Shown: piece after piece, positions 1 to 64,000 of the stretch
Position numbering within the stretch: the stretch's first letter is position 1
How the letters are laid out: every line of letters starts with the position of its first letter
NCBI GenBank assembly: GCA_964650355.1
Contig: CAZYTL010000003.1
Span: forward strand, 65,750-129,749
Reading direction: 5' to 3'
Source of the DNA: an uncultured Gammaproteobacteria bacterium
GTDB lineage: Bacteria > Patescibacteriota > Microgenomatia > CAYXHB01 > CAZYTL01
Length of the DNA: 64,000 nt
Program-made: the position numbers and the translations under genes
Notes under the pieces: model-generated
The model's input: only the letters and a program-made list of their open reading frames with translations
What the model was told of the DNA's origin: nothing
The model's database searches: none

Positions 1-291
1 TCATCAACATTAAAATCAACCCAGAAATCATTCTCCTTTTAGCCATATTCCCTCACCTAAAGTATAACATCCTTGCAATACCTCCTAAGTCCCGATTATC
101 AGTCACTGATCACCCACTACCGACAAGTGATAACCTACTACTTTCTTTCCTTCCCCATACCCTCAACCCAAATTACAGGTTATTTTTACACCCTTGAAAT
201 TTATCCCCATAACAAGTAGAATTAACAGAGTTGCCCTAAAAAACTTGCTAAAACTTAACTTTCTGTGTTATAATATAGGACATCTTGAACC

Positions 292-1260
292 TTGACCTCA
301 AGTAGTCTTGGTCAACAACCCAATAATTATTCAAAATCATTTTCTATGAATCCTGCAAAACCCGCTATCGACGACCAGCATATCACTCCTGATAGCCTTA
401 CCGGCCTCCGGGAGGCTCATGATGCGTTCATCGATTTTCTCAAACAACAGAATCGTTCCAGCTCTACCATTCTCGCCTACGGCAAAGACATCGAACAACT
501 CATCGAATACACCCTCCAAGAACACGGCATCGAACACGTTCACCTCGTCTCTCCCGAACACCTCAACGGCTACAAAGATCATCTCCACGAACAAAAATAC
601 ACCGCCAAATCCATCTCTCGCAAAATCAACTCCATCAAAAGCTTTTTCCGTTACCTTAAAAACCATGGCCACATCGACAGCAATCCCGCCGACCATGTCA
701 CCCATCCCAAATACGAGAACAAATCCCCTCGCATCTTAAGCAAAACCGAATACCGGGCCTTACGCGATGCCTGCCGCGACGATCTCCGTACTTCTGCCAT
801 TGTCGAGGTCCTCCTCCAGACCGGCATCCGCATCGGTGAACTGGCCAGCCTCAAACTCCCCAACGTTAAAAAGGACCATCTGATCATCGAACCTTATGAA
901 TCTCAACCCGGCCGTGAAGTCCCCCTCAACAAATCCGCCCAGGATGCCATTGCCAAATGGCTGGAAATCAGACCCAAAAACGCCAAAACCAACCACCTCT
1001 TCATCACCAAAAATGGCCGCCAACTCCTCATCCGCAATATCCGCACCTCCATTGACCGCTACTTCAAGCTCGCCGGCATTGATGACTGCACCGTCAACGA
1101 CCTCCGTCACACCTGGATCGCCCACCAACTCGCCCATGGTGCCTCCCTAGTTACCATTTCCAAAATCGCCGGCCACAAACGCCTCTCCACCACCGGCAAA
1201 TACCTCCAATTCATCAAAGACAAACTCCAAACCAGCAAAGTTAAATTGGAAGAACTATAA
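292..1260 (+). CDS. tyrosine site-specific recombinase (XerC/XerD / phage-integrase family)
   Basis: C-terminal catalytic signature R...HxxR...Y (RHTWIAHQLAHG...GHKRLSTTGKY). The ORF track start is TTG; an alternative ATG is at 346. A TATAAT-like box lies near 267-272. Confidence 0.8.
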   Translation: MTSSSLGQQPNNYSKSFSMNPAKPAIDDQHITPDSLTGLREAHDAFIDFLKQQNRSSSTILAYGKDIEQLIEYTLQEHGIEHVHLVSPEHLNGYKDHLHEQKYTAKSISRKINSIKSFFRYLKNHGHIDSNPADHVTHPKYENKSPRILSKTEYRALRDACRDDLRTSAIVEVLLQTGIRIGELASLKLPNVKKDHLIIEPYESQPGREVPLNKSAQDAIAKWLEIRPKNAKTNHLFITKNGRQLLIRNIRTSIDRYFKLAGIDDCTVNDLRHTWIAHQLAHGASLVTISKIAGHKRLSTTGKYLQFIKDKLQTSKVKLEEL

Positions 1261-1563
1261 ACTTAAATACCTCATGAGGGTAAGCGTAGAAGTTTATCCA
1301 GAAAACTCTCCGACGGGAAATAAAGTAACAAGAAACTGCACGGCAACAGACTGTGGCGTGCCTACCAAGCTATACCCGTGTGCATTACTCGACGAAACAC
1401 CATCTAATGGTGCCTGTAGACAACTAGATACTTCTCTTCGCCTTCCCCAAAAAACAATGCTTGTCTATTGCCAACTGGTAGATTAATAATCTACTTAAAA
1501 TCCCCTTTTACCTCAAAACAAGACACCTTAAAAACAGACTCCACTACTTGATTCGTAACCTTC

Positions 1564-2094
1564 CTATCTCCCCAACATCTCCTCTATCAACTTGGCCCCC
1601 AGTAAAGCATCCGCTGTTACTACATGTTTAGAAGACAGACACAAATATAACCCCTTGATAGGTATTTTTACCATCTTCTGAATTTCATCCTCGTCCCGAT
1701 CCGTCTCCCCTAACTCAAAATCCTTAACCAAATACAGTGATTTTTTACCTTTATGCCTCACGCCATTATAGAAAGACACTATCTTCTCATAATTTCCTCC
1801 TTTAATTCCTAATTCTTCTCTTAATTCACGCTTTAATTCATCAATTCCGCCACCACGATTTACCCTCGCACCTACAAACTGGGTCATTACCTTCTCAGGG
1901 CCCTGTCTCCACTCTTGCACCATCAGCACGCATCCGTCTTTTGTCACCGGAATCCCATAAACAATGTCCGGATAATCAACTACATCCCACTCCACTATCT
2001 TTCCATTTGGTAATCTAATTGTTTCTACACCAACCTTAACTTTCGGACCATCATACTTTGTCTTACGATCTAGAATCTGATATTCCTCACCCAT
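1564..2094 (-). CDS. Nudix-family hydrolase (imperfect Nudix box)
   Basis: RELREELGI matches the REUxEExGU part of the Nudix box. Size of 176 aa and beta-rich context fit the family. The Glu 7 residues upstream of the Arg is not conserved. Confidence 0.55.
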   Translation of the reverse strand: MGEEYQILDRKTKYDGPKVKVGVETIRLPNGKIVEWDVVDYPDIVYGIPVTKDGCVLMVQEWRQGPEKVMTQFVGARVNRGGGIDELKRELREELGIKGGNYEKIVSFYNGVRHKGKKSLYLVKDFELGETDRDEDEIQKMVKIPIKGLYLCLSSKHVVTADALLGAKLIEEMLGR

Positions 2095-2138
2095 AGGTTG
2101 TCATCTTAACCTCTCTTCTAACTTCTAAATTCTCACCT

Positions 2139-2152
2139 TATATATACTACTT
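2139..2152 (-). promoter_or_regulatory. AAAGTAGTATATA-type motif about 45 nt upstream of the Nudix gene start
   Basis: The same motif lies upstream of the coupling-ATPase gene (4898-4912) and the Nudix gene 13695..14105 (14116-14130, 14145-14157), always with GAGTATATACT and TATACTCCTTCGC companions. Confidence 0.4.
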
Positions 2153-2324
2153 TGCTTAAATAATTTTAAAATTGCAGTATATACTCCGTAGCTGAATTTT
2201 GGTCCATGTAGATATATTCTTAGTAAACTAAGCTTCGTAGTATTATACGAGATTATATTGGCGAAGGAGTATATCTAGGCAGATTCACCCCTCATCCGGC
2301 AGCGGGCCCCGAAGTATAACCTTG

Positions 2325-2396
2325 TGGACGCGCCTGGATTCGAACCAGGGACCATTCGTGTATAAGACGAACGCTCTACCGCTGAGCTACGCGTCC
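2325..2396 (-). tRNA. tRNA with anticodon UAU (decodes AUA; Ile by sequence)
   Basis: A manual cloverleaf fits the reverse complement: 7-bp acceptor stem, D-arm GCTC/GAGC with GG in the loop, anticodon stem TTCGT/ACGAA, loop CTTATAC (U33, A37), T-loop TTCGAAT, discriminator A. CCA is not encoded. Confidence 0.8.
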
Positions 2397-2534
2397 TTTA
2401 AAAACTATCAAACAGCCGCGTAGCGAAATTGCCTGTCCGCCTTTGGCGGAAGCTACGCGTCCAAGTACAAATCTTTTCTGATAACCCTTTACAAATTACC
2501 GATTACGGTTTACTCGGTCCCAATTATACCCTAA

Positions 2535-2560
2535 AAGCTATCAGCTATCAGCTAAAAGCT
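2535..2560. repeat. intergenic AAGCTATCAGCTATCAGCTAAAAGCT repeat between the tRNA and the coupling-ATPase gene
   Basis: Seen directly. Confidence 0.7.
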
Positions 2561-2563
2561 AGA

Positions 2564-4891
2564 CTACAGATTGCTTCTCGCCTGCACTTCCTTTTCCACC
2601 TCCGCCAAATCCCGCCCGTACTTCAACCTGCTCAACTCCTTAATCATCTCCCCCACCTTCCGATTTCGCCTCGCATCTTGTGCTGCCATATCTTTCGTAA
2701 TATCCATTGTAAATGGTGGTATCGGCTCATTCTTCACAATCGTTTTCACAAACAAATGATATTTCTCAATATTCATCAAATCCTGCTCATTAAACGTTGG
2801 CTCAAACTGCCTTACCAACACCGGCGCATCATCCGTTCCCACTCGGTAACACATCAACGTTCCCACATTCCCGAAAATCGCTCCTCTGATCTCATCATCC
2901 AACTGCCCCACAAACTGATTCGCCATCACTAAATTCAAATGATACTTCCTTGCCTCAGACAAAATCGTGGCAAAGTCCGGCGTGGCAAAATTCTGAAACT
3001 CATCCACATATAAATAAAAATCCGGTCGTTGATCTTCTGGCACGTCCGTCCGGCTCAAAGCCGCCATCAGAATCCTGGGCACTAACAACAATCCCAAAAA
3101 ATTTGCATTCTCCTCCCCCAACGCTCCCTTATTCAACCTTACAATCAAAATCTTCCTCTCATCCATCGCCTTACGAAAATCAAACGACGACGTTGACTGT
3201 CCGATCACATTCCTCATCATCTTATTCGTAATAAACCGCCCGAACTTACTCACAATATAATCCAAAATCTCCGACTTGTGAAAATCCGCCGTCTGCGCTA
3301 TCTGATCCGTCCAATATCTCCGCACCACCGGATCTTTCACCTTCGGCAGTAACTCCTGCACATACTTGGCATCCGTCTGCGTCCGCACTAATTCAATAAA
3401 CCCTCCTCCCGGCACCGCCTCCATCACCGTCAGCATCGCATTTCGGATTGCGTGCTCAAATCTCGGCCCGATAATCCCTGTCTTATGTGGATCATACAAC
3501 TTATACATCAAATTAATAATCGCCCCCGTAATAAAATGCCTTTGTTGCTCAGTCTTGGCTTCCATCATATTCATCCCCATCGGCCGTTCCGTGTCTCCTG
3601 GATCAAAATAAATCACGTCCTCAGCCCGATGCGGCGGAATAAAATTCAACAAATCCTCTGCCAAATCGTGCGGATCAATCAGCGCCACCCCTTCACCCGC
3701 CTCAATATCCTGTAAAATCAAATCTCGCAAATACTCTGATTTCCCCACACCCGTCTTCCCCACCAAATACATGTGCCTCTGTCTATCCTGCTTGCCCATA
3801 AAAATCGGCCTTTCAATCCCTCGATAAATACTCTTCCCCAAATACAAACCTGAAGTCGCAATATTTGCCGGTGCTGGCGCCCGCTTTGCCATCACCCAGT
3901 GAATATTCGGCGTTTCCACCGTCTTATTTGGAAAATGATAAATCGTAGCCAACTCATCCGTAGCCAAAATCGACTTTTGCGTCAACCAGTGAAAAACCCG
4001 CGGGTACCGATAAATAAAGTCCGTCATGAACGTATGTGGAATCCACACTCTCTGCTGCGTAAACCCGTTCAAATCTGAAGTGAACTGCTCAAACGTACTC
4101 TCAATATTCTTCAAATGCATCTCTGCCACCGTCTCATCCTTAGCGCTCACCACAATCCTCACCGTCACCTCAAATCCCGGCTTCACAATCTTACTTTCAA
4201 TCTGCTCCAGGCTCCTGGCATCCACCTTGTACTTAGCCTTCTCCGGATCCGCCTCTTCCTTCTTCGTGCTCGAAATATAATTCCTACCTCTTTTCCGCCA
4301 CTCATTCCCTGCCGGAGCCAAAATAATCTGAATCGCCGCCGCTTCCCCTTCCTTCATCTTGGCCATTGCCGAAGTCATCGAATTCAGCGGATCAGTAGCC
4401 AGCTCCTTATACGGCTTAATCGGCTTGTACGATTCGTATGACAATCCCAACTGTGCCCACGCCACTGTCCCCTCTTCAAAAAACATATTATACTCGTCCA
4501 CCACCCGCACATCCGCCCCCGGGTACGCCCCGTGAATCTGCTTCTCAATTAAATCCTGCAACTTCCTGGGTGCCGCAATATAAAACCTGATATCTCCCGG
4601 CATTGCCACCAGCTCCAGCGAAATATGCTCTGCCACCTTAGTAGAAAACATCCCCCCTGCCTTTCCCAAAGACTGAAAAGAGCTGATCATCTGCTCCATA
4701 GCGTCAATCTTGATCTCATTATCCTTGGGCACCGCAATCTGCAGCAGCACAAAGTCTAAAGCCCGCACCTCCCGGTCCTTCCATCTCTGCCAGTATAAAT
4801 ACCCGAAAAATCCCCCCGCCATTAGCCCCACAATCACACACATTCCCACCAACAACCCAAACAAAATGAATAACATCCCAATCGCATCCAT
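2564..4891 (-). CDS. VirD4/TraG/TraD-like type IV coupling ATPase (AAA_10 / TraG-D_C type)
   Basis: N-terminal TM helix. Walker A LVGKTGVGKS. Walker B-like YVDEFQNF followed by RKYHLNLVMANQFVGQL...YRVG, which resembles the TraG/VirD4 C-terminal motif. Confidence 0.55.
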   Translation of the reverse strand: MDAIGMLFILFGLLVGMCVIVGLMAGGFFGYLYWQRWKDREVRALDFVLLQIAVPKDNEIKIDAMEQMISSFQSLGKAGGMFSTKVAEHISLELVAMPGDIRFYIAAPRKLQDLIEKQIHGAYPGADVRVVDEYNMFFEEGTVAWAQLGLSYESYKPIKPYKELATDPLNSMTSAMAKMKEGEAAAIQIILAPAGNEWRKRGRNYISSTKKEEADPEKAKYKVDARSLEQIESKIVKPGFEVTVRIVVSAKDETVAEMHLKNIESTFEQFTSDLNGFTQQRVWIPHTFMTDFIYRYPRVFHWLTQKSILATDELATIYHFPNKTVETPNIHWVMAKRAPAPANIATSGLYLGKSIYRGIERPIFMGKQDRQRHMYLVGKTGVGKSEYLRDLILQDIEAGEGVALIDPHDLAEDLLNFIPPHRAEDVIYFDPGDTERPMGMNMMEAKTEQQRHFITGAIINLMYKLYDPHKTGIIGPRFEHAIRNAMLTVMEAVPGGGFIELVRTQTDAKYVQELLPKVKDPVVRRYWTDQIAQTADFHKSEILDYIVSKFGRFITNKMMRNVIGQSTSSFDFRKAMDERKILIVRLNKGALGEENANFLGLLLVPRILMAALSRTDVPEDQRPDFYLYVDEFQNFATPDFATILSEARKYHLNLVMANQFVGQLDDEIRGAIFGNVGTLMCYRVGTDDAPVLVRQFEPTFNEQDLMNIEKYHLFVKTIVKNEPIPPFTMDITKDMAAQDARRNRKVGEMIKELSRLKYGRDLAEVEKEVQARSNL

Positions 4892-5020
4892 AGCCCTAGT
4901 ATATACTACTTTTTTTTCAATTTACGAATAGCTGTACATCCCGTATGCTCCGATGACCATCGGAGCCATCGGGATAAAACATCCCCATTCCGGAGTCAGA
5001 ATCCAGCAGTCTCAACCCTA

Positions 5021-5056
5021 GGACTTCGGTGAGCCCAGTCGAACCGCTGATCAGCC
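5021..5056 (-). repeat. ~38-nt repeat GGCTGATCAGCGGTTCGACTGGGCTCACCGAAGTCC (minus orientation); second copy at 55076-55116
   Basis: About 90% identity between the two copies. Each begins with the GGCTGATC(A/G)GC palindrome core. Confidence 0.65.
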
Positions 5057-5586
5057 TTTGCCCACGGAGCCTGAATCCCTCCTCAAATTTTCCGTTTAAC
5101 CAACATTTCTTCCTGCGCATCCTTTTCCCCAAGTAGAAACTGCTTCAAAACCCGCCATATCGTTACAGGACTTACGCAGTACCACGTCATTCTGGAACGT
5201 AGCGAGAGAATCCCCTTGGAATCGAATTAGCCTCAAGGTGCATAAGTCCTGATCAGTAGTTATAAGTTCGACTTGCAATACTATAGGTTGACTTTACCCC
5301 CAAACCATGCTATACTGCTTCCATACTGTCTCCCCTACTACTCCACAATCGCGTCAGTATAAACCTGATCGCTCCCTTGTAGAGTTTTGTTCGAGACAAT
5401 ATAGCAGCTCTTTTAAATCAACAGAGCCATTCTTTTTGGTTACCTCTTTCTTGAGGCGGAGTTAACTGGATACAAGTTGTTATATCTAGTTAACTCCGCC
5501 TCGCACCAGCGCTCCCGCCCGTGAGTCTGCCCACCAAGTGGGGAGCACCAGACTCTGGGTGATATGAGGATGCGCATCTCATAAAA

Positions 5587-5594
5587 AGGAGGTG
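5587..5594 (+). promoter_or_regulatory. Shine-Dalgarno AGGAGGTG, 5 nt upstream of the GTG start
   Basis: Seen directly: aaaaAGGAGGTGacccaGTGaaaagg. Confidence 0.6.
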
Positions 5595-5599
5595 ACCCA

Positions 5600-6016
5600 G
5601 TGAAAAGGTTAACTTTTCTGCTCGTATCCCTGCTCGCCGTAGGGCTGGCGGCGTTCCTGGGCCTCATCGCCCGACCCGCCGCCCCGGTCCAGGCTCAAGG
5701 GCCAGGATACACGTGCACAGGTCAAGGCTATGCCTACCAGTGCACGTATTCTGACGACGCCCGTGAGGCAATCAGGCAGCAACGCCGGGAAGAAATCCGC
5801 CAGGCCGCCGAAAACTTGGTAGATCCCAATACCTGGTGGGACGTCCAGACCCAAGGCGGCGGCACCTGGCAAGAGCAACAGGGCTGCGGCATCTTGGGAT
5901 GTAGAAACCCCAACTCCGGTCAGAGTTATACGTGTGGTGACACGTACAACACGTATACTTTCAAGCCGACCGGGGCCCAACACACCACCCGATCGACCAG
6001 CTGCAAGAAAAACTAG
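5600..6016 (+). CDS. small secreted cysteine-containing protein (signal peptide, 6 Cys), on a compositionally foreign island
   Basis: GTG start with a strong SD. N-terminal signal peptide MKRLTFLLVSLLAVGLAAFLGLIARPAAPVQAQG. The mature ~100 aa carries 6 Cys. Codon usage is G-rich, unlike neighbouring plus-strand genes. Confidence 0.55.
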   Translation: MKRLTFLLVSLLAVGLAAFLGLIARPAAPVQAQGPGYTCTGQGYAYQCTYSDDAREAIRQQRREEIRQAAENLVDPNTWWDVQTQGGGTWQEQQGCGILGCRNPNSGQSYTCGDTYNTYTFKPTGAQHTTRSTSCKKN

Positions 6017-6031
6017 GTGGTGTGCACCCAG

Positions 6032-6058
6032 GCTACTTGATAGTGCTCATCAAGTAGC
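6032..6058 (+). terminator. perfect 10-bp stem hairpin (GCTACTTGAT-agtgctc-ATCAAGTAGC) just after the 5600..6016 stop
   Basis: Inverted repeat seen directly. No T-tract follows it. Confidence 0.3.
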
Positions 6059-6072
6059 TATCGACTATCAGG

Positions 6073-6158
6073 GCCACTCTGGCAACACAGATCGCTTTGC
6101 TGCAACTTACTAAAGTGCAGTAAAGTGCCTGTAAGTTCAGAGTGGCCTTAATTTTTTT
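6073..6158 (+). terminator. long-loop hairpin (GGCCACTCTG ... CAGAGTGGCC) followed by TTAATTTTTTT; candidate rho-independent terminator
   Basis: 10-bp inverted repeat with a ~55-nt loop and a downstream T-run, seen directly. Confidence 0.3.
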
Positions 6159-6246
6159 CACAACGGATAGTCCCTCTTCTACCCTAATTTAGACCTCCCA
6201 CCTCTCACAGACAGAACACCAATTCCTCAAATCTCCAAACCATCTC

Positions 6247-6618
6247 CTATCCTCTAAAAAACACCTTTTCCCCCAACTTCTTAATCATGTACGCACACCA
6301 CTCCGCCAGCCACCGTGCCCCTCTGATAATCGGTTCATGCAACCCCACCTGAAACTCATCTTGGGTCATCGGCAAAATCACCGCATCATCCGGCAACTGA
6401 TAATCATCCGTTTGCGGAGCCGGCTGCACCAGCGGCTGTCCTTGGTCATCAGTGGGCACCGGACCAGCCTTCTCCCCTGCCTTTTCCACCTTCTCTATAT
6501 ACCCTTCCACCCCAGCCTCCATCTCCGGCTCTTCCTCTGCCGACTTCACCACTTCCTGCACCGGAATCTCTTCAATTTCCCTATTTCCCTGGTTATCCCG
6601 CTCCGGAGTATCCACCAT
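6247..6618 (-). CDS. hypothetical acidic protein
   Basis: 123-aa ORF whose coding strand has host-like composition. No recognisable motif. Confidence 0.35.
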   Translation of the reverse strand: MVDTPERDNQGNREIEEIPVQEVVKSAEEEPEMEAGVEGYIEKVEKAGEKAGPVPTDDQGQPLVQPAPQTDDYQLPDDAVILPMTQDEFQVGLHEPIIRGARWLAEWCAYMIKKLGEKVFFRG

Positions 6619-6723
6619 TAACTAAATAATACCATTAATTGCCCCACTGTTACATGGCCCCATTGTCATGATTATCATAAATCAGACCACCCTCCATATT
6701 ATCAATGAAACCATGAAGCCCAA

Positions 6724-7605
6724 TTATCTCATCTGGCTCTGCCAGACACTCTCCTCTTCCTCCATCAACCAATTCGCCCACCTATTCGCCACGAACAAAT
6801 AATCCGACAGCCGATTAAGATACCTTAAAATTGCTTCATTGCTCAATTGCTCAATTGTTAAACTGCTCTTTAAGTTTTTAGCTTTAAAATGTGGTTTTGA
6901 GTTTTTAACTTTACGCTTTAAGTTTAAAAAACGAACGAATTCTCGTTCGGTCCTCCGGCATACTGATCTTACCACCATTAACTGTGCCCCGATCACCCCA
7001 CCTCCGGGTAAAATAAACTGATCCACCCGCGGCAAATCACCTTCCATCTCATCAATCAACTGCTCTAACTTACCCGCATCAAACGGCTGGTATTTATCCA
7101 TCTCTTCAATCCTTTTCTCCTCCTCACCTCTATCTTGTCCTTCTGCAGGAAAGCTTTCCCCTCCCCTATCAGACTCTCTGTCTTCCTCTCTCCGGCCCCG
7201 AACAAACTCTTCAGCCATCCTCCCCATTTCCCCCCGGAAACTCAAACCTTTCTCTTCCTGTGCTTTCCTGCTCTTTTGCTCTTTTGCTCTTCTGATCCTC
7301 TGATCTTGTGGTTTCATGGTCTTTGCTAATTCTGCACCCATCTCAAACAACTCTCTTTGCACATCCCGCAACTGTCCCACCAATCTTGCCAAACCGATAT
7401 CGAGATTCTTTCCACCATCTTGCATTTTAACTTTTGCATTTTGAATTGCCATGACACTCTCCGTCATCGCCACTGCTAAGCCCAAACTGGAATTGAGCTC
7501 ATCGACCGCACCAATCACCGCCATCTGCATACTTCCCTTACTCACCCGTCGCCCTCCGATCAACCCCGTTTCCCCTTCATCTCCGGTTCTGGTATAAATC
7601 GCCAT
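6724..7605 (-). CDS. PduO-type ATP:cob(I)alamin adenosyltransferase homolog with a ~100-aa charged insertion
   Basis: N-terminus MAIYTRTGDEGETGLIGGRRVSKGS...AIGAVDELNSSLG is typical of the PduO/MMAB family. The central K/E/R/Q-rich insert is partly encoded by tandem GCTCTTTT-type repeats at 7270-7308. Confidence 0.75.
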   Translation of the reverse strand: MAIYTRTGDEGETGLIGGRRVSKGSMQMAVIGAVDELNSSLGLAVAMTESVMAIQNAKVKMQDGGKNLDIGLARLVGQLRDVQRELFEMGAELAKTMKPQDQRIRRAKEQKSRKAQEEKGLSFRGEMGRMAEEFVRGRREEDRESDRGGESFPAEGQDRGEEEKRIEEMDKYQPFDAGKLEQLIDEMEGDLPRVDQFILPGGGVIGAQLMVVRSVCRRTEREFVRFLNLKRKVKNSKPHFKAKNLKSSLTIEQLSNEAILRYLNRLSDYLFVANRWANWLMEEEESVWQSQMR

Positions 7606-7802
7606 ATATAGGATATTTTAACAAAACATCTCCCAATTGACATCTAACAATTACCATTTAACTCTAAAAACTGCCCCTAACGACCTAACAATTACTTATC
7701 CGCTTTTGACAGTTCAACATATTCCCAACCTCTCCCTGAGTATCTGATACCTTTCCTAAATCATTCTGGATTCTGAATTCTAAATTCTATATCCTATACC
7801 TA

Positions 7803-8039
7803 GTGTTCTCTTGTCCTTACGCCCCATCCTACACCCTTTGGGAACGTCTCACCGGTAAAACCGCTGACTATTCCCGGCTCTCCTGGATCGAACGACTCTT
7901 CGGCTATCCCACTATCTGTCGCACCCAAATCTATCTCCAAATCGGCATTATCGTCCTCATCATCTTATTCACCGCCGTCCTCATCTGGTTCAAATACATC
8001 CGCAAACGCTACTACTACCCTCCTCCACCCAAAAAGTAA
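7803..8039 (+). CDS. small membrane protein (hypothetical)
   Basis: One TM segment IGIIVLIILFTAVLIWF. Host-like C-rich coding strand. Confidence 0.35.
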   Translation: MFSCPYAPSYTLWERLTGKTADYSRLSWIERLFGYPTICRTQIYLQIGIIVLIILFTAVLIWFKYIRKRYYYPPPPKK

Positions 8040-8118
8040 ACGCAGCTTCTCAAAGACCTCACCGCTAACTATCCTCTCAAAGCTTCCACTAAAAAACTGC
8101 CCGCCATGGTGAATACCG

Positions 8119-8158
8119 TGGATCAGCCTCTGGCTGAAACGAAGCTATAAGCAATAAG
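8119..8158. repeat. intergenic copy: GGATCAGCCTCTGGCTGA + AGCTATAAGCAATAAGCT
   Basis: Same composite arrangement as at 35337, degenerate. Confidence 0.65.
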
Positions 8159-9565
8159 CTACTTCGGATACAACTTTCGCAGATCAGCATCATACTGTTG
8201 CCAATTCTCTTGCCTCAACTGATCAAACTTCGCCCAAATTCTCCGGTACGTATCCTCATACTCCCTCTCCAAATACCCTGCCCCGGACACACTTCCCCTT
8301 TGCTCTCCAATATACAACCTCAACCTATCCATATAGTTCAGTGCCCGTAAATACTGCACATTCACACACTGCCCGTAACCGCTCAAATTATCCAAAATAC
8401 ACCGGTTCACCTGGTCCCATAGCCTGATCGCCTCTGCAGACAGTACCAGCGCCTTTTCCAACTCCTCTCGACTATTCGCGGCGTAATATCGCCCTCCGCC
8501 CGATTGCGCGATCAACTCCAACTGCTGCTTCTCCTCTTCGCTCACTACCAATCCCACCACATTCGTCACCACTTCTATCCCTGACTCATTCAACTGCTCG
8601 GCCACCTGAATCGGGTCCCCTCCGCACGTCTCCTTACCGTCAGACAATAAGATCACAAAATTCTGTGCTGCTTCTTTACCTCTTAATAAACTCCCCGCCA
8701 TCTCCAAGGCCTTGGCAATCCCTGTCCACCCCGCCGGCTTAATCCCCTGTACTAAACTCTCAGTTGCTGGCACATCCACCGGCCCTAGCGGCTGCACCAA
8801 CTCCACCCCTTCGCAAGATGCCTGCTTATCTGCCTCCTCAGAACTTCCTTTATGTCCGTAAACAATCACCCCTACATTGGCAAAACTCGGCAACCCGCTA
8901 TCCAGTAAATCCAACAACGCTTTCTGCGCCGAATCCCACTTTGTCACCCCTTCTAACTTATCCCCCATCGATCCTGAAGCATCTAACAAAAACAACAAAT
9001 TGATTTCCAACCTGGCCCTGGGCACCGTAGGAAAGTCACCACATCCCAACTGTCTCACACAGTCATTGGCATTCGCATCATACCCCAAAATCTCTTCCAG
9101 CCGGTCCGGCAAGGCATCCCCGTCGTTATCTACTCCCAACTCTTCCTTAGTCAGCAACTGCACTTCCTCCCCAGATCCCTCCACCACTGACTCTCCCGTT
9201 GGCTGCGCAGACGGGGTAGCCACCTGCTGTCCCGCTGGCCGCGTCACTTGAGGAGCTGGCAGCAACCTTCCCAACACCACAAATCCTACTCCCAGACCTA
9301 AACTCACCATCAAAATCGAAAACAGCATTGCCTTCGGTCCCTTTGACCTATGCTTTCCTGCCGCCCGCACCGGTGCGCTTACCCCTCCCCCTTGCGACTT
9401 TCCCCTTCCTAGACTGGCCACCTTCGGCAACTCAATCTTCGGCAACCCCTTCTGCCCAATACCTGCTCTTCCACTATCACCCGTATTCCCTGCGCCCTCA
9501 GCAGGGCTTGTTTTCACCCCTGGATCATTCCCTGTTCCCTGTTCTTGTGAATCATTCTCTGCCAT
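8159..9565 (-). CDS. von Willebrand factor type A (VWA) domain membrane protein
   Basis: MIDAS-like LLFLLDASGSMG...ILLSDGKETCGG. N-terminal TM helix after a Gly/Ser-rich leader. Confidence 0.7.
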   Translation of the reverse strand: MAENDSQEQGTGNDPGVKTSPAEGAGNTGDSGRAGIGQKGLPKIELPKVASLGRGKSQGGGVSAPVRAAGKHRSKGPKAMLFSILMVSLGLGVGFVVLGRLLPAPQVTRPAGQQVATPSAQPTGESVVEGSGEEVQLLTKEELGVDNDGDALPDRLEEILGYDANANDCVRQLGCGDFPTVPRARLEINLLFLLDASGSMGDKLEGVTKWDSAQKALLDLLDSGLPSFANVGVIVYGHKGSSEEADKQASCEGVELVQPLGPVDVPATESLVQGIKPAGWTGIAKALEMAGSLLRGKEAAQNFVILLSDGKETCGGDPIQVAEQLNESGIEVVTNVVGLVVSEEEKQQLELIAQSGGGRYYAANSREELEKALVLSAEAIRLWDQVNRCILDNLSGYGQCVNVQYLRALNYMDRLRLYIGEQRGSVSGAGYLEREYEDTYRRIWAKFDQLRQENWQQYDADLRKLYPK

Positions 9566-9631
9566 ACCCCTACTTTAACCCAACCAATCTCGGACTCGCA
9601 ACCCGTATGTATGACAAATCTTCAATTGCCA

Positions 9632-10468
9632 CTAGCCTCCCCCACTCGATTTTGCTCCACTTACATTGGTTGACCATTCCAATACTCTCTCCAATGCCTT
9701 CTCCATCGCCATTTCCCAAAAAGTCACATGCTTCTCTCGTTCCTTATCCAGTAAACCTTTCACCTCTTTTAATGTCATCTCCCATTCCGGGATATAAAAC
9801 ACATGATCGAGTGGCGCTCCCATCACCATTTCCCCTCGTGGTTCCGTCAACATCACTCCCCGCATCCTCCCATCAACATACTCCACCTCTCCCTCTTCTC
9901 CCCTTGTTATCTGCTCCATCTGTCCCTTATCTGTTTCCATCTGCCTGCCCGCCGTAACTTTAGTGTTGGCGGGTGTGCTCTCCTCTTGCTTTGCAGGAGG
10001 AGGAAACAACAATCCCACCACACACCGCCACTCTGCTCCCCGCGCCTCCGGAGGTATCGCCTGCATCCGCTCCAAACAATACTCTACAATCTCCTCATCC
10101 CTCATCACCGTTACCCCGTCCCTCCATCTCCTCATCAGCGCTCCCGGCTCTCGTCCCAAAGCATCAATACTCAAACCTCTCTCTTCCGCCATAATTATAT
10201 AATCGTCATTCCGTAAAGCCGTTGCTTCGTTAGATTGTTCCTCTGTATTTTCCTCTCGCTGTTTTTCGACTCTTAAGCTCTTTAGCCTCACCTCATACAT
10301 TCTGCACCTCACTGCCACATTCGCCTCCAACGTCCTCCCCGTATCCGGCAAATCTATCTCTATCCCCAACTCCTTCGGCATCTCCACCTCCACCTTATAC
10401 TTACCAAACCTCTCCCTTACCTCCAACAACTTCTTCTTATCCTCTGTCACATAGAGAACCTTGACCAT
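9632..10468 (-). CDS. Ham1/RdgB-like non-canonical purine NTP pyrophosphatase paralog with a ~100-aa acidic insertion
   Basis: N-terminus LYVTEDKKKLLEVRERF and C-terminus TEPRGEMVMGAPLDHVFYIPEWEMTLKE...ALERV align with the clear Ham1 gene at 43932..44480. The central insert is low-complexity. Confidence 0.5.
   Translation of the reverse strand: MVKVLYVTEDKKKLLEVRERFGKYKVEVEMPKELGIEIDLPDTGRTLEANVAVRCRMYEVRLKSLRVEKQREENTEEQSNEATALRNDDYIIMAEERGLSIDALGREPGALMRRWRDGVTVMRDEEIVEYCLERMQAIPPEARGAEWRCVVGLLFPPPAKQEESTPANTKVTAGRQMETDKGQMEQITRGEEGEVEYVDGRMRGVMLTEPRGEMVMGAPLDHVFYIPEWEMTLKEVKGLLDKEREKHVTFWEMAMEKALERVLEWSTNVSGAKSSGGG
9986..9998. repeat. palindrome variant CTTGCTTTGCAGG, in-frame in the Ham1-like paralog (PPPAKQEE)
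   Basis: Degenerate copy sharing the GCTTTGCAG core. Confidence 0.55.
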
Positions 10469-10647
10469 TAACTTAATAATAACACTCTATACCTCTGCCC
10501 CAAAGAACATCGGGACCATCCGTGTACAACACCTTAACTCCCCCCACCCAGCCCTGTCCTCAATGCGTCCATTCCATCAGCATCTGCACCGGCACCAAAG
10601 ACCCTATTTGTAAAAACTGCGGTTTCAAAGACCCCTGCTGTGACTGG

Positions 10648-11139
10648 CTATTTTCTTTCTTTTTTATAATTCCCCATCTCCGGTATCACATACCTCACCC
10701 CTCCCCGAGGATCATCCATATCGCCCTCATACCTGGGAATCACATGCCAGTGCAAATGATCCACTGTCCTGCCTGCAGCCCGGCCATCATTCACGCCATG
10801 ATTATAAGCATCCGGCTTAGTATTAATCCTCGGATGTTTCAACGCCTGCGTGCAGAACCAAATTGAATTATCATTAAAAGGATTTTCTAAAAAACGCTTG
10901 TATACTTTCCTTAAGTCCTCACTTAAAATACCCTCAATTACCCTGTCTATTGCATTTTTTAAATCCGTCCATTCCTCTCTCGACAACCCTTTCAAATCAG
11001 GCACATGTCGCACAGGGAAAACTAACGCATGACCTGGAGCCACCGGAAACGGCTCAAATATAGCTATCCATTTATCATCCCGCCAGATAACAATCTCATT
11101 CGGTTTCAAAACACAAAAAGGACAATTCCTTACCATCAT
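10648..11139 (-). CDS. HIT-family (histidine triad) nucleotide hydrolase/transferase
   Basis: HLHWHVIPR histidine triad motif. Confidence 0.8.
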   Translation of the reverse strand: MMVRNCPFCVLKPNEIVIWRDDKWIAIFEPFPVAPGHALVFPVRHVPDLKGLSREEWTDLKNAIDRVIEGILSEDLRKVYKRFLENPFNDNSIWFCTQALKHPRINTKPDAYNHGVNDGRAAGRTVDHLHWHVIPRYEGDMDDPRGGVRYVIPEMGNYKKERK

Positions 11140-11194
11140 GAATCTCTGTTAATATAAACTGACCCCATCATATCACCAATAGTAGACCCAAACC

Positions 11195-11662
11195 ATGAAT
11201 CAAACCCTTCTCCGCATCGCCCAAAAAGGCATCATCTTAAACCAAACCAAAACCAAAATCCTGGTTGTAAAATACTCCACCGCCAAATACACCTCACAAA
11301 AGGTCAAAAACAAACTCGGATTACCAGGCGGGCAAATAGACTTCAGCGAGACCCCTGACGAATCATTTGTCAGAGAAGTAAAAGAAGAAACCGGCATCAC
11401 GATCGTTCCTCTCCTTCCTTTCCATATCTATACTTGGACATACCAAACTGAAACCCACCTAAAACAAATCATCGCCGTCGCCAGGCTCGGAATTTATCAA
11501 TCTGGAAAATTAACTACTCACAAGCAAGAAAGGGAAACCACTATAGAGTTTTCCCAATGGCTACCCATTAAAGAACTTCAACCCAAAGGGTTTATCATTG
11601 ATGAACAGCCCGTCATCACCAAATTCCTTCAATACCAAAAGCAAAATCCCTTCTCTCTTTAA
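11195..11662 (+). CDS. Nudix hydrolase
   Basis: Canonical Nudix box GLPGGQIDFSETPDESFVREVKEETGI. Confidence 0.75.
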   Translation: MNQTLLRIAQKGIILNQTKTKILVVKYSTAKYTSQKVKNKLGLPGGQIDFSETPDESFVREVKEETGITIVPLLPFHIYTWTYQTETHLKQIIAVARLGIYQSGKLTTHKQERETTIEFSQWLPIKELQPKGFIIDEQPVITKFLQYQKQNPFSL

Positions 11663-11683
11663 TCATCCAGCCCACTAATAGCT

Positions 11684-12112
11684 TTACTTCGGTACTTTCC
11701 TCTTCCTCCTCTTCGTCACCACTTTCTCTAACTCTAGGCGCATTCTCTCCAATTCCTCATCCGTCATATCTTCTGCATCCATAAACCTGTTCCTCGCCGG
11801 CTTTATTGACCGAATCATCTCATCCAACTTCAAATGAATCGCCTTCGAATCCCGATTCTGCGTATTCTGAATCAAAAACACCATCAAAAAGGTCACAATC
11901 GTCGTCCCCGTATTAATCACCAATTGCCATGTATCCGAAAACCCAAACATCGGTCCCGTTAACAGCCACACCACAATCACCATCACCGCCAACATAAACA
12001 CCCGAGAAGTTCCCGCCAACTCCGCCACCTTCTTGGCAAACTTCCTAAACACATCATGCACCCCATTATGACTCTCCGTCGCCATCATTACTTCTAAATT
12101 ATGGTTTGTCAT
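11684..12112 (-). CDS. small membrane protein, low-affinity iron permease-like (Fet4/PF04120-like)
   Basis: Two TM helices and the conserved-looking WQLVINTGTTIVTFLMVFLIQNTQNRD...HLKLDEMI. The family assignment is from memory of bacterial Fet4-like proteins. Confidence 0.5.
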   Translation of the reverse strand: MTNHNLEVMMATESHNGVHDVFRKFAKKVAELAGTSRVFMLAVMVIVVWLLTGPMFGFSDTWQLVINTGTTIVTFLMVFLIQNTQNRDSKAIHLKLDEMIRSIKPARNRFMDAEDMTDEELERMRLELEKVVTKRRKRKVPK

Positions 12113-12124
12113 AAAACCAGTTTA

Positions 12125-13102
12125 TCAAAAATCCTCTCCTTCGTCGCCTTCTAAATACTCTTCCAGCTTTCCGGCATAAATCAACGGCACCACCCCGTGC
12201 ATAATATTATTGTTACTCGGCAATTCATACCGTAAACCAGTCCGTTCAGCAATCAACAACACATTCGCCAGCCCGATTGCTGCCCCGTCCACAAACCCCG
12301 GATGAGAAGGAAACAACTTCACCCTGTCTTTCCGATCCAATAACCGCGTCCGCCAATAAAATTCCCTTGTCTTATCCAAATCCACCTTAAAAGGATGCGA
12401 CTTTGAAAAATTAAACTTCTCCATCTCCACTCCTGCCTCTTGATAAAAATCAATTACCGATGTGGACCCATGTACCAAAGGCGCCTCTCCATCGAATCTC
12501 ACCTCTAAATCAGCAATCGCCTTTCTAATCTCCTCCTCAATTAATTCAAATTCCCTTTCTGTCGCCGGATCTCCTTTAATAAACCTCTCTCGCAAACTCA
12601 ACACTCCGGTCTTCAACAACTTATAGCTCTCTAACTTCTCCCTCTTTCCCCACATAAACTGCACCGATCCCCCGCCGATATCTATGCCCGCGATCCCCCC
12701 TTTCCACTCAAAATCACTTGTCATTCCTCTCCAAAACAACTCCATCTCCGCCTCATGGCTCAAAATCCGCACCTCCCACCCCAACTTGTCCTTAATCTTC
12801 TTCACCACATCCTTTGCATTCTCTGCCTTCCTTAATACCTCCGTTCCGATCACCTCCACTCGTTCCACCTTCATCCTTTCCACTTCTGACTTAAACCTCT
12901 GCAACGCCTCCATCGTCTTTACCAACCCCTCCTCTGACACCTGATCACCCTCCTCCATCCCTCTTCCCAACCTGGTTTCCTCTTTATCTTGAAAAATCAA
13001 CTTCAAATTCCCAAAATCCTGCTTTGCAGGACCCACCTCAAATACCAACAACTTGCTGCTATTCGTTCCCTGGTCAACCACTGCCACTCTTGCCTGCTTC
13101 AT
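12125..13102 (-). CDS. Ppx/GppA-family phosphatase (exopolyphosphatase / pppGpp phosphohydrolase)
   Basis: ASKHA-fold motifs VAVVDQGTNSSKLLVFEV and GIDIGGGSVQF. Confidence 0.8.
   Translation of the reverse strand: MKQARVAVVDQGTNSSKLLVFEVGPAKQDFGNLKLIFQDKEETRLGRGMEEGDQVSEEGLVKTMEALQRFKSEVERMKVERVEVIGTEVLRKAENAKDVVKKIKDKLGWEVRILSHEAEMELFWRGMTSDFEWKGGIAGIDIGGGSVQFMWGKREKLESYKLLKTGVLSLRERFIKGDPATEREFELIEEEIRKAIADLEVRFDGEAPLVHGSTSVIDFYQEAGVEMEKFNFSKSHPFKVDLDKTREFYWRTRLLDRKDRVKLFPSHPGFVDGAAIGLANVLLIAERTGLRYELPSNNNIMHGVVPLIYAGKLEEYLEGDEGEDF
13017..13031. repeat. palindrome variant TCCTGCTTTGCAGGA, in-frame in ppx/gppA (GPAKQDF)
   Basis: Variant with C/G at the outer positions. Still a perfect palindrome. 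Confidence 0.7.
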
Positions 13103-13165
13103 TCTCCCATTATATCCGGCTCACTAAAACCTACTCAACACCACCTCTAAACTATTTACTCCTAT

Positions 13166-13600
13166 CTAAGCTGCCATTGGCAAGTCTTCTTTCATCATCT
13201 CTATCAAATCGTCTAACTCGCCTGGAAACGCATGCCTCGCATCATGCCACGTTTTCTGGGAAGCTAATTTATCAGGCTCTTTACCTCCAATAAATAAATC
13301 ATGAAATTCATACGCCAATACAGGAATTCCAGGAGTTAACCTTTCAAATTCTCTTAATTGAACTCCATCGTCCTGGAGTGAACTCAACACCTTCGTTCTA
13401 CTTTCTACTTGTCTATTAACCCGAGCAATAAAACTTGACCTACTGAAATCTCCCGCTCTAAACCAATCTCTATCAGCAATCACCGTCTTTAATAAACCCT
13501 CAAATTCAGTCAGCGAATGCTTTGCCTCCATCACCTCACCAAGAGTCGGCTCACCCATTTCTACCACATTTTCCGAACCAACTACTGGAAGTTCTCCCAT
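13166..13600 (-). CDS. hypothetical protein
   Basis: 144-aa ORF with host-like composition and no motif. Confidence 0.35.
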   Translation of the reverse strand: MGELPVVGSENVVEMGEPTLGEVMEAKHSLTEFEGLLKTVIADRDWFRAGDFSRSSFIARVNRQVESRTKVLSSLQDDGVQLREFERLTPGIPVLAYEFHDLFIGGKEPDKLASQKTWHDARHAFPGELDDLIEMMKEDLPMAA

Positions 13601-13694
13601 ACTAAAACATAGTATAACTTAATTACCTCTTCACCAGCAACTGCGATTTCGTACAAAATCTCTAACTCCGCCTCTAAACTCATCCTCAGCACAC

Positions 13695-14105
13695 TCACAT
13701 CTCCAGCTCATCTTGCCAATAAGCCTCTACCAAATTCTTAGTATTCGGCGAGACCTCATTCTCCATCTCCTTTAACTCCTGCCAGGAAAAATAAGCCAGC
13801 TTATCAAACTTCTCTTTTTCCTTGGTCTCTGGTTTCCCATCCTCTACCTCAGCTAAATACCACACATAACCCATCGTGTATCCGTCTTCTTTAAAATCCG
13901 CTCTTCCCAGTTCCTTCACTATCTCCACCTTTACTCCCAATTCTTCCTCCACCTCCCTTTCCGCCGCCTCTTCGGACCCTTCTCCCTCTTCGATCTTTCC
14001 GCCCGGCGTTTCCCACTGCACTCTCTTAGGAGTATTCCTATGCAACAACAGCACTTTACCGGCCCCATCTAAAATCACGCATCCAGCCAACAAAATCTTA
14101 TCCAT
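13695..14105 (-). CDS. Nudix hydrolase
   Basis: Nudix box GGKIEEGEGSEEAAEREVEEELGV. Confidence 0.75.
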   Translation of the reverse strand: MDKILLAGCVILDGAGKVLLLHRNTPKRVQWETPGGKIEEGEGSEEAAEREVEEELGVKVEIVKELGRADFKEDGYTMGYVWYLAEVEDGKPETKEKEKFDKLAYFSWQELKEMENEVSPNTKNLVEAYWQDELEM

Positions 14106-14263
14106 GTTCCATATTGTATACTACTTTACTTTCACTTCTAAATAGTAGTATATACTCAGTAGCCTCAAACTAACTTAAATTCTAACTCCTCAAATCAAGT
14201 GAAAACTCCGTAATATGTACGAATTTCTTAACTTTTAAGCGAAGGAGTATACACCCTAAATCC

Positions 14264-14806
14264 TTAAATCTGCACTTCCCTTCCCTTCGTTGTATCCCTC
14301 CCTCCTTGCCACTGACCTCTGTACAAATTCACCGCCTCTCCTTTAATCTCTACAAAAAACACCTGCACAAACCTGGCCCCCAATTCCATCTCTACCGAAA
14401 TATTTCCCGCATTAAACATTCCAAAATACAACGCTCCCCTATACCCGGGATCCGCAATCCAAGCTCTCAGCATCAAACCGCTCCTCACTGTCGTCCCCCT
14501 AGGCTTGATTATTGCCGTTATATTCTTGGGCAAATCCACCTCTTCAATCGTCTTAGTCAAATAATACTTACCCGGCTCAAACACAAACTTCGTCACCCTC
14601 TTCGGATCATAAGCCGCCAACTCCACCAGATCAGGCGTCTCCCGTTCCTCAATCCCGATAAACGCTTTCCCTTTCAATTCAAATACCTTATCCAACCGCA
14701 AATCAAACACACACCCTTCAGGACTCTCCAATTCCCTTTCCGCCAATCCCGTCACCAAAGCATGTTTCTTCATTAACTTTCGCAATTCCGAATGTCCCAA
14801 AATCAT
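14264..14806 (-). CDS. dUTPase/dCTP-deaminase-fold protein, paralog A (lacks the Dcd catalytic Glu)
   Basis: VFDLRLD, KPRGTTVRSG, DPGYRGALYFGMFN, RFVQVFF and YRGQWQGG align to Dcd/Dut motifs. GMFN replaces the TLExxN motif, so the Glu is absent. Confidence 0.65.
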   Translation of the reverse strand: MILGHSELRKLMKKHALVTGLAERELESPEGCVFDLRLDKVFELKGKAFIGIEERETPDLVELAAYDPKRVTKFVFEPGKYYLTKTIEEVDLPKNITAIIKPRGTTVRSGLMLRAWIADPGYRGALYFGMFNAGNISVEMELGARFVQVFFVEIKGEAVNLYRGQWQGGRDTTKGREVQI

Positions 14807-14907
14807 AAACTACATTATATATTCCCCATACTCTAAATGCGGAACAATTTATCTATCCCCAAATACCCTCTATTTTTAGAATCCTAATTCCATTATATAA
14901 TTAATCC

Positions 14908-15831
14908 ATGGAAACTGTACCCTTGAAAGAAAAAGTTATAAAAACAATCAGACCACAAGAGATAACTAATTTATTTGAAAAATTTCCAGTAGGCAGCTTT
15001 GGCGAAAATTTTGACCAATTTAGTCTAAAAGATGCTGTCTCGGCCAGATATAAACAGGTATTTCGCCGTAAAGGATATCGAGCATTAATGAATGAAATTA
15101 ATCAACAAATCGATCAAGGAACCGAATCATATGAACAAGAGGCAGTAAAACACTTAGAAAGAATAAGATCAAACGTAGAATACATCCAAACTGACGAAGT
15201 ACAACAAATCGCTCACGAACTAACAGAGAAACAACCAAATTTAGATCCCAAATGGTTGTTGGATGACGCTTTATCCGGACGACAGATGGATCAAATCATC
15301 CACACTGACGAGCGAGGTCGGAGAATTACTCGGTTCAGGCTACTTGATAACTATAGGCCACAATCAAATAGAAACCAGCCTCTTTGCGGTTTCAACTTTC
15401 CTCCTTTACACGGAGAGCATTCAAATATCACGGCTCTCTTTGTAAATGGTGAGCTAGACGAATTACAAACAGGAGGAATTTCCCATATCAACAGCCTAAA
15501 ATTCGAAAACGGTCAAGTAACTTCTCTTTCTTATTCTGGCGTAGATTGGTTTGATACCTCTGAAGAAACCATCAAAGCGAAACATAGATTACCAGACAAA
15601 GTCCAATTACAAAAATTTGGAAATTTCTTTACACTTCATTTCCCGGAACTAGTGTCCCAAACTGCGAACTCCCGAACCTTCAGACTCAAAGCGTCTCCTA
15701 TGTGGAAAGACACAGGCCACAATCAACCGCAAGAAAATACTTATACAGTTACCTTAAACCAAGATGGGCAGATTACAGAAATTAGAAACGGATGGGATAA
15801 ACCTCTCCTCACTCCGGCAACCGCCAGTTAA
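14908..15831 (+). CDS. hypothetical protein on an AT-rich compositional island
   Basis: 307-aa ORF with no recognisable motif. Composition is AT-rich with balanced G/C, unlike flanking genes. Confidence 0.45.
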   Translation: METVPLKEKVIKTIRPQEITNLFEKFPVGSFGENFDQFSLKDAVSARYKQVFRRKGYRALMNEINQQIDQGTESYEQEAVKHLERIRSNVEYIQTDEVQQIAHELTEKQPNLDPKWLLDDALSGRQMDQIIHTDERGRRITRFRLLDNYRPQSNRNQPLCGFNFPPLHGEHSNITALFVNGELDELQTGGISHINSLKFENGQVTSLSYSGVDWFDTSEETIKAKHRLPDKVQLQKFGNFFTLHFPELVSQTANSRTFRLKASPMWKDTGHNQPQENTYTVTLNQDGQITEIRNGWDKPLLTPATAS

Positions 15832-15974
15832 ACTAGTTAAACTCTACACTTCGCAAGTACTCCATCCGCTCACCTTATACTTCCAACACCTAGTCTCCTT
15901 TCCTTTTATCTCACTTCTGTTTAAATCGTTTCTTCATTAGACATAATTCCCCTATCAAGCTACAATAAATTCCA

Positions 15975-16811
15975 ATGCTTCCTCTAGACCTTCAATACCA
16001 AAAAATACTCCGCCAACTCATGACCAAAGGCATTGAAGAAACCAACCAACGCACCGGACACCAAACCAAAAGCCTTCCCGGGATTACCGTCCAAATCGAT
16101 CTCCGACACAGCTTCCCCTTACTCACCTTGCGAAAAATACCCATCAAAATCTTCGTCGCCGAACAAATCTGGTTCATCATGGGCAGCCGCCGGCCCGACG
16201 AATTCCTCAAAGAATTCACCGGAATCTGGGACGATTTCACCAACATTGGAGGCGTGGTTACCGTTGCCTACGGCTACCGCATGCGCCACCACTTTGGTAG
16301 AGACCAACTGGCCTTACTCATTAAACTGCTGGAAAAGGACCCCAGTTCTCGCCACGGAGTTATTGTCTTCTGGGACCCGGGTGATGACGGACTCGCCCAA
16401 AGCAGAAAAAAGAAAAACGTCCCCTGTCCCTACACCTTCACCACCAATATCATCGGCGGACAACTGCACTTCCATTTAATTGTTCGCTCCAACGACATGA
16501 TTCTAGGTTTTCCTCACGACTTAGCCGGCTTTGCTCTCCTGGCCCATATCCTAGCTTCCAGACTTGGCGTCCAACCCGGTATCTTTACCCATTCCATCAG
16601 CAACGCTCATGTTTACGACATCCACTATTCAGCAGCCCAAACCATGATCCACAGAAAAATTAATCACCCCCCCATAAAACTTACCACCCAACCTGACTAC
16701 TTCTCCCGCGCAGAACATGGAGATCGCACCCTGGTCAGTGGTATAGTAAGTCAGTTACAATCCCAATATCATCCCGGCCCACCCATCAAAGGCCTCAAAA
16801 TCGTCTTATAA
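15975..16811 (+). CDS. thymidylate synthase (ThyA) family enzyme; predicted deoxycytidylate-specific methylase/hydroxymethylase rather than canonical ThyA
   Basis: ThyA-fold motifs RTGHQT, DPSSRH and catalytic Cys in VPCPYTF. VRSNDMILGFPHDLAGFALL aligns to E. coli [20 protein letters not shown]. Asp sits at the Asn177 position, and the RSND motif matches T4 gp42 RSNDVVFGFRND. Confidence 0.8.
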   Translation: MLPLDLQYQKILRQLMTKGIEETNQRTGHQTKSLPGITVQIDLRHSFPLLTLRKIPIKIFVAEQIWFIMGSRRPDEFLKEFTGIWDDFTNIGGVVTVAYGYRMRHHFGRDQLALLIKLLEKDPSSRHGVIVFWDPGDDGLAQSRKKKNVPCPYTFTTNIIGGQLHFHLIVRSNDMILGFPHDLAGFALLAHILASRLGVQPGIFTHSISNAHVYDIHYSAAQTMIHRKINHPPIKLTTQPDYFSRAEHGDRTLVSGIVSQLQSQYHPGPPIKGLKIVL

Positions 16812-16834
16812 TTACTACCAACTCTCACCACCAC

Positions 16835-17479
16835 ATGACCACCGACAAAATCCTCACCCACAAACAAATCCTTGAGCGCCTTGCTCAAAAAAACATCAAC
16901 TTCGACCCTCCTCTGGATAAATTCCAAATCCAGTCCCATTCCGTCGACCTCAGAATCGGCTTCACCTTCCTCATGCCCAAATATTGGCAACTCGCTCCTG
17001 AAGGTCGGGTCGCCATTCACTCCGATTACACCCAAACCAACGACAACTTTACTGTCATCGAACTCGAGCCCGGACAATTTTTCGAAATTCTCCCCAACGA
17101 ATACGTCGCTTTCTCTACTCTGGAAAAAATCAGTCTCCCTCCTGACCTCATGGCCATCCTCTACCCCCGCTCATCAGTCAACCGCCGGGGTTTATCAGTC
17201 GATCTCAGCGGCATCGTTGACGCCGGCTACGAAGGCCACCTTACTATTCCCGTGAGAAATAATACTCCCACCCAAACCATCAGAGTCTATCCCGGTGAAA
17301 GATTCTGCCAACTTGTTTTTCACACCCTTTCCCAGCCGGTCAAACCCGTTACCAGTCGCTTCCACCGCAAAGACGTGGCCCTTACTTTTGGCAGCCAAAA
17401 GGAAAAGGACCCCCGGGAAACCAAATTAATTAAATCAGGCAAAATCAGCCAATTGAAAGACAAATATACTCTCAAATAA
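16835..17479 (+). CDS. dUTPase/dCTP-deaminase-fold protein, paralog B (lacks the Dcd catalytic Glu)
   Basis: SVDLRIG, PRSSVNRRG, VDAGYEGHLTIPVRNN and RFCQLVF fit the fold. TLE is replaced by TIPVRN. Confidence 0.65.
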   Translation: MTTDKILTHKQILERLAQKNINFDPPLDKFQIQSHSVDLRIGFTFLMPKYWQLAPEGRVAIHSDYTQTNDNFTVIELEPGQFFEILPNEYVAFSTLEKISLPPDLMAILYPRSSVNRRGLSVDLSGIVDAGYEGHLTIPVRNNTPTQTIRVYPGERFCQLVFHTLSQPVKPVTSRFHRKDVALTFGSQKEKDPRETKLIKSGKISQLKDKYTLK

Positions 17480-17486
17480 CCTGTTC

Positions 17487-17996
17487 ATGATCATTGCCAT
17501 CGCCGCCACCTCTTTAGATGGTAAAATTGCCCTTCATTCCCAAGATGACACCTCCTGGAGCTCCCCGGAAGATAAAAAATTATTCAAACAAGCCACCCAA
17601 AAAGCCGGTGTCCTGGTCATTGGTCGCACCACCTGGAAAACCATCAACCGCCCTCTCCCCGACAGACAAATCATCGTCCTCACCCGCAAACCACCAACCT
17701 CTAAATACCCTACCGTCGAATTCACCCATCTTCCTCCTCAAAAATTAATCACCGAACTGACTTCTCGAGGCTACCGCGATATCTTCTTCGCGGGGTGCCA
17801 GCAAATCTACACCCTCTTTTTAACCCAAAAACTCATCGACCAGCTCTGGATCACCATCGAACCCTACCTCTTCGGTCACCCAGCTCTCAGTTTATTCTCC
17901 TCTCTCCCCGCCTCGCCTATCAAACTCAAACTCCTCACCCTCCAACGGCTCAACCCCAACTCAATCCACCTCAAGTACCAAATCATCTATGAGTAA
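17487..17996 (+). CDS. dihydrofolate-reductase-like reductase (RibD C-terminal domain type)
   Basis: IAATSLDGKIA...VLVIGRTTW...RPLPDRQIIVLTR. Overlaps the next gene by 8 nt (ATGA-type coupling). Confidence 0.65.
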   Translation: MIIAIAATSLDGKIALHSQDDTSWSSPEDKKLFKQATQKAGVLVIGRTTWKTINRPLPDRQIIVLTRKPPTSKYPTVEFTHLPPQKLITELTSRGYRDIFFAGCQQIYTLFLTQKLIDQLWITIEPYLFGHPALSLFSSLPASPIKLKLLTLQRLNPNSIHLKYQIIYE

Positions 17997-18609
17997 CCGC
18001 CCCCCTTTCCTTATCTCATCCCAAAAAAATCAAGGAGCCGAAATCGTCTCTCTCACTTACCCCCACGGCACTTCTCCTCAACCATCAGCCCTTGATCTCT
18101 CCGCCCTTGTTTTATTCACTCAAAAAGCCCTCGACCACCAAACCCAAGAAATTTATCTCCGCCTGCCCTACAAATCTCCCCTCATCACCATCGAATATGG
18201 AAACAGCCCTTTTTTACACCAAGCGCAACAAATTGCCCGCCAACACTCCTTGGATCCCGGACATCCCACTGCCACCGTATTAGTTAAAGGCCATCAAATC
18301 ATCAGCTCCGGAGCTAACGGCTCCACCTATCATGATCAATATGGCTGTAGAAGAAAAGAACTAAACATCCCTACCGGCCAAGGATATGAACTCTGTGAAG
18401 GATGCCATCCCAAAAACCACTCCGAACCTACCGCCATCAGAGCCGCAGCAGCCGCTCACAAAACCCACCTCCTTTCCGAAGCCACCGCCTATCTCTATGG
18501 CCACTGGTGGTGTTGCCAACCCTGCTGTGCTGCCCTGGAACAAGCCGGCATAACCAAAGTCGTCTTTTCCCTCCCCTGGACCCAAAAATTTCTGGAGATT
18601 GATATCTAA
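17989..18609 (+). CDS. dCMP deaminase (cytidine/deoxycytidylate deaminase zinc-binding fold)
   Basis: Zinc ligand motifs H(S)E in CHPKNHSEPTAI and PCxxC in CCQPCCAALEQAGI. Confidence 0.8.
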   Translation: MSNRPPFLISSQKNQGAEIVSLTYPHGTSPQPSALDLSALVLFTQKALDHQTQEIYLRLPYKSPLITIEYGNSPFLHQAQQIARQHSLDPGHPTATVLVKGHQIISSGANGSTYHDQYGCRRKELNIPTGQGYELCEGCHPKNHSEPTAIRAAAAAHKTHLLSEATAYLYGHWWCCQPCCAALEQAGITKVVFSLPWTQKFLEIDI

Positions 18610-19064
18610 CCCTCCGTCCCGAAAAACACCACCGATCCCACCTTCATCCCCGAGTACAACTTCACCTTAAACGGCCCTACGTTAGAAATTTCCAAAGTCA
18701 ATTTATTGGACCTTCCCGGATCACAAAAATATGACGCCTGATAAATCGCCACCCCTAATTTTGCCAACTTTGTCCTCCCATCGAGCATTGCCGCTATCTT
18801 TCTTGATAAAGTAATCGTCTCTTTGGTCTCACTCACCACAAACATCCCTGGCTCCAACAGAAAACCCTCATCCTCCATCTCTGTCTCTTCGTACTCCGGA
18901 TCCGTCTTTTCTCGCAAATCAACCACCTGCCCCGGCTTGGGTATCCAGATTTTACTTCCTAATCGCACCTCATAAACCATCCCGTCGATTAACTCTTCAT
19001 CAAAAGGTTCAATGGAAATCTCCTCCTCCGCCATCGCCTGTTTAATCTGCACCCCACTTAACAT
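18606..19064 (-). CDS. dCTP deaminase (Dcd)-like, short form with catalytic TLE motif
   Basis: EVRLGSKIW and DPGRSNKLTLEISN retain the Dcd Glu. Its stop overlaps the stop of the convergent dCMP deaminase gene. Confidence 0.6.
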   Translation of the reverse strand: MLSGVQIKQAMAEEEISIEPFDEELIDGMVYEVRLGSKIWIPKPGQVVDLREKTDPEYEETEMEDEGFLLEPGMFVVSETKETITLSRKIAAMLDGRTKLAKLGVAIYQASYFCDPGRSNKLTLEISNVGPFKVKLYSGMKVGSVVFFGTEG

Positions 19065-19067
19065 ACT

Positions 19068-21581
19068 TCACAAACTACACTCACTCCACCCGCAATCCTG
19101 ACAGGTCACACATCCGCTTTCATATACTACCCCTGCTCCGCACTCCGGACACACCGTCGTCTCTCCTGCTCCGGGTCGCACTGCCCTCATCACGGCCGGC
19201 TCCATTCTCAATTGCTCTGCCCCCCCTACCTCAACCGCTTTACTCACATGACCGTTCAGACTCCCGTTTCCCTGCCCGGCTAATTTCTGCCTCCTGCCTG
19301 TCTCACCGTGTATCGTACCATTTGTGTTCCCCAACTCTCCTTTTACCCCTTCAGCATCTACTCTCTCTCCTGTTCTAACTTTCGATTCCTGCTTACCCAC
19401 TTCTCCAATAGGAACTTCGACCCTCTTCTCCTTCACTTTTTCTTTTGCCAAATTCAGCACCTGATCCTGCTTGCTCCCGTCCCGATAAATCGTAATCCCC
19501 TTGCATCCCAATTTCCAAGCTAACAAATAAGCCTTCTTCACCTCCCCCACCGTCGCCTCGTGTCTGAAATTAATCGTCTTAGAAATCGAATTATCAAACC
19601 ACTTCTGCCAGGCTGCCTGAATCTTCACATGCCAGGTTGGGGCAATCTCGTGCGTAGTCACAAACACCTTATAAAACCACCCCGGCAACCCTTCAACTGC
19701 TTTTAATCCCTGTTCCGCCGCCACCGCCAACACCGCATCCAGATCCTCCAGGATCTTTCCATTAGCTTTTAGCTTATAGCTCTTAGCTCTTAGCTGTTTT
19801 TGAAGAGCATCTTCAAAAACCTTGTCCACCATCATAAATTCCCTTGTCGGTCGATTCTTCTTGTCGTCCTCGTTAAACGCCTTTCTCAAAGTTACCAACG
19901 AAAACACCGGTTCAATCCCGCTGCTTGTGTTCGCCAACAAACTAATCGTCCCCGTCGGCGCAATCATCGTCAAAGCACAATTACGGTACTTCTCCGCCGA
20001 CCCTGCATAAATCGACACATCCCAGTTCGGAAAAGTCCCTCTTACCTTAGCCAGCTCCAAGCTCTCTGCCTCTGCTGTTTTATGAATAAACTTTGCCAGT
20101 CTGCTTGCCAACCGTACCGCTTCCTGAGAATTATAAGGAATCCCCAACAAATAAAGCATATGCGCAAACCCCATCACTCCCAATCCAATCCTCCGGTTCC
20201 CATGCTTCACCATCTGCTCAATCTCCGGTATCGCATAAGTATTCACCTCTATCATGTTATCCAAAAAGCGAATTCCCAATCTTACCGACTTTTCCAAATC
20301 TTCCCAATCAATCTCATATTCCCCTTCATTAATTTTTGATCTTTGCTTTTTGCTTTTTGCTTTTTTAGTCAAGTGCTTATGTAAACAAATACTCGTTAAA
20401 TTACATGATTCATAAGGCAGCAAAGGAATCTCCCCACAGGGATTCGTCGCATCAATCTTCCCTATCGCCGGTGTTGGGTTATCCTCTTCCATCCGGTCCA
20501 AAAACGCCAGTCCCGGATCCCCGCTTACCCAAGCGTGTTCCGTAATCAAATCAAACAACTCTCTGGCTTTCATTCTCTTCCACACCTCTCCATTCCGCGG
20601 ATTCCTCAACTTCCACATCTCATCCCTCTCTACCGCCTCCAAAAACTCATTTGTCACCCCCACACTAATATTAAAATTCTTAATCGTCCCGTCCTCGTCT
20701 TTCAAATGTATAAACTCCTCAACATCCGGATGATCCACATTCAAAATCGCAATATTGGCTCCCTGCCTCTTCGCCCCCTGCAAAATCTGCGCCAAAGTTG
20801 CTGAATACGCCCGTAAAAAGTCCACCGGACCGCTCGCCGCCCCAGGCACATTTTTCACCTTATCGCCGTGCGGCCTGATCCTGCTAAAATTAAACCCTGT
20901 TCCCCCGTTATTCTTGTGCACTACCGCCGCATCTCCCAAAGTCTTAAAAATCGACTGAACCGAATCCTCAATCGGCAACACAAAACATGCGGACATCTGT
21001 CCGCTCCCTCCCGGATTGCCAGCCTCGAACATCGCCTTCCCCGTTGGTAAAAATTTCCAGTTCACCAACCGCTCATAAAACTGCTTTGCCATATCCTTTA
21101 CCTCTCCGTTACCCGACCACTGAATCTCTGCTTTAGCCATATGCTGTGCCACCCGCCAAAACAATTCTCCCGGAGACTCAATCACCTTTCCTTCCATATC
21201 CGTCCGCAAATACCTCTTCTTAGCAATCTCCATCCCCACTTCACTCATCTCCGGCTCCACCAGTTTCACCTGTTTCTTCTGCGCCTGCTCCTTTCTCTCC
21301 CGGTACAAAATATAATACCGCGCCGTTTTAAAATACCCGGCTTCAGCCATTGCTGGTTCCACCACATCTCGGATCTCCTGAGTAGAAATCCTTTCCTTCT
21401 TTACTTTACTCAACCTTTCTCTCACCGTCCTCAAAATCCCCTTTGCTTCCTTTTTGCCAAACGCCTTAGTATCCTTTCCTGCCGCCACCACACTCCTCTC
21501 CACCTTCCCCCACTCAAAGGGTTGCTCAGTCCCATCATTCTTAACGACCATCTTGATTATTAACTTTCTTAATCTCGCCAT
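19068..21581 (-). CDS. nrdJ: class II (adenosylcobalamin-dependent) ribonucleotide reductase NrdJ with N-terminal ATP-cone and C-terminal Zn-ribbon
   Basis: ATP-cone VVKNDGTEQPFEWGKV. Catalytic NPCGEIPL...CNLTS. C-terminal CPECG...CVTCQDCG. Lys-rich insert KKAKSKKQRSK encoded by TTTTTGC repeats. Confidence 0.85.
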   Translation of the reverse strand: MARLRKLIIKMVVKNDGTEQPFEWGKVERSVVAAGKDTKAFGKKEAKGILRTVRERLSKVKKERISTQEIRDVVEPAMAEAGYFKTARYYILYRERKEQAQKKQVKLVEPEMSEVGMEIAKKRYLRTDMEGKVIESPGELFWRVAQHMAKAEIQWSGNGEVKDMAKQFYERLVNWKFLPTGKAMFEAGNPGGSGQMSACFVLPIEDSVQSIFKTLGDAAVVHKNNGGTGFNFSRIRPHGDKVKNVPGAASGPVDFLRAYSATLAQILQGAKRQGANIAILNVDHPDVEEFIHLKDEDGTIKNFNISVGVTNEFLEAVERDEMWKLRNPRNGEVWKRMKARELFDLITEHAWVSGDPGLAFLDRMEEDNPTPAIGKIDATNPCGEIPLLPYESCNLTSICLHKHLTKKAKSKKQRSKINEGEYEIDWEDLEKSVRLGIRFLDNMIEVNTYAIPEIEQMVKHGNRRIGLGVMGFAHMLYLLGIPYNSQEAVRLASRLAKFIHKTAEAESLELAKVRGTFPNWDVSIYAGSAEKYRNCALTMIAPTGTISLLANTSSGIEPVFSLVTLRKAFNEDDKKNRPTREFMMVDKVFEDALQKQLRAKSYKLKANGKILEDLDAVLAVAAEQGLKAVEGLPGWFYKVFVTTHEIAPTWHVKIQAAWQKWFDNSISKTINFRHEATVGEVKKAYLLAWKLGCKGITIYRDGSKQDQVLNLAKEKVKEKRVEVPIGEVGKQESKVRTGERVDAEGVKGELGNTNGTIHGETGRRQKLAGQGNGSLNGHVSKAVEVGGAEQLRMEPAVMRAVRPGAGETTVCPECGAGVVYESGCVTCQDCGWSECSL

Positions 21582-21677
21582 ATAAAACTAAGTATTTAGT
21601 ATCATGCCCGTCTAAATTGTCCCCAAACTATTTTCCTGTCTGCATTTATCTGTTTTACATCGGTTTTCATCACTTGT

Positions 21678-24371
21678 CTAGCACTCCGAATAACCGCATC
21701 CGTGACACGTCTTGCATCCCATTTCATAGACCAGTGTCGCATTTCCGCAATCCGGACAAATATCAGCTGACCTGGCCACCAAATGCATCCCCGCTTCCCT
21801 TGATTTTCCATCAGTCACCGGGGGGTCAACTGCCTCATCTTCCCCTTTTTCATCATCTGTAATCTTCAATTGCATCCCGTCCTCAGCCGTTGACTCTTGA
21901 TGCTTGGAATCTGTCGTTACTGCTTGGTGTTGCTCCCCAAACCCAATCAGTCCCATATCTATCGCCATCGCCTTAGCCACCGCATCCGGCAGAGAATAAA
22001 CCTTTCTTGTCCCGAACCCCACTGACCTGGAACTACCGATCCCGGCTAACTGATCCACAATCAACTTTGCTCTCTCACTCGAAGACAAATTACTGTTAAA
22101 CTTCAAAGACTTTGATATCAACCGCCCCAATGCCTCTGCCATCGCCTGAATATCACTCCCTGCTCTGCCAATATTAATAAACACTTCCACCGGCGATCCG
22201 TCCTCATCATGATTCACCGTCACAAACGCTCTTCCGATCGGTGTATCCATCTTATAAGTCGCTCCCACCACCTTCATCGGCCTCAACCACGAAACTGGTT
22301 TATCCTCCATAGCTTTAGCAAAGGAGGGCTGGCCCTCTGTCGTTCCTGCTAAGACGGATTTTTCCGCCAACCCATTTCCTTTATGCTCTTTATCTGATGC
22401 GCTAGCGCGAATCAGAGTTCCCTCTCTCGACCCCTCCCTCATATACGAAATCCCTTTACAACCTGTTTTGTAAGCCAACTCATATAACCTTTTCACCTCT
22501 TCCACCGTATGAGTCTTCGGGGCATTCACTGTCTTACTAATCGATGAATCAGTATACTTCTGAATCAAAGCCTGAATCTCCACATGCTCTTCAGGACTCA
22601 AATCATCCGCTACCACAAAATACTCCGGCAAACTTCCTTTCTCCAAATTCCCCTCTACCAATCCGCCGGAGGCACCATCATTTTGCTTTTTGCTTTTTGC
22701 TTTTTGCTTTTGTTTCATCCACTCCTCATAGAGTGGATGAAACATCGTCCTCTCTCCCAATCGATCCTTCTGAGTATAAACAAACGAAAACACCGGTTCT
22801 ATCCCCGAAGACGCTCCCGCCAGCAACGCAATCTTCCCTGTCGGCGCTTCCGTCAACAGCAATGCATTCCTTATCCCGTTCTGTCGGATCCTTTCTCTTA
22901 TCCCTTCAGGTATCGTCTTCATAAACCCGCTCGCCAAATACTGGTCAGTCTTAAACATGGGAAACGCTCCCTTCTCCTTAGCCAGCTCTATCGATGTCTC
23001 ATAAGCCACATCTCTCAACATCTTGTAAATCTTCTCAATCATCTCCAAAGATTCTGGAGATCCGTATCTCAGCTTCATCTTCATCAGCGCGTCCGCCAAC
23101 CCCAACGTTCCCAATCCTAACCGCCTCTCTCGCAACTGCCTCTTCTGAATCTGATTATATAAATAATTCTCTGCATCTACCGCATTATCCAAAAATCTCA
23201 CCCCCACTTTAATCAACCCTCTATAGTCTTCCCAGTCAAACCCTGGCCCCCCATTCTGCTTTGCAGAAACCAAGGCCGACAAATTTATCGACGACAGATT
23301 GCACACTCCGAACGCCGGCAACGGTTGCTCCCCGCATGGATTAGTAGAAACATTCTTCTCAAAATACCACGTATTATTCATCCTATTCGCCCTGTCCATA
23401 AAATAAATCCCCGGCTCCGCGCTTCCCCACGCCGACTCACAAATCAGATTCCACAACTCTCTCGCTTTTATGGTTTTGTACACTTTTACCGGATACCCTT
23501 TCTTCTCCCACTCTTCCAAGTCTCCGCCCCATTCACCCCGATATTTGGCAAAATCAGTCTCTGGAAATTTCAACTCCCAATCGCCATCCTCCTCCACTGC
23601 TTTCATCAACTTGTCCGACACACACACACTTAAATTCGCCCCCAACATCTTTCCCTGCTCTTTCTTTACCATAATAAACTCTTCTACATCCGGGTGCCAA
23701 TCCCACAACATCATCATCAACGCCCCCCTCCTCGTCCCTCCTTGCTGAATAATATCGTGCGCCGTCACCGAATATAATTCCGCCCAGCTCACCGATCCTG
23801 AACTCGTTCCGTTCACCGCCTTCAAATAAGACCCTCTCGGCCGTAAACTCGACAAATTAAATCCCACTCCTCCTCCCCGAGCACTAATCTCCGTCACCCT
23901 TTCCAAAGTCTTAATAATCCCCTTCCGCGTGTCCTCCGGGTCAGGAATCACAAAACAATTAATCATCGTCGTTTCCGTTCCCGTCCCTGCCGAAGTTAGG
24001 AACCTCCCCGCCGGACAAAAACGAAAATTTTTCATTGCCGCATAAAACTTCTCTTCCCATTCCTCTCTTAACTCAGTAGTCTTCTCCTCTTGAGCCACCG
24101 CCCAGGCCACCCTCCGCCACATCTGTTCCGGAAATTTCTCCATCGGTTCCCCTTTCTTATTCTTCAACGCATATCGATCTAAAAACAACTGCCTCCGAAT
24201 CCCCTCCAACTCCGTTCCTTGATCCATCGCTACAAAATGCCTACCATTCTCTTTTCCTTGATCTCGCCTTTGCTCTCCTGCCACTCTATTCCCACCTCGC
24301 ACATCTCCACCCCCTCTATTCTGATTAGTATTGATTACCTGATCCGGATAACCATTATTTGTCATAAACAA
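21678..24371 (-). CDS. nrdJ: class II ribonucleotide reductase paralog (no ATP-cone) with C-terminal Zn-ribbon
   Basis: NPCGEQPLPAFGVCNLSS. C-terminal CPDCG...CKTCHGCG. Same KQKAKSKKQ insert encoded by an identical TTTTGCTTTTTGC repeat. Confidence 0.85.
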   Translation of the reverse strand: MFMTNNGYPDQVINTNQNRGGGDVRGGNRVAGEQRRDQGKENGRHFVAMDQGTELEGIRRQLFLDRYALKNKKGEPMEKFPEQMWRRVAWAVAQEEKTTELREEWEEKFYAAMKNFRFCPAGRFLTSAGTGTETTMINCFVIPDPEDTRKGIIKTLERVTEISARGGGVGFNLSSLRPRGSYLKAVNGTSSGSVSWAELYSVTAHDIIQQGGTRRGALMMMLWDWHPDVEEFIMVKKEQGKMLGANLSVCVSDKLMKAVEEDGDWELKFPETDFAKYRGEWGGDLEEWEKKGYPVKVYKTIKARELWNLICESAWGSAEPGIYFMDRANRMNNTWYFEKNVSTNPCGEQPLPAFGVCNLSSINLSALVSAKQNGGPGFDWEDYRGLIKVGVRFLDNAVDAENYLYNQIQKRQLRERRLGLGTLGLADALMKMKLRYGSPESLEMIEKIYKMLRDVAYETSIELAKEKGAFPMFKTDQYLASGFMKTIPEGIRERIRQNGIRNALLLTEAPTGKIALLAGASSGIEPVFSFVYTQKDRLGERTMFHPLYEEWMKQKQKAKSKKQNDGASGGLVEGNLEKGSLPEYFVVADDLSPEEHVEIQALIQKYTDSSISKTVNAPKTHTVEEVKRLYELAYKTGCKGISYMREGSREGTLIRASASDKEHKGNGLAEKSVLAGTTEGQPSFAKAMEDKPVSWLRPMKVVGATYKMDTPIGRAFVTVNHDEDGSPVEVFINIGRAGSDIQAMAEALGRLISKSLKFNSNLSSSERAKLIVDQLAGIGSSRSVGFGTRKVYSLPDAVAKAMAIDMGLIGFGEQHQAVTTDSKHQESTAEDGMQLKITDDEKGEDEAVDPPVTDGKSREAGMHLVARSADICPDCGNATLVYEMGCKTCHGCGYSEC
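22681..22712. repeat. tandem (TTTTTGC)n microsatellite inside nrdJ paralog 2; near-identical tract at about 20335-20366 inside nrdJ paralog 1
   Basis: Encodes KQKAKSKKQ and KKAKSKKQ on the minus strand. Confidence 0.8.
23253..23268. repeat. 16-bp palindrome ATTCTGCTTTGCAGAA, in-frame within nrdJ paralog 2 (peptide SAKQN)
   Basis: Exact palindrome. The other copies are at about 41001-41016, 45921-45936, 47957-47973 and variants at 9986-9998 and 13017-13031. Confidence 0.8.
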
Positions 24372-24440
24372 ATTTTTATCTTAAATTACTTTATAAATTA
24401 ATAGTTGATTTCTCATTTCCCCATTTGATAACGTATCCAG

Positions 24441-24890
24441 TTACGCACTCTCTTTTTCTATAATCTTCTCAAAATCATTTAAATCTTCGAATTCCAAATA
24501 CACACTCGCAAATCGCAGCCAGGCTACTTTATCCAGCTTCTTAATCCTTCTCAACACTACCTGGCCCACCTTTTTACTGGGAATCTCTGCATCGCCTATC
24601 CTTAACAACTCCCGTTCTACCGCATCCACCAGTGAGTCAATCTTCTCTACCGCCACGGGCCGCTTATTAAACGCCCTCCGAATCCCTTCCTCCAACTTCT
24701 GCCGATCAAATGGCTCTCTTTTCCCGTCCTTCTTCACCACCATCAACGCTTGGCCTTCAACCCGTTCATAAGTCGTAAACCTTCGCTTACACTTCCCGCA
24801 CTCTCTCCTCCTCCGCAGAGACTCCCCGTCAATCCCTGCCCTAGACTCCAATACCGAAGTTTCCGTTGAATTACAAAAAGGACATTTCAT
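24441..24890 (-). CDS. nrdR: NrdR transcriptional repressor
   Basis: N-terminal zinc ribbon MKCPFCNSTETSVLESR...CGKCKRRF plus an ATP-cone. Sits upstream of the two nrdJ genes on the same strand. Confidence 0.9.
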   Translation of the reverse strand: MKCPFCNSTETSVLESRAGIDGESLRRRRECGKCKRRFTTYERVEGQALMVVKKDGKREPFDRQKLEEGIRRAFNKRPVAVEKIDSLVDAVERELLRIGDAEIPSKKVGQVVLRRIKKLDKVAWLRFASVYLEFEDLNDFEKIIEKESA

Positions 24891-25010
24891 AAATAAATCA
24901 ATTGCTAAACTGCTCTATTGTCAAATAGTTAATAGCGCATCTTATAAACCAACAGTTTAACCGTTCAACATTTAACAATATCTCTTTTTCCCCTACATTT
25001 AGTGGCGGTA

Positions 25011-25042
25011 TTAACTATCACCCACTAGTCCTAGTATGTCAA
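25011..25042 (-). promoter_or_regulatory. candidate sigma70-like promoter for nrdR (TTGACA ... 18 nt ... TAGTTA)
   Basis: Seen on the reverse complement about 150 nt upstream of the nrdR ATG. Spacing is acceptable. Confidence 0.3.
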
Positions 25043-25445
25043 GACCCAAACCGCAACTCCTTCATCTTTAATCGCCCCTTATCAGCCATCTTCTAATTAC
25101 TGAACAATTACCGCCACCGGCTCTCGCTCCCCTCTTCTTACCACCCATGCCTATCTTTTACCATCTTCGTCTACCCCTTCGCCACTCTTTTATCTCCCCT
25201 TCTCTCCCCTGTAAATTAAATGTACCCAAAAACCAATTTCCACCAAAACTCCGATCATCCCCATTACCCAAAAAGCACAAAAAAATACTCTAATTACCAA
25301 CTTTCTCGCCGCCTCATCCCTAACTCTTCCTCTCTTAATTCTTACTAGTTACGCAATTTCTGAATTGCTAATTACTATTTACCAATTACTTCTTCTTCCT
25401 AATTCTTACTATTTACCGATTACTGATAACTGATTACCGCTTACC

Positions 25446-26018
25446 CTACTTCACCGCCATCAATTTAGGAACATTCAACAACTCCGTCACCCGCGGTCGC
25501 ACCTCTTCCGGCACCGTCTTCTCCAAATCAGACAACAACGCATAATGTAACTGCGCACTATCCAGTAACTCCTTCTTCCACACCCCATCTTGATACATAT
25601 CTTCACTCTCAATCGCATCCGTCAAATATCCTTCGGCCTTCATTAAGGTTTCCAAAGCCAGACTGGTCTTACCTTTTTCGCTCAATTCCCAACCTGACCG
25701 TAACCGCTCATTGGCTAAATACAACAATCGGCGACCTTTCTCCGCCTGAGTCTCTCCCAATCTCCACCACAACCAATCTCCCACCACCTTTACCGGATAC
25801 TCTACTTCCCCCGGCATCACCTTCGCCTTGGGTAACTTATCCGCCATTGACACTTCCTCTACCGTCGTCTTTGGATGATCATGATCCGCCAGCGTATCCA
25901 ATCTCTTTCCTGACCGCGCCCATACCGCTGCCTGTTGACCGTGCCACAATGACAAACCCATCACCCCTAAACCCATTCCCAGCCAGATTCCTGAGACTAT
26001 TAACTTTCTAAAATTCAT
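25446..26018 (-). CDS. hypothetical secreted/membrane-anchored protein
   Basis: N-terminal hydrophobic segment IVSGIWLGMGLGVMGLSLW. No catalytic motif. Confidence 0.4.
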   Translation of the reverse strand: MNFRKLIVSGIWLGMGLGVMGLSLWHGQQAAVWARSGKRLDTLADHDHPKTTVEEVSMADKLPKAKVMPGEVEYPVKVVGDWLWWRLGETQAEKGRRLLYLANERLRSGWELSEKGKTSLALETLMKAEGYLTDAIESEDMYQDGVWKKELLDSAQLHYALLSDLEKTVPEEVRPRVTELLNVPKLMAVK

Positions 26019-26352
26019 AATTCAGATTCTTACCAATCTTCAACTTAGAAACGCCTTTTGACTCCGTAACGAAACTACGAAATAACAACGCTACGATTTT
26101 TTTACGAAATTTTCCGGTGCACTTTCTATTATCTCACAACCGCGCAAGGGGGAAAAGCCTATATACCCGTAAAAAACCCGAACAACAACCCTTTAATCTG
26201 CTCATCTCAGTCCAAATAAATCCCAATTGATTGCCTAACCAACCACTAAAAAGGCCGTGAACAAAAACGTTCACGGCCCATGATCATCAGGAATTCTAGA
26301 CAGGGGCGGAGAGGAAGTGCGGTCCTCCCCGCCCCCAAGGGGGTAATCAGTC

Positions 26353-27186
26353 TCAAGGGACTACGATTCCCCCCCCGTCGTCGGGGCACCGCCCGTGACG
26401 GTCGGGGTCGCACCCCCCGTCCCCGCCACCGGCCGGATTCAACCCAAAGTCCACATCGAGGTAGACTTCGGGCTCGTTCAGCACCTTATAGGGTTCGGTT
26501 TGCACAACCTGAACCCCCACTCGGTGTTGGCCGTAGAATCCGGCAGGCGACCCGAAGGTCGCCTGCCACCCCGAGATCGGGGCGGGCTTCACCAGCTTCT
26601 GGAATTCGCGGGCATCATACAACCCGCGAATTTGCCCGTCAGGCGTACGTTCGACGGGCTCCCAGATGGCTGGGGACCCATCCCAGCGGAACGTCACCAG
26701 CCCGCCCCCCTCAGGGCGAACTTCGACGATCCGTGCCCCGACAACAATCATCGTGGTCGACGTGAGCGGCACCGGTGTAACCGTCGGCGGGATTGCCGTC
26801 GGAGTCGGGATGGGTGTCTCAGTGGGCGCCGGCGTCGGCGGTACTCGGGTGGGCGTGGGCGGCACTCGAGTGGCCGTTGGCGACGGAGTCGGCGTGTCCG
26901 TGGGCACCGGAGTGGGTGTGGGGGGCACCGGCGTGGGTGTGTCGGTCGGCACCGACATCGCCGTCGCCTCGGGCGTGGCCGTGGCAGCCAACCAGCTCCA
27001 ATCTCTGGTTGGCGTGGGCGGTACCGGCGTCTCCGTGGTCACAGGCACCGCAGACGCGAACTTGATAGTGATCTCGACGACCCCCGCACGGGCCGCCTCG
27101 ATCACCACCACCACCCCCATCAGGAGCACCAGAACCGCAAAAAACACCCCGAAAAACTCCATCAACAACTTCAGTCGCTTCTTCAT
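26353..27186 (-). CDS. secreted/membrane-anchored Pro/Thr-repeat protein on a GC-rich island
   Basis: Preferred start MKKRL, with SD AAAGGAGA 7 nt upstream. The track's longer ORF runs to 27243. TM anchor, PTPTPVPPTPT linker and a ~120-aa C-terminal domain. GC is very high relative to host. Confidence 0.5.
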   Translation of the reverse strand: MKKRLKLLMEFFGVFFAVLVLLMGVVVVIEAARAGVVEITIKFASAVPVTTETPVPPTPTRDWSWLAATATPEATAMSVPTDTPTPVPPTPTPVPTDTPTPSPTATRVPPTPTRVPPTPAPTETPIPTPTAIPPTVTPVPLTSTTMIVVGARIVEVRPEGGGLVTFRWDGSPAIWEPVERTPDGQIRGLYDAREFQKLVKPAPISGWQATFGSPAGFYGQHRVGVQVVQTEPYKVLNEPEVYLDVDFGLNPAGGGDGGCDPDRHGRCPDDGGGIVVP

Positions 27187-27324
27187 TTGGAGGTCTCCTT
27201 TCGAAGCGTATACGGCCACCCCTTTCGGGACAGCCAAGACCAATCACGAGAAGCTAGAGACAAAGTCAGTAATCAGGTAATTGATAATAATTAATCGTAA
27301 TTCATTGACAATCACTCCTAACAA

Positions 27325-27357
27325 CCAATTACTTAATTACCAATTACTACTGATTAC
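27325..27357. repeat. intergenic ATTAC-unit repeat CCAATTACTTAATTACCAATTACTACTGATTAC upstream of PBP1A-like paralog 1
   Basis: Seen directly. Confidence 0.65.
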
Positions 27358-27629
27358 AACCTCTTATCCCCAACTTCCCATGATCGGTCACTTCTTCCAG
27401 ACAGCCTCCATTCAGCCCCTTGATATTCCTGATTTTCAAAGTACTTTCCTAACCTATCTGAACTTCCAACGCATTGTCAGAATCCAAATGGTTAAGAAAT
27501 CGGCTTAGCCTCACGACTAAACCCAAACATCAATACTCTACCAGAGTTGAACCTAAATGTCAATACTATAAGACGGTCCACTATCTTCCCCTCGCCTCAA
27601 ATTTCCTAACCGTGTACAATATACCAACT

Positions 27630-30404
27630 ATGGCAAAACCCTCCTCCCGGTCTCCAAAATCCAAACCCTCACTACCTCGTTCTCAACACTCCGTCTCAAA
27701 CCATCGCTCACCGCGACGGTCACCCCGTCGTCCTAAAAAACCCCAAAAATTCTTCTCCCGCCAGTCATCCCGTACTCAAACATCTACCCGCATCCTCAAA
27801 CTGCTCCCCACCACTAAAAGCTTCGCTCAAGTCATTAAAAAGATCCCCTTTCCCTCTTTCTCCCTTTCCTCCTTCATAACTAACCTTTTTAACTACCTTC
27901 GCAGATTTTCCCCTCAACTAAAACCCCGTTCGCCTCGTCGTCAGCAGCCCACTCCCTCCCACCCCCGAACCCGACCCCAACCCTTCTCATCGCTGCTCAA
28001 GCTTTCCACCTTCAAATCCAAACTCATTGCCTTGGCTCTTATCCTTATCTTGTCCACCGCTCTTTCCACCTATTGGTTCGTCCTCCGTGACCTCCCTTCC
28101 CCCAATAAACTCTCCACAAATCCCTACCCTACCTCCACCCTCATCTACGACCGCCACGGTCAACTACTTTACGAAATCTATGCTGATCAGAACCGCATCC
28201 CCGTCAAACTCGACCAACTCCCCGATTACCTCATCCAAGCCACCATCGCCATCGAAGACAAAGACTTCTATCACCACCACGGTCTTTCCTTCACTGGCAT
28301 CCTCCGCGCTCTCTATAAAAACTCCAAATTCACCCTCTGTCAAATAACCACTCGAAACTGTCAACTCAACTTTCAAGGGGGCTCCACCATCACCCAACAA
28401 TTAGTCAAAAACACCCTCCTTACTCCCCGCCGTACCATCCAACGCAAAGTCAAAGAAGCTCTCCTCACCCTCGCAGTCGAAACCCGCTATTCCAAGGACC
28501 AGATACTGGAAATGTACCTTAACCATGTTCCCTATGGTGGTACCGCCTACGGTATCGAATCCGCCTCCCAAACTTACTTTTCCAAACATGCTTCCCAACT
28601 CTCCATGGCCGAAGCCACCATTCTTGCCGGCCTCCCTGCTGCCCCTACTACCTACTCTCCCTTCGGTGTCGACCCCCACGCCTACAAAACCCGCCAGCAA
28701 CTAGTTCTTAACCGCATGGTAGAAGACCATTACATCACGTCTGAACAAGCCCAACAAATACTCAACACTCCCGTTCAATTTCAACCTCAGTCCAACCTCG
28801 TCCACGCTCCTCACTTTGTTCTCTGGATCAAAGACCTCCTGGTGGCTAAATACGGCCAACAGATAGTCGAACAAGGGGGCCTCCGTGTCTACACCTCTTT
28901 GGACCTTGATCTCCAGGAATACGCCCAACAAACCGTATCCGACCAAATCCAGGACCTCACCAACTACCACGTCACCAACGGCGCCGTCCTCATCACTCAA
29001 CCTTCTACCGGCCAAATCCTGGCCATGGTCGGTTCAGCTGATTACTTCAACACCAAAAACGACGGCAACGTCAACCTTACCCTTCGTTACCGACAACCCG
29101 GATCATCCATCAAACCCCTTAACTACGTTCTCGGCATTGACTCCGGAAACCTTTTTGCTTCGTCTCTCCTCGCCGACCTCCCCACTTGCTTTAGCGTCAC
29201 TGGCCAGGCTCTCTACTGCCCGGTCAACTACGATGGTCAATTCCACGGTCCGGTCCAAGCCCGTTACGCTCTTGCCAACTCCTACAACATTCCAGCCGTC
29301 CGGGTACTCGCTAAAAATGGCATCCAAAACTTTATCGCTACCGCCTCAGCCATGGGTATCACCGGCTGGGATGACCCTTCCCACTACGGGCTCTCCCTCA
29401 CCCTCGGAGGCGGAGATGTCCGCATGGTAGACATGGCCGTCGCCTATGGCACCCTAGCCAATCTTGGCCAAAGAGTCGATCTCAACCCCATCCTCAAAGT
29501 CTCCACTCACACCGGCGAAATTCTTGAAGAAAACTACTGCCCTCCTCTTGACCTCTCTCAAATCATCGCCACCTCATCTCCAGACAATACCGAAACCCAA
29601 AACCCAACCACTGAAAACACCCCCACATCGACGGAATCCGTATCAGAAAATCTTAATCAAACTGACAACTGCCACAACACCTCCGTCCTCTCCCCTGCTG
29701 CCGCCTACATCGTTAATCAAATCCTCTCTGATTCCTCAGCCCGAGCCCCTACCTTTGGCTCTAACCTTAACATCTCCGACCACCCTGAAGTCGCCGTAAA
29801 AACCGGCACCACCAACGACCTTCGCGACAACTGGACCATCGGCTACACTCCCAACTACCTCATCACCACCTGGGTCGGCAATTTTGACAACTCCCCCATG
29901 TCTCACATCGCCTCCGGTATCACCGGTGCTGCTCCCATCTGGAAACAAATCATGACTTACCTCTTAAACGACTACCATCCAGATACTACCGTAGAGGCGA
30001 ACCCCAGTGTAAGTCCTCCAGAAGAGCAGACCCCCACGTCTACTCCAACTAATTACCAATTACTCACTACCGATTATTCAAACGGTTGGCCTCGTCCAGA
30101 TGACGTCGTCGACCTCCCCGTCTGTGTCGAAGACGGCTTGTCTGTCTCCCCAGACCCCAACGCTCCCTGCACCCCTCGGCCGGAAATCTTTATCAAAGAC
30201 CGCATTCCCCAACACCACACCAATTCCCGCCGTCCCTGGCCTATCGACAAAACCACCGGTCAACCCGCCATTGACCGCACTCCGTTGGAAAACGTCGAAA
30301 TGCAGGACAGAACCATCTACTTCGACGTCCTCGGCACCGCCATCTGCGTCGACTGCACCCCACCAGAAGATCCTGTTATCATCAAGTACCCTCTAACCGA
30401 GTAA
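27630..30404 (+). CDS. bifunctional penicillin-binding protein 1A-like (GT51 transglycosylase + transpeptidase) with ~190-aa S/P/R-rich N-terminal extension
   Basis: GT51 motifs IAIEDKDFYHHHG and GGSTITQQLVKN. Transpeptidase motifs SSIKP, SYN and KTGT. The track ORF starts at 27474; MAKPSS at 27630 is the likelier start. Confidence 0.85.
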   Translation: MAKPSSRSPKSKPSLPRSQHSVSNHRSPRRSPRRPKKPQKFFSRQSSRTQTSTRILKLLPTTKSFAQVIKKIPFPSFSLSSFITNLFNYLRRFSPQLKPRSPRRQQPTPSHPRTRPQPFSSLLKLSTFKSKLIALALILILSTALSTYWFVLRDLPSPNKLSTNPYPTSTLIYDRHGQLLYEIYADQNRIPVKLDQLPDYLIQATIAIEDKDFYHHHGLSFTGILRALYKNSKFTLCQITTRNCQLNFQGGSTITQQLVKNTLLTPRRTIQRKVKEALLTLAVETRYSKDQILEMYLNHVPYGGTAYGIESASQTYFSKHASQLSMAEATILAGLPAAPTTYSPFGVDPHAYKTRQQLVLNRMVEDHYITSEQAQQILNTPVQFQPQSNLVHAPHFVLWIKDLLVAKYGQQIVEQGGLRVYTSLDLDLQEYAQQTVSDQIQDLTNYHVTNGAVLITQPSTGQILAMVGSADYFNTKNDGNVNLTLRYRQPGSSIKPLNYVLGIDSGNLFASSLLADLPTCFSVTGQALYCPVNYDGQFHGPVQARYALANSYNIPAVRVLAKNGIQNFIATASAMGITGWDDPSHYGLSLTLGGGDVRMVDMAVAYGTLANLGQRVDLNPILKVSTHTGEILEENYCPPLDLSQIIATSSPDNTETQNPTTENTPTSTESVSENLNQTDNCHNTSVLSPAAAYIVNQILSDSSARAPTFGSNLNISDHPEVAVKTGTTNDLRDNWTIGYTPNYLITTWVGNFDNSPMSHIASGITGAAPIWKQIMTYLLNDYHPDTTVEANPSVSPPEEQTPTSTPTNYQLLTTDYSNGWPRPDDVVDLPVCVEDGLSVSPDPNAPCTPRPEIFIKDRIPQHHTNSRRPWPIDKTTGQPAIDRTPLENVEMQDRTIYFDVLGTAICVDCTPPEDPVIIKYPLTE
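30045..30079. repeat. CCAACTAATTACCAATTACT repeat, in-frame in PBP1A-like paralog 1 (PTNYQLLTTDYS)
   Basis: The 20-mer is identical to 55853-55872. Related copies are at 27325-27357 (intergenic) and 25371-25440 (intergenic). Confidence 0.7.
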
Positions 30405-30411
30405 ATAAACC

Positions 30412-31548
30412 CTACTCCAGCAATTTAGGTAAATTTACCAGTGCCTCTTCTACCGGAATAATTTCAATCTTTCCCTCCCTCATCGCCCGCTTGCCTCCGT
30501 AAATTAAATAACCCTTGGCCTCAGGATAGTCTTTAAGAAAAAGTTTTAAACCCTTAACCGCCTCAGCAGACAACCGTCGCGACCTTTTAACTTCAAACGC
30601 GCACAAGCCTCTTTCCCCGTATGCCACAAAATCCACTTCCACACCGGTAGCCGTTCGATAATAATAAAATTTATACCCCAAATCCAAATTATCATTAACC
30701 GCCCGCAAATTTTGATAAACCAGATTCTCCAAGGCTATTCCCTCAATTTCTTCCGGTTTATCCAACGGTCCTGCCGGCCTAATCGCCCGATATACTCCGC
30801 TATCAAAAAAGTGAAATTTCGGGTGAACAGTTAACCTTCTTTTCGCCTTCTTGCTAAAAACAGGTACCTTCACTCCTACCAGTAAATCTTCCAAAATCGT
30901 AAAATAATTCTCCACTACCTTTCTCTCTATCGCTGCTTCACGGCCTACGGCTGAAGTATTCAATACCGAGCCCACCGAAAAACTCGCCGTTTCTAAAAAC
31001 CTGGAAAACGCGGCCAAGTTTCTGGTTAAACCTTCCTGAAAAATCTCCTGTTCTAAATAAATCTGAATATAACTCTGTAAATACTTCCCCGGATCCTCTT
31101 CCTGATTAATTGACGGCAGGCACCCAAACCGCAAAGCCGAATCCAAGTCAAAATCTTCAGCCAATTCTATGGCTGTCAGCGGATACATAAACAAGGTCAA
31201 AGCTCTCCCGGCCAATAAATTCTGCCCCCCCTTTCTTAATTTACGGGCATTAGAACCAGTCAAAATAAACTTCCAATGCGCACCTTCAATCAATCGGTGA
31301 ATTTCATTCAGTAATTCTGGGACTCTTTGAATCTCATCCACAATGATATAATCCTCGTGCCCCGCAGGGATATAATTCATCAATCTCTGAGGGTCAGCCA
31401 GTAAAGCATTAAACACTTCCGCCTCCAAAAGATCTAAATATACCGCCTTGGGAAAGGTAGTCTTCACCCAAGTCGTCTTCCCTGTACCCCGGGGCCCAAA
31501 AAGAAAAAAACTTTTATTCTCTGGCGGTTTAAGCAATCTGGAATACAT
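30412..31548 (-). CDS. AAA+ ATPase (AAA_14 + DUF4143-type)
   Basis: Walker A FGPRGTGKTT. Walker B IIVDEIQ. Length and architecture typical of the family. Confidence 0.7.
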   Translation of the reverse strand: MYSRLLKPPENKSFFLFGPRGTGKTTWVKTTFPKAVYLDLLEAEVFNALLADPQRLMNYIPAGHEDYIIVDEIQRVPELLNEIHRLIEGAHWKFILTGSNARKLRKGGQNLLAGRALTLFMYPLTAIELAEDFDLDSALRFGCLPSINQEEDPGKYLQSYIQIYLEQEIFQEGLTRNLAAFSRFLETASFSVGSVLNTSAVGREAAIERKVVENYFTILEDLLVGVKVPVFSKKAKRRLTVHPKFHFFDSGVYRAIRPAGPLDKPEEIEGIALENLVYQNLRAVNDNLDLGYKFYYYRTATGVEVDFVAYGERGLCAFEVKRSRRLSAEAVKGLKLFLKDYPEAKGYLIYGGKRAMREGKIEIIPVEEALVNLPKLLE

Positions 31549-31842
31549 AATTCCATTTTACACACACTTCTGGAATTGTCAACTCCAAAAAACACCGCAA
31601 ACAGCCTCAAAAAGGAAATCTCACCCTTAAATAACTCCCTCTTCCCGCCTCCTAGACAGATTACACTCCCCCCCAAAAACCCCATCATCATCAAGTACCC
31701 CTTATCCGAATAGAACTGTTTACCTTTCAAGACCCTTCACTAAAACCGCATCAATCGCTCATTAAACTGCTATCTCCACCCATCATTACCTTTACTCCAG
31801 AACTTACTCTCATTATTTTGAAGCTCGTAAATACTTACTCAG

Positions 31843-32352
31843 TTAACTTTCGGAAGGCGTTTCAACCAACCAGTCCTTATCTATTATCTCGCGGGCAAGT
31901 ACTTTAGGATCAGGACAAAAAGCATCAGTATCTCCCTCTCGAGTAACTAAACCTCTCTTTCTACATTCCCTTTCCACCTCTCCCATACTATAAAGAATGT
32001 CCCAAGTCATGGATGGGACTCTCTTCTCAGCTACTTTTTTTGCTAGGCGATAATTTAAAACCAATAATCCTTCACCCAATGACCTAGGGCGAGGCGTTCT
32101 CCCAGAATCACAGGCAAAACTCAAAACCATTTGAGCCGCTCTCTCAACTCTCCTCAAATCTCCCTTGTCATAACGCGAACCACCCTCACTAATCTCTCGT
32201 GCTATCTTTAATCTAGCTAAAAAATTAGCCGATTCCAGACCTATTCCTGATCCGCCTTCATCCAGATCACCTCTCAGTGCTTGCTCAAGCATCGATGTCC
32301 GTACCAATTTCTCCTCATCAACACTCCTCTCACGTTCTGTACTCACATCCAA
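31843..32352 (-). CDS. hypothetical protein (island gene 3)
   Basis: 169-aa ORF with no motif. Lies within the compositionally distinct segment 31800-34700. Confidence 0.4.
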   Translation of the reverse strand: MDVSTERERSVDEEKLVRTSMLEQALRGDLDEGGSGIGLESANFLARLKIAREISEGGSRYDKGDLRRVERAAQMVLSFACDSGRTPRPRSLGEGLLVLNYRLAKKVAEKRVPSMTWDILYSMGEVERECRKRGLVTREGDTDAFCPDPKVLAREIIDKDWLVETPSES

Positions 32353-32378
32353 AAGCTCCTAGAATTAAAATAATTATC

Positions 32379-32660
32379 TCAACTGATCCCCAAAAATTCC
32401 TTCTGATACTCAAGACGATTATTCCTAAACTCTGTCAGCAAGTTAATTAATTCCGTGTCCCCTGCTGCAATTGCTGCATTCTCTAACCGTTCGTATTCCT
32501 TATCTAAAAACTCATTCAGTTCTTCAAAGGCCTCAAAATCACCAACCTTACCCTGCTTCAAATCATCAAGCAAAGAAAGATATTTGACTTTGCTAGCCTC
32601 CTCAAGCAGTTCAGAGTTGTTAATTATCTCTCTGAGTGGTTGGTAAATGTCATCATTCAT
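32379..32660 (-). CDS. hypothetical small acidic helical protein (island gene 2)
   Basis: 93 aa, E/L/N-rich. Confidence 0.4.
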   Translation of the reverse strand: MNDDIYQPLREIINNSELLEEASKVKYLSLLDDLKQGKVGDFEAFEELNEFLDKEYERLENAAIAAGDTELINLLTEFRNNRLEYQKEFLGIS

Positions 32661-32680
32661 ATATACTGCATTATATTATA

Positions 32681-34444
32681 CTAACGTCTTCCAGAAAGCC
32701 GACTCACGGCTCCCCTAAATTGATCAGTAAATGACAGGGCCCCCGCCAATATACCTCCCGCAGCAGCTAACTTTTTAATCACCTGTGCTTGTTGCATCAA
32801 CTCATCAGCTCTCTCTGGACCTAGCTCCTTTAGTTTATCAAGATGAGCTGCTTGCTTCAATGCTTCTACCAATAAAGCCGATTTATCTCCTAATTGCGTT
32901 GCCATTACTTCTCCATACTGCGCAGCATGCTCCGCAACGTAATTCTGTAGTTGGTTTACATCAACACCCAATGTACTTGTTAACTGATCGATAGATCTCC
33001 ACAGAGCCGTACTTTTTTCTGGCGCTTCCAAAATCGCCTGTGCTTCTAGTCTTCTAGGTCTCACTCCTACATAATTGGCAACACCTAAAACAATACCACA
33101 AGCTACGACAGCCTCAGCACCTCTAACCCCCGTCTCTGCCAAAGAAGATTTCAATTTCCCAGACCTCACCCCATCTGCCACTAACAACCCATTTATCCTC
33201 GCGTCAACATTTCCCAGCAGGGCCGTCCTGAGTTCATCGTTGGCCTCTAACGATTTCACCAGGGTCTGCACGCGATTAACATCTTCAGGATTAACTTCCT
33301 GCAATTGACTCCTTATCTGCCTTTCCACTTCTTCGCACTCCACCAACTTGGCAAAAAGCTCGCTTCTTTCCTCACCTTCTTCTTCCTCTGGCACCAATTC
33401 CATGTCAATCTGGCGCTCTTCTCCTTCACCAGTAACCATAATACGACAACCTAAAGCTTCCTCTACAGACTGCCTACCAACATGTTTAAATGCCCATCTT
33501 CTTAACGGATCTACTAACTCATCTTCATGCTCTGCCTCATAAGAACTCAGACCCTCCTCAGTTAAAAACTCATTGCTCAAGGGTTTCTTTGTCAATCCGG
33601 GTTTCTCAATTAATACTCTCACTTTGTCAGCCGCCGCAGTCACCGCTTCTGGTGAGTTGCCTTCTCTCTCCAAATCGCTTCTTAAGTTTTCAACCAGCTG
33701 TTCACTGCTTCTAGCAATTTGCAGATTCCTTCGATCTTGTTGACCGTCAACTGTAGCTGTGAAATTACCTTCTTTGCCCACAAAAACATCAGAGCCCACA
33801 ATCTCGTCCATCCTCCTCGCCAAACTAATTTCCTTTTTATCTATAGCCTCTTGAACTTGCCGCAAAACCTCGCCCTGCTGCATTACCCCTTCCCTTAAAG
33901 GTAATTCTACCGCCGCTTGTTCAATCACCCGTCTGGCTGCCTCCACCCTAGCTGCATGATAAAATGGCATCTCTTCCTCTACTTGTTTAAGAAATTTTAC
34001 CGCCGCTTGTACTTCTGCCAGTTGCTTCGAAGCTTCTCTATGTACTCCTCGGTTTTCTAACTCCTGCCCGAGTTCTCCAAGCACATCGCCTGCTCGTATT
34101 TCCTTTCTTCTTTCAATTGCCGCCGCAATTTTACCCTTTGCCTCCTTTAACTGCGTATCTGCTTCAGCCTGGGATGCCAGTATCGCCTGTCCCACCCCAC
34201 TAATTCCTCTATCAAAGTTGCCCCTTTCCGGGCGTGAAATATTGTCTCCTTGACCCAGCAATGACCAATGCACTCTGTCCATCTCATCAAGATCTTCAAT
34301 CCTTTTCGTAACCTTTGCCAATTCAACCCTGCCTTCTCTTTCATCCCTTCTCGCTTCTTTTTTCTTTCTCCGTGCTTCCTTGAACGGTTTTAATAAATCT
34401 GGCCTGGTCGTTTCTACCGTACCTTCCAAGCCTGCAGCAATCAT
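32681..34444 (-). CDS. hypothetical large coiled-coil protein (island gene 1)
   Basis: 587 aa, heptad-like E/R/K/Q/A-rich segments. One hydrophobic stretch AVVACGIVLGVANYVGV. No catalytic motif. Confidence 0.45.
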   Translation of the reverse strand: MIAAGLEGTVETTRPDLLKPFKEARRKKKEARRDEREGRVELAKVTKRIEDLDEMDRVHWSLLGQGDNISRPERGNFDRGISGVGQAILASQAEADTQLKEAKGKIAAAIERRKEIRAGDVLGELGQELENRGVHREASKQLAEVQAAVKFLKQVEEEMPFYHAARVEAARRVIEQAAVELPLREGVMQQGEVLRQVQEAIDKKEISLARRMDEIVGSDVFVGKEGNFTATVDGQQDRRNLQIARSSEQLVENLRSDLEREGNSPEAVTAAADKVRVLIEKPGLTKKPLSNEFLTEEGLSSYEAEHEDELVDPLRRWAFKHVGRQSVEEALGCRIMVTGEGEERQIDMELVPEEEEGEERSELFAKLVECEEVERQIRSQLQEVNPEDVNRVQTLVKSLEANDELRTALLGNVDARINGLLVADGVRSGKLKSSLAETGVRGAEAVVACGIVLGVANYVGVRPRRLEAQAILEAPEKSTALWRSIDQLTSTLGVDVNQLQNYVAEHAAQYGEVMATQLGDKSALLVEALKQAAHLDKLKELGPERADELMQQAQVIKKLAAAGGILAGALSFTDQFRGAVSRLSGRR

Positions 34445-34719
34445 CTCTGTCTGTCCGTCTAAGAGGGGAAGTACATATCCAAGACTCGACTGTATATAAA
34501 AAGAAACTTACCCTCATTTAAATGCTCTCCAATCGCCTCTCGTCCTAACCTAGTTAACTCTTTAGGTAAAGTAACGGCTTCGCGATTAGTATCTCCTGAA
34601 GGTCCCGTTTCATCCATATTAAGGGCTTATTATAGCTCAGCTCCTCTAGCATAGCATAGAGTCTTTTCGTACACAATAGTCATTTCTACTTTTTATACAA
34701 AATCCGTTAAAATAGCCTT

Positions 34720-36069
34720 ATGCTAAAAAAAATCCTTTTCCTTACCATTCCCCTCTTTCTCCTTCTTCTCCTCATTCCCGTCAAGCTCGCCTATGACCAA
34801 TTTACCCAACCAGTCACTTTCGTGTCTCCCGAAAGCTCTCGTGTCCTCTCTGCCTCCACCGATAAACTAGCTAACAGCTATCAGCTATCAGCTAACAACT
34901 ATGTAATCCTCGGTTTCCTCCCCTATTGGCTTCTCAACCAAGCCGATTACCTTCAATACGACAAGCTCACCCATATCGCCTACTTTGGTATTGAATACGA
35001 CGAGCAAGCTCAACTCCTCACCAAACTTCCTGACGGTAGCCAAGAACTCGGTAACTATCGTCTGGGCCAAAACACCCTCTCCCATGTCATCCGTCTGGCT
35101 CGAGAGAACCAGACCCAACCCATCTTAACCGTCAAAATCCTCAACAACGAAGGTATCCAAGCCGCTGTCGCTCCTCAAAACCGTGCCTCAGTCATTGCCC
35201 ATCTCATCCAAACCATGCAACAACACAACTTCACCGGCCTTAACATCGACTTCGAATATATCCATGAGCCCACCGTCGAAACCCAAACCCAATTCACCCA
35301 ATTCATTAAAGAGCTCCGTCAACAACTTCAGCCAAAGGCTGATCAGCCTCTGGCTGACAATAACTATCAGCTATCAGCCAACAGCTATCAACTAAGTTTA
35401 GACATCTACCCCGACACTGCCGCCAAACAATCCCAACGCCTCTGGCAGCTTACCGACCTGGCCCCTTACGTTGACTACTTCATCGTCATGGGTTACGATT
35501 TCCACCGTACCACCTCTCCTCAAGCCGGGCCTGTTGCTCCCATCCACGGCGCGCCCCAACGCTGGGAAGAAGACCTCAGCACCAGTCTCGCTCAGATTTC
35601 CCAACTGGCTCCTCCTAACCAAATCATCCTCGGTGTCCCCTACTACGGTTATGAATGGACTACCTACACCAACCAGCCCAACTCCGCCACCCTCACCAAG
35701 TCTGGCCAGCTCGCCTCCTATTCTCGCATCAAAGACACCTTCCCCGATTGCCTCAATCCCCAAAACTCTCAATTATCTTTCCCATACTCAATACCTGCCC
35801 GCAATGCTTCGCAAAGCGATGCAGGCGGGCCAAATACTAAATACGAAATACTGAGCTGTGCTCTAGATCCCGACGCCCTTTCTCCCTACCTCATCTATAA
35901 AGACGGCCGCCACTACCAGCAAATCTGGTTTGAAAACCCTCAATCACTTAAACAAAAATACCAACTCGTCAAACAAGCCGGCCTGGCCGGCATCGCCATT
36001 TGGGCCTTAGGCTATGACGCTCCTCACCCTGACCTCTGGAACCTCATCGACCAGGAATTCCACAACTAG
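34720..36069 (+). CDS. glycoside hydrolase family 18 (chitinase-like) domain protein, secreted
   Basis: Signal/TM at the N-terminus. GH18 catalytic motif LNIDFEY (DxxDxDxE). Contains two in-frame copies of the AGCTATCAGCT repeat (peptide N/SYQLSAN). Confidence 0.65.
   Translation: MLKKILFLTIPLFLLLLLIPVKLAYDQFTQPVTFVSPESSRVLSASTDKLANSYQLSANNYVILGFLPYWLLNQADYLQYDKLTHIAYFGIEYDEQAQLLTKLPDGSQELGNYRLGQNTLSHVIRLARENQTQPILTVKILNNEGIQAAVAPQNRASVIAHLIQTMQQHNFTGLNIDFEYIHEPTVETQTQFTQFIKELRQQLQPKADQPLADNNYQLSANSYQLSLDIYPDTAAKQSQRLWQLTDLAPYVDYFIVMGYDFHRTTSPQAGPVAPIHGAPQRWEEDLSTSLAQISQLAPPNQIILGVPYYGYEWTTYTNQPNSATLTKSGQLASYSRIKDTFPDCLNPQNSQLSFPYSIPARNASQSDAGGPNTKYEILSCALDPDALSPYLIYKDGRHYQQIWFENPQSLKQKYQLVKQAGLAGIAIWALGYDAPHPDLWNLIDQEFHN
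34869..34898. repeat. AGCTATCAGCTATCAGCT repeat, in-frame in the GH18 gene (ANSYQLSANNY)
   Basis: Seen directly. Confidence 0.7.
35337..35392. repeat. composite element GGCTGATCAGCC-TC-TGGCTGA + AACTATCAGCTATCAGCC...AGCTATCAACT, in-frame inside the GH18 gene
   Basis: Perfect 12-bp palindrome GGCTGATCAGCC, immediately followed by AGCTATCAGCT-type repeats. Encodes KADQPLADNNYQLSANSYQLS. Confidence 0.75.
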
Positions 36070-36074
36070 ACCAA

Positions 36075-36344
36075 TCAGGTCTTCGACTTCCTTTTTAGCT
36101 TATAAATTAGACGCCATCCCAAATATAAAACTAACAAAACCACTAATCCTGACAAAAAATAGATAGAAACACATGATTGTTTCGTAAATTTACCTGTAGA
36201 AAAAGTTTCATCAAAAATATTCCAAAAACCACAATAACATTTCTCTACAAACTTTTCCGAGGCAACTTTAACATAGATGCCACCTAAACTCTGACAATTA
36301 ACTCTTCTCAAAATATCACCATAATAAGGCATTCGATAATCCAT
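36075..36344 (-). CDS. small hypothetical membrane protein
   Basis: 89-aa ORF with one C-terminal TM helix. Weak. Confidence 0.25.
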   Translation of the reverse strand: MDYRMPYYGDILRRVNCQSLGGIYVKVASEKFVEKCYCGFWNIFDETFSTGKFTKQSCVSIYFLSGLVVLLVLYLGWRLIYKLKRKSKT

Positions 36345-36418
36345 GAATTAATCTTAAACTGATTTGACAAAACTTAGCAATACTAACCTCTCTCGTTCTC
36401 TGCCCGCAAACATCCTCT

Positions 36419-38776
36419 ATGCGAGCCTCTCAAAAAACCCTCATCTATCTCCGCCCTCAATCCCCCCTCCGTAAGATTATCTATCTATTCTTATTTAGCA
36501 CTATCATCTCCCTCTTTCTCACCACCGCCCTCTTCCTTTACCAATACCTCTACACCGACCTCCCGGACATCAACCAACTAATCACTGGCCATCAACAACT
36601 GACCACTACCAACATCTACGACCGTCATCATCGTCTCCTCTATCAAATCTACCAGGACCAGAACCGCCTGCCCGTTTCCATCTCAGAACTTCCTCCTTAC
36701 CTCATCCAGGCTCATATCGCCATCGAAGACCAAAACTTCTACCATCACCTCGGCATCAATCCTCCCGACATCCTCCGCGCAGCCTATGTAAATATTTACA
36801 ACTATCTTAACTGTAAACTTTATACTAAAAACTGTAATCTATCTTTACAAGGCGCCTCGACCATCACCCAACAACTCATCAAAAACACCCTCCTTTCCCC
36901 TCAACGCACCCTCAAGCGGAAACTCCAGGAAATCATCCTCGCCCTCCATTTAGAAAGAAAACTCACCAAAGACCAAATTCTCGAAAAATACCTCAACACC
37001 GTCTCCTATGGCGGCACCGCCTACGGTATCGAAGCCGCCGCCCGCAAATACTTTGCCAAACCTGCCTCTCAACTCAATTTAGCCGAGTCCGCCCTCCTGG
37101 CTGGTCTGCCTGCCGCTCCCACCACCTATTCTCCTTACGGTGCCCATCCCGAACTCGCCCTCACCCGTCAACACCAAGTACTCCAACGCATGTATGAAGA
37201 CGGCTATATTACTGAAAATCAAAAACAGACAGCCATCAGCTATCAACTGACTTACGCCGCTCCTGATAAACAAATCAAAGCCCCGCATTTCGTCATGTAC
37301 GTCCGCAAACAACTTGAAGAGCAATTCGGACCCCAATACCTCACCCAAAACAGCCTCGACATCACCACCTCACTCGATCTCGACCTTCAGGAACTCACCC
37401 AAAACATTCTTCAATCAGAAATCTCGAATCTTAAATCTTTACACGTCACCAACGGCGCCGTTCTCATCACCCAACCCGCCACCGGAGACATCTTAGCCAT
37501 GGTCGGCTCTGTCAACTATTTCGACACCCAACACCAGGGCAACTACAATGCCACCACTGCCCCTCGGCAACCCGGATCCTCTATCAAACCCGTCAACTAC
37601 GCCGCCGCCCTCAGTCTAAATTTAACTGACAACTTAACTCCACAGTACACTGCAGCAAGCCTCATTGATGACTCTCCTGTCACCCTCACCTTTCCTGATC
37701 AGCCTCCCTACACCCCTACTAACTACGATGGCCAATATCATGGTTTGGTCACCCTCCGCACCGCTCTCGCTTCCTCTTTCAACATCCCGGCCGTCAAAGT
37801 GCTTCACAGTTACGGTGTAGAAAAAATGTTCTCCCTTGGCCAACAACTCGGCATCACTACCTGGACCGATCCCCACCGCTACGGCCCCTCTCTCACTTTG
37901 GGCGGAGGAGAAGTGCGCATGACTGACATGGCCGTCGTCTACGGTACCTTCGCCAACCTCGGCTATCGGATAGACCTTAACCCTATCACTGCCATCAACG
38001 ATGCTAATGGCCAAAATTACCTACCCCAAATCCCCAATAACCAAAATTCGACATTTCCACATCACGATGCTCTCGTCCTCGATCCCCGGGTTGCTTTCCT
38101 CATCAATCATATCCTTTCTGATAACCAGGCCCGCATTCCTGGATTCGGTCGTTACTCACTCCTCAACATCAAAGACCACATCGCGGCAGTCAAAACCGGT
38201 ACTTCAGACAACCTCCGGGATAACTGGGCCATCGGTTACACTCCCGACTACCTAGTAGCTGTTTGGGTCGGCAACTTTGACAACTCTCCCATGGATCACA
38301 TCGCCTCCGGCATTACCGGCGCCACCCCCATCTGGCACCAACTCATGACCTATCTCCTCGATGAATACAACACCACCTCTTCTCATGAAACAGAGAGGTT
38401 GTCTGGAGTCACAGAAAATACCGACAATTCTTCTTCTAATGAAGCTAAAATCGATTTTCCCTGGCCGCCGCCAGCAGGCCTCACCCAAGTCTCCATCTGT
38501 CCTCTCACCAATACCCTTTCCTGCCAAGACTGCCCCAACACCCAGGAATGGTTTATTGACGGCACTCAACCTACCGGAACCTGCACCGGCGTCCCCCCTT
38601 CTCCTTCACCCACCATTCCACCGTCACCGCCTACTCCACCGATCACTGCTTCACCGACCACGTATCCTTTCTTTATCCGCACGACCCCTCCCCCTTTAAA
38701 CCCCTACCTCCTCTATCAGCAACGCGATACCTACCTCCAGCAACTCATCGAGGATCTCAAGCGCCAAACACCCTAA
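36419..38776 (+). CDS. bifunctional penicillin-binding protein 1A-like paralog (GT51 + transpeptidase)
   Basis: IAIEDQNFYHHLG, GASTITQQLIKN, SSIKP, SFN and KTGT. C-terminal Pro-rich tail. Confidence 0.85.
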   Translation: MRASQKTLIYLRPQSPLRKIIYLFLFSTIISLFLTTALFLYQYLYTDLPDINQLITGHQQLTTTNIYDRHHRLLYQIYQDQNRLPVSISELPPYLIQAHIAIEDQNFYHHLGINPPDILRAAYVNIYNYLNCKLYTKNCNLSLQGASTITQQLIKNTLLSPQRTLKRKLQEIILALHLERKLTKDQILEKYLNTVSYGGTAYGIEAAARKYFAKPASQLNLAESALLAGLPAAPTTYSPYGAHPELALTRQHQVLQRMYEDGYITENQKQTAISYQLTYAAPDKQIKAPHFVMYVRKQLEEQFGPQYLTQNSLDITTSLDLDLQELTQNILQSEISNLKSLHVTNGAVLITQPATGDILAMVGSVNYFDTQHQGNYNATTAPRQPGSSIKPVNYAAALSLNLTDNLTPQYTAASLIDDSPVTLTFPDQPPYTPTNYDGQYHGLVTLRTALASSFNIPAVKVLHSYGVEKMFSLGQQLGITTWTDPHRYGPSLTLGGGEVRMTDMAVVYGTFANLGYRIDLNPITAINDANGQNYLPQIPNNQNSTFPHHDALVLDPRVAFLINHILSDNQARIPGFGRYSLLNIKDHIAAVKTGTSDNLRDNWAIGYTPDYLVAVWVGNFDNSPMDHIASGITGATPIWHQLMTYLLDEYNTTSSHETERLSGVTENTDNSSSNEAKIDFPWPPPAGLTQVSICPLTNTLSCQDCPNTQEWFIDGTQPTGTCTGVPPSPSPTIPPSPPTPPITASPTTYPFFIRTTPPPLNPYLLYQQRDTYLQQLIEDLKRQTP
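37240..37261. repeat. CAGCCATCAGCTATCAACTGAC, in-frame in the PBP1A-like paralog 2 (TAISYQLTY)
   Basis: Seen directly. Confidence 0.6.
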
Positions 38777-38779
38777 AAT

Positions 38780-39394
38780 CTATAACTCAAGTGATTTCTC
38801 AACAAATTCACATAACTGTCCTCCAATCAACCTCTGCCAAAACCCCACCTTCTCTTCATCACTTATTTCCGAAAAGTATTTCCCCCTCCTCAAATCAATT
38901 TGTAAAGACTCAATCGGGTAACCATGCTTCAAAGCTTTACTCGGTTTCCATACCAACTTTCTTGGTTCCTTAAAACTACTCTCAAACACTTGTCCATTTA
39001 CAGTTGCCAAACACACGGCATATTGCCAATAACCTTCAGCTTCCCCTCCTAATCCCCTGATCACTCCGGAAAAATGAGCCAATAATTCCTCATCTGACAT
39101 TTCTCTCTTCCCAAAAAATCTTCTTACATATATTCCGGGTTGTAAATCATCCACCAAACCCTCAATATACAGCCCGATATCAACCGCTAACACGGCCTCA
39201 CCTAACTTACTAGCATAACCTAATGCCTTTAACCGTGCATTCTCAACTTCATTCTTACCAGATTCCTCAACTTCAAAATCGTTTATCGCTCCAAAATCAG
39301 CTAAGTTCCTTAACTCAATATCCAAAGAACTCAACGCATCCTTTATCTGCTTAAACTTAGCCTTATTCCTAGTCGCAATCACCAACTGCTTCAT
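38780..39394 (-). CDS. Ham1/Maf-like nucleoside-triphosphate pyrophosphatase paralog
   Basis: VIATRNKAKFKQIK ... ENARLKA ... LAVDIGL...PGIY resemble ITPase-family motifs. The start at MKQLV is preferred over the track's 39436. Confidence 0.5.
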   Translation of the reverse strand: MKQLVIATRNKAKFKQIKDALSSLDIELRNLADFGAINDFEVEESGKNEVENARLKALGYASKLGEAVLAVDIGLYIEGLVDDLQPGIYVRRFFGKREMSDEELLAHFSGVIRGLGGEAEGYWQYAVCLATVNGQVFESSFKEPRKLVWKPSKALKHGYPIESLQIDLRRGKYFSEISDEEKVGFWQRLIGGQLCEFVEKSLEL

Positions 39395-39545
39395 AACCAA
39401 AATATACACCAGAGTACCACGGCCATGAAGTTCCAAATAATTAGAAACATTCTATCCCATTCTTCCACCCCGTCAACTGAAAAATTTTTTAGCTATTCTC
39501 CCACTTCAGAAACATCAACTCTTATAAACAAACACCCACTCTATC

Positions 39546-40304
39546 TCACTCAACCGTCTCTTTCACTTGCTCTCCTTGTTTAGACACTTCCAGCCATTTA
39601 CCCCTCATTTTAACCGTCCCAGCAGCAAAATCCACAACCTCCGGCGCCCGAGTCTTTACATCATCCACTAAACTCTCCAGCTTCTCGGCATCCACCCCTT
39701 GACGCTCCCGATAGCTTTCACGTCTCAGCGGCACAGGAGCTCCTGGTTTTACCTCTTCAGGTACTATATGACTAGAATGCGGATATGAAAAAGCCACAAA
39801 ATCTAAATCCCCGGGTCTGTTGGCATCCAAAGCAATCCTTCCTATTCCCCCTTCATTCCCCGCACTGGGTACATACAGCGTCATTCCAACTTGCTGGTCA
39901 TTTCTCGAAACATCAATTCTTTCTGGATACATAGTTCTTATTCTTTTTAGGACCAATCCCCGCTTTTCAACTCGGTAAGGAACCGTCGCATACCAAGAAA
40001 AATTAACCCCATCCCTTTCCACTTGTCTTCGTAAACTTACGTCTCTCGCAATTCTAGATCTTTCTACTATCCAGGTACCTGTCTCATCCGTTATCCTTCT
40101 CATTTCACCCGGCTCCATGTTTTTTATCAATTGTTCTCCAATCCCATGTATAACTTCTATCGTCTCAGCGCACGTTTCCAAAGTTAATCCTTCCACCACA
40201 ATTACTTGGTTTCCAGTAGTTCTATCCTTAGAGGCTTCACCACCATTGTGAGAAACACCCCCATCTTCATCTTGCACCTGGGTAGGAAGCCCTTCCTCTA
40301 ACAT
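39546..40304 (-). CDS. hypothetical protein
   Basis: 252-aa ORF with no confident motif. Confidence 0.35.
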   Translation of the reverse strand: MLEEGLPTQVQDEDGGVSHNGGEASKDRTTGNQVIVVEGLTLETCAETIEVIHGIGEQLIKNMEPGEMRRITDETGTWIVERSRIARDVSLRRQVERDGVNFSWYATVPYRVEKRGLVLKRIRTMYPERIDVSRNDQQVGMTLYVPSAGNEGGIGRIALDANRPGDLDFVAFSYPHSSHIVPEEVKPGAPVPLRRESYRERQGVDAEKLESLVDDVKTRAPEVVDFAAGTVKMRGKWLEVSKQGEQVKETVE

Positions 40305-40358
40305 AAATCAATTATACCAAAATCCTCTCATCTGTTACGCCTTTTTTCAAAAAGTCCT

Positions 40359-41441
40359 TTAGTCTTTAATCTCGCTCTGCCATTTCCACACCGTCCTACT
40401 GATCTCCGGCACCGCTTCCTTCGCCTCTATCTCATTAACATTCTCAGTCATCACTACCAATAAATAAGGTTGCGGAGCATACACAATCCCTGCATCTCCC
40501 ACCACTCCGACTTCTGTTCCCACCTTATGCGCCACTTTAATATCATCAGGCACTCCGGCAGGAATCCGATCCTCATACCACGTCTTTATCATCGAATCCA
40601 ATATTTGTTCACTATCATCTTTATTTACCCATCTATATGCATACAATCCTTCGAATAAATCCACAATTTCTTTCGGCGTTACCTGATTATCTTTAATCGA
40701 CACTTGCCATAAACCCATCTTCGTAAACTCCCCTGCCAACCTCTCTTCTCCCACCAAATTTACCATCGCTTGGAAAGCTGTATTGTCTGATTCGTTCCCC
40801 ATGTGCCACAACAACTTTCTCCACGTCACTTCATACCCCACCGGCTTGCCTACCAGACTCCCGCTCCCTCCTACTCGATCCGCCTCTCTTAATTTATATA
40901 CATCTTCCAAATCTACCTCTCCCCTTTCTGCCATCCTGTACACTGCTACAATCACGGGCACCTTAATCAAACTCGCTGCTTGCATCGGCTCATTCATAAA
41001 ATTCTGCTTTGCAGAAAAATCTCCTTCCGGCCCCACCTCAAATTCCCAATTCCCCCTACTCTTACATTCTGAATTCTGCATTTTTACACTGAGCGAAGTC
41101 GAAGTGCTGCATTCTAAATTCTTGCTATATACCACATACCTCCCTCGCAACCCCTCCACCATCCCCCGAATCTGCCCCTCTACTTCTGAAGTGTCGATGA
41201 TTACTTCATCTTTGATATCCGTCCGCCGACTGGCGGATTGATTTTTGACTTCTTCCCTCTCCCACACCATTGGTTTGGGCTGCCAAACATCCTTCACCCC
41301 CTCCTTTAATTTCCCTTGCCACCAAAACCCTACCGTCACCAAAGTCATCACCAAAAACACCCCCGCCACCACCCATCTATTCTTCCTCTTCTTCTCCTGC
41401 CATTCCCGAATGGTTTCCTGTTTCACCTTCTTCTTTACCAT
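40359..41441 (-). CDS. class A beta-lactamase-like / penicillin-binding serine hydrolase, membrane-anchored
   Basis: SxxK (ASLIKV), SDN (ESDNTA) and KxG (HKVGTE) motifs. N-terminal TM helix. Confidence 0.6.
   Translation of the reverse strand: MVKKKVKQETIREWQEKKRKNRWVVAGVFLVMTLVTVGFWWQGKLKEGVKDVWQPKPMVWEREEVKNQSASRRTDIKDEVIIDTSEVEGQIRGMVEGLRGRYVVYSKNLECSTSTSLSVKMQNSECKSRGNWEFEVGPEGDFSAKQNFMNEPMQAASLIKVPVIVAVYRMAERGEVDLEDVYKLREADRVGGSGSLVGKPVGYEVTWRKLLWHMGNESDNTAFQAMVNLVGEERLAGEFTKMGLWQVSIKDNQVTPKEIVDLFEGLYAYRWVNKDDSEQILDSMIKTWYEDRIPAGVPDDIKVAHKVGTEVGVVGDAGIVYAPQPYLLVVMTENVNEIEAKEAVPEISRTVWKWQSEIKD
41001..41016. repeat. ATTCTGCTTTGCAGAA palindrome, in-frame in the beta-lactamase-like gene (DFSAKQNF)
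   Basis: Exact copy. Confidence 0.8.
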
Positions 41442-41565
41442 TCCCTATATTCTAACCCAAGGCCTTACAAAACGCTAAAAACCAAATTATTTCATCCTTA
41501 CCATTTTGCATTTTGCTTGCCCCGTAGTCCTCTGCACTACTGGGGATCTTTGATTTTTGATTTAA

Positions 41566-42198
41566 TTATGTCATAAACGCTTTCTCCTTACACACCCGAC
41601 AATGCGTATGGTCCAACCTCCCCATCTGCTTCTCAAACTTCTCAATCGCTTCCATAATTTCCTCCTTAGAGTCAACAATCTCAAACAACTTCACCGATTC
41701 TTTTCTGATCCGCATATTCTTTACTAACACCTTTGTAATCGCCTTCCAAAAATCTCCGTACAACACAAACCCTTTGTGATGCCCTCTATACAACTTCGCT
41801 AACACCCAGGCAGTAGAAAACTCAGACAAAGTCCCCGTTCCTCCGTTAAACACCACATAAAAATCCGCGTGCTCCAACAACTTAAACATCCTCTCAATAT
41901 AATTACCCGTCTTAATTTCCACATCCGGGATATTTCCCACATACCGACCTTCAAACCCGGGCGCGTCCTTAGGATCAAACGTCACCGTCAGTGTCTCGCC
42001 TCCCCCGGCCTCCGCCCCTTTTGTCGAAGCATCCATCACTCCAGGCCCACCGCCGTTAATAATCGTATACCCCTTTTGAGCCAAAAACTTAGCCGCTTCA
42101 TAGGCCGAATCATACAACTCCTCCCCCGGGTCCGTATCCGAAAACCCGAAAAAGGCAATATTCTTCACCAACCTAGGTATCACCAACTTCCTTTTCTC
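41566..42198 (-). CDS. LOG-family (TIGR00730) Rossmann-fold nucleotide-binding protein
   Basis: GGGPGVMDA and PGGTGTLSEF motifs. Start moved to MEKRKL to remove the overlap with the upstream gene; the track ORF extends to 42288. Confidence 0.7.
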   Translation of the reverse strand, partial: EKRKLVIPRLVKNIAFFGFSDTDPGEELYDSAYEAAKFLAQKGYTIINGGGPGVMDASTKGAEAGGGETLTVTFDPKDAPGFEGRYVGNIPDVEIKTGNYIERMFKLLEHADFYVVFNGGTGTLSEFSTAWVLAKLYRGHHKGFVLYGDFWKAITKVLVKNMRIRKESVKLFEIVDSKEEIMEAIEKFEKQMGRLDHTHCRVCKEKAFMT

Positions 42199-42220
42199 CA
42201 TATCCCCTACTTTACCATAT

Positions 42221-42904
42221 TTAGCCCGCCAATTGCGCATATAAATTTCGCAGATTCTCCCCAAAATCTCCCGACCCAAACAACCCACTATTCACCTCTG
42301 CCATATCTACACCCAAATCTCTCAACATATTTACATTCTCCAGCTTTACCCCCCCATCAACCTCTATCTGAAAATTCACTGACAACTGATCTCTGACAAC
42401 TGACAACTGTTTTACCTTCTCCAATAGCTCATTCTTCATCTTCCGCCCCGAAAACCCCGCCTCAATCGTCATCACCTGCACCACATCCAAATCCCTCCCC
42501 ACCTCCTCCTTTATCGCTAATATCGGCGTTTGCGCATCGATTGACAACCCACATTCCAAACCCCACTCGCCTTTCACTAAACTCACCCACGAGACCTGAT
42601 CCTTAACCACCTCCACCTGCGGCATTATCCGATCAAACCCCACCCCATAACAGCCCTTCATCCACTCCTGTAAATTATCCTCGTCCACCATCAAATGTGC
42701 CTCAAACTTCAACCCTAATCCCTTATTCTTAATTCCCAATTCAATATCTCTGGGCCTTAACGTCTTATTATTAGCATAGATTCCGTCAATAAAATCCACT
42801 TGTACCCACTCAATCAACCCCTGGCTGGCCCCTTTTCGGACCAACTCCACCCTCTGTTCAAAAATCTTTATATCATCAGTCAAAATCCCGGGAACAATCT
42901 GCAT
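42221..42904 (-). CDS. ribulose-phosphate 3-epimerase-like (Rpe family, divergent)
   Basis: TIM-barrel-like pattern with HLMV and QVMTIEAGFSGRK (~ VMSVNPGFGGQ). Confidence 0.5.
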   Translation of the reverse strand: MQIVPGILTDDIKIFEQRVELVRKGASQGLIEWVQVDFIDGIYANNKTLRPRDIELGIKNKGLGLKFEAHLMVDEDNLQEWMKGCYGVGFDRIMPQVEVVKDQVSWVSLVKGEWGLECGLSIDAQTPILAIKEEVGRDLDVVQVMTIEAGFSGRKMKNELLEKVKQLSVVRDQLSVNFQIEVDGGVKLENVNMLRDLGVDMAEVNSGLFGSGDFGENLRNLYAQLAG

Positions 42905-42950
42905 AACCCCATTGAAACATAAACATAAATTAATTTCACCTTCCCCTGCT

Positions 42951-43415
42951 CTAATGTTTTCTTGTTGTCATGAATCTGTATCCTAAAACCACCACCAACC
43001 CATACCCCACCAACTTCAAACTCATATAAATCGCCTCTATTACCGCTCTTAAACTTCCGGTTCCGTCACCATACCCATTCCCTTTTAACAACGTCATCAA
43101 CTCCTCATCTCCTCCTCTCCCCGATGCCCACCACACGGTTACCATCCATCCCAGCCACACCAATATTACCACGTACACCCACAATCCATACTTGGCAATC
43201 AATTCCTTCACCTCCTTAATCTTCCGAATCTCTTCAGAGTAATTGATCATATAAACCAGCCCTAATCCCAATCCCAATAACTCAAACAACCACCCCCAGT
43301 TCTTTACCCACCACCTCATTCCAATCAAACCTCCCAATACAGTTAAACCCAAACCGAGCACCAATCCCCAACTAATACCTAACTTCAACAATCGCCAATT
43401 CACCAACCGCATCAT
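42951..43415 (-). CDS. hypothetical membrane protein
   Basis: Multiple TM helices, W/G-rich. Confidence 0.35.
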   Translation of the reverse strand: MMRLVNWRLLKLGISWGLVLGLGLTVLGGLIGMRWWVKNWGWLFELLGLGLGLVYMINYSEEIRKIKEVKELIAKYGLWVYVVILVWLGWMVTVWWASGRGGDEELMTLLKGNGYGDGTGSLRAVIEAIYMSLKLVGYGLVVVLGYRFMTTRKH

Positions 43416-43479
43416 CTCTCATTAAACCATAAAACCATTACAACATAAAAGCACTAGAACAACCTATCAATATAACTAC

Positions 43480-43935
43480 TTACTTCTCTATGTTACTAAT
43501 CTTCTCCAACCTCCTCTTATGCCTCTCTTCCCCGCTAAACTCCGTCTCCAAAAACGCTTTCACCATTTCCTTTGCCTGCTGAGCGTCTACATAATCCACC
43601 GCCAAAGCCAGCACATTAATGTCATCATCTCTCCTTGCCGCCCCTACCTGCTCCTCATTCAAACCCAACCCACACCGCACCCCCTTAAACTTATTGGCCA
43701 CCACACATACCCCTACCCCGCTCCCGCAAATCACAATCCCACAACTTTTCATTTCCCGCTCTTCGAGCTTCATTACTTGCTGCCCAACCAGCACAGCAAA
43801 ATCCACATAATCATCCTCCTCATCCAACTCTTCAGCCCCGCAATCCACCACTTCATAATCCATGCCCATCAACCACCCTTTCAAGAATTCCTTTAACTTA
43901 AACCCCCGGTGATCAACCCCAATAAAAACTTTCAT
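43480..43935 (-). CDS. rpiB: ribose-5-phosphate isomerase B (RpiB/LacAB family)
   Basis: KVFIGVDHRGF...GIVICGSGVGVCVVANK...DDINVLAL match RpiB motifs. Confidence 0.8.
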   Translation of the reverse strand: MKVFIGVDHRGFKLKEFLKGWLMGMDYEVVDCGAEELDEEDDYVDFAVLVGQQVMKLEEREMKSCGIVICGSGVGVCVVANKFKGVRCGLGLNEEQVGAARRDDDINVLALAVDYVDAQQAKEMVKAFLETEFSGEERHKRRLEKISNIEK

Positions 43936-44480
43936 ACTCCTAGTTTATCACGTAACCTTTCCAATGCTCTCCTTCTCATCGAAACCTGATTCTTCTCCTC
44001 CATCCCCATCTCCGCAAACGTCTTGTCAAAACCCTCAGGAATAAAAATCGGGTCCCACCCAAACGCATACTCTCCTCTTGGTTCTTTTGCAATCATTCCT
44101 TTAACCTCCCCCTCAAACAACCGCACTTGCTCTCCATCATGATATCCTATTACCACCACAGCCCTCGCCCTGCGATCCTTTTCGTTTTCCATCATCCTAC
44201 AAATCCCTTCACACCCTACAGCTTCCAAAAACCAATGAATTAACGCCCCAGGCAATCCGTTCCACGCCTCAAAATACAACTGATTATCTTCCACCATCAA
44301 GGGCCGCTTCAGCTTCTTATAAGCTTGTTCAACTTTATACCTTACTACAGTTCTTCCATCAATCGCCTGAATCTCATCCAAATTCAAATCTCTTCCCTCA
44401 ACCTTAAAACCGCTCCCCAAAATCTCCCTTGCTTCTCGCAGCTTATTCTTGTTCCCAGTCACAAACAAAATCTTCTTCAT
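43932..44480 (-). CDS. Ham1/RdgB dITP/XTP pyrophosphatase
   Basis: ILFVTGNKNKLREAREIL, EAWNGLPGAL and AFGWDPIF. Confidence 0.8.
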   Translation of the reverse strand: MKKILFVTGNKNKLREAREILGSGFKVEGRDLNLDEIQAIDGRTVVRYKVEQAYKKLKRPLMVEDNQLYFEAWNGLPGALIHWFLEAVGCEGICRMMENEKDRRARAVVVIGYHDGEQVRLFEGEVKGMIAKEPRGEYAFGWDPIFIPEGFDKTFAEMGMEEKNQVSMRRRALERLRDKLGV

Positions 44481-44845
44481 ATGGAAATAAACAAATCAAA
44501 AAAAACAAACACCACCAACATCAACACCGATTTTAATATATCAATCAATAACCTGGATTCAGTATCCTTTAGCTGGCCTAAAAATCTCCACATCGGCCAG
44601 ATCCAAATTAACAAACTTACCGCCGAATCCATCAGCAACCAAAACAACCAGGGATTGTCGTAGTAAAAAAACTGTTCTCCCGGTTTAAATTCATCTGCCA
44701 GTCTGCGGCCAATATCATTATAAACCATGTCATTCATCATCCAAATCACCACAAAATTCAAGCCATAAACCCAAAACACCAACCCTGGCATCGTCAATTC
44801 TTCCTTTTTAGCAATCCTTGCCGCATCAACCACTACGGCCTTCAA
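44477..44845 (-). CDS. hypothetical membrane protein
   Basis: 122 aa with 2-3 TM helices. Start codon overlaps the Ham1 gene by 4 nt. Confidence 0.35.
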   Translation of the reverse strand: MKAVVVDAARIAKKEELTMPGLVFWVYGLNFVVIWMMNDMVYNDIGRRLADEFKPGEQFFYYDNPWLFWLLMDSAVSLLIWIWPMWRFLGQLKDTESRLLIDILKSVLMLVVFVFFDLFISI

Positions 44846-45014
44846 CCACTAATTACTTAACGGCATCGTTAAGTGAGATCTGCTTAGTGCTACTAAAAAC
44901 TTACCTACACTTCCTTCCGTGTGAATTGCCAAACCCCAAAACACCACCCAACCAATTCCAAACAAACCAGTCAGTAAATAATCAGTAATCCTCAACTGCC
45001 ACCACCTTTTCATA

Positions 45015-45695
45015 TTAGGTCATTGAGTTATATCCCTTCACCAACTCCCTCAACTCTCCTTCCGGATCATCAGCCTTCATCACATCCGAAGCGATCAAAA
45101 ACCCATACGCTCCCAGCTCTAAACCAATCTTAATATCCTCTACTGAATGCACGCCTGCCCCGATCAACAACCTTTCGCCCCCCACAATCTCTACCACCTC
45201 CTGTACCACTTCCGGCTTCGACGAGGCCACCGATTTATCCCGACTCCCAATCAACTCCGGCGGTTCATAAGCCACATAATCAGGATCAAACTTCAACACT
45301 TTCTTCACCTCTTCTGGATCAGCCCCACAAATCAACGTTTTGAATCCTACATCTCTGGCTCTATTCATCGCCTTCTCAATATCCTCCATAATCAACTTCC
45401 TCTCCGAATGATTCAACATCACCCCCACTGCCCCGTTCGCCTTCACCGCCTCCGGCAGCACCCATCCCGTATGCGCCCCATACTCAATCCCGTCCACATG
45501 CTGACACCACACCGGCACCAACACTTCCCTGGCAATCCGCAACACATCAGACACCTGCACCACCACCGCCATCTCAATCCCGGTTTCCCGGCTCACCCGT
45601 TCCACAATCTGTGCCATCCGCAACCCCTCCTCCCCTGTCCCTGACTGATAAGTTTTAAAATTTACGAATATCATAAGCGATCCTAATCTCAGCAA
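45015..45695 (-). CDS. tpiA: triose-phosphate isomerase, archaeal-type short form
   Basis: FVNFKTY, GAHTG, LNHSERK and YEPPELIG motifs. About 225 aa. Confidence 0.75.
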   Translation of the reverse strand: MLRLGSLMIFVNFKTYQSGTGEEGLRMAQIVERVSRETGIEMAVVVQVSDVLRIAREVLVPVWCQHVDGIEYGAHTGWVLPEAVKANGAVGVMLNHSERKLIMEDIEKAMNRARDVGFKTLICGADPEEVKKVLKFDPDYVAYEPPELIGSRDKSVASSKPEVVQEVVEIVGGERLLIGAGVHSVEDIKIGLELGAYGFLIASDVMKADDPEGELRELVKGYNSMT

Positions 45696-45697
45696 AG

Positions 45698-45719
45698 GGT
45701 GATCAGCCTTTGGCTGATA
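45698..45719. repeat. intergenic copy: GGTGATCAGCCTTTGGCTGATA
   Basis: Palindromic TGATCAGCC...GGCTGATA. Confidence 0.65.
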
Positions 45720-45724
45720 CGAAT

Positions 45725-45952
45725 TTATCCGAATGATCCTAATACAAAATCATATAACCAGAATATTAATGGTCTCTTTATCATCCAATGAGAGCAGCCA
45801 GGGCATCCCAAACCAGCCTGACATGGAAAACATACCTCCTTTTGACTATAAACCGGAATAGGCATAATTAAAACCACAACCAACAACCCCACCATCAACT
45901 TCTTCTTCCCGCTCCATTGAATTCTGCTTTGCAGAACCTTCATTAACTCCAC
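45725..45952 (-). CDS. possible small secreted Cys-containing peptide (weak)
   Basis: Signal-like KKKLMVGLLVVVLIMPIPVYSQ, then 38 aa with CFPCQAGLGCPGC. Overlaps a copy of the ATTCTGCTTTGCAGAA palindrome. May be spurious. Confidence 0.25.
   Translation of the reverse strand: MELMKVLQSRIQWSGKKKLMVGLLVVVLIMPIPVYSQKEVCFPCQAGLGCPGCSHWMIKRPLIFWLYDFVLGSFG
45921..45936. repeat. ATTCTGCTTTGCAGAA palindrome (in the weak small ORF 45725..45952, or intergenic)
   Basis: Exact copy. Confidence 0.8.
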
Positions 45953-46002
45953 TCTACCACAAAATTGCCTCTCTCTACTCTCTCATGCTAATCTAAAATC
46001 AA

Positions 46003-46290
46003 ATGCTTAAAAAACTCCTTTTACTCTACTTGCTAGATTTTGCTCTCCTCGCCATTATTTTCTTTCTTGGCGGAGCCATAAAAATATTTGAAACTATTCC
46101 AATTAATATCTACTACATCAGTCTACCTTTTCTCATCTTCGTCCCTGCGTACTTTGTAAACCATTCATACCTAAAAGTTCCCTTTAAGCGTTTCTTTCAA
46201 ATCCAACTCCTCTTCCTCCTTACCATGGTCATCTTTATTTACTGGATTTTAATTGAAATTGCCGCTAATTTCGGCTCTATGATTCTGTAA
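46003..46290 (+). CDS. small membrane protein (MLKK-family paralog 1)
   Basis: 95 aa, 3 TM helices. AT-rich local composition. Confidence 0.35.
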   Translation: MLKKLLLLYLLDFALLAIIFFLGGAIKIFETIPINIYYISLPFLIFVPAYFVNHSYLKVPFKRFFQIQLLFLLTMVIFIYWILIEIAANFGSMIL

Positions 46291-46322
46291 CCTATTCCCC
46301 CAAACAAAATAAGTCTCTGTCT

Positions 46323-46625
46323 ATGCTCAAAAAAACTCTCCTCCTCTTTATCGAATTTAATATCCTGTTCCTTCTATTTAGCTTTATTGGTTTTATTCTC
46401 ATCACCGCCGTCACCCCTGCCCCGCCTGGTGATAGAATTATCAGCCTTGGACCCTTTATAAGAAAAGGTGCATACTTCGGCTACATCCTTAGCATTATAT
46501 CCACATTAGCGCTTAACATAAAAAACCTAAAATCCAAAAAATACGAATTAATCACCACCTGTCTCTTCTTCTCTGCCCTATATTTCATTCTTCTCTGGAA
46601 GGGTGGCCCGTTTTTGGGAATTTAG
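46323..46625 (+). CDS. small membrane protein (MLKK-family paralog 2)
   Basis: 100 aa. Shares the MLKK.LLL N-terminus and TM topology with the preceding gene. Confidence 0.35.
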   Translation: MLKKTLLLFIEFNILFLLFSFIGFILITAVTPAPPGDRIISLGPFIRKGAYFGYILSIISTLALNIKNLKSKKYELITTCLFFSALYFILLWKGGPFLGI

Positions 46626-46632
46626 CCTTCAA

Positions 46633-46950
46633 CTAGAACATCCCCAACTCTGCTTTTGCTTCCTCGCTCATCTTCTCCATACTCCACGCCGGTTCCCATG
46701 TCAATTCAATCTCCACCGCTTCCACCCCTTCTAAACTCTTCACCGCCTTCGTCACCAAACTCTCAAAAGTACTGGCCAGCGGGCACCCCGGACTCGTCAA
46801 CGTCATCTTCACGAACACCTTGAACCTTGAATCTTGAATCTTGAGTTTAACATCGTATATCAAACCCAAATCCACAATATTAATCAACAGCTCAGGATCC
46901 ACCACCTCCTTTAACTTCTCTCTCACCTGGTCTTCTGTTAACATCACCAT
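46633..46950 (-). CDS. SufT/DUF59 (MIP18-family) Fe-S cluster assembly protein
   Basis: VVDPEL.INIVDLGLIYDV...TLTSPGCP pattern. Confidence 0.65.
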   Translation of the reverse strand: MVMLTEDQVREKLKEVVDPELLINIVDLGLIYDVKLKIQDSRFKVFVKMTLTSPGCPLASTFESLVTKAVKSLEGVEAVEIELTWEPAWSMEKMSEEAKAELGMF

Positions 46951-46979
46951 AAATCAAATCAGAAATTAATGAAGACAAC

Positions 46980-48206
46980 TTAAACCTTAAACATCTTCAT
47001 CGCCTTCTCCACCCCTTCCACCAACTTATCCACGTCCTCCTTCGTATTATAAACATAAAAACTTGCCCGCACCGTCGCCATCAAACCCAAATAAGTATGT
47101 AAAGGCATTGCACAGTGGTGCCCTGCCCGCACGTACACATTATCCGAGTCCAACACCTGCGCCACATCATGAGGATGAATCCCATCTACTGTAAATGAAA
47201 TCACTCCCCCTCGTTTACCCACATCATTCGGCCCGTAAACAGTCACGCCTCTCAGCCCATTTAGCTCTTTCAGCCCATATCGCACCAGCTCGCATTCGTG
47301 AGCTCTCACCTTCTCCATCTCTAAATTGTCCAAATAATCCACGGCCGCTCCTAATCCAATCGCTCCCGCAATATGTGGTGTTCCTGCCTCAAACTTATAA
47401 GGCGCCTCTTTAAATTCCGCTTTGTCAAAACTCACCTCACTAATCATTTCTCCCCCATACATAAACGGGGCCATCTCTTCCAACAACTCCTCTCTCCCCC
47501 ACAACACGCCGATCCCCGAAGGCCCCAGCATCTTATGCCCGGAAAACGCATACCAATCACACCCCAACTTCTGCATATCCACTTTCATATGCGGCACCGC
47601 CTGCGCCCCATCGATTAGTAATTTCGTTGCCTTGTTGTTTTGTTTCACCACTTTACTTATCCTCTCGATATCATTAATCGTTCCCAACACATTCGACACG
47701 TGAGTCACCGCCACCAGCCTGGTTTTCTTCGTCAAAGCTCGTCCCAAGGCTTCCATATCTAACAACCCCTTCTCATTTATCTGAACAACTTTTAACTTCG
47801 CCTCCGTAATCCCCGCCAACACCTGCCAGGTCACCAAATTAGCATGATGTTCCATCACCGAAATCACTATCTCATCTCCTCTGGTAAAATTCCTCAATCC
47901 CCAACTATACATCACCATATTCAGCGCCTCCGTCGCATTCCTCACAAACACAATTTCATTCTGCTTTGCAGAAATAAATTTTGCCATCTTTCCCCTCGCG
48001 CCTTCATAAGCCATTGTTGCCTCTTCGCTCAACTTATAAATTCCCCGGAAAATATTCGCCGTGTACTCTTCATAATACTTCCGCACCGCCTCCACCACTG
48101 GCTTTGGCTTCAAACTCGTGGCCGCCGAATCCAAATACACAATCGGCTGCCCTTCAATCTTCCGCTTAAAAATCGCAAAATCCTGTTTAATATTTTTCCC
48201 GATCAC
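46980..48206 (-). CDS. sufS: cysteine desulfurase SufS (class V aminotransferase)
   Basis: PLP-lysine region FSGHKMLGPSGIGVLWG, active-site Cys RAGHHCAMPL. GTG start with SD AAGGGAG. Confidence 0.85.
   Translation of the reverse strand: MIGKNIKQDFAIFKRKIEGQPIVYLDSAATSLKPKPVVEAVRKYYEEYTANIFRGIYKLSEEATMAYEGARGKMAKFISAKQNEIVFVRNATEALNMVMYSWGLRNFTRGDEIVISVMEHHANLVTWQVLAGITEAKLKVVQINEKGLLDMEALGRALTKKTRLVAVTHVSNVLGTINDIERISKVVKQNNKATKLLIDGAQAVPHMKVDMQKLGCDWYAFSGHKMLGPSGIGVLWGREELLEEMAPFMYGGEMISEVSFDKAEFKEAPYKFEAGTPHIAGAIGLGAAVDYLDNLEMEKVRAHECELVRYGLKELNGLRGVTVYGPNDVGKRGGVISFTVDGIHPHDVAQVLDSDNVYVRAGHHCAMPLHTYLGLMATVRASFYVYNTKEDVDKLVEGVEKAMKMFKV
47957..47973. repeat. ATTCTGCTTTGCAGAA palindrome, in-frame in sufS (FISAKQNE)
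   Basis: Exact copy. Confidence 0.8.
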
Positions 48207-48249
48207 TCCCTTATTATATACTAAAAATAGCCGTTAATCGTAAGTCCGC

Positions 48250-48609
48250 ATGTCATTTATCATCCTCCTCTCCATTTCATTCATCTCTTTATATATCAAT
48301 GACCGATCATTCTGGTCTAAACAAGACATTGCTAATAAATTCCTCAGTCTCTATCACTACCTATTAATATTCATCTTTGTCAGATTCATTCTATTAGCCT
48401 TCATCACGGAAGCCTCAAAGCAGATTGAATCTGGCTTTAACCTTCCTCTCACTACAGCCCAACTCATTGTCTATGTCTTTGATTTTATCTATTGGATGGG
48501 CATCCCCCATCTGATTAAAATGACCAACAACAATGCTTTTAATAAAGCCATTGTTTACACCTTTATTGAATTACTTATCCTCCCCGGAGTTACAACACTT
48601 CTAACTTAA
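48250..48609 (+). CDS. hypothetical membrane protein
   Basis: 119 aa, 3 TM helices. Confidence 0.3.
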   Translation: MSFIILLSISFISLYINDRSFWSKQDIANKFLSLYHYLLIFIFVRFILLAFITEASKQIESGFNLPLTTAQLIVYVFDFIYWMGIPHLIKMTNNNAFNKAIVYTFIELLILPGVTTLLT

Positions 48610-48993
48610 ATTACCGCTCTTTTTCTCCTTATCCTTTGTCATCATTTCCAACACCGAATTTACCATCCACAACACAATACTGAACAAAACCGCCGACCCG
48701 AAACCCGCTACCGTAAACCCTGGTACCAACCACCCTACCAACCCCACCATCAACGCATTCAAAATCAATAAAAATATCCCCAAAGTTAAAATCGTCACCG
48801 GTAAAGTCAACACCACCAAAATCGGCCTTACGAACGTATTCACCACCCCTAAAACCAGCGCCACCACCACCGCAATTAACCAACTGTCCACCTTCACCCC
48901 AGGGATCAGCAACGCCGTTACCCACACCGCCAACCCATTAATCAACAACTTCATCACCAAATTCACCATAATTACATTATACGACAACCTCAA
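48601..48993 (-). CDS. 4-TM membrane protein, Phage_holin_4_2 (PF04020)-like
   Basis: LINGLAVWVTALLIPGV...VLGVVNTFVRPILVVLTLPVTILTLGIFLLILNA is typical of the family. Confidence 0.45.
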   Translation of the reverse strand: MRLSYNVIMVNLVMKLLINGLAVWVTALLIPGVKVDSWLIAVVVALVLGVVNTFVRPILVVLTLPVTILTLGIFLLILNALMVGLVGWLVPGFTVAGFGSAVLFSIVLWMVNSVLEMMTKDKEKKSGNLS

Positions 48994-49065
48994 ACTTTGC
49001 TATAATCCACGTATAAAATAAACCTTTATCCTCATTCACGATTCCTGATTCATATTTCAATTTCT

Positions 49066-51369
49066 ATGGACAAAAAATATCGACCCCAAGATCACGAACA
49101 ACGCATCTACCAACTTTGGGAATCTTCCGGAGCCTTCACTCCCCAAATAGATCCCGATAAAAAACCCTACACCATCGTCCTTCCTCCTCCCAATGCCAGC
49201 GGTAAAATGCATATCGGCAATGTCCTCATGATTGCCATTGAAGACTTACTCATCCGGTGGAAAAGAATGCAGGGCTATAATGCCCTCTGGCTCCCAGGAA
49301 CCGACCATGCCGGATTTGAAACCCAGATTAAATACGAAAACAAATTAAAAACCCAAGGCAAATCCCGTTTTGATTTTGACCGCCAGACTCTCTACCAAAA
49401 TATCTGGGACTTTGTTCAAAACAACAAAAAGCTCATCGAAGACCAAATCAGGAGCATGGGCGCCAGCGTTGACTGGACCAGATATACCTTTACTCTTGAC
49501 CCCAAAGTCATTGATCTCGTCTTCAACACCTTCAGCAAAATGCACCAAGAAGGATATGTCTATCGAGACGATTATATGGTCAATTACTGCCCTCAGTGTG
49601 GTACCACCTTTGCTGATCTTGAAATAGTTCATCAAACTCGCCAAGATCCCCTCTACTACATCAAATATGGCCCACTTATCGTAGCCACTGTCCGTCCGGA
49701 AACTAAATTCGGTGACACTGCCCTCGCCATCCATCCGGATGATCCTCGCTACCAAAAATATATCGGCCAAGAAATCGAGGTCCAAGGTCTCTCAGAAAAA
49801 TTCAACCTCAAAGTTATCGCCGACGACATGGTCGATCCCGAATTCGGTACTGGAGTAGTTAAAATCACTCCGGCTCATGATCCCAATGACTTTGAAGCCG
49901 GTAAACGCCATAAACTTGATATCAAAAGCGTTATTGACCTCGATGGCAAACTCAATGAACTCACCGGTCCTTACCAAGGCATGACCGTCTCGCATGCGCG
50001 TGGGGTTATCGCCGCCGACCTGGAAAGAGAAAACCTCATCGAAAAAGTCGATCCCAACTATACTCACTCCGTAGCTATCTGCTACAAAGCCGGCCATGAT
50101 ATCGAACCTACCATCCTCCCTAACTGGTTTATCAAAGTCGCCGATCTCAAGAAACCTGCTCATCAAGTAGTCAAAAATAGGCAAGTAAAAATCTACCCTA
50201 AATGGCAGGAGACCAAATACCATCGCTGGATGGAAATTATGCACGACTGGCCGATCTCCAGACAAGTTGTCTGGGGCATCAGAATCCCAGCCTGGTATTC
50301 GGTCAAACAAAACCCTCACCTCATGATCACTTTTCTTAACTCCCAAAGCAAAGTCGAATCCGGCTCTATATCTGACCTTCTAAAAAATCACCCCTTTTCA
50401 GAAATCGAAGCCGGTTTACAAACCCTCATTGCCCCAAAAGACGCTAAATTTACCATTAGCAAAACCAAACCCGGAGACGATTTCCTGCAAGAAACTGACA
50501 CCTTTGACACCTGGTTCTCCTCGGGTCACTGGCCTCTGGTTACCACAGGCTACCCCTACTCTCCTGACTTCAAATACTTCTATCCCACTGACGTTTTAGA
50601 AACCGGTTGGGAAATACTTCGCCTTTGGGTTTCCCGCATGATTATGTTTGGCATCTATCACACCGGTCAGCCGCCCTTCCGTAACGTTTATTTACACGGG
50701 ATGGTCAGAGCCATTGACGGACGCAAAATGAGTAAAAGCCTGGGGAATGAAATCGTCCCTGAAGACTACCAACAACAATTCGGTACCGATGCTCTTCGTA
50801 TGGGTCTCATCATGGGCACAGCCAACGGCAAGGACTTTAACTTTCCTCATGATAAGATCCTAGCATTCCGCAATTTTGCCAACAAACTCTGGAACATCGC
50901 CAGGTTTATAGAATTGTCTTTTTCCAAAACACCAACCCCAGTCCCTTGGTATCAAGATCTCTCTCCCGAGTTACTCACTAAAGAGGATCAAAACATCATC
51001 GACCAACTCAACAAAACTATCAAAATCACGAATAAATCTCTCACTGACTACAAATTCGCTCTTGCCGCCGAAACTATCTACCATTTTGCCTGGGATGATC
51101 TAGCTTCTAACTATCTCGAAGCCATCAAACCCCGCCTCAGGCCTAAAGAAACCAAACAAACCTCTTCCGCACAGGCAGGTAACAAAACGAACGAAGACTC
51201 TAGACGTGCAGCACTTTCAATCCTCCGGCATACCTATTTCAATATTCTCAAACTTCTCCACCCCTTTATGCCTTTTGTCACCGAAGCCATCTGGCAGGAA
51301 CTCAAACATCTCCGCAAATACCCCGATCAACTGCTCATCTCCTCCAAATGGCCAAGCCTTAAAACCTAA
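49066..51369 (+). CDS. valS: valyl-tRNA synthetase-like class I aminoacyl-tRNA synthetase
   Basis: HIGH-type PPPNASGKMHIGNVL, KMSKS (RKMSKSLGN) and DWPISRQVVWGIRIP (ValRS-type WCISRQ..WG). Confidence 0.75.
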   Translation: MDKKYRPQDHEQRIYQLWESSGAFTPQIDPDKKPYTIVLPPPNASGKMHIGNVLMIAIEDLLIRWKRMQGYNALWLPGTDHAGFETQIKYENKLKTQGKSRFDFDRQTLYQNIWDFVQNNKKLIEDQIRSMGASVDWTRYTFTLDPKVIDLVFNTFSKMHQEGYVYRDDYMVNYCPQCGTTFADLEIVHQTRQDPLYYIKYGPLIVATVRPETKFGDTALAIHPDDPRYQKYIGQEIEVQGLSEKFNLKVIADDMVDPEFGTGVVKITPAHDPNDFEAGKRHKLDIKSVIDLDGKLNELTGPYQGMTVSHARGVIAADLERENLIEKVDPNYTHSVAICYKAGHDIEPTILPNWFIKVADLKKPAHQVVKNRQVKIYPKWQETKYHRWMEIMHDWPISRQVVWGIRIPAWYSVKQNPHLMITFLNSQSKVESGSISDLLKNHPFSEIEAGLQTLIAPKDAKFTISKTKPGDDFLQETDTFDTWFSSGHWPLVTTGYPYSPDFKYFYPTDVLETGWEILRLWVSRMIMFGIYHTGQPPFRNVYLHGMVRAIDGRKMSKSLGNEIVPEDYQQQFGTDALRMGLIMGTANGKDFNFPHDKILAFRNFANKLWNIARFIELSFSKTPTPVPWYQDLSPELLTKEDQNIIDQLNKTIKITNKSLTDYKFALAAETIYHFAWDDLASNYLEAIKPRLRPKETKQTSSAQAGNKTNEDSRRAALSILRHTYFNILKLLHPFMPFVTEAIWQELKHLRKYPDQLLISSKWPSLKT

Positions 51370-51426
51370 CCTCTTCCTCCTCATCCCCCACTTCCCCCAT
51401 CTATTCCACTCCGCTATCATACAACT

Positions 51427-52245
51427 ATGGCCAAAAAAGATCCTCATCTCATCCAACGCTTCGAAGAACTTTATCCAGGTGCCGCTACTCCTAAAACCCC
51501 GACCAAACCCTTCACCACGGTCAGCCCGTTCCCTCGTAAGCCATACACTCCCGATTATCAAACCACCACTCCTCAGGAACCTGCTCCTCCCCAGCCTCTT
51601 CCTCCTCCCCCGCCTCTCCTCATCAACTATCAACCTGAATTCAAAGAAATCACTGACCAGGAAGCCCGAGACACCCTTGAATCCAACAACTTCACGGGTT
51701 TTGATCCAGTCTCCGTCCGCAAACTCCTTATCCGCAGCCCCCGAGTTCTCTTAACTGCCCTTCAACAAAAATGGTCCGATGTTCTCCTCTATCCTTGGCG
51801 TGCCGGTTGGACTGAATTCACTTCACAGGAACGCAACGCCATGCCCTGGCTATCCGCCGCCCTTGACTGGGGCATTTCATCAATAGAAATGTATGATAAC
51901 GCCCACGCTTTACCCCACGACCATCCCCTTAAAAACATTTGCCTTACCGCAGCCAAACAAATGCGCGAATGGGAACAAAACCACCCCCGATTCTCCGGTC
52001 TTGCGGCAGAGTCAAAACCCTTGGATCAACTCCTAGGCCAACCCATTCTCATCGGTTCTGACGGTTGGCCTTTGAACAAATTAGACGACGATGGTTTACC
52101 TCTGCCTGAAGAAGAACTCTATTCCAACACTTACCTCCTTTATCGTCGCTATCGTCCCCATATCTCCAAAAGACTCCAAAAACTCTTCCGCAAAATTGCC
52201 CGCGTCGCTCTGGAAAAAGGCCGCATCATATTAATCCAACCATAA
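51427..52245 (+). CDS. hypothetical protein with Pro-rich N-terminal region
   Basis: 272-aa ORF with no motif. Confidence 0.4.
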   Translation: MAKKDPHLIQRFEELYPGAATPKTPTKPFTTVSPFPRKPYTPDYQTTTPQEPAPPQPLPPPPPLLINYQPEFKEITDQEARDTLESNNFTGFDPVSVRKLLIRSPRVLLTALQQKWSDVLLYPWRAGWTEFTSQERNAMPWLSAALDWGISSIEMYDNAHALPHDHPLKNICLTAAKQMREWEQNHPRFSGLAAESKPLDQLLGQPILIGSDGWPLNKLDDDGLPLPEEELYSNTYLLYRRYRPHISKRLQKLFRKIARVALEKGRIILIQP

Positions 52246-52383
52246 CCAGACCGCCAAACCACCTAACCTCTCTTCTTTATCTGCTTATATCCGTATTACT
52301 GCTTTCGTCCCTCAATCCTGACTACCCCTACCCTTTTCTCCTCAAACTCGGTATCATGAAAATAGTAATTTCACTACTCTTCC

Positions 52384-55032
52384 ATGGCTTCAAAACGAGA
52401 TTCACAAACAACCAATCGCGGCAATCCTCTTGAAGGCTATCAAAATTATGACAAAACCCAATTCGCCCAAGATCTCCTCAATGGTAAAATCTCTCCTTAT
52501 AGCAAAGAAGCGCATCAATTCGCCCAACAAATATTAAACGACCAAGCTGCCAGTCCTGCGTCTCAAAAATTCGCTCAGGACTTACTCTCAGGAAAACTCA
52601 GCAGTCCACCTCTCAAATCCGCTCAAGACATTGCCAAGGAAGAGCCTCCCCCAAAAACCGGATCAAAAACCCTTGCCAAAGGTACGGCAATTGACACTTC
52701 CAAACTCGTTCCTCCCCCCACCGGTTTTCCTTCCTCACTTTTCCGGAAACCACCCACAGGCAAAGACATTCTTGTTGGCGACATTTCTATTGACCCCAAC
52801 CAGCCACTCCCGCCGGAAACCCAACGCCAACTCCTGGAGCGCTACCAAAACGATCTTCTCGCCGGCCAGGAAGCTCTGGCGCACCAGAAAAACATTCCTG
52901 CTCCGGTTGCCCACGACATCGTTGCCCTCGACACCGCTTTCGACCTGCTTAAAAAACGCGGTCACTGGGATCCAAAGCTTGAACAGCAACTCTATAAGGA
53001 CAACCAAACCGCCTTGGCACCTCTAAAACCCACAGCTCTCTCTCCAGAAGAACAACAACAATTAATGACCGACGCCGCCCACAATGTCCTCGAAGCCAGC
53101 AAAATTGCTGCCCAAGGCAAAACCATCCCCGAACCTCTCCGCTTGGAACTCGTTAAAAACGAAATCAAAATCTCTGATCTTCGGGCCCACGGAGGGCTAG
53201 ACCTAAATGTAGAAGAACAGGTTATTAAACAATTGGAAGTTGATCAAGCTCCACTCCTGACCACTCCTGCCATCGCCGCTCCATCACCACCCTCCGGAGC
53301 AGTCCAAGTTCCTCCTTCGCGTGAACAATTAGCAGCTCAACCCAAAATGGCCTTTGCTGTCCCCAAAGAAGTTCGTTCATTAATCCGCAAACCCTTCGAC
53401 GCTGCCCGCCATGAAGTTTCCAAACAGGCTCAGTCCGAAGTCAAGAAACTCGCCGAAAAACGCACTAAATCCGCTGCCCAAAAAGCCGTGGGCAAAGCCA
53501 CCAAAAGCACCCTCATGAAACTCGGCTCCAAGGCTTTAGCCATTGCCTCTGGTGTCGGCGCCGCCGTCCTCACCGCCGTTGGCATCACCCGCTTCCTTTG
53601 GAAACACAAAGAACTTGTCCTCGCCGCCCTCTCCTGGCTCATGCTCCAACTCGCCGCTCTCATCAACCTCATCATCGGCTCAGTCTTTGTCTTAACCGGA
53701 GCAGTCGTTGGTTTCGTCATCGCCGGACCGATCGGTGCCGTTGTCGGCGGCGCAGCCGGCTACGCCCTCCAATCCTGGCTCCGCACTTTGGGCCACGGCA
53801 GCACTGCCCAAGGTTTGGGCATCGCCACCAAACACTTAGCCGGCCAAACCACCGCTATAGTTGACGCCACCACCGGCCAAGTTGTTACCGTAGTCGACTC
53901 AGGCATCGGTGGTATTCTCTCCGGAGCCACTATCGTCCCAGCCAGCCTAGTTGCTCTCCCTGTCTTCGCTGCCCTAGGCACCGCCGGGTTCATGACCTTC
54001 TTTGTCATGATGCATATCCTCGTTGCCTTCACCGTTCCCAATCCTTTAGGCACCACCTTTCAATATCCCACCGGGCCTAATGTTCCTCCCGGCAGTGTCG
54101 TTCCCAATCCCGCCCAGCCTAACTCTCAACAACTACTAGACATCATGGAATCTGCTGCTAACAAAGCCTGTATTCCTTCTGCCCTCCTCAGCGCCATCAT
54201 GCAAACTGAAGGTGGCGGTTCTTTTAACTGGAGCGATGCTCAGGTTACCCGTTTCGGCGGATCTGTCCGTTGGTGGGAAAACGCGCTCCTCTCTAACGGC
54301 ACTCGCGGCAATTGCTACCTCACTCATGACGCTAGTTCTACCAGCGAATGCGGCCGAGGCCAAGGCTATTGCTTCGACGCCTGCACCGACTCCGGTCTTT
54401 GCTCAGGACAAGACGAATATGTCGCCGTTTATGGTTGGCCATCAGGAAACTGCTCGAGTCTATCCGGGCAACCCTGTAAAAGTGTTCCCTCCGCCCAAAT
54501 TTGTCCTCTCCGAAAAACTCGCCAATGCACCCTCTACGATGTCTACGGTATTACCCAATTTCGCCGCGTCACTTTCCACGGTGGTAGCTGTACAGATCGC
54601 GAAGGCCTCCAAGGTGAACCTCCCAGATATGGAAGCCCGCCCGCTTCCATCCAATGTCTCCAAGGTATCGCTTCCCGAATCGGGATCACCAACCATGGCC
54701 CCCCTAACCGTTGCCACGCTGGAGACGCTATCCAGGCCACCTCATTCTTTATCCAAGACAGGGCCCAAATCTCCTGTCCCTTTGATCCCACCCAATGGAA
54801 AATTGGTAATATCTGTGCCGTCGCCAGAAGCTATTGTGGCTCCTGCGGCACCGTTGCCGATCCAAATAGTTCCAACTATGTCACCGCCCAAATGTATCAA
54901 CAATACCCAGAACTCTATCCTTGTTATCCATATTATGGCAACCCTGGATCAAACCCCGAAGGTTGCACTTCAGGCAACGAGGGTTATTGCGATAAAATCT
55001 ACCGCCTCTACATCGGCAGCGGCAGCCCTTAA
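52384..55032 (+). CDS. large membrane protein: N-terminal ~22-aa FAQDLL repeats, central multi-TM/Gly-zipper segment, C-terminal ~330-aa Cys-rich extracellular domain (possible SLT-like region)
   Basis: Repeats QFAQDLLNGK / HQFAQQILND / QKFAQDLLSGK. TM cluster with GAVVGFVIAGPIGAVVGGAAGYAL. About 30 Cys in the last 330 aa. AIMQTEGG is only weakly SLT-like. Confidence 0.5.
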   Translation: MASKRDSQTTNRGNPLEGYQNYDKTQFAQDLLNGKISPYSKEAHQFAQQILNDQAASPASQKFAQDLLSGKLSSPPLKSAQDIAKEEPPPKTGSKTLAKGTAIDTSKLVPPPTGFPSSLFRKPPTGKDILVGDISIDPNQPLPPETQRQLLERYQNDLLAGQEALAHQKNIPAPVAHDIVALDTAFDLLKKRGHWDPKLEQQLYKDNQTALAPLKPTALSPEEQQQLMTDAAHNVLEASKIAAQGKTIPEPLRLELVKNEIKISDLRAHGGLDLNVEEQVIKQLEVDQAPLLTTPAIAAPSPPSGAVQVPPSREQLAAQPKMAFAVPKEVRSLIRKPFDAARHEVSKQAQSEVKKLAEKRTKSAAQKAVGKATKSTLMKLGSKALAIASGVGAAVLTAVGITRFLWKHKELVLAALSWLMLQLAALINLIIGSVFVLTGAVVGFVIAGPIGAVVGGAAGYALQSWLRTLGHGSTAQGLGIATKHLAGQTTAIVDATTGQVVTVVDSGIGGILSGATIVPASLVALPVFAALGTAGFMTFFVMMHILVAFTVPNPLGTTFQYPTGPNVPPGSVVPNPAQPNSQQLLDIMESAANKACIPSALLSAIMQTEGGGSFNWSDAQVTRFGGSVRWWENALLSNGTRGNCYLTHDASSTSECGRGQGYCFDACTDSGLCSGQDEYVAVYGWPSGNCSSLSGQPCKSVPSAQICPLRKTRQCTLYDVYGITQFRRVTFHGGSCTDREGLQGEPPRYGSPPASIQCLQGIASRIGITNHGPPNRCHAGDAIQATSFFIQDRAQISCPFDPTQWKIGNICAVARSYCGSCGTVADPNSSNYVTAQMYQQYPELYPCYPYYGNPGSNPEGCTSGNEGYCDKIYRLYIGSGSP

Positions 55033-55075
55033 CTCATCATAAAATCAAAAATCAATCCAACAATTTTCAGCCAAT

Positions 55076-55116
55076 GGCTGATCGGCGGTTCGACTGAGCT
55101 CACCGTCGAAGTCCCC
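55076..55116 (+). repeat. ~40-nt repeat GGCTGATCGGCGGTTCGACTGAGCTCACCGTCGAAGTCCCC (plus orientation); internal hairpin TTCGAC/GTCGAA
   Basis: Intergenic between 52384..55032 and 55146..55826. Confidence 0.65.
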
Positions 55117-55145
55117 CAACCGAAACAATTTAACCATTTATATCC

Positions 55146-55826
55146 ATGAAGATCCCTTCTCTCTCAATTCCCAAACTCCCTCCCCAAAAATGGCTCTTTA
55201 TTGCCATCTTAGCTTTTGTTGCCCTCATCATCACCCTCCTAGCCACTCGTCCCTTCAGCCTAAAAGTCACTCAAACCGATCCCCGTGATCAACAAACCGA
55301 AGTTCCTCTTAACTACCTCTTAACCGTCACTTTCAACCGCCCGGTTAATTCTCGGATCCAACCCTCCTTGCTCATTACTTTCGAGCCACCGGTCACCGGC
55401 CAAATATCTTTTAGTGCTGACCAGACTCAAGCTGTCTTTCAACCAAACGACTTTTATCAACCAGACACCCAGTATACCGTTACCGTCACCGGTCAAACCA
55501 TCAAAGATTTCACCTTCACCTTTCATACTCGTACTCAGATTGAACTTCCCCACTTTCCCCTGCTTAACCCCTCCTCTCCTCCAGCCGGTCCTCAAAGTCT
55601 TCAAGAGAAAAAACAACAACTCCTTAGCCACCTCCCTTACTATGGAAAAAACTTCTATATTCAATACACCTTGCTCGGAGACTTCATCTATGTCAACATC
55701 TTTACCGACCCGGTAGAGCAGGCCAAACAACAAGCCATCGCCTGGCTCAAAACTCAAGGCTTTGACGACCCTGAAAACCAACTCAACATCCGTTATACTT
55801 TTCCTAAAAGCTTTAATCCCAAATAA
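55146..55826 (+). CDS. membrane-anchored hypothetical protein (possible Ig-like beta domain)
   Basis: N-terminal TM, then a beta-rich T/V/Q segment. Confidence 0.4.
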   Translation: MKIPSLSIPKLPPQKWLFIAILAFVALIITLLATRPFSLKVTQTDPRDQQTEVPLNYLLTVTFNRPVNSRIQPSLLITFEPPVTGQISFSADQTQAVFQPNDFYQPDTQYTVTVTGQTIKDFTFTFHTRTQIELPHFPLLNPSSPPAGPQSLQEKKQQLLSHLPYYGKNFYIQYTLLGDFIYVNIFTDPVEQAKQQAIAWLKTQGFDDPENQLNIRYTFPKSFNPK

Positions 55827-55831
55827 TTTCT

Positions 55832-58800
55832 ATGTCAAACCTCCACTCCAACCAACTAATTACCAATTACTACTTACTAATTACATCTCTCTTTCTTATT
55901 CTACTTGCTACCTCCTACTTGCTACTTACTAATAAGGTCTCTGCCCAAGGAGTCGATTGTACTACCGCACCCACAGGCGCGTGCTGTAACGACTCATCAA
56001 TCTGTCAAGGTGAAACTTGCGCTTTCGTTCCCGGAGCACCTTGCGGCGATTCCTTTTGTCGAGACATCTACGATAATCCTCGTAACACCGGAGAATGCTG
56101 CGGAGGCTCAGATCTCTGTAATACCAGTGGAAACTGTGCTTTCGTTCCAGGTGCTTCATCGAAATGCTCAGGAGGTGGCGGTAACGTCACTCCATCTCCC
56201 GGCGTGACCCCCGACCCGGATCTCATCGACTACACTCCTCCCACCACCTACGGTGCCAATCAGCGCTGTGCAGGCAAAGAAACCAACGCCTTATCATCTC
56301 GTCCCGTCGAATGTGGAGTTTGCTACGACTACACACCCAAAGCCACTAACGCTTGTACCAATCCCAACATCACCGCCACCGCCACTCTGGAATACTCAGC
56401 AAACGAAGGCTTCACCTGCGGTACTGGTGAATGTAAATATGATAAAAGCGCCTGCACTGTCGAACAGGCACCTTTCTATAACTGCTGCACTGCCGTCACT
56501 GACCCCGAAGTCCGAGACAGAGCCGACATGCCTCCCCTTGGAGCAGATTGCGATCCTTGTGCTGACTGCGGCTACTGGGTAGAAGATAACTGCGGCGAAA
56601 ACGGTAACCCCCCTCAAATCCCGGAAACCCAACAGCTTCTGGTCGGTCCCAAACCTTGGAGCGGTATCTTCGCCGTTGACACCCGAGTACCCAGAGAAAC
56701 CATCCTTCCCTTTGCCGGCAATGACAACGAGGAATCCCTGGAGCGCTACATCGCCGACTACTTCGACGGCACCATCTACTATAAATCCGCCATCGATCCA
56801 GAATCTCACCCTCCCGACCTTTCAAACGATCCCTTCCCCATCTACAACCACCACGTCACCAGCTACTACGACATCCCTCCCTTCGATCCCCGATTCGTTT
56901 CCTATTCCGGGATTTTTTCCAAACTCGCTCCCCAAGCCTATCAGGACCGCCTTAAACAAGGCATCATCCATCGAGTCATCGAAGCCAACTATAACCAGAC
57001 CAATCAGCCAGTTCACAATATCACCATCAGATCCTGGCACGGGGACCAGGTCCAATTACTCAACTTCTTTGTCCTTCCCCAGCAACCTCCCCGTATGCGC
57101 CCTCTAGCTCCCAATGAAGGCGGCGGCGGCACCTGGGATCAATACGTTCAGTCCCTCACCGCCTGGAGTGTTCGCGACGGTGGCAAATGGTACCGCCTCT
57201 GGTCATACGTTCCTATCTCTTCCAGGGAAGACACTCCAGGCGAACTTGTTCCCATTCCCCAAACTCCAGCTTACGTCATTCCCTTAAATTCATCCATCGA
57301 AGGTCCGCCTCTCGCTGACAACCCATCTAATCAAATTCAACTAACAACTCCAGCCCTAAGCTGGTCCTCCACTGGCGGAAATAGCCAACCTGCCTCGCCT
57401 AGTCAAGGCGGACAGCTAACAGCCGATTCATCCCTCATCGCTTCCAGCACTGTCTATAGTCCTTCAACCGCATCATCAAACACATCTCCATCATCGCCCT
57501 CTTCCGCCCCTGATAATTCTGTCCTCCTAGCTCAAGTAGACCAACATGATCCTGACCCCACCTGTTTCGAAGACTACATCCCCTTCGGCGGAACTAAGGA
57601 GTTCGATGGATATTGCACCGCCATCGCCGAACATGGGGATTACAGTTGTTCAGATGGTACTACCTGTCACCCCGACCGACATCTATGTTATAACACCACC
57701 TGTAGCATCGAAGACCAATATGTGTACGAGGGTCACTGCAAATGCGAACCTAAGCAATGCCCCAACGGCACCGATGCAGAATGCAACGACAACGATCCTT
57801 GCACCACCGATACCTGCAACCAAACTACCAAAGTATGTAATGAACCAGAACCCATCATTGGTTGCGTCAAACCTCCGCCTTGGGTCAATCTCCAACAACC
57901 TCACTCTGCCCGTCTCTACCAAACCGAACGCCAAGTCCGCGCCCTCCTCAAGCCCGCCGACGCCCGCGGCGTCCCCACCGCCCAAACCACCACCGAATCA
58001 CCGTTAAATGCTTACGCTCCCACCACTACCTCCTCTACTTCTCCGGCATCTCAGCTTGCTTCTCTTCAACCTTTCTCTCCCGCTAATTCTCAACTAACAG
58101 CTAATTCGTCCCTCCTCGCCCAAGTCTCTCCCTCTCCAACCGCGTCACCGTCTCCAAACCCTAACGCCAGTCCCACTCCCAACCCCATAGTCGGTAGCAA
58201 TTATAGTAGTTGTGCTCCAGCCTTCCTAGATATCGTCCCCATCGCTACTCATGCCACAGGTAGCGGATACATCTGTGAATTCGCCGTCAACATCAGAGAA
58301 AACCAACCTTGCATCAGAGCCTTTGATACCGCCTGCTGTGAAAACGGAGACCAAGGCCTCCCCACTCCCGACGACTGCCCTATCCCCTGGTATCATTCAT
58401 GCAACTTTCCCAGGCTTAATGATATCCCTTGGGCATATCCTTTAGGAGATGCCGCCTGGCAAATTGATGTTACTACTCCCAGCGGATATCACGCTTATCC
58501 TGTACCAATCCACAAAATTGCCGTGGGCGGAGACTTGGCTTCCGGTATTGTCCACTGGGGAGAGATCGCGCTTGGCTACGGTGAGACCATGAACGCCCAA
58601 GGCTACTTCCTCAATGGGTTTAATTGGAATACCTATGAAATAGACAAACACAACTTTCCCGGATCAGCTTACTGGCAGTGGATCATTAGTGGTTTAGGAC
58701 CATCCGGCACCCTTACCTGTCAAGCCCCTCCCCAAGGAGGATGGGCTGATGCAGCAGCAGGAGAAGAATTCGACTGCAAATGTAACCGCACCGGCCCCAT

Positions 58801-61507
58801 GGCCATCCCTCCGCCTCCCCCTTACTGTGGCCCCACTCAACTTGGCACCCTTCCCACTTGTAGCGGCGACGTCCGCATCGGCCCGGGCGATCCCCTTTGC
58901 GGCCAAATGTCATATGAATTCCATGACAGTAATGACGGAGAATACTTCTGGAGCTCCAATCCTTATGACACCCAATACCGCTTCGACAGCCAAGAACCTC
59001 GACCCGGAGACTCCCGCGGCGAATATTCAGAATCCCGCTGCGGCGCTGACATGGCTTGTCTGGGATGCAACTGCATCGCCCCGGATGACATGATTGTCAC
59101 CATTTGGACCATCAACGAGGAAATTTGCCACGATGAGCAAACCGGAGCACCTTACACCTGCGAAAAAGAACACATCACTAGAACGTGTTGTGGTCCAAAC
59201 AGTGAACCTGACACCGATCCCAGTGACGTCAACACCTCAGTTTGCAAACCTAACCGTTGGCCGTCTTCTGATGCCTGTCCCGACGGTATGACTTGTATGC
59301 GCCAAAGACCTGGAACATCCGGAGAAGAAAACGTTGAATCCCTTTGCTGTATCAAACCCTATGGCTCGGATAGCCTAGCCACCGGCGGTCAGCTCTGTCA
59401 ACAAATGGAACCTTATCTCTTTCCCGATCGTGACCTTTTCATTACCGCTCAAAGAGAAATCCAACTCTCCGTTAAACTTCCCCACTGGGGCATTCTCTGG
59501 AACCATCTTGTTGAAAACAAAAAATCAACTTTCAAGCTCCTCACCCCCTACCGCGGAGCCTTAACCGCTCCTGATACGGTCCCCTGGTACGATTTCCATG
59601 ACGGCGAGGCTTCCGGAGAACTCAACATCATCAACCTCTCGGGTCCAGCCACCTTTAGCCCCAATACCGTCAACCTCTTCTTCCCTCATCTTGGCGGTAT
59701 CCAAGATGCCACCACTTTTGTTCGTGACTGCCTTACCAATCCCTATCGCTATGACATCCAAGGCAACGGCTGCAACTACTCTGACGTCACCGAACCCACT
59801 CGCGAGTGCATCGTCAACTTCCAAAAAATCTCCGTCATGGTTAACTCTGATCCCGGCGACCTCATGCCCTACATCAACGCCGCCCAGCCTCCCGTCGTCA
59901 CCCTCATGGACAACGGCCTCACCTACGCCTCAGCCATCAAAGCCGCTTCTCCCGCAACTCGCATCGTCGGCAGAGTCTATGATCCCTATTTCGCCCAACT
60001 ACCAGACCCACTTCCGTCTACTGGTGAAATTCCCGCCCTTGTCCAGCGTTGGGTCTCCTCTCTCGGAGGGCATATCAACAACGATCAAGTAAATTACTGG
60101 CAAGGTTTCAACGAACCCATCGTCGACACCGCAGATAAAATGGCCTGGCTCGCTCAATTTGAAAAAGCTCGTGTCGAATGGTTAGCCTCTCAAGGCAAAC
60201 AAGCTTGCATCGGCAACTTCGGCACCGGTAACCCCAATCCTAACTTCTGGGGAGATTTTGAACCAGCATTCACAGCTATCGAGCAACACGGCGGAGTTGT
60301 CTGTCTCCATGAATATGGTGGAGTCAACACCGGTGACAACATGGAGATCGGCAGTGGCCATCTTGGCCGATTCCAAGATATGTATAATTATCTCGGGAGC
60401 CGCAACATTCAAACCGTTATTTCTGAAACTGGCATGGACCGCAGTGGCAACGCCGCCTCCGATGGCTGGAAAGCCAGAGTGACTGCCGATGTCTTCCTCG
60501 AAGGCCTCACCGGCTATGACCAATTTCTCATGGGCGAACCCCGCATCATCGGCGCCACCCTCTTCATCCTCGGTCACCCTGGTTGGCCCAGTTTCGAAAT
60601 TTCCCCCGAAATCATCCAGGCCATGACCGAAGGCGCTCAACAAAATCTTGATCCCGGAGCCATCCAATGCGTCTCTACTGGCTCTCCTCAACCCCCGGGA
60701 AATCCCGGCACACCCGGCACCACCGCAGACTTAAACGGCATCGGCATTTTTACCAGTGGCGGTGATGCCGCTACCACCTGGATCAATACCACCAACCCAG
60801 ACATGATCCTCCTCCTCAACAGCTTCTCTTACGCCAACGAGATCCCCTCTTCCATCCTGGTTGTGGGCCGCACTACCGAACTACCAGATGGCGGAACTGA
60901 TCTCGGCCGTCTCGACACTACCCTCCGGAACTACATGCAAGCCAACCCTGCTGTCGACGTCTGGCAGGGTTATAACGAAATCCTCTATCACTCCAGTGGC
61001 AACTATGACCTTCTCACCCAACACGACCGCCGCATGATCCAACTCGGCAGCCAATTAGGCAAAAAGGTCTGCATCGGCAATTTCAAAGAAGGCTGGCCCC
61101 TGGACCCCGGCAGTTCAGCCTTCAGCACCTACGCCAGCGCCATCATGCAGGAAATCAGTACTCAAAGCATGTCCGGCAACGTCTACCTCTGTGTCCATGA
61201 GCATGAGAAGGATAACTGGTCCTTTGGGGCCAACGATAGCTATATTGGCCGATTCACCCAACTCACCAGTAACGGCCTCGATCTTCCTGTCCTCGTCACT
61301 GTCTCCGGCTATGACTCCGAAGCTGGTCCCACCATCGACCACGGCGCGGGCTGGCAAGATAGCGGAATAGATGCTGCTACCTATCGCGGCTGGCTTAGAG
61401 ATTACTATCAGGCAGCCCGCGGTGCTGGAGCCCAAGGCATGGCCGTCTTCCAGGTCGGTCTGGGAGGTGAATGGAATGGCTTTGATGCTCTCCCCCTCCT
61501 CCAGTAA
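55832..61507 (+). CDS. giant (1891 aa) secreted/surface protein: N-terminal Cys-rich repeats, S/T/P linkers, two tandem clan GH-A (GH5-like) domains
   Basis: Signal/TM anchor. Repeated CxxxxxxCC...CAFVPGA modules. WQGFNEP (acid/base NEP) and VISETGMD (nucleophile ETG). A degenerate second copy has WQGYNEI. Confidence 0.6.
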   Translation: MSNLHSNQLITNYYLLITSLFLILLATSYLLLTNKVSAQGVDCTTAPTGACCNDSSICQGETCAFVPGAPCGDSFCRDIYDNPRNTGECCGGSDLCNTSGNCAFVPGASSKCSGGGGNVTPSPGVTPDPDLIDYTPPTTYGANQRCAGKETNALSSRPVECGVCYDYTPKATNACTNPNITATATLEYSANEGFTCGTGECKYDKSACTVEQAPFYNCCTAVTDPEVRDRADMPPLGADCDPCADCGYWVEDNCGENGNPPQIPETQQLLVGPKPWSGIFAVDTRVPRETILPFAGNDNEESLERYIADYFDGTIYYKSAIDPESHPPDLSNDPFPIYNHHVTSYYDIPPFDPRFVSYSGIFSKLAPQAYQDRLKQGIIHRVIEANYNQTNQPVHNITIRSWHGDQVQLLNFFVLPQQPPRMRPLAPNEGGGGTWDQYVQSLTAWSVRDGGKWYRLWSYVPISSREDTPGELVPIPQTPAYVIPLNSSIEGPPLADNPSNQIQLTTPALSWSSTGGNSQPASPSQGGQLTADSSLIASSTVYSPSTASSNTSPSSPSSAPDNSVLLAQVDQHDPDPTCFEDYIPFGGTKEFDGYCTAIAEHGDYSCSDGTTCHPDRHLCYNTTCSIEDQYVYEGHCKCEPKQCPNGTDAECNDNDPCTTDTCNQTTKVCNEPEPIIGCVKPPPWVNLQQPHSARLYQTERQVRALLKPADARGVPTAQTTTESPLNAYAPTTTSSTSPASQLASLQPFSPANSQLTANSSLLAQVSPSPTASPSPNPNASPTPNPIVGSNYSSCAPAFLDIVPIATHATGSGYICEFAVNIRENQPCIRAFDTACCENGDQGLPTPDDCPIPWYHSCNFPRLNDIPWAYPLGDAAWQIDVTTPSGYHAYPVPIHKIAVGGDLASGIVHWGEIALGYGETMNAQGYFLNGFNWNTYEIDKHNFPGSAYWQWIISGLGPSGTLTCQAPPQGGWADAAAGEEFDCKCNRTGPMAIPPPPPYCGPTQLGTLPTCSGDVRIGPGDPLCGQMSYEFHDSNDGEYFWSSNPYDTQYRFDSQEPRPGDSRGEYSESRCGADMACLGCNCIAPDDMIVTIWTINEEICHDEQTGAPYTCEKEHITRTCCGPNSEPDTDPSDVNTSVCKPNRWPSSDACPDGMTCMRQRPGTSGEENVESLCCIKPYGSDSLATGGQLCQQMEPYLFPDRDLFITAQREIQLSVKLPHWGILWNHLVENKKSTFKLLTPYRGALTAPDTVPWYDFHDGEASGELNIINLSGPATFSPNTVNLFFPHLGGIQDATTFVRDCLTNPYRYDIQGNGCNYSDVTEPTRECIVNFQKISVMVNSDPGDLMPYINAAQPPVVTLMDNGLTYASAIKAASPATRIVGRVYDPYFAQLPDPLPSTGEIPALVQRWVSSLGGHINNDQVNYWQGFNEPIVDTADKMAWLAQFEKARVEWLASQGKQACIGNFGTGNPNPNFWGDFEPAFTAIEQHGGVVCLHEYGGVNTGDNMEIGSGHLGRFQDMYNYLGSRNIQTVISETGMDRSGNAASDGWKARVTADVFLEGLTGYDQFLMGEPRIIGATLFILGHPGWPSFEISPEIIQAMTEGAQQNLDPGAIQCVSTGSPQPPGNPGTPGTTADLNGIGIFTSGGDAATTWINTTNPDMILLLNSFSYANEIPSSILVVGRTTELPDGGTDLGRLDTTLRNYMQANPAVDVWQGYNEILYHSSGNYDLLTQHDRRMIQLGSQLGKKVCIGNFKEGWPLDPGSSAFSTYASAIMQEISTQSMSGNVYLCVHEHEKDNWSFGANDSYIGRFTQLTSNGLDLPVLVTVSGYDSEAGPTIDHGAGWQDSGIDAATYRGWLRDYYQAARGAGAQGMAVFQVGLGGEWNGFDALPLLQ
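55853..55884. repeat. CCAACTAATTACCAATTACTACTTACTAATTAC repeat at the 5' end of the giant surface-protein gene, in a different reading frame (NQLITNYYLLIT)
   Basis: Seen directly. Confidence 0.7.
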
Positions 61508-61591
61508 CCAAGACCAACTGTCCTTTTCAATTACTTAATTCGTGCTAATTCGCTCGCCATCTCTCCATTCAGATAAATTCGTGTGAAAACT

Positions 61592-62953
61592 TCAAAACAA
61601 CCCTAACTGTTCCTCTCTTTCTTTACTTTCTTTCTCTAAATCTCCAATCTTGATCACTCCATACACCCCATCATACCCCGGCTTAATCTCCACCTCACCT
61701 TTGCGCATCTTCTCAATCGCCAGCGCTAACTTCTTAAAACCTGCTTCTTGAATCTCTTCTATTGGCATCCATAACAAAATCTCAAAATCACCCCCCAGCT
61801 TCTGCGTCACTAAATTATACATCTGCTGGACCGACCTGCTAGTAATACTCTTCACCTCCAACAACTCTGCCATGGTCCACAACAACGGAATCAAATACTT
61901 CACCTCTTTTCCTCTCATCCGACCCTGCCCTTGAGCATCGCCCTTTACTTCTTCCTGAATCAGCTTTTCTGCTTCTTCCTTACTCCTGTCTGCCAAATCA
62001 ATCACCCTTGATAGCACCCCCACCGTCAATGGCCTTCCGCACTTTGGACATCTGCCTTCCAGCTTCTTCGTCTCTTCCGGTTCACAGCTAAAATCACAAC
62101 TCCTATGCCCGTCTGCATGATACATCCCCTCTTGCGGATAAAACTCAATCGTTCCCACATATCGCTCATCTCCCACTTTTATCGCCTCAATAATATCACT
62201 ATAACTTAACTCACAATCAAACAAATTTGCCTCCCTACCGATATTCTTAGCCGAATGCGCGTCCGACCCAGACAACAGCGTCCGGCTGTCCAAATCGCTC
62301 ACCATCCTACACATCATCGGGTCTGCAGATAACCCGGTTTCCACTGCATAAATATATTTAGCATAGTCCCCAAACGCCTCTTCTACCGAATCAAACCCCG
62401 ACTTTGATCCGAACATCGCAAAATGTGGCGTCCAAATATGCGCCGGCACAAATAAACAATCTTCAGAGGCTTCCAGCATCACCTTTAACAACTCCTCGCT
62501 GTCCAAACCCAAAATCGGCCTTCCGTCCGACTTCAAATTTCCCACCTCTTGTAATTTAGCATTAATCTTAGCCGCCACCTCCAAACTCGGAGCCACTATC
62601 TGATTATGCAACCGCCTCACCTTCCCGTACCGCTTATAGATATTGCTAATCTCAACTGACAACGCAAACCTTATCTCTCGCTCTCTACACTTCATTGGCA
62701 AACTCTTATCCATCTCCTTTGCCAATTCCTCTTTCAATTTATATAACACACCTGAACCCTCCGTGGCCGTAACCTCATCTGCCACCAGTTTCGTCCGCAG
62801 CTCCTCAAACCACACCGGATGCGTAAAATCTCCTGTCCCAATCACATCCAACCCTTTTAACTTCCCCCACTGATACAAATTCTCCAAAGTCAAATCCTTA
62901 CTTGTCGCTCTGGCAAAATGCGAATGCACATGAAAATCAACAATCAATTTCAT
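61592..62953 (-). CDS. Endonuclease Q (EndoQ)-like PHP-domain nuclease with C-terminal Zn-finger
   Basis: DFHVHSHFARATS, GLDVIGTGDFTHPVW, PAHIWTPHF, ETGLSADP, SGSDAHSAKNIGREANLF and CPKCGRPLTVG align with archaeal EndoQ motifs. Confidence 0.7.
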   Translation of the reverse strand: MKLIVDFHVHSHFARATSKDLTLENLYQWGKLKGLDVIGTGDFTHPVWFEELRTKLVADEVTATEGSGVLYKLKEELAKEMDKSLPMKCREREIRFALSVEISNIYKRYGKVRRLHNQIVAPSLEVAAKINAKLQEVGNLKSDGRPILGLDSEELLKVMLEASEDCLFVPAHIWTPHFAMFGSKSGFDSVEEAFGDYAKYIYAVETGLSADPMMCRMVSDLDSRTLLSGSDAHSAKNIGREANLFDCELSYSDIIEAIKVGDERYVGTIEFYPQEGMYHADGHRSCDFSCEPEETKKLEGRCPKCGRPLTVGVLSRVIDLADRSKEEAEKLIQEEVKGDAQGQGRMRGKEVKYLIPLLWTMAELLEVKSITSRSVQQMYNLVTQKLGGDFEILLWMPIEEIQEAGFKKLALAIEKMRKGEVEIKPGYDGVYGVIKIGDLEKESKEREEQLGLF

Positions 62954-63002
62954 AGATCAGAAATTCAACATACTAAGATATTCTTATCTCTTTCTTTTTG
63001 CA

Positions 63003-63980
63003 TTACTTCACCCGATAAATCCTTGTCTCGCCGCTCTCAAACACCACCTCCCCCAATTGCTTAAAGTTTTCCTCCCGCAGTCTCGGATACTTCTCCCTCT
63101 CCTTATCCCCCACAAACACATATTCAACGCGGTACTTACTCAAAATCTTCCTTACCTCCTCTAAATCTACCGACGTATATACCTTCTCTACCTCAGCCTG
63201 CCTGGCTCCCGGCTCATCAAAACTTCCCCGCCATAACCATTCGTGCACCAACCAACCCTGAATCGTCGGATATCCAGTATAAGCCGACACCCGGTCAAAC
63301 TCCGTATAACTGTCACCCACCGCCTCCAACACCACGGGCTGCCTGTCCGCCATAGCTTTAGCAGAGATGAATCCCTCCAATTCCCTCAACCACTCAATCC
63401 CCGCAAAATCATCAGCATACTTATTCTTTAACCAGGCTTCACCATCCAATCCCCTGTAAACCTTCAATCCATTGTAATAATCCCGAATCGCAAACCGCGG
63501 ATAACTCCCGACTGCCACCAATCCTAGTACTACCAACATTATCCATCCATATTTCAAATACTTATTGTTCCACACTACCAACGGTGCACTCACCAACCGT
63601 ACAATCGTATACGCTCCTGCAAACGCAAACAAAATCCACGATTGATATACCAACTTAAACATCGTATTCGCTCGATGGTAATCCGCGATATAAATATCCT
63701 TCACGTACACCAACTCTGGAATCAAAATCAGCAACCACCCCACCCCGTACCAACCCAACATTACATAGTCCACCAACAAAGCCTTCAATTCCCTACTCCC
63801 CTTATCAACTCTCCTCACTCCAATCACAAACATTAACAAACTCACAAACAGAAACAAATCCCATCCCCACAACACCAACAGCTTAGAAATTTCTGAATTC
63901 GCTTCCACCGGCAATATCCCTTTGGCAATTTGCTCAAAGTGCATCTGAAAAGGCAAACTCACCATTATGGTCAATCCCAC
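63003..63980 (-). CDS. polytopic membrane protein with C-terminal soluble domain (possible glycosyltransferase-associated, uncertain)
   Basis: GTG start with SD AGGAGGG. About 5 TM helices followed by a ~150-aa hydrophilic domain. Confidence 0.4.
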   Translation of the reverse strand: MGLTIMVSLPFQMHFEQIAKGILPVEANSEISKLLVLWGWDLFLFVSLLMFVIGVRRVDKGSRELKALLVDYVMLGWYGVGWLLILIPELVYVKDIYIADYHRANTMFKLVYQSWILFAFAGAYTIVRLVSAPLVVWNNKYLKYGWIMLVVLGLVAVGSYPRFAIRDYYNGLKVYRGLDGEAWLKNKYADDFAGIEWLRELEGFISAKAMADRQPVVLEAVGDSYTEFDRVSAYTGYPTIQGWLVHEWLWRGSFDEPGARQAEVEKVYTSVDLEEVRKILSKYRVEYVFVGDKEREKYPRLREENFKQLGEVVFESGETRIYRVK

Positions 63981-64000
63981 TAATATCCCTCCTATTAACC

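Follow-up and report, generated by a model that had tools for sequence, protein, structure and literature searches.

The stretch of DNA analysed here (64,000 nucleotides; the window) raises the question of why so many genes of nucleotide metabolism lie together within 15 kb of it (9632..24890), and whether they form one unit. The initial annotation described this block as a redundant and atypical super-cluster. All of its family assignments were reproduced with Pfam and NCBIfam or, for an Endonuclease Q homologue, against solved structures, and the clustering is real: nucleotide-pool enzymes account for 14 of the block's 17 genes, compared with 3 of about 40 called genes elsewhere (Fisher p=5e-8 within the 64-kb window, with genes assigned to functional bins by the present authors). 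The other three, all unmentioned in the initial annotation, are a low-affinity iron permease (11684..12112, minus strand; PF04120, 2e-51), which is not a nucleotide enzyme, hyp144 (13166..13600, minus strand), with no significant family match in Pfam or NCBIfam, and an ORFan, hyp307 (14908..15831, plus strand). This last gene is lineage-specific and lies upstream of the ThyA gene; its product has no Pfam or NCBIfam match, an AF2 model with a pLDDT of 35 and, among 5.8 billion plus 1.84 billion proteins, only itself and one fragment as homologues. Both strands are used, in at least five transcription units, the operon structure being deduced from gene spacing (gaps of 3 nt, 7 nt and 23 nt; an overlap of 8 nt). 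As first described, the block is a good but unsurprising case of functional clustering around an NrdR-controlled RNR operon, and it is very probably a composite dNTP-supply locus that includes such an operon. A fuller reading, on which we are evenly divided, is that this part of a Microgenomates (Patescibacteria) chromosome supplies deoxynucleotides and was put together from two modules of greater age and a set of accessory genes, with a thymidylate cassette that runs via 5-methyl-dCMP.

The first module is an NrdR-repressed operon, nrdR-nrdJ2-nrdJ1, on the minus strand. Its promoter (24990..25042) has a -35 element, TTGACA, at 25042-25037, a -10 element at 25019-25014, and two NrdR boxes, box 1 at 24990-25005 and box 2 at 25022-25037. 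These 16-bp palindromes, about 32 bp apart, overlap the top-scoring promoter-like site, and the 64 kb contain no other CTA-N4-TAG cores paired at a spacing of 30-33 bp. The same TTGACA-box-box layout is found upstream of nrdR in four relatives, L101-L104. NrdR control, which had been proposed for the block, thus holds for the nrd operon but is not supported for the whole, as the other transcription units show only single, weak box-like sites (14867-14882 and 7791-7806). The repressor gene itself (24441..24890) encodes Zn_ribbon_NrdR and ATP-cone domains, with a TIGR00244 score of 186 against a cut-off of 125.

Both NrdJ proteins have the features of class II RNRs, namely the RNR barrel, the NxCxE loop, a NrdJ_Z (TIGR02504) match above the cut-off of 400 and a C-terminal Cys cluster. 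NrdJ1 (19068..21581; score 642) carries an N-terminal ATP-cone, the NPCGE loop and a C-terminal Zn-ribbon, while NrdJ2 (21678..24371; score 590) lacks the ATP-cone and has the NPCGE thiyl-radical loop and a TSCPD/Cys-rich C-terminus with CxxC...CxxC. The true start of nrdJ2 may lie about 48 codons downstream of the TTG; its orthologues in L102-L104 occupy the equivalent position and are 61-63% identical. There are no NrdB/F/G genes in the window, and an adenosyltransferase gene is a conserved neighbour, from which both enzymes are predicted to depend on AdoCbl. The two are 34% identical, and the module would therefore supply two non-redundant reductases, one with and one without an ATP-cone. 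More generally, the redundancy noted at the outset does not stand: the paralogues are 21-34% identical or have no detectable similarity, and their catalytic residues differ. At such identities they are ancient, and thus not redundant copies.

Beyond the operon, the backbone continues on the minus strand with a divergent Ham1-like gene, a VWA gene and the gene for the adenosyltransferase that would make the RNR cofactor. Ham1a (9632..10468; Ham1p_like, E=1e-19) has an insert of about 90 residues, a TED motif and no SHR motif, and scores below equivalog cut-offs; it probably belongs to the backbone, as judged by a weak Ham1-like gene in the equivalent slot of L102 (Pfam E=0.032; BLASTP 3e-4). 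The VWA-domain protein (8159..9565; 1e-14) has a 49% identical orthologue at the matching position in L102. The PduO-type ATP:cob(I)alamin adenosyltransferase (6724..7605; PF01923, 1e-43) had been linked functionally to class II RNR, and this is borne out by seven related loci: pduO adjoins nrdJ in five (L090, L091, L102, L103 and L104), while L099 and L101 have a gene for a BtuR-type enzyme there instead. The order PBP1-GH18-PBP1-DUF5667-NrdR-NrdJ2-NrdJ1-(Ham1-like)-VWA-PduO-hyp-TrwB-integrase is the same in L102 and mostly also in L103 and L104.

Synteny with relatives therefore supports the backbone but not the 15-kb arrangement as a conserved unit, since relatives hold nrdR-nrdJ2-nrdJ1-...-pduO in one place and the thymidylate cassette elsewhere. 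In the window, about 8.4 kb with 13 genes (10648..19064) separates nrdJ1 from Ham1a. This segment is not present at that position in L102, the closest long relative, and comparison with that contig and two more distant ones suggests a lineage-specific insertion. The slot after nrdJ1 is filled in other lineages as well, with Nudix, MazG, Maf or extra RNR genes in L097, L099, L101 and L104, and L097, which shares the strand skew described below, has two ThyX genes beside its RNRs. Nor is the content atypical: Microgenomates usually carry two or three NrdJ genes next to Nudix, MazG or Maf. As far as the compared contigs indicate, the kinds of gene found here are typical for the clade, and the window is the fullest example seen.

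The second module lies on this insertion, as a four-gene cassette on the plus strand encoding a ThyA-family protein, Dcd2, a DHFR-fold reductase and a deaminase, and it is conserved across Patescibacteria. Among 45 cassette loci from this group, Dcd2 is present in 43, DHFR in 42, the deaminase in 40 and a Tmk-like kinase in 29. The ThyA-family C5-methylase (15975..16811; PF00303, 2e-51; NCBIfam score 122 against 108) keeps the fold, the catalytic Cys146, Glu58, Tyr94, Arg166 and Asp169, and a C-terminus like that of thymidylate synthase (TS). The residues that define thymidylate synthase, His147 and Asn177, the latter of which reads the O4/N3 face of uracil, are, however, absent. Alignments place Asp at E. 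coli Asn177, Pro at His147 and Phe at Trp83. Asp177 and Pro147 (PCP[YF]) are found in 120 of the 120 best homologues, as is Phe83. In a neighbour-joining tree, the family is sister to enzymes of 5-methylcytosine (5mC) phages and does not group with Asn-type ThyA. The signature and the sister position extend to the thymidylate-synthase homologues of Pamexvirus phiH2, the XP12-like DoCa10 and Steinhofvirus 83-24, each with a deaminase gene directly downstream; the three residues are common to the phage loci L088, L105 and L106, at 35-38% identity to the window protein. T4 gp42-type dCMP hydroxymethylase was also considered as an identity for this protein and rejected: it too has the Asp (Asp179), but the two proteins are 22% identical, gp42 lies on a branch of its own, and its short C-terminus contrasts with the long TS C-terminus of the window protein.

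According to published work, Asp in place of Asn177 shifts the preferred substrate to dCMP, and those natural Asp-type enzymes that have been tested make 5mdCMP. In one study, five of seven Asp-type phage enzymes made 5mdCMP, the adjoining deaminases made dT nucleotides, and a neighbouring deaminase gene was found in 70% of modified phage contigs versus 6% of unmodified ones (bioRxiv 10.1101/2024.12.05.627091). With two or three signature residues and 35-38% identity to the phage enzymes as its basis, the assignment of dCMP as substrate of the window ThyA is probably correct. A reductive methylation would fit both the DHFR gene in the operon and the TS-like C-terminus that the protein retains, yielding 5-methyl-dCMP and dihydrofolate.

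Dcd2 (16835..17479) has the DCD/dUTPase fold (the three Dcd genes of the block match at 3e-22 to 3e-32). Its segment GHLTIPVRN aligns with ITLELFN and ITLELSN of solved dCTP deaminases, a Pro occupying the position of the deaminase Glu there and in the cassette homologues, where it is conserved; Dcd2 is thus predicted from sequence to be a (d)NTP pyrophosphatase, either dCTPase or dUTPase. The DHFR-fold reductase (17487..17996; DHFR_1 9e-17, RibD_C 8e-16) overlaps by 8 nt the last gene of the cassette, which encodes a cytidine/dCMP-deaminase-family protein (17989..18609; dCMP_cyt_deam_1 9e-12). The latter has a 75-residue N-terminal extension and the zinc motifs HSE and CQPC; searches by sequence gave no PDB match and no significant similarity to the deaminase of XP12-like phages.

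The cassette would, in the chemistry proposed here, act as follows. Dcd2 would hydrolyse dCTP to dCMP, ThyA with CH2-THF would convert dCMP to 5-methyl-dCMP, DHFR would recycle the dihydrofolate formed, and the deaminase would turn the 5-methyl-dC nucleotide into a dT nucleotide. The conservation of this pan-Patescibacteria operon comes from comparison of loci, and its chemistry from residues and homology; the complete route, methylating first and deaminating second (dCTP to dCMP to 5-methyl-dCMP to dTMP), falls just short of an even likelihood. A broader and more tentative proposal, which we are somewhat more inclined to doubt than to accept, is that Patescibacteria and some Chloroflexi have no conventional thymidylate synthase and use the conserved thyA operon as a dUMP-independent route via a 5-methyl-dC nucleotide. 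Such a route is so far known only from 5mC phages, and the ThyA signature may point to a way of making thymidine that has gone unnoticed in this large group of bacteria. Patescibacteria account for a large share of bacterial diversity and live on scavenged nucleotides, and DNA-precursor synthesis is therefore central to their biology. If the thyA operon does run via 5-methyl-dCMP, metabolic reconstructions that score ThyA as present assign it the wrong reaction, a thymidylate pathway that bypasses dUMP and dUTP would exist in cells as well as in phages, and the evolutionary origin of the 5mC modules of phages would be easier to trace.

The same genes can be read as the textbook pathway, in which ThyA, despite Asp177, works on dUMP as a normal thymidylate synthase, the deaminase converts dCMP to dUMP, Dcd2 is a dUTPase, DHFR recycles folate, and the block is a tidy neighbourhood for dNTP synthesis. 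The cassette content suits this pathway too, and therefore gene content cannot discriminate between the routes. The TIGR03284 (thymidylate synthase) model is matched above its cut-off, the nearest solved structures are thymidylate synthases, the catalytic residues and C-terminus are retained, and thyA of Patescibacteria has been taken as the dTMP-forming enzyme of a minimal gene set (PMC12455944). What makes this reading doubtful is the residue pattern, invariant among the best homologues and including the Asp that shifts preference to dCMP, together with the clustering of the family with 5mC-phage enzymes apart from Asn-type ThyA. Furthermore, L085 encodes both the Asp-type protein and, next to it, a canonical Asn-type ThyA, and since both are kept, the two types are not equivalent. 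Accepting dCMP as substrate allows a more radical outcome, in which 5-methyl-dCMP is phosphorylated and enters DNA so that 5-methylcytosine replaces much or all of the cytosine, as in XP12 and PaMx74; Dcd2 as dCTPase would bar dCTP from DNA, with some of the pool passing to dTTP through the deaminase. The module does parallel that of the phages part by part (NTP pyrophosphatase, Asp-type thymidylate-synthase homologue, deaminase), a T4 gp1-like dNMP kinase (PF21448) adjoins the cassette in L085 and L022, the Tmk-like kinase is frequent in the census, and both restriction-modification and CRISPR are lacking in the related genome Ch65 (Kadnikov et al., 2020; PMC7143001). Nevertheless, we regard it as very unlikely, both for this organism and for the claim that part or all genomic cytosine is 5-methylcytosine in lineages with the gp1-like kinase, such as L085. 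The association of DHFR and Tmk is expected equally for a dTMP route, the dNMP kinase is absent from the window, and DNA with 5-methylcytosine throughout should drift towards A+T through unrepairable deamination, while the window has 48% G+C. Moreover, literature searches turned up no account of global DNA methylation in Patescibacteria, despite many genomes sequenced by several chemistries including nanopore. Synthesis of dTMP by way of 5-methyl-dCMP thus remains the reading of the cassette that we prefer.

Around the cassette are accessory genes that are assigned at family level, most of them below equivalog cut-offs. On the Ham1a side, the insertion begins with a HIT-family nucleotide hydrolase/transferase (10648..11139, minus strand; 8.5e-19; motif HLHWHVI), followed by NudixB (11195..11662, plus strand; NUDIX 5e-14), an nrd-associated Nudix hydrolase whose homologues beside RNR genes are 50% identical in L104 and 27% in L101. 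A short Ppx/GppA-family phosphatase (12125..13102, minus strand; 2e-38) scores 152 with TIGR03706, below the cut-off of 307, and NudixC (13695..14105, minus strand; NUDIX 1e-23) has a full Nudix box and best NCBIfam matches of MutT type, all under cut-offs. Two further Dcd-fold proteins are encoded on the minus strand. Dcd1 (14264..14806) resembles archaeal-type dUTPases (PRK02253 dUTPase 74.5; dCTP_deam 85, below the cut-off of 93), whereas Dcd3 (18606..19064), at 152 residues, scores 111 against 93 with TIGR02274. The earlier calls hold for all three Dcd proteins as to fold, but none of them carries the full set of dCTP deaminase residues. In the E. coli enzyme, the catalytic Glu is Glu138 (motif TLE), accompanied by the Ser111/Arg115 motif. 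The Glu is lost in two of the three, being Gly in Dcd1 (LYFGMFN) and Pro in Dcd2; Dcd3 keeps it (LTLEISN), but has Lys/Lys in the Ser/Arg motif (GRTKLAKLG) and no C-terminal lid. The dcd3 gene starts 3 nt past the nrdJ1 stop and is probably for that reason co-transcribed with the nrd operon. By family, the HIT, Nudix, Ppx/GppA, Dcd1 and Ham1 proteins would be nucleotide pyrophosphatases or phosphatases, most plausibly cleaning or trimming the pool of an organism that lives on scavenged nucleotides. Selection on dNTP pool composition, which the initial annotation suggested, may underlie the concentration of these genes.

Whether these genes were selected to lie here is a separate matter, as the insertion might have reached the nrd operon by rearrangement, with the hydrolases doing housekeeping on Ap4A, polyphosphate or ADP-ribose. 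The full arrangement is not conserved, it comprises several transcription units on both strands together with the iron permease and two genes of no assigned function, a convincing NrdR operator is found at the nrd promoter only, and substrates cannot be assigned for most of the hydrolases. Additionally, the hydrolases of the block are absent from both the nrd loci and the thymidylate-cassette loci of the relatives compared. Such a neutral origin is nonetheless unlikely given the strong enrichment and the coupling, judged from coordinates, of Dcd3 translation to nrdJ1. In addition, four other lineages have independently filled the slot after nrdJ with Nudix, MazG, Maf, ThyX or extra RNR genes, which argues for repeated selection for co-location. 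Defensive dCTP deaminases, and HIT and Nudix components of defence systems, exist, and the extra Dcd-fold, Nudix and HIT proteins could conceivably deplete dNTPs or signalling nucleotides upon infection. PADLOC gave weak generic matches for the HIT protein (ThsC, 24 bits) and the two Nudix proteins (candidate PDC-S07). No PADLOC defence model matched any of the three Dcd-fold proteins, though; they are small, single-domain proteins that lack the sensor or kinase domains of defensive deaminases, and their neighbours are housekeeping biosynthetic genes, so that a role against phages is hardly credible.

Nucleotide genes also occur outside the block, all on the minus strand. Ham1c (43932..44480; Ham1p_like 2e-47) is a canonical RdgB/ITPase with an equivalog-level match (TIGR00042, 161 against 145) and both the TxNxxK and SHR motifs. 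Ham1b (38780..39394; Ham1p_like 3e-16) is divergent and falls under equivalog cut-offs; its ORF was called as 38780..39436, with the real start probably at 39394. NudixA (1564..2094) is a marginal Nudix protein of NudE/ADP-ribose type (NUDIX 21.1 bits, equal to the cut-off; NudE 24 bits). The Endonuclease Q homologue (61592..62953) aligns to the P. furiosus structures 5zb8 and 7k30 with E=2e-43 in two segments, residues 5-55 and 112-438, and has an N-terminal PHP-type metal motif (DxHxHS) and a Zn finger.

Strand skew between G and C is extreme in the window, with 33.4% C and 14.2% G at 48% G+C; no link between this skew and the gene cluster was found. Such skew has been published for Ca. Chazhemtobacterium aquaticus Ch65 and other UBA1400 Microgenomates, in which one strand has more C than G over its full length with little A/T disparity, as here (Kadnikov et al., 2020; PMC7143001). 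Ch65 likewise has a small Patescibacteria genome and relies on scavenged nucleotides; with 29.8% C and 15.0% G, it is less skewed than the window. The nucleotide gene cluster and the type of ThyA are absent from the discussion in that paper (Kadnikov et al., 2020; PMC7143001).

Compared with known NrdR-regulated class II RNR operons of bacteria, the nrd module shares the Zn-ribbon and ATP-cone of NrdR, the tandem 16-bp palindromes about 32 bp apart at the promoter, and the NPCGE loop. Unlike these, it has two divergent tandem nrdJ genes (three in relatives), nrdR as the first gene, and an adenosyltransferase and house-cleaning pyrophosphatases as conserved neighbours. The cassette has the same four folds as the canonical thymidylate pathway (Dcd/Dut or dCMP deaminase to dUMP, then ThyA and FolA), a ThyA that keeps the catalytic Cys and most folate and phosphate ligands, and a thyA gene that adjoins one for DHFR, but Asn177 and His147 are replaced and its Dcd-fold protein lacks the deaminase Glu. 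The set of phage T4 (nrdAB, td, frd, cd, gp42, gp56, gp1) similarly brings RNR, a ThyA-family C5-modifying enzyme for dCMP, DHFR, dCMP deaminase and a dCTP/dUTP pyrophosphatase into one region; however, gp42 is a hydroxymethylase without the TS C-terminus, on a separate branch from the window ThyA, and the window region is cellular and has neither dNMP kinase nor glucosyltransferase. The 5mC module of Xanthomonas phage XP12 and Pseudomonas phage PaMx74 (Pamexvirus) consists of a deoxycytidylate 5-methyltransferase, an adjoining 5mC-selective deaminase and an NTP pyrophosphatase. The cassette resembles it in the Asp177/Pro147/Phe83 signature and sister position of ThyA, in a cytidine/dCMP-deaminase-family gene within the operon, and in an adjacent gene for an NTP pyrophosphatase. 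In contrast to the phage module, it is chromosomal, cellular and conserved over a whole bacterial group, its pyrophosphatase has the Dcd fold rather than being MazG or HAD, its deaminase is not detectably related to that of the phages, its ThyA is only 35-38% identical to theirs, and it adds DHFR and often a Tmk-like kinase.

The window comes from the chromosome of a Patescibacterium (candidate phyla radiation) and also encodes two class A PBPs, a DUF5667 protein, ValRS, RpiB, Rpe, TIM and a cysteine desulfurase. The initial annotation had described positions 9632..24890 as a dense cluster of nucleotide precursor and sanitation genes, and all of the families named there were reproduced by Pfam, with NCBIfam concurring wherever a curated cut-off exists. 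Both RNR genes (nrdJ1, 19068..21581; nrdJ2, 21678..24371) pass the NrdJ_Z model, NrdR (24441..24890) lies above its equivalog cut-off, and the ThyA-family gene (15975..16811) passes TIGR03284. Outside the block, the Ham1 paralogue Ham1c (43932..44480) passes the RdgB model, and the EndoQ-like gene (61592..62953) matches the solved EndoQ of P. furiosus (E=2e-43). Under our own binning of genes into nucleotide-pool and other functions, 14 of the 17 genes in the block belong to the former, as against roughly 3 of 40 in the rest of the window (Fisher p=5e-8), and the clustering is thus real rather than a product of chance.

The three non-nucleotide genes of the block encode an iron permease, hyp144 (13166..13600) and hyp307. 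The last of these, a protein of 307 aa encoded immediately 5' of the ThyA operon (14908..15831, plus strand), is a true ORFan: no family was found at E≤5, searches among 5.8 billion and 1.84 billion proteins returned one fragment and nothing else, and its single-sequence AF2 model is unconfident (pLDDT 35). Iron-transport genes of two families occur inside RNR neighbourhoods, namely the low-affinity iron permease of the window (11684..12112) and VIT1 in a Collierbacteria locus (L099:16046-16762); class II RNRs have no iron requirement. Elsewhere in the window, a segment of 54% G+C (26018..27474) carries ORFs of about 300 codons that overlap on both strands and match no family, and two very large genes without a Pfam match (52384..61507; 882 and 1,891 aa) may encode surface proteins typical of Patescibacteria. 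The sole tRNA in the window is a tRNA-Ile with a UAU anticodon (2324..2396, minus strand; ARAGORN; Rfam 74.7 bits), an uncommon bacterial solution for AUA.

The paralogy within the block had been read as redundancy, an interpretation that does not survive comparison of the proteins. Pairwise identity is 23-28% among the three Dcd-fold proteins, 21-31% over partial alignments among the Ham1 paralogues and 34% between NrdJ1 and NrdJ2, while similarity among the Nudix proteins is not detectable. With identities of 21-34% or undetectable, recent duplication was rejected as the origin of the paralogues; the paralogy is old, and catalytic positions differ. Dcd2 (16835..17479) has Pro in place of the catalytic Glu of dCTP deaminases (GHLTIPVRN versus ITLELFN), and Dcd1 (14264..14806), which resembles archaeal-type dUTPases, has Gly at this position. 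The Glu is retained only in the short Dcd3 (18606..19064), where the Ser/Arg motif is altered. Both NrdJ proteins retain the NPCGE loop and the C-terminal Cys cluster, and the ATP-cone is present in NrdJ1 and absent from NrdJ2. Among the homologues of NrdJ1 in Patescibacteria, many are of nearly double length (about 1,400-1,465 aa) with a TSCPD domain, and others contain intein domains (PF14528, PF14890).

Related loci were reached through NrdJ1 homologues; metagenome scans returned no match with Dcd3 as the query and only short contigs with NrdJ1, and the window ThyA had no identical entry. In L102, a locus from an NCBI assembly, NrdJ1 is 68% identical to that of the window. Its gene order, PBP1-GH18-PBP1-DUF5667-NrdR-NrdJ2-NrdJ1-hyp207-VWA-PduO-hyp-TrwB-like-...-integrase, is that of the window from 38776 down to 292, apart from 13 additional genes that in the window separate NrdJ1 from Ham1a (9632..10468), an insertion of 8.4 kb (10648..19064). 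The weakly Ham1-like hyp207 is probably the positional counterpart of Ham1a. Most of this backbone, which continues through the VWA gene (8159..9565) to pduO (6724..7605), is also found in L103 and in L104, a Woesebacteria chromosome (CP065002.1). The slot 3' of nrdJ1 varies by lineage, yet is repeatedly occupied by nucleotide enzymes: a third RNR, MazG and a Nudix protein 50% identical to NudixB of the window (11195..11662) in L104, and a Nudix protein, a third RNR, Maf and a BtuR-type adenosyltransferase in L101. Similarly, L099 encodes three RNRs, a BtuR-type adenosyltransferase and a Nudix protein, and L097 two RNRs, a Nudix protein and two ThyX genes. Several NrdJ genes are normal in this clade.

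A second comparison, covering 80 genome loci each anchored on a homologue of the window ThyA, found only one recurring part of the block, the ThyA-Dcd2-DHFR-deaminase cassette (DHFR, 17487..17996; deaminase, 17989..18609). None of the 80 loci carries a Ham1, Ppx or Nudix gene near ThyA, one (L023) carries a HIT gene, and NrdJ occurs near ThyA only in Chloroflexi loci and L039. In the closest cassette-bearing relatives, L081 and L004, the cassette does not adjoin nrd. As relatives keep the nrd backbone and the cassette apart, the block is not a conserved whole but two older modules joined in this lineage, together with accessory genes. The observation itself stands, and its interpretation is supported in part: the clustering holds, as does, for the nrd module, the proposed functional link of PduO to NrdJ. 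An origin in a prophage or mobile element, prompted by the integrase and the TrwB-like gene, was rejected because both are backbone genes conserved in L102-L104 and because GC skew is uniform across the insertion. A reading as a defence system was also set aside, with no PADLOC dCTP-deaminase match.

Regulation by NrdR, for which the initial annotation had suggested a co-regulation check, is supported for the nrd module. Two 16-bp palindromic boxes, CCCCTACATTTAGTGG and CCACTAGTCCTAGTAT, lie 100-150 bp upstream of nrdR (24990-25037) with their starts 32 bp apart, and the pair is unique within the 64 kb. The block is not enriched in promoter-like or terminator-like sites relative to shuffled sequence, and among the promoter-like sites only that coinciding with the boxes was used; it is the best of the region (TTGACA -35 at 25042), and the same TTGACA-box-box layout is found 5' of nrdR in L101-L104. 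Dcd3, whose start follows the nrdJ1 stop by 3 nt, probably belongs to the nrd operon. Only a single box-like site is present at the divergent Dcd1/hyp307 promoter (14867-14882) and likewise upstream of pduO (7791-7806), and block-wide control is therefore not supported. No riboswitch or other RNA element was found near pduO and nrd in 1..30000 at E≤0.1.

The whole window has an extreme G/C disparity (plus strand, 33.4% C versus 14.2% G), with a skew of -0.23 to -0.64 in every 2-kb bin of 1..64000, independent of gene orientation. Four-fold degenerate sites on the plus strand are pyrimidine-rich (about 52% C, 6.5% G, 26% T and 15% A), exposing an A/T asymmetry that is masked in whole-sequence counts. 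The skew has reshaped the proteome: the products of the minus strand favour Gly, Glu, Val, Lys and Arg (Glu 9.9% versus 4.2% for the plus strand), and those of the plus strand favour Pro, Thr, Gln, His and Ser (Pro 7.8% versus 3.4% for the minus strand). Such disparity has been published for the UBA1400 Microgenomates, the lineage of the window (Kadnikov et al., 2020, PMC7143001). A link between skew and cluster was rejected for now, because the equally skewed L102 lacks the insertion here and the unskewed L099, L101, L103 and L104 have similar nrd-adjacent hydrolases. In L097:8000-10000 (JGI Ga0401391_004548), a close and equally skewed relative, the skew changes sign abruptly, going from about -0.45 to about +0.45 immediately 5' of its two RNR genes, and the genes on either side of this point diverge. 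The pattern resembles a replication origin or the trace of a recent inversion, and is relevant to the unidirectional replication that has been proposed in print for this lineage.

The most valuable result concerns the cassette. In a phmmer alignment to solved thymidylate synthases and in MAFFT alignments that include E. coli ThyA, T4 gp42 and enzymes from phages, the window ThyA consistently has E. coli Asn177 replaced by Asp, His147 by Pro and Trp83 by Phe. The Asp and a PCP[YF] motif are common to all 120 of its best homologues, which come from Microgenomates, Saccharimonadales, Parcubacteria, Doudnabacteria and Anaerolineae. The nearest phage proteins, thymidylate-synthase homologues of Pamexvirus phiH2, XP12-like Xanthomonas phages and Steinhofvirus, carry all three of these residues, and their genes are each followed directly by a deaminase gene. 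In a neighbour-joining tree, the Patescibacteria family is sister to the enzymes of 5-methylcytosine (5mC) phage type, apart from the canonical Asn-type ThyA and T4 gp42. By its active-site signature, the window gene is thus assigned to the cytosine type. Supporting this residue logic, five of seven assayed Asp-type phage enzymes produce 5-methyl-dCMP, and neighbouring phage deaminases convert 5-methyl-dC nucleotides to dT nucleotides, making a second thymidylate synthase unneeded (bioRxiv 10.1101/2024.12.05.627091). Of 45 Patescibacteria loci with sufficient flank, 43 pair the Asp-type ThyA with a Glu-less Dcd2 type, 42 with DHFR, 40 with the deaminase and 29 with a Tmk-like kinase.

Beyond the gene families, operon spacing, backbone, cassette, signature residues and NrdR operator observed here, we infer as most likely a pathway in which a pair of AdoCbl RNRs under different regulation, with a cofactor completed by PduO, would reduce scavenged ribonucleotides. 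Dcd2 would then hydrolyse dCTP to dCMP for methylation by ThyA, with dihydrofolate recycled by DHFR, and the cassette deaminase would yield the dT nucleotide. Removing or trimming non-canonical or surplus nucleotides may be the role of Dcd1, HIT, Ppx, the Nudix proteins and the Ham1 paralogues.

A textbook thymidylate pathway employs the same folds as the cassette, and Patescibacteria thyA has been taken as an ordinary thymidylate synthase (PMC12455944); given the Asp-type signature, we consider it the less likely reading here. L085:7845-12230 (Logan SRR27214645), a Patescibacteria locus adjoining ribosomal-protein genes, encodes an Asn-type ThyA, Tmk and dCMP deaminase on one strand and, on the other side, an Asp-type ThyA, a Glu-less Dcd and a T4 gp1-like dNMP kinase (PF21448), the latter also present in L022. 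Since L085 has both ThyA types, they are not interchangeable. This locus is also the best candidate for genuine incorporation of 5mC into cellular DNA. For the window, the extreme variant of a 5mC-substituted genome is very improbable, as the literature searched held no report of one in Patescibacteria and the composition of the window does not suggest it.

The cytosine-type cassette is thus a lead, open to testing, towards a cellular version of the 5mC pathway of phages; the open literature, as distinct from subscription journals, yielded no match for Asp-type ThyA or 5mC nucleotide metabolism in Patescibacteria. In a Chloroflexi MAG (L041:5790-12690), the neighbours of an Asp-type ThyA are a class II RNR, a pair of Dcd-fold genes, a gene weakly resembling nucleoside 2-deoxyribosyltransferases and another member of the ThyA family, which is very divergent (342 aa). 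This arrangement, and similar ones in the Anaerolineae loci L029, L036, L061 and L062, recalls the MilA/MilB-type modified-cytosine pathways.

Follow-up and report, generated by a model that had tools for sequence, protein, structure and literature searches.

The 64-kb window (the whole 64,000-nucleotide stretch of DNA analysed) contains four exact copies of ATTCTGCTTTGCAGAA, a 16-mer with an expected count of zero, and raises the question of what this repeat is and how it came to lie in frame within genes that have no common function. The source genome is that of a UBA1400-like Microgenomates bacterium (CPR), a lineage known for extreme C>G disparity between strands. The 16-mer, here termed family A, was absent from all 100 of 100 dinucleotide-preserving shuffles of the window. 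With two hairpin-preserving variants, family A comprises six copies, all on the + strand inside minus-strand genes, which bears out the first-pass annotation as to both over-representation and location antisense to minus-strand genes. The core TGCTTTGCA occurs six times on the + strand and never on the − strand (0.44 expected in the window); this count takes in the 9987-9995 copy besides the exact copies and that at 13016-13031. Family-A density in the window is about 1 per 11-16 kb, with the copies clustered within 38 kb; all counts and orientations for families A and B refer to the 64-kb window of this genome only. The family-A copies are as follows.

9980-10002, + strand: family-A variant CTCCTCTTGCTTTGCAGGAGGAG, antisense to the Ham1-like paralog (9632-10468, −); encodes P-P-P-A-K-Q-E-E
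13016-13031, + strand: family-A variant ATCCTGCTTTGCAGGA, antisense to ppx/gppA (12125-13102, −); encodes P-A-K-Q-D
23253-23268, + strand: exact copy, antisense to nrdJ (21678-24371, −); encodes S-A-K-Q-N, in a loop insertion of about 6 aa
41001-41016, + strand: exact copy, antisense to the class-A beta-lactamase-like gene (40359-41441, −); encodes S-A-K-Q-N
45921-45936, + strand: exact copy between the FeS-assembly and TIM genes, inside a putative 75-aa ORF (45725-45952, −)
47958-47973, + strand: exact copy, antisense to sufS (46980-48206, −); encodes S-A-K-Q-N, where homologs align without an insertion

The sufS match is exact as first described, although its start had been placed one base too early, at 47957. 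The description of the repeat as a perfect palindrome did not hold: the reverse complement of ATTCTGCTTTGCAGAA is a different 16-mer, and the structure is a 6-bp inverted repeat (TTCTGC/GCAGAA) interrupted by a TTT loop, with a conserved unpaired A on the 5' side. Flanking sequences are unrelated between copies and nothing is conserved past 16 nt, so that we are dealing with a short word, not with a fragment of some longer repeat. The near-exact copies at 13016 and 9980-10002 are present, but they are not random near-misses. The two mismatches in ATCCTGCTTTGCAGGA form a symmetric double change in both arms (TCCTGC...GCAGGA) that keeps the pairing, and its hairpin is present in the predicted minimum-energy fold; CTCCTCTTGCTTTGCAGGAGGAG has the same changed pair within a 10-bp stem that includes one G-T pair. 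This compensated change was thus seen twice, while the window held no one-mismatch copy of either family A or family B, versus nine perfect ones. Covarying relatives of the hairpin, for example GACTGCtttGCAGTC, occur in other genomes. The pattern of substitutions indicates that the arms are kept complementary.

Family B, TCAGCC-N3-GGCTGA, is a 15-nt palindrome with invariant arms and a free spacer, present in five copies in the window.

8123-8137, no strand assigned: TCAGCC-tct-GGCTGA, in intergenic DNA, 22 nt beyond the stop codon that ends the VWA gene (8159-9565, −)
35328-35357, no strand assigned: two tandem copies (TCAGCCaaaGGCTGA, TCAGCCtctGGCTGA), in frame in the GH18 gene (34720-36069, +); encode QPKAD-QPLAD
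45702-45718, no strand assigned: ATCAGCC-ttt-GGCTGAT (7-3-7), some 28 nt before the probable start codon (ATG) of the TIM gene
55067-55081, no strand assigned: TCAGCC-aat-GGCTGA, in intergenic DNA, 35 nt beyond the stop codon that ends the 882-aa gene (52384-55032, +)

Family B behaves like family A. This Microgenomates genome carries at least two such families of inverted repeats, both very short and hairpin-forming. Five or all six of the six family-A copies lie inside ORFs, as do two of the five family-B copies.

The five family-A copies in clear minus-strand genes share the frame xCT GCA AAG CAR xAx and so give x-A-K-Q-x, in hydrophilic, surface-like segments, which would suit a motif acting in the protein (SAKQN) or mere coincidence in codon usage. 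Both are effectively refuted. Chance predicts zero copies, synonymous positions are all identical, and minority codons are used: the six AKQ tripeptides in minus-strand genes all use GCA (25% of Ala codons there) and then AAG CAR. The three in plus-strand genes are all GCC AAA CAA, without the motif. The copy at 45921 reads L-Q-S-R-I in another frame, contrary to the first-pass claim of a constant one, and in relatives this DNA is also met beside tRNA and rRNA genes, where it is non-coding. When orthologs were compared, as had been suggested, the AKQ peptide or its DNA was missing at three of the four testable sites (ppx, beta-lactamase-like and sufS). In the GyrA genes of two other Microgenomates, 20 bases around the motif are identical in surrounding DNA that is 70% identical, and third codon positions match at 5/5 inside the motif versus 47% outside. 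These sequence comparisons indicate that the identity of the repeat is held in DNA, not protein, with the encoded peptide a by-product, and they uphold the earlier proposal of a selected or propagated element in so far as maintenance is at the nucleotide level and no peptide is conserved. We infer that SAKQN, LQSRI and QPxAD are all by-products. The orientation of the coding copies is one in which the A-rich loop gives Lys, Gln and Ser codons, not Leu, Phe and Cys.

Lineage-specific loop insertions hold four of the five clear coding family-A copies (ppx, nrdJ, beta-lactamase-like and Ham1). The ppx/gppA loop is 4 aa longer than in 17/17 aligned homologs. The 6-aa insertion in nrdJ is common, among 120 homologs, only to the closest, P0242; the orthologous site in the relative L259 reads GTT ACT GCA AAG CAA AAT, with two mismatches to the motif. 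The beta-lactamase-like copy is in a linker upstream of the catalytic domain, within a 10-aa insertion that the syntenic L259 ortholog lacks, and CTCCTCTTGCTTTGCAGGAGGAG falls within a 25-aa insertion by comparison with the two Ham1 paralogs of the window. Likewise, the tandem family-B pair in GH18 is an exact in-frame insertion of 10 aa (30 nt, 2 × 15) relative to the syntenic L259 ortholog. The sufS site is different: the family consensus FIGAK[DNS]xxE aligns with FISAKQ-NE in the window, and the closest relative has ATT GGA GCT AAG ACC AAT where the window has ATT TCT GCA AAG CAG AAT, so the copy arose by substitution at a permissive site. Copies in GyrA, IlvD and Sua5 of other genomes also occupy ungapped homologous positions. 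The LQSRI segment of the putative 75-aa ORF is probably the n-region of a signal peptide; this ORF is weakly similar to a small ORF, rich in Cys, that occupies the syntenic place in L202.

About 75 kb of the closest relatives with the same strand skew showed no expansion of either family and contained no more than a single degenerate copy at an orthologous site and one with 1 mismatch. Since the copies are mostly missing in close relatives, the expansion is recent and lineage-specific. In the genome collection, 22 of the 118 matches to ATTCTGCTTTGCAGAA listed came from CPR genomes, mostly Microgenomates, with at most two stretches per genome in other Microgenomates among the matches listed. 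These copies are in unrelated genes and at tRNA, 16S and 23S boundaries. An 11-aa loop insertion in the RuvC of L004 consists of two full copies and one half copy, and L019 has a tandem cluster of hairpin copies.

Our best reading, which we hold tentatively and short of calling it probable, is that the short hairpin repeats form a REP-like family and are propagated as DNA. The units have 6-7-bp arms, a 3-nt spacer and a total length of 15-17 nt, about five codons; copies are single, tandem or clustered, and their sites (inserted loops, linkers, the n-region of a signal peptide and, once, a conserved but permissive site) tolerate five hydrophilic residues. SIGNIFICANCE was also counted in favour of this reading. 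New copies would arise by a DNA-level copying or correcting process acting on the hairpin, for which candidate routes are the insertion of whole units, templated conversion of short patches where a site is already close to the core GCA-AAG, and template switching between the arms, which would keep the palindrome perfect. Selection on proteins would then leave only harmless in-frame copies. Any host use may be at transcript ends or in transcript processing, as proposed for REPs, a suggestion that comes solely from the same hairpin abutting tRNA and rRNA ends in relatives.

Of the three options that the first-pass annotation had offered, a mini palindromic insertion tolerated within proteins fits best. 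It accounts for four of the five coding copies and the 2 × 15 nt in GH18, but not for the sufS, GyrA, IlvD and Sua5 copies; these being substitutions at ungapped positions, a simple insertion element does not fully fit. A Pfam scan of roughly 50 window ORFs found no transposase or HUH/RAYT-like gene, and the only complete genome published for this lineage is reported without mobile elements (PMC7143001).

REPs are extragenic, imperfect, 20-40 nt long and marked by a GTAG or CGTC tag (PMC3733652). The present repeats share with REP/BIME elements the short hairpin inverted repeats, several families per genome, single, tandem and clustered copies, species-specific expansions and some positions just downstream of genes; they differ in being perfect, 15-17 nt long, untagged in their flanks and mostly in frame within genes, and no RAYT gene was found in the window. 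Rickettsia palindromic elements (RPEs) are likewise palindromic repeats in frame in protein-coding genes that add tolerated peptide segments; RPEs, however, are relics of mobile elements of 100-150 bp with conserved internal sequence, whereas the present unit measures 15 nt and some of its copies arose by substitution.

The repeat resembles REP or uptake-signal repeats, though it sits in frame in coding sequence. If it were a signal for DNA uptake or self-recognition, of the kind of Neisseria DUS and Pasteurellaceae USS, it would be a word that the competence machinery prefers and that biased uptake and recombination drive into permissive codons. This option fits the substitution copies, which occupy partly matching, weakly constrained sites and override the usual residues (G->S and N/S->Q in sufS, AGK->QSR in IlvD), as uptake words do at a cost to protein conservation. 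It also fits reading frames biased towards harmless peptides and the related ‘dialects’ of related taxa. Genes for ComEC, DprA, ComEA and type IV pili are reported for the lineage, whose published genome is reported without mobile elements or restriction-modification genes (PMC7143001), and natural competence has been demonstrated in Saccharibacteria (PMC10633639). Nevertheless, we consider it unlikely. Known uptake sequences are about ten times denser (about 1 per kb), occur in both orientations with many one-mismatch copies and are not themselves hairpins; the window has 6/6 family-A copies in one orientation (a small sample), no one-mismatch copies and no enrichment of half-sites. Two unrelated word families in one genome, the compensated variant, the unit-length tandem insertion in GH18 and the low number of stretches per genome listed for other Microgenomates also count against it, and the literature searched describes no uptake sequence for CPR.

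The cyanobacterial HIP1 (GCGATCGC), whose function is debated, is also a short palindrome that coding regions contain in excess and that is kept at the nucleotide level. Its 8 bases are uninterrupted, however, its density is about 1 per kb and it is linked to methyltransferases, whereas the repeat here is interrupted and of low density. The methylase or nickase target proposed at first is improbable, as a published genome of the lineage is reported without restriction-modification genes (PMC7143001).

A functional RNA hairpin, selected in the transcript for RNase or RNA-binding-protein recognition or blocking, used in stable-RNA maturation and present in some mRNAs, finds support in relatives, where the hairpin stands directly 5' of tRNA-Lys (L104), 0-1 nt past tRNA 3' ends (L020, L034), 8-9 nt ahead of the 16S 5' end (L050, L079), next to a Shine-Dalgarno sequence (L059), and in 23S insertions and the helix 98 region (L093). 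All copies are in transcribed DNA, family-B copies lie shortly past stop codons and in a 5' UTR, and the preserved pairing is extended by flanking bases in several window copies. The hairpin is in the minimum-energy fold of 6/6 family-A contexts; fold z-scores in context are modest (−0.03 to −3.8). A structural role by itself leaves the exact stem sequence and loop conservation unexplained, the carrier genes have no common function, and close relatives do not keep the copies at orthologous positions; we consider an RNA role distinctly unlikely. No Rfam family matched. An intrinsic terminator (a GC-rich hairpin and then a U tract at a gene end) was rejected: most copies are intragenic, and terminator-like sites in the window are not above chance (15 versus 11.3 ± 3.1 in shuffles).

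Little probability attaches to a duplex site at which a dimeric protein binds two half-sites spaced by one helical turn, with a role in chromosome organisation like that of parS, matS or Noc sites, which tolerate intragenic positions. The 7-3-7 and 6-3-6 architectures would suit such a protein, as would the invariant arms and free spacer of family B, the clustering of the intragenic copies, the low copy number of the exact sequence across Microgenomates classes and the site conserved in gyrA of two genomes. On the other hand, the symmetric double change in both half-sites (13016, 9980-10002) is unexpected for protein recognition, it would be odd for dimer sites to abut in tandem as the copies do at 35328-35357, family A has one invariant spacer and one orientation in the window, and the closest relatives lack the site. 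A parS/ParB centromere (16-bp palindrome TGTTNCACGTGAAACA, near the origin) was rejected: the repeat is unrelated to it in sequence, and the window holds neither canonical parS at ≤2 mismatches nor ParB.

Beyond the REP-like reading, there is a possibility, if a rather doubtful one, that these are an undescribed class of ultra-short, five-codon (15-nt) hairpin units in Microgenomates that copy or convert themselves in frame into genes, and also into tRNA and rRNA flanks and rRNA insertions. The mechanism would depend on the hairpin in single-stranded DNA and may be tied to the one-directional replication and extreme strand asymmetry of UBA1400. If so, no smaller propagating repeat that is compatible with coding sequence would be known. 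The rRNA intervening sequences differ from the window copies in being long elements within rRNA, whereas the latter are solitary 15-16-nt units in protein-coding genes; nonetheless, the palindromic 23S insertions of Levybacteria L093, about 165 nt long, carry at each end a 15-nt hairpin of the form T-Y-N-TGC-N3-GCA-N-R-A.

The word ATTCTGCTTTGCAGAA is present in the window in four exact copies, all on the + strand (23253, 41001, 45921 and 47958), and 0 of 100 dinucleotide-preserving shuffles contained it; the first-pass annotation's claim that a 16-mer is repeated here beyond chance is thus upheld. Allowing up to three mismatches in the window added only the copy at 13016 (ATCCTGCTTTGCAGGA; 0.55 expected), and the core 9-mer TGCTTTGCA was found there six times on the + strand and never on the − strand (0.44 expected), the extra copy lying at about 9987. 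We refer to these copies as family A. The word had been described as a perfect palindrome but is an interrupted inverted repeat, with arms TTCTGC and GCAGAA, a TTT loop and a conserved unpaired 5′ A. Both variants keep the hairpin: at 13016 one pair is altered on both sides (TCCTGC..GCAGGA), and the same pair is altered at 9980-10002, where the stem reaches 10 bp including one G-T pair. The minimum-energy fold contains the hairpin in 6 of 6 window contexts. Because the variant is compensated, a site bound by protein as a duplex ranks as the weakest of the live options.

Half-sites of the word were at chance level in the window (GCAGAA, 8 against 8.7 expected; TTCTGC, 26 against 24 expected), and a shorter word present as an inverted pair is thereby ruled out. 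The flanks of the window copies are unrelated, so that the word is short and not a portion of a longer repeat. A longer repeat or MITE was likewise rejected for the non-coding copies in relatives, whose flanks, like those in the window, have nothing in common beyond the motif. The window had no canonical parS and no excess of intrinsic terminators over chance, and its only Rfam match was one tRNA.

Each family-A copy lies inside a minus-strand gene, as had been noticed from the sequence. Coding DNA in the window is nearly balanced between strands (26.7 kb on +, 30.9 kb on −), yet copies occur only in minus-strand genes; by our own calculation, however, this deficit on the plus-strand side falls short of significance (p about 0.05-0.17), and the orientation may be fixed by replication or by transcription. 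Five copies are read as xCT GCA AAG CAR xAx, giving S/P-A-K-Q-N/D/E. The reported constancy of frame holds for these and fails for the 45921 copy, which lies in a small ORF and encodes L-Q-S-R-I. The codons point to constraint at the DNA level: the Ala codon of AKQ in minus-strand genes is GCA in 6 of 6 cases, though GCA makes up 25% of Ala codons there, and the Ser codon in the three SAKQN copies is TCT, which accounts for 14% of Ser codons. AKQ in plus-strand genes (n=3) is encoded GCC AAA CAA, without the motif. Coincidence and a protein motif (SAKQN) are both excluded as explanations.

Comparison with homologs showed how the copies sit in their proteins. In ppx, the loop GPAKQDFGN exceeds that of every one of the 17 aligned homologs by four residues. 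In nrdJ, the loop is a short 'xD-G' in 118 of 120 homologs, and an insertion of ~6 residues is common only to the window and its closest homolog among the 120, from the syntenic locus L259 (69% identical). The DNA at that site in L259, GTT ACT GCA AAG CAA AAT, has two mismatches to the motif; the nrdJ copy is therefore an old one, and only the window has it in perfect form. The motif lies within a 10-residue insertion in the beta-lactamase-like gene, whose L259 ortholog has no insertion, and within a 25-residue insertion in the Ham1-like paralog. These four genes accord with the earlier suggestion of a mini palindromic insertion tolerated within proteins; sufS does not, as its copy is ungapped (family consensus FIGAK[DNS]xxE, window FISAKQ-NE). 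The sufS DNA reads ATT TCT GCA AAG CAG AAT in the window and ATT GGA GCT AAG ACC AAT in the nearest relative, one of the changes being synonymous.

A scan for the 16-mer across one genome per species gave at least 118 stretches, and most of the matches listed were single and compatible with chance. CPR genomes hold 22 of these at-least-118 listed stretches: 7 from Levybacteria, 3 from Shapirobacteria, others from Gottesman-, Curtiss- and Microgenomates-group genomes, 5 from unspecified Patescibacteria, 3 from Saccharibacteria and 1 from Peribacteria. Among the matches listed this is an approximately eight-fold enrichment, assuming by our own estimate that CPR make up ~2-3% of the collection. 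Viral origin was rejected: the 55 matches found in viral contigs were all single, compatible with chance. The 16-mer was absent from 711 kb of mostly distant metagenome loci retrieved through ppx, and neither family A nor the second hairpin family described below was expanded in ~75 kb of sequence from the closest relatives of the window.

Coding copies elsewhere, among the matches listed, are in unrelated genes (RuvC, ExoIII-like, rpsB, Wzy, 6-phosphogluconolactonase, IlvD, Sua5 and GyrA), with the gene sense nearly always TTCTGCAAAGCAGAAT and the frames SAKQN in 5, LQSRI in 6 and ILLCR in 1. As the stem is self-complementary, flipping the orientation alters only the loop, an A-loop giving Lys/Gln/Ser codons and a U-loop Leu/Phe/Cys; the bias in sense may thus come from what coding sequence tolerates. 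The copies in GyrA, IlvD and Sua5 occupy homologous positions without gaps, and in two genomes (L081 and L098) the motif falls at one and the same place in GyrA, identical at every synonymous site. Upstream of the motif, the L081 GyrA gene (677-4492) also contains an intein bearing a LAGLIDADG domain. The RuvC gene of a Shapirobacterium (L004, 6083-6130) has an 11-residue loop insertion consisting of two full and one half motif copies in two frames.

Non-coding copies elsewhere occur in either orientation, adjoining the ends of stable RNAs or within leaders. The 23S gene of a Levybacterium (L093) contains repeated palindromic insertions of ~165 nt (1046-1216, 2853-3018 and also about 827-1002), each with a 15-nt hairpin at either end that fits T-Y-N-TGC-N3-GCA-N-R-A and covaries in its inner pairs; the helix 98 region is formed by the motif itself (5819), and a further insertion boundary has a variant (5432). 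Copies at tRNA and rRNA boundaries in relatives suggest a role of the hairpin in RNA processing, although such a role would leave unexplained both the exact sequence identity and the absence of conservation at orthologous sites. Where a locus has one exact copy, it often has further ones of the family that differ in the loop or have a compensated stem. Further small palindromes adjoin motif copies in CPR loci (L020 at about 6215-6240, and the flanks in L003 and L083; ATTCCCGCGCAAGCGGGAAT- and GTCATTCTGAGC-type), indicating several hairpin repeat families in those genomes.

A second hairpin word, TCAGCC-N3-GGCTGA (family B), has five copies in the window against 0.13 expected even allowing one mismatch; one-mismatch copies numbered zero. 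The copies, all with perfect arms, are:

8123-8137, one copy
35328-35357, two copies
45702-45718, one copy
55067-55081, one copy

The loop sequence is not fixed (tct, aaa, tct, ttt, aat). Two copies lie shortly 3′ of stop codons, and one precedes the TIM start codon by ~28 nt. The abutting pair, in a plus-strand GH18 gene, accounts exactly for a 30-nt, 10-residue in-frame insertion (QPKAD-QPLAD) that the syntenic ortholog does not have. With families A and B removed, hairpins of 6 bp and 3 nt were not enriched in the window.

Nucleotide-level identity, complementary arms without single-arm mismatches, tandem or unit-length insertions, the presence of two families in one genome and a recent, lineage-specific expansion together suggest that the words form a REP-like family of hairpin repeats, very short and either propagated or maintained as DNA. 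Selection on the proteins would act as a filter, so that only harmless in-frame copies survive. A simple insertion element is hard to reconcile with the ungapped copies of substitution type, which would need short-patch conversion, or gradual drive, where sites already resemble the core. An uptake signal is possible, and would match both these substitution-type copies and the competence genes of the lineage; its fit to the density, to the use of one orientation, to the existence of two families and to the hairpin behavior is poor.

The competence genes (ComEC, DprA, ComEA and type IV pili) are those of a published genome from the Microgenomates order UBA1400; in that genome, mobile elements, CRISPR and genes for restriction-modification are absent (PMC7143001). 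Strand disparity has already been published for this order (Ca. Chazhemtobacterium, Collierbacteria, Beckwithbacteria) and interpreted as one-directional replication (PMC7143001). The window matches this with an extreme disparity of its own: its + strand has 21,374 C (33%) and 9,109 G (14%), with a GC skew of −0.28 to −0.57 in each 4-kb segment independent of gene strand, and the closest relatives compared (L201-L203, L259 and L262) show the same skew, at 0.36-0.51. Codon choice differs sharply between plus- and minus-strand genes (Lys AAA 89% vs 34%, Ala GCC 59% vs 12%, Asn AAC 68% vs 17%), indicating that strand composition dominates it. The gene set, with two ribonucleotide reductases plus NrdR, ThyA, DHFR, PBP1-type enzymes, DUF5667, and several dCTP-deaminase, Ham1 and NUDIX paralogs, is a typical CPR one, and the named SufS relatives are from Gottesmanbacteria, Curtissbacteria and 'Patescibacteria group'.

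In the literature searched, the 15-mer was absent, and neither uptake sequences nor palindromic repeats lying in frame were described for CPR. We rate the in-frame hairpin words as belonging among short over-represented hairpin or recognition words, the strand asymmetry being already published. If confirmed genome-wide, they would mean that hairpin repeats in very compact CPR genomes are not limited to intergenic DNA, and that they mould proteins through loop insertions and forced residue changes (for example in the enzymes SufS, NrdJ, GyrA and IlvD). Confirmation would also give a testable handle on a sequence-specific activity (copying, uptake, RNA processing or binding) in an uncultivated, strand-asymmetric lineage. 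The words are practical markers for lineage assignment and a warning for annotation and alignment-based inference in affected genes.

Other features of the window deserve mention. Nucleotide-metabolism and sanitising genes are densely clustered at 9632-24890 and 38780-44480 (three Ham1 paralogs, three dCTP-deaminase/dUTPase-like genes, two RNRs with NrdR, ThyA, DHFR, dCMP deaminase, NUDIX and HIT). Both ribonucleotide reductase genes contain tandem arrays of the heptanucleotide TTTTTGC (4.4-4.7 units; 20333-20365 and 22681-22711), whose sense strand, GCAAAAA, encodes K/Q/A/S-rich segments; GCAAA is common to this unit and the motif core. A 7-nt unit is unusual in essential genes because a change in unit number shifts the frame. 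Three neighboring features, grouped at 292-4891, may represent an integrated element at a tRNA gene:

292-1260, tyrosine integrase
2324-2396, − strand, tRNA-Ile with the rare anticodon TAT
2564-4891, − strand, TraG/VirD4-like coupling protein

Follow-up and report, generated by a model that had tools for sequence, protein, structure and literature searches.

A thymidylate synthase homolog with a predicted preference for dCMP, and a conserved gene module for a possible thymidylate route through 5-methyl-deoxycytidine nucleotides in Patescibacteria

The 64-kb stretch of DNA analysed here (the window) carries a cluster whose genes are annotated for ordinary thymidylate synthesis, yet the active-site signature of its thymidylate synthase (TS) homolog, ThyD, is that of a phage dCMP-methylating enzyme. 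We propose, at a probability of roughly 55% and without biochemistry, that ThyD, DcdB, DHFR and Deam form a housekeeping thymidylate route, dCTP to dCMP to 5-methyl-dCMP plus dihydrofolate (DHF) to a deoxythymidine nucleotide, which would bypass dUMP and be a cellular counterpart of the phage Xp12 pathway. If this is true, ultra-small Patescibacteria-type bacteria, along with some members of the Anaerolineae (Chloroflexi), may obtain their thymine via 5-methyl-cytosine nucleotides, and no paper on a cellular version of the pathway was found in the literature. The features concerned are given below, and the open reading frames that an earlier note had placed on this DNA are all present.

14264..14806, minus strand: DutA (paralog A), Dcd/dUTPase fold without the catalytic Glu (Pfam DCD 2.7e-22, dUTPase 3e-9)
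14908..15831, plus strand: unknown 307-aa ORF between DutA and ThyD, no Pfam or NCBIfam match
15938..15966, plus strand: promoter-like site TAGACA-17-TACAAT (10/12 match), its last base 9 nt upstream of the ThyD start codon
15975..16811, plus strand: ThyD, ThyA-like TS-fold enzyme, 278 aa (Pfam Thymidylat_synt PF00303, E 1.8e-51)
16835..17479, plus strand: DcdB (paralog B), dCTP-deaminase fold (Pfam DCD 3.3e-32; TIGR02274 114 bits versus a cut-off of 92.8)
17487..17996, plus strand: DHFR, Thermotoga type (Pfam DHFR_1 9.2e-17, RibD_C 8e-16)
17989..18609, plus strand: Deam, divergent zinc deaminase of the dCMP-deaminase subfamily (Pfam dCMP_cyt_deam_1 9.1e-12)
18606..19064, minus strand: DcdC (paralog C), short Dcd fold, 152 aa (Pfam DCD 5.4e-32; TIGR02274 110.7 bits)
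19068-21581 and 21678-24371, minus strand: class II (B12) ribonucleotide reductase (RNR) paralogs (Pfam)
24441-24890, minus strand: NrdR (Pfam)

The case for an unusual substrate rests on the active site of ThyD. In a phmmer comparison with solved thymidylate synthases, the D of RSNDMILGFPHD is aligned with the N in RS(A/C)D(I/V)FLG(V/L)PFN, which is Asn177, and PCP falls on PCH, placing Pro at His147. The earlier note had read both substitutions from the sequence, and both are borne out when ThyD is aligned by MAFFT with E. coli ThyA, T4 gp42 and the dCMP methyltransferase of phage Xp12, an alignment of the kind it had proposed. Asp177 and PCP are invariant in all 120 of the 120 closest homologs, which excludes chance and makes them a family trait. 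ThyD retains Cys146, Glu58, Tyr94, Arg166, Ser167, Asp169, His207 and Tyr209, and shares with canonical ThyA (EC 2.1.1.45) the fold, the catalytic Cys/Glu/Tyr/Arg set, the folate-binding Asp169 and the C-terminal tail, which is conserved. In contrast to ThyA, however, it carries Asp177 for Asn, Pro147 for His, Asn143 for Leu and Val165 for Gln, giving a first-shell signature of K142, N143, P147, V165, N168, D169 and D177. Its AF2 model (pLDDT 90.6) is a full-length TS fold and aligns with solved TS structures (TM 0.8-0.86), among them 1njc, the complex of N229D with dCMP; together with the retained tail, this speaks for reductive chemistry.

According to published rules, a deoxyribo substrate is marked by Ser167 and Arg126 and cytosine by Asp177 (PMC5175136), while hydroxymethylases are marked by an acidic residue 143 and 5-hydroxylases by D169N (PMC13326640). 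ThyD has neither of the latter two marks. The T4 gp42 analogy drawn in the earlier note holds as far as Asp177 and the RSND motif, which are common to both proteins, and Asp177 and a cytosine nucleotide substrate (predicted for ThyD) are also features of the MilA/BcmA CMP hydroxymethylases. These likenesses could suggest that ThyD is a dCMP hydroxymethylase akin to gp42 or MilA, or else a 5-hydroxy-dCMP synthase, feeding a modified base or secondary metabolite. We regard this as highly improbable, as residue 143 is Asn, the state found in the Xp12 enzyme, rather than the Asp/Glu of hydroxymethylases, Asp169 is kept rather than replaced by the Asn of 5-hydroxylases, and the conserved tail is absent from gp42. 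In addition, Ser167 and Arg126 of ThyD correspond to Ala and Lys in MilA, neither gp42 nor MilA is among the 50 best structural matches of the ThyD model, and the conserved link with DHFR implies that DHF is formed, which is not the case for hydroxymethylases.

The enzyme of phage Xp12 is the closest analogue of ThyD, closer than gp42. The best phage relatives of ThyD are Xp12-like phages (36-38% identity), and ThyD and the Xp12 enzyme (~36% identity) have in common the TS fold, K142, N143, P147, a hydrophobic residue 165, D169 and D177, a WDPxxDGL...KKNVPCP insertion and a YGYRWRxHFGRDQ block, although Arg127 is replaced by His in ThyD. The earlier note had also proposed a phylogeny, and a neighbour-joining tree groups both in a single clade of 109 leaves, all with Asp, apart from canonical ThyA. 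In the 150 best representatives of 50%-identity clusters, nearly all full-length Asp177 proteins have Asn143 and a residue other than Gln at 165, and most have Pro147, whereas Asn177 proteins, which first turn up at about E 1e-35, combine Leu143 and His147 with either Gln or Met at 165 (one exception, P0390). In Xp12 DNA, 5mC replaces C, and LC-MS in a 2024 preprint found that 5-methyl-dCMP is made by the Xp12 TS homolog and by five of seven metaviromic Asp177 homologs; deaminases encoded beside these enzymes convert 5-methyl-dCTP to dTTP, and the phage pathway yields both 5mC DNA and thymidine from 5-methyl-dC nucleotides (bioRxiv 10.1101/2024.12.05.627091). From its residues and relatives, and with no assay, ThyD is predicted to be a dCMP C5-methyltransferase (5-methyl-dCMP synthase) that yields DHF.

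It is also possible, though we think it unlikely, that ThyD methylates dUMP despite Asp177 and that deamination precedes methylation, with DcdB giving dCMP (or acting as a dUTPase), Deam acting as a normal dCMP deaminase that forms dUMP, and DHFR recycling folate. The gene set is compatible with this order (DcdB to dCMP, Deam to dUMP, TS to dTMP), ThyD is annotated as thymidylate synthase everywhere, and its score against the NCBIfam equivalog TIGR03284 (121.9 bits) exceeds the cut-off of 108.35, but its matches to six further ThyA equivalog models fall far short of their cut-offs. The literature counts thyA in the minimal Patescibacteria repertoire (PMC12455944). Two window proteins, DutA and DcdC, would yield dUMP, and since dUMP from a probable dUTPase and a Glu-bearing Dcd protein would have no use if ThyD rejected it, their presence counts against the route through 5-methyl-dCMP. 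Moreover, the N229D variant of L. casei TS, studied by Liu and Santi in 1992-93, reportedly retains some dUMP activity, so a natural Asp enzyme could take both substrates. Against the dUMP order, residues 143, 147, 165 and 177 are all in the state of the verified Xp12 5-methyl-dCMP synthase, Asp177 and Pro147 do not vary among the closest homologs, and, among the 150 representatives, those that carry the canonical combination with Asn177 group away from the ThyD/Xp12 clade. N177D or N229D alone is cited in PMC8670742 as turning TS into a dCMP methylase.

One partner of ThyD also differs from those of canonical thymidylate synthesis. Canonical ThyA is served by Dcd/Dut or dCMP deaminase, whereas the Dcd-fold partner of ThyD lacks the catalytic Glu: DcdB retains the nucleotide and pyrophosphatase motifs of the fold but has Pro at this site (TIPVRN aligned to TLELSN), a replacement shared by all 77 of 77 syntenic orthologs and by no fewer than 112 of 120 homologs from the database. 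It shares fold and motifs with the Dcd-Dut enzymes of M. tuberculosis and M. jannaschii and, like them, would act at the start of dTTP synthesis by cleaving dCTP to a monophosphate, but because Pro replaces Glu throughout its family, the base should leave as cytosine (dCMP) rather than uracil (dUMP). DcdB is thus predicted to be a dCTP pyrophosphatase (dCTP to dCMP + PPi) without deamination, its activity being inferred.

The earlier note was right that paralogs A and B both lack the catalytic Glu and that C alone of the three retains it (TLEISN), and its suggestion that they are dNTP pyrophosphatases, with dCTP to dCMP as the example, holds as a prediction for B, which is linked to ThyD across genomes; the dCTP example suits A less well. 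DutA, with Gly at the Glu site (YFGMFN; Met in its best PDB relatives, 9ln0 and 8y1w) and a score of 74.5 bits, under the cut-off, against NF002598 (archaeal dUTPase), is probably a dUTPase of the archaeal type that sanitises the nucleotide pool, judged from sequence to be likelier than a dCTPase and an accessory gene. DcdC has no C-terminal arm, and its alignment to M. tuberculosis Dcd-Dut stops near residue 150 of 190. Just one of the 80 loci has it beside the module, and it is not among the conserved genes; its role is uncertain, and it may be a dCTP deaminase or possibly a 5-methyl-dCTP deaminase.

By sequence, the reductase is a true DHFR (best solved relative T. maritima DHFR, PDB 1cz3, E 2.2e-31 over the full length), and its position next to ThyD fits a reductive, DHF-producing methylase, as the earlier note had argued. 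A DHFR paired with a predicted DHF producer is also what links ThyA with FolA, and the role of this DHFR in recycling ThyD-made DHF is inferred. Deam, which has an N-terminal beta-rich extension (AF2 pLDDT 94) and invariant H144-x-E146, C176..C179, C120, C136 and C139, is the predicted source of the dT nucleotide, which it would form from a 5-methyl-dC nucleotide. This step was foreseen in the earlier note and has the phage precedent described above, although the best PDB matches of the Deam family profile are canonical dCMP deaminases (2hvv at 1e-7, then 4p9c, 1vq2 and 2w4l), as the dUMP order would have it.

Linkage was scored in 80 related genomes (Patescibacteria and Anaerolineae), with ~16 kb of each scanned. 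DcdB was near ThyD in 76/80 loci, Deam and DHFR were within 5 kb in 63 and 56, respectively, and all three were near ThyD in 49. Natural fusions join a deaminase (P0262) or a PRA-PH pyrophosphatase (P0324) to an Asp-type TS, DHFR to Deam (P0126 and P0128) and Deam to an NMP-kinase (P0148 and P0163). Within the window, the operon inferred in the earlier note stands for four co-directional genes, with an 8-nt overlap between DHFR and Deam, but not for DutA, which is on the minus strand and so divergent from it. The module is conserved across Patescibacteria and has an altered form in Anaerolineae, where BLAST found no relative of the window Deam or DHFR near ThyD; an SDR, an NDT-like gene and a Cys-less TS paralog occur there instead, a DutA-like gene precedes ThyD, and the pathway may differ.

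Under the proposed route, DcdB would hydrolyse dCTP to dCMP and PPi and, by analogy with Dcd enzymes, would probably be inhibited by dTTP. As inferred from its active-site signature, phylogeny and characterised relative, ThyD would then reductively methylate C5 of dCMP using Cys151 and 5,10-methylene-THF, releasing 5-methyl-dCMP and DHF, from which DHFR would regenerate THF. Deam would finally deaminate the 5-methyl-dC nucleotide, which may be the monophosphate or, as for the phage enzyme, the triphosphate formed by phosphorylation, giving a net conversion of dCTP to dTMP/dTTP with no uracil intermediate.

In Xp12, the four equivalent functions (NTP pyrophosphohydrolase, TS, deaminase and DHFR) also lie side by side, and the DHFR-like gene is weakly homologous to that of the window. 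However, the dCTP-hydrolysing partner there is of the MazG/PRA-PH type rather than a Glu-less Dcd-fold protein, and no similarity could be detected between the deaminase of Xp12 and the window Deam, which is on another branch of the dCMP-deaminase family. The Xp12 system serves phage anti-restriction, while that of the window is cellular, vertically conserved and probably housekeeping.

This shared adjacency raises the prospect, improbable in our judgement, of Xp12-like genome modification in a cell, with 5-methyl-dCMP phosphorylated and incorporated until much or all genomic C is 5mC, DcdB depleting dCTP and Deam diverting part of the pool to thymidine. The Deam-NMP-kinase fusions would suit such a role, as would the use by phages of a dCTP-destroying enzyme to exclude canonical C (PMC13326640). 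However, the window module has no dedicated dNMP kinase, glycosyltransferase or other transferase, and conservation in thousands of cellular genomes, usually with a deaminase, fits thymidylate supply. We know of no C replacement reported from the base composition of cultured Anaerolineae or long-read sequencing of cultured Saccharibacteria, which also speaks against modification if ThyD is present in those strains. The window has an extreme GC skew, but this is absent from 78 of the 80 ThyD-bearing loci and so is not a signature of the pathway. The earlier note left both outcomes open; the evidence favours the thymidylate route, and DNA modification is not excluded.

No ThyX motif, the absence of which the earlier note had reported, and no Asn-type TS was found in the 64-kb window, and the scan for a second thyA or thyX covered only this stretch and the ~16 kb of each of the 80 others. 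The 307-aa ORF had no BLAST match in the 80 related loci and is not conserved beside ThyD. Promoter-like sites such as that before ThyD occur in the region at chance expectation, so support for it is weak. As context, the adjoining RNR paralogs supply the dNTPs entering the module, and in Anaerolineae loci an RNR also lies upstream of ThyD.

The window is cellular DNA, encoding penicillin-binding proteins, a class I aminoacyl-tRNA synthetase, a class-V aminotransferase (cysteine-desulfurase-like), one tRNA and two ribonucleotide reductases (RNRs), and close homologs of its genes all come from Patescibacteria (CPR) metagenome-assembled genomes. The open reading frames (ORFs) named in an earlier note on this DNA were all found where it had placed them, and every assignment was confirmed by Pfam.

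Genes at and around ThyD (Pfam assignments, except for the unknown ORF)
14264-14806, minus strand (opposite to the ThyD genes): DutA (paralog A), upstream of the unknown ORF
14908-15831, plus strand: unknown ORF of 307 aa, immediately preceding ThyD
15975-16811, plus strand: ThyD, ThyA-like, first of four tightly packed co-directional genes
16835-17479, plus strand: DcdB (paralog B), Dcd fold, after a 23-nt gap from ThyD
17487-17996, plus strand: DHFR, after a 7-nt gap from DcdB
17989-18609, plus strand: Deam, a dCMP-deaminase-like zinc deaminase, overlapping DHFR by 8 nt
18606-19064, minus strand: DcdC (paralog C), convergent with Deam

The operon claimed earlier stands for the packed genes ThyD-DcdB-DHFR-Deam but not for DutA, and the overlapping start and stop codons attributed to it exist only between DHFR and Deam, the ThyD/DcdB and DcdB/DHFR junctions being gaps. 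The surrounding 8-26 kb form a nucleotide-metabolism island containing Ham1, HIT, two Nudix proteins, Ppx/GppA, two class II RNRs and NrdR. Neither Pfam nor NCBIfam matched the 307-aa ORF, which is also without a counterpart in 80 related loci carrying a ThyD ortholog, and a promoter and terminator scan returned a number of sites equal to chance expectation.

ThyD belongs to the thymidylate synthase (TS) fold, with the catalytic Cys146 and Glu58, Tyr94, Arg166 and Asp169 all present (E. coli ThyA numbering). Of the twelve residues listed within 6 Å of dUMP C5 (PMC13326640), six are changed relative to E. coli ThyA; Trp80, Tyr94, Cys146, Ser167, Asp169 and Gly173 are unchanged in that shell, and Glu58, Arg166, His207 and Tyr209 are likewise retained.

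Residues within 6 Å of dUMP C5 that differ between E. coli ThyA and ThyD
142: Ala in ThyA, Lys in ThyD
143: Leu in ThyA, Asn in ThyD
147: His in ThyA, Pro in ThyD
165: Gln in ThyA, Val in ThyD
168: Cys in ThyA, Asn in ThyD
177: Asn in ThyA, Asp in ThyD

Both substitutions read earlier from the sequence alone, Asp at the Asn177 position and PCP replacing PCH, were upheld by phmmer alignments to solved thymidylate synthases, which pair the Asp of FPHD with Asn177 and the Pro of PCP with His147, and by multiple alignments including ThyA, T4 gp42 and phage enzymes. The Asp177/Pro147 state is a trait of the family, as Asp177 and PCP occur in 120/120 of the closest ThyD homologs (60-76% identity), with the ThyA-like C-terminal tail IKGLKIVL retained. 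An AF2 model of ThyD has a pLDDT of 90.6 and can be superposed along its entire length on TS structures (TM 0.8-0.86), among them the L. casei N229D-dCMP complex; T4 gp42 was not among the top 50 structural matches.

In PMC8670742, N177D or N229D by itself is cited as making TS a dCMP methylase, and cytosine-modifying phage TS homologs in metaviromes are told apart by two positions, 147 and 177. Ser167 and Arg126 mark a deoxyribo substrate and Asp177 a cytosine substrate (PMC5175136), and ThyD has all three, while the canonical ThyA pattern (Asn177, His147, Leu143 and Gln165, with the uracil O4/N3 hydrogen-bond network) is absent. Hydroxymethylases are recognised by an acidic residue at 143, and 5-hydroxy-dCMP synthases by D169N (PMC13326640). 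The proposal that ThyD is a hydroxymethylase or hydroxylase fails these residue tests: Asp177 is shared with the T4-type dCMP hydroxymethylase, but position 143 is a non-acidic Asn and Asp169 is retained. It also fails on the conserved C-terminal tail and on the linkage to a DHFR. That ThyD acts on dCMP is an inference, made without enzyme data for this family, although one we hold to be probable.

The closest characterised relative of ThyD is not the T4 enzyme but the 5-methyl-dCMP synthase of Xanthomonas phage Xp12, in whose DNA 5-methylcytosine (5mC) replaces cytosine. TS homologs of Xp12-like siphoviruses were the best phage matches of ThyD (36-38% identity), and the Xp12 protein (MT664984), which reads KNVPCP...LRSSDLFVGLPYD, has a K142/N143/P147/D169/D177 pattern identical to that of ThyD and the same WDPxxDGL insertion and YGYRWRxHFGRDQ block. 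Positions 177/147/165 are D/P/V in ThyD and D/P/L in Xp12, and Asn143 is likewise found in both. The Xp12 enzyme and 5/7 metaviromic Asp177 homologs yield 5-methyl-dCMP as detected by LC-MS, and neighbouring dCMP-deaminase-family enzymes turn 5-methyl-dCTP into dTTP (bioRxiv 10.1101/2024.12.05.627091).

In a scan of 1.84 billion cluster representatives, the best 150 hits were nearly all of the Asp type, with the Asn177 type first appearing among them at about E 1e-35. Within these 150, full-length Asp177 proteins almost always had Asn143 and a residue other than Gln at 165, and mostly Pro147; Asn177 proteins, apart from one database protein (P0390), combined Leu143 with His147 and had Gln or Met at 165. 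In a neighbour-joining tree of 135 sequences, a crude method and here without bootstrap support, ThyD and Xp12 share a clade of 109 leaves that are all of the Asp type, and canonical ThyA is separate from it. The window contains no thyX, as had been claimed, and a regex scan of the window and the 80 loci only, not of whole genomes, detected neither a ThyX motif nor an Asn-type TS, the sole exception being one spurious 89-aa ORF.

DcdB, as the earlier note had proposed, does not have the catalytic Glu of the Dcd TLExxN motif (E138 in E. coli, E129 in M. tuberculosis); it carries Pro there (TIPVRN versus TLELSN). Pro occupies this site in 77/77 syntenic DcdB orthologs and in at least 112/120 database homologs, all annotated 'dCTP deaminase'. 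Bifunctional Dcd-Dut enzymes combine dCTP deamination with monophosphate release and, since the deamination residue is gone, DcdB is most simply interpreted as a putative dCTP pyrophosphatase giving dCMP. The related suggestion that both Glu-less paralogs are dNTP pyrophosphatases converting dCTP to dCMP thus survives for DcdB, as an inferred activity, but is less likely for DutA, which is similar to archaeal Dcd-like dUTPases and probably serves as a sanitising dUTPase. DcdC does keep the catalytic Glu in the alignment, but lacks the C-terminal arm, its sequence stopping ~40 residues short of the C-terminal lid seen in characterised Dcd enzymes, and lies outside the module conserved across the 80 loci; it may be either a relic left by truncation or a (5-methyl-)dCTP deaminase with a different gating. 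No DcdB relatives were found in viral contigs in an IMG/VR scan. Dictyostelium Dcd2 is nested within Dcd sequences from CPR and Chloroflexi (PMC10733785).

The RibD_C-type reductase proved to be a true DHFR (similar over its full length to T. maritima DHFR 1cz3, E 2.2e-31, residues 2-166). Deam has invariant HxE and PCxxC zinc motifs plus extra cysteines, and the best matches of its family profile, though weak, were dCMP deaminases (2hvv at 1e-7, followed by 4p9c, 1vq2 and 2w4l), with 19 bits versus 219 for the ComEB equivalog. Foldseek of the Deam model gave only generic CDA-fold matches (TadA, T4 cd, RibD, guanine deaminase), leaving the substrate unresolved. The protein also has an N-terminal extension of ~45-60 aa (residues 1-60, window 17989-18170) that is missing from most family members (~165 aa) and that AF2 predicts confidently as a beta-sheet domain (pLDDT 80-96); its Foldseek similarity to ribosomal protein eS24 folds is weak and probably carries no meaning.

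Taken together, DcdB would hydrolyse dCTP to dCMP, ThyD would methylate dCMP to 5-methyl-dCMP with release of DHF, DHFR would restore THF, and Deam would deaminate the 5-methyl-dC nucleotide to a dT nucleotide. This route joins observed folds, residue states, linkage and fusions through substrates and products that are all inferred, and we put its probability at roughly 0.55. The same genes could also act in the canonical order, with dCMP deaminated to dUMP before methylation, and the resemblance of Deam to ordinary dCMP deaminases, together with the presence of DutA and DcdC, which would produce dUMP, favours this order; however, it leaves unexplained the conserved four-residue switch of ThyD to the state of a verified dCMP methylase.

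The set of functions has a counterpart in Xp12, where an NTP pyrophosphohydrolase, the TS homolog, a dCMP deaminase and a DHFR-like protein lie side by side as in the bacterial module. The Xp12 pyrophosphatase and deaminase are not homologous to the bacterial ones, and its DHFR is only weakly so. Deam was considered as an ortholog of the Xp12 deaminase, but no significant similarity was found and the two are therefore analogous.

Conservation of the module was assessed in 80 genomes over ~8 kb either side of the ThyD ortholog, counting a partner if it lay no more than 5 kb from ThyD. DcdB was present in 76/80 loci, Deam in 63/80 and DHFR in 56/80, and all three occurred together in 49/80. Natural fusions among the pathway functions, encoded in metagenome proteins and not in the window, join a deaminase (P0262) or a PRA-PH pyrophosphatase (P0324) to an Asp-type TS, DHFR to Deam (P0126, P0128), and Deam to an NMP-kinase-like, AdkA-like domain (P0148, P0163), tying the pathway activities together.

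The eight loci with DcdB as the only partner (L029, L032, L035, L036, L041, L046, L061 and L062) all belong to Anaerolineae (Chloroflexi) and have the common layout RNR/DutA-like/ThyD/gap/DcdB, and by BLAST neither Deam nor DHFR of the window has a homolog in them. L046, the only one detailed, has the order RNR, short-chain dehydrogenase, DutA-like, nucleoside-2-deoxyribosyltransferase-like, ThyD, a TS paralog without the catalytic Cys, and DcdB; the dehydrogenase is a possible DHFR substitute and the deoxyribosyltransferase-like gene a possible dNMP N-glycosidase. The divergent TS-fold paralog (8838-9887, plus strand, 349 aa) reads GIPP versus VPCP and has Asp at the 177 position.

As in Xp12, the methylated nucleotide could instead enter DNA as bulk 5mC. 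This cannot be excluded, but is disfavoured by the housekeeping distribution of the module, its constant link to a deaminase and the lack of a dedicated kinase within it. The strongest form, in which dUMP is not a source of thymidylate at all in Patescibacteria and some Anaerolineae and some of these bacteria incorporate 5-methyl-dCTP in replication, so that much or all genomic C is 5mC, appears unlikely to us; such incorporation would be the first case of a base substituted through replication in cellular organisms.

To our knowledge, thymidylate synthesis from dUMP via ThyA or ThyX is regarded as universal in cells, and we know of thymine formation by dCMP methylation and then deamination only in phage Xp12 and its relatives. 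Among papers found by full-text literature searches, the phage pathway was covered but none described a cellular dCMP methylase, 5-methyl-dCMP route or Asp177 ThyA in Patescibacteria/CPR or Chloroflexi, and the literature handles the Patescibacteria gene as an ordinary thyA. The Xp12-type route via 5-methyl-dC nucleotides is already known; what is new is a cellular, phylum-wide and probably housekeeping setting, together with a different, Glu-less Dcd-fold protein as the predicted dCTPase.

ThyD scores above the cut-off of the TIGR03284 (thym_sym) equivalog (121.9 versus 108.35), although it falls below TIGR03283 and far below all six NF00249x/NF010393 models (e.g. 140.5 versus 327), and DcdB exceeds that of the TIGR02274 dCTP-deaminase family (114 versus 92.8). 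As both pass these NCBIfam cut-offs without the specificity or catalytic residue, respectively, the public labels 'thymidylate synthase' and 'dCTP deaminase' are probably systematically wrong for the two families. If the proposed route is correct, a whole bacterial superphylum and part of the Chloroflexi would make thymine via dCMP methylation followed by deamination, thousands of database entries under these two names would be misnamed, and metabolic reconstructions of these unculturable bacteria would need revising. It would also hint at the origin of the phage 5mC pathway, or at the reverse direction, and would make it possible that cells carry 5-methyl-dCTP among their dNTPs, with consequences for mutation, restriction and epigenetic sequencing. 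As tools, further dCMP methylases and 5mC-nucleotide deaminases could then be drawn from these bacteria.

GC skew is extreme throughout the window (-0.23 to -0.64 per 2 kb, mean near -0.41), is present under genes of either orientation and is accompanied by a visible strand-wise bias in amino-acid composition. It was considered as a signature of the pathway or of 5mC chemistry and rejected, because among the 80 related loci only L004, the Candidatus Shapirobacteria contig JBAZSP010000025.1, is alike (+0.34), the remainder lying within about +/-0.2. The class II RNR paralogs are in tandem (19068-21581 and 21678-24371, both minus strand) with NrdR immediately upstream, the first having an ATP-cone, the second a TSCPD domain and both Cys-rich zinc-ribbon-like tails. 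The Ham1/ITPase homolog (9632-10468, minus strand) has 278 aa versus a 186-position profile, indicating a large insertion. Bacterial AUA decoding usually relies on a lysidine-modified CAU anticodon, a UAU anticodon being uncommon; the sole tRNA of the window (2324-2396, minus strand) is a tRNA-Ile with anticodon TAT (UAU).
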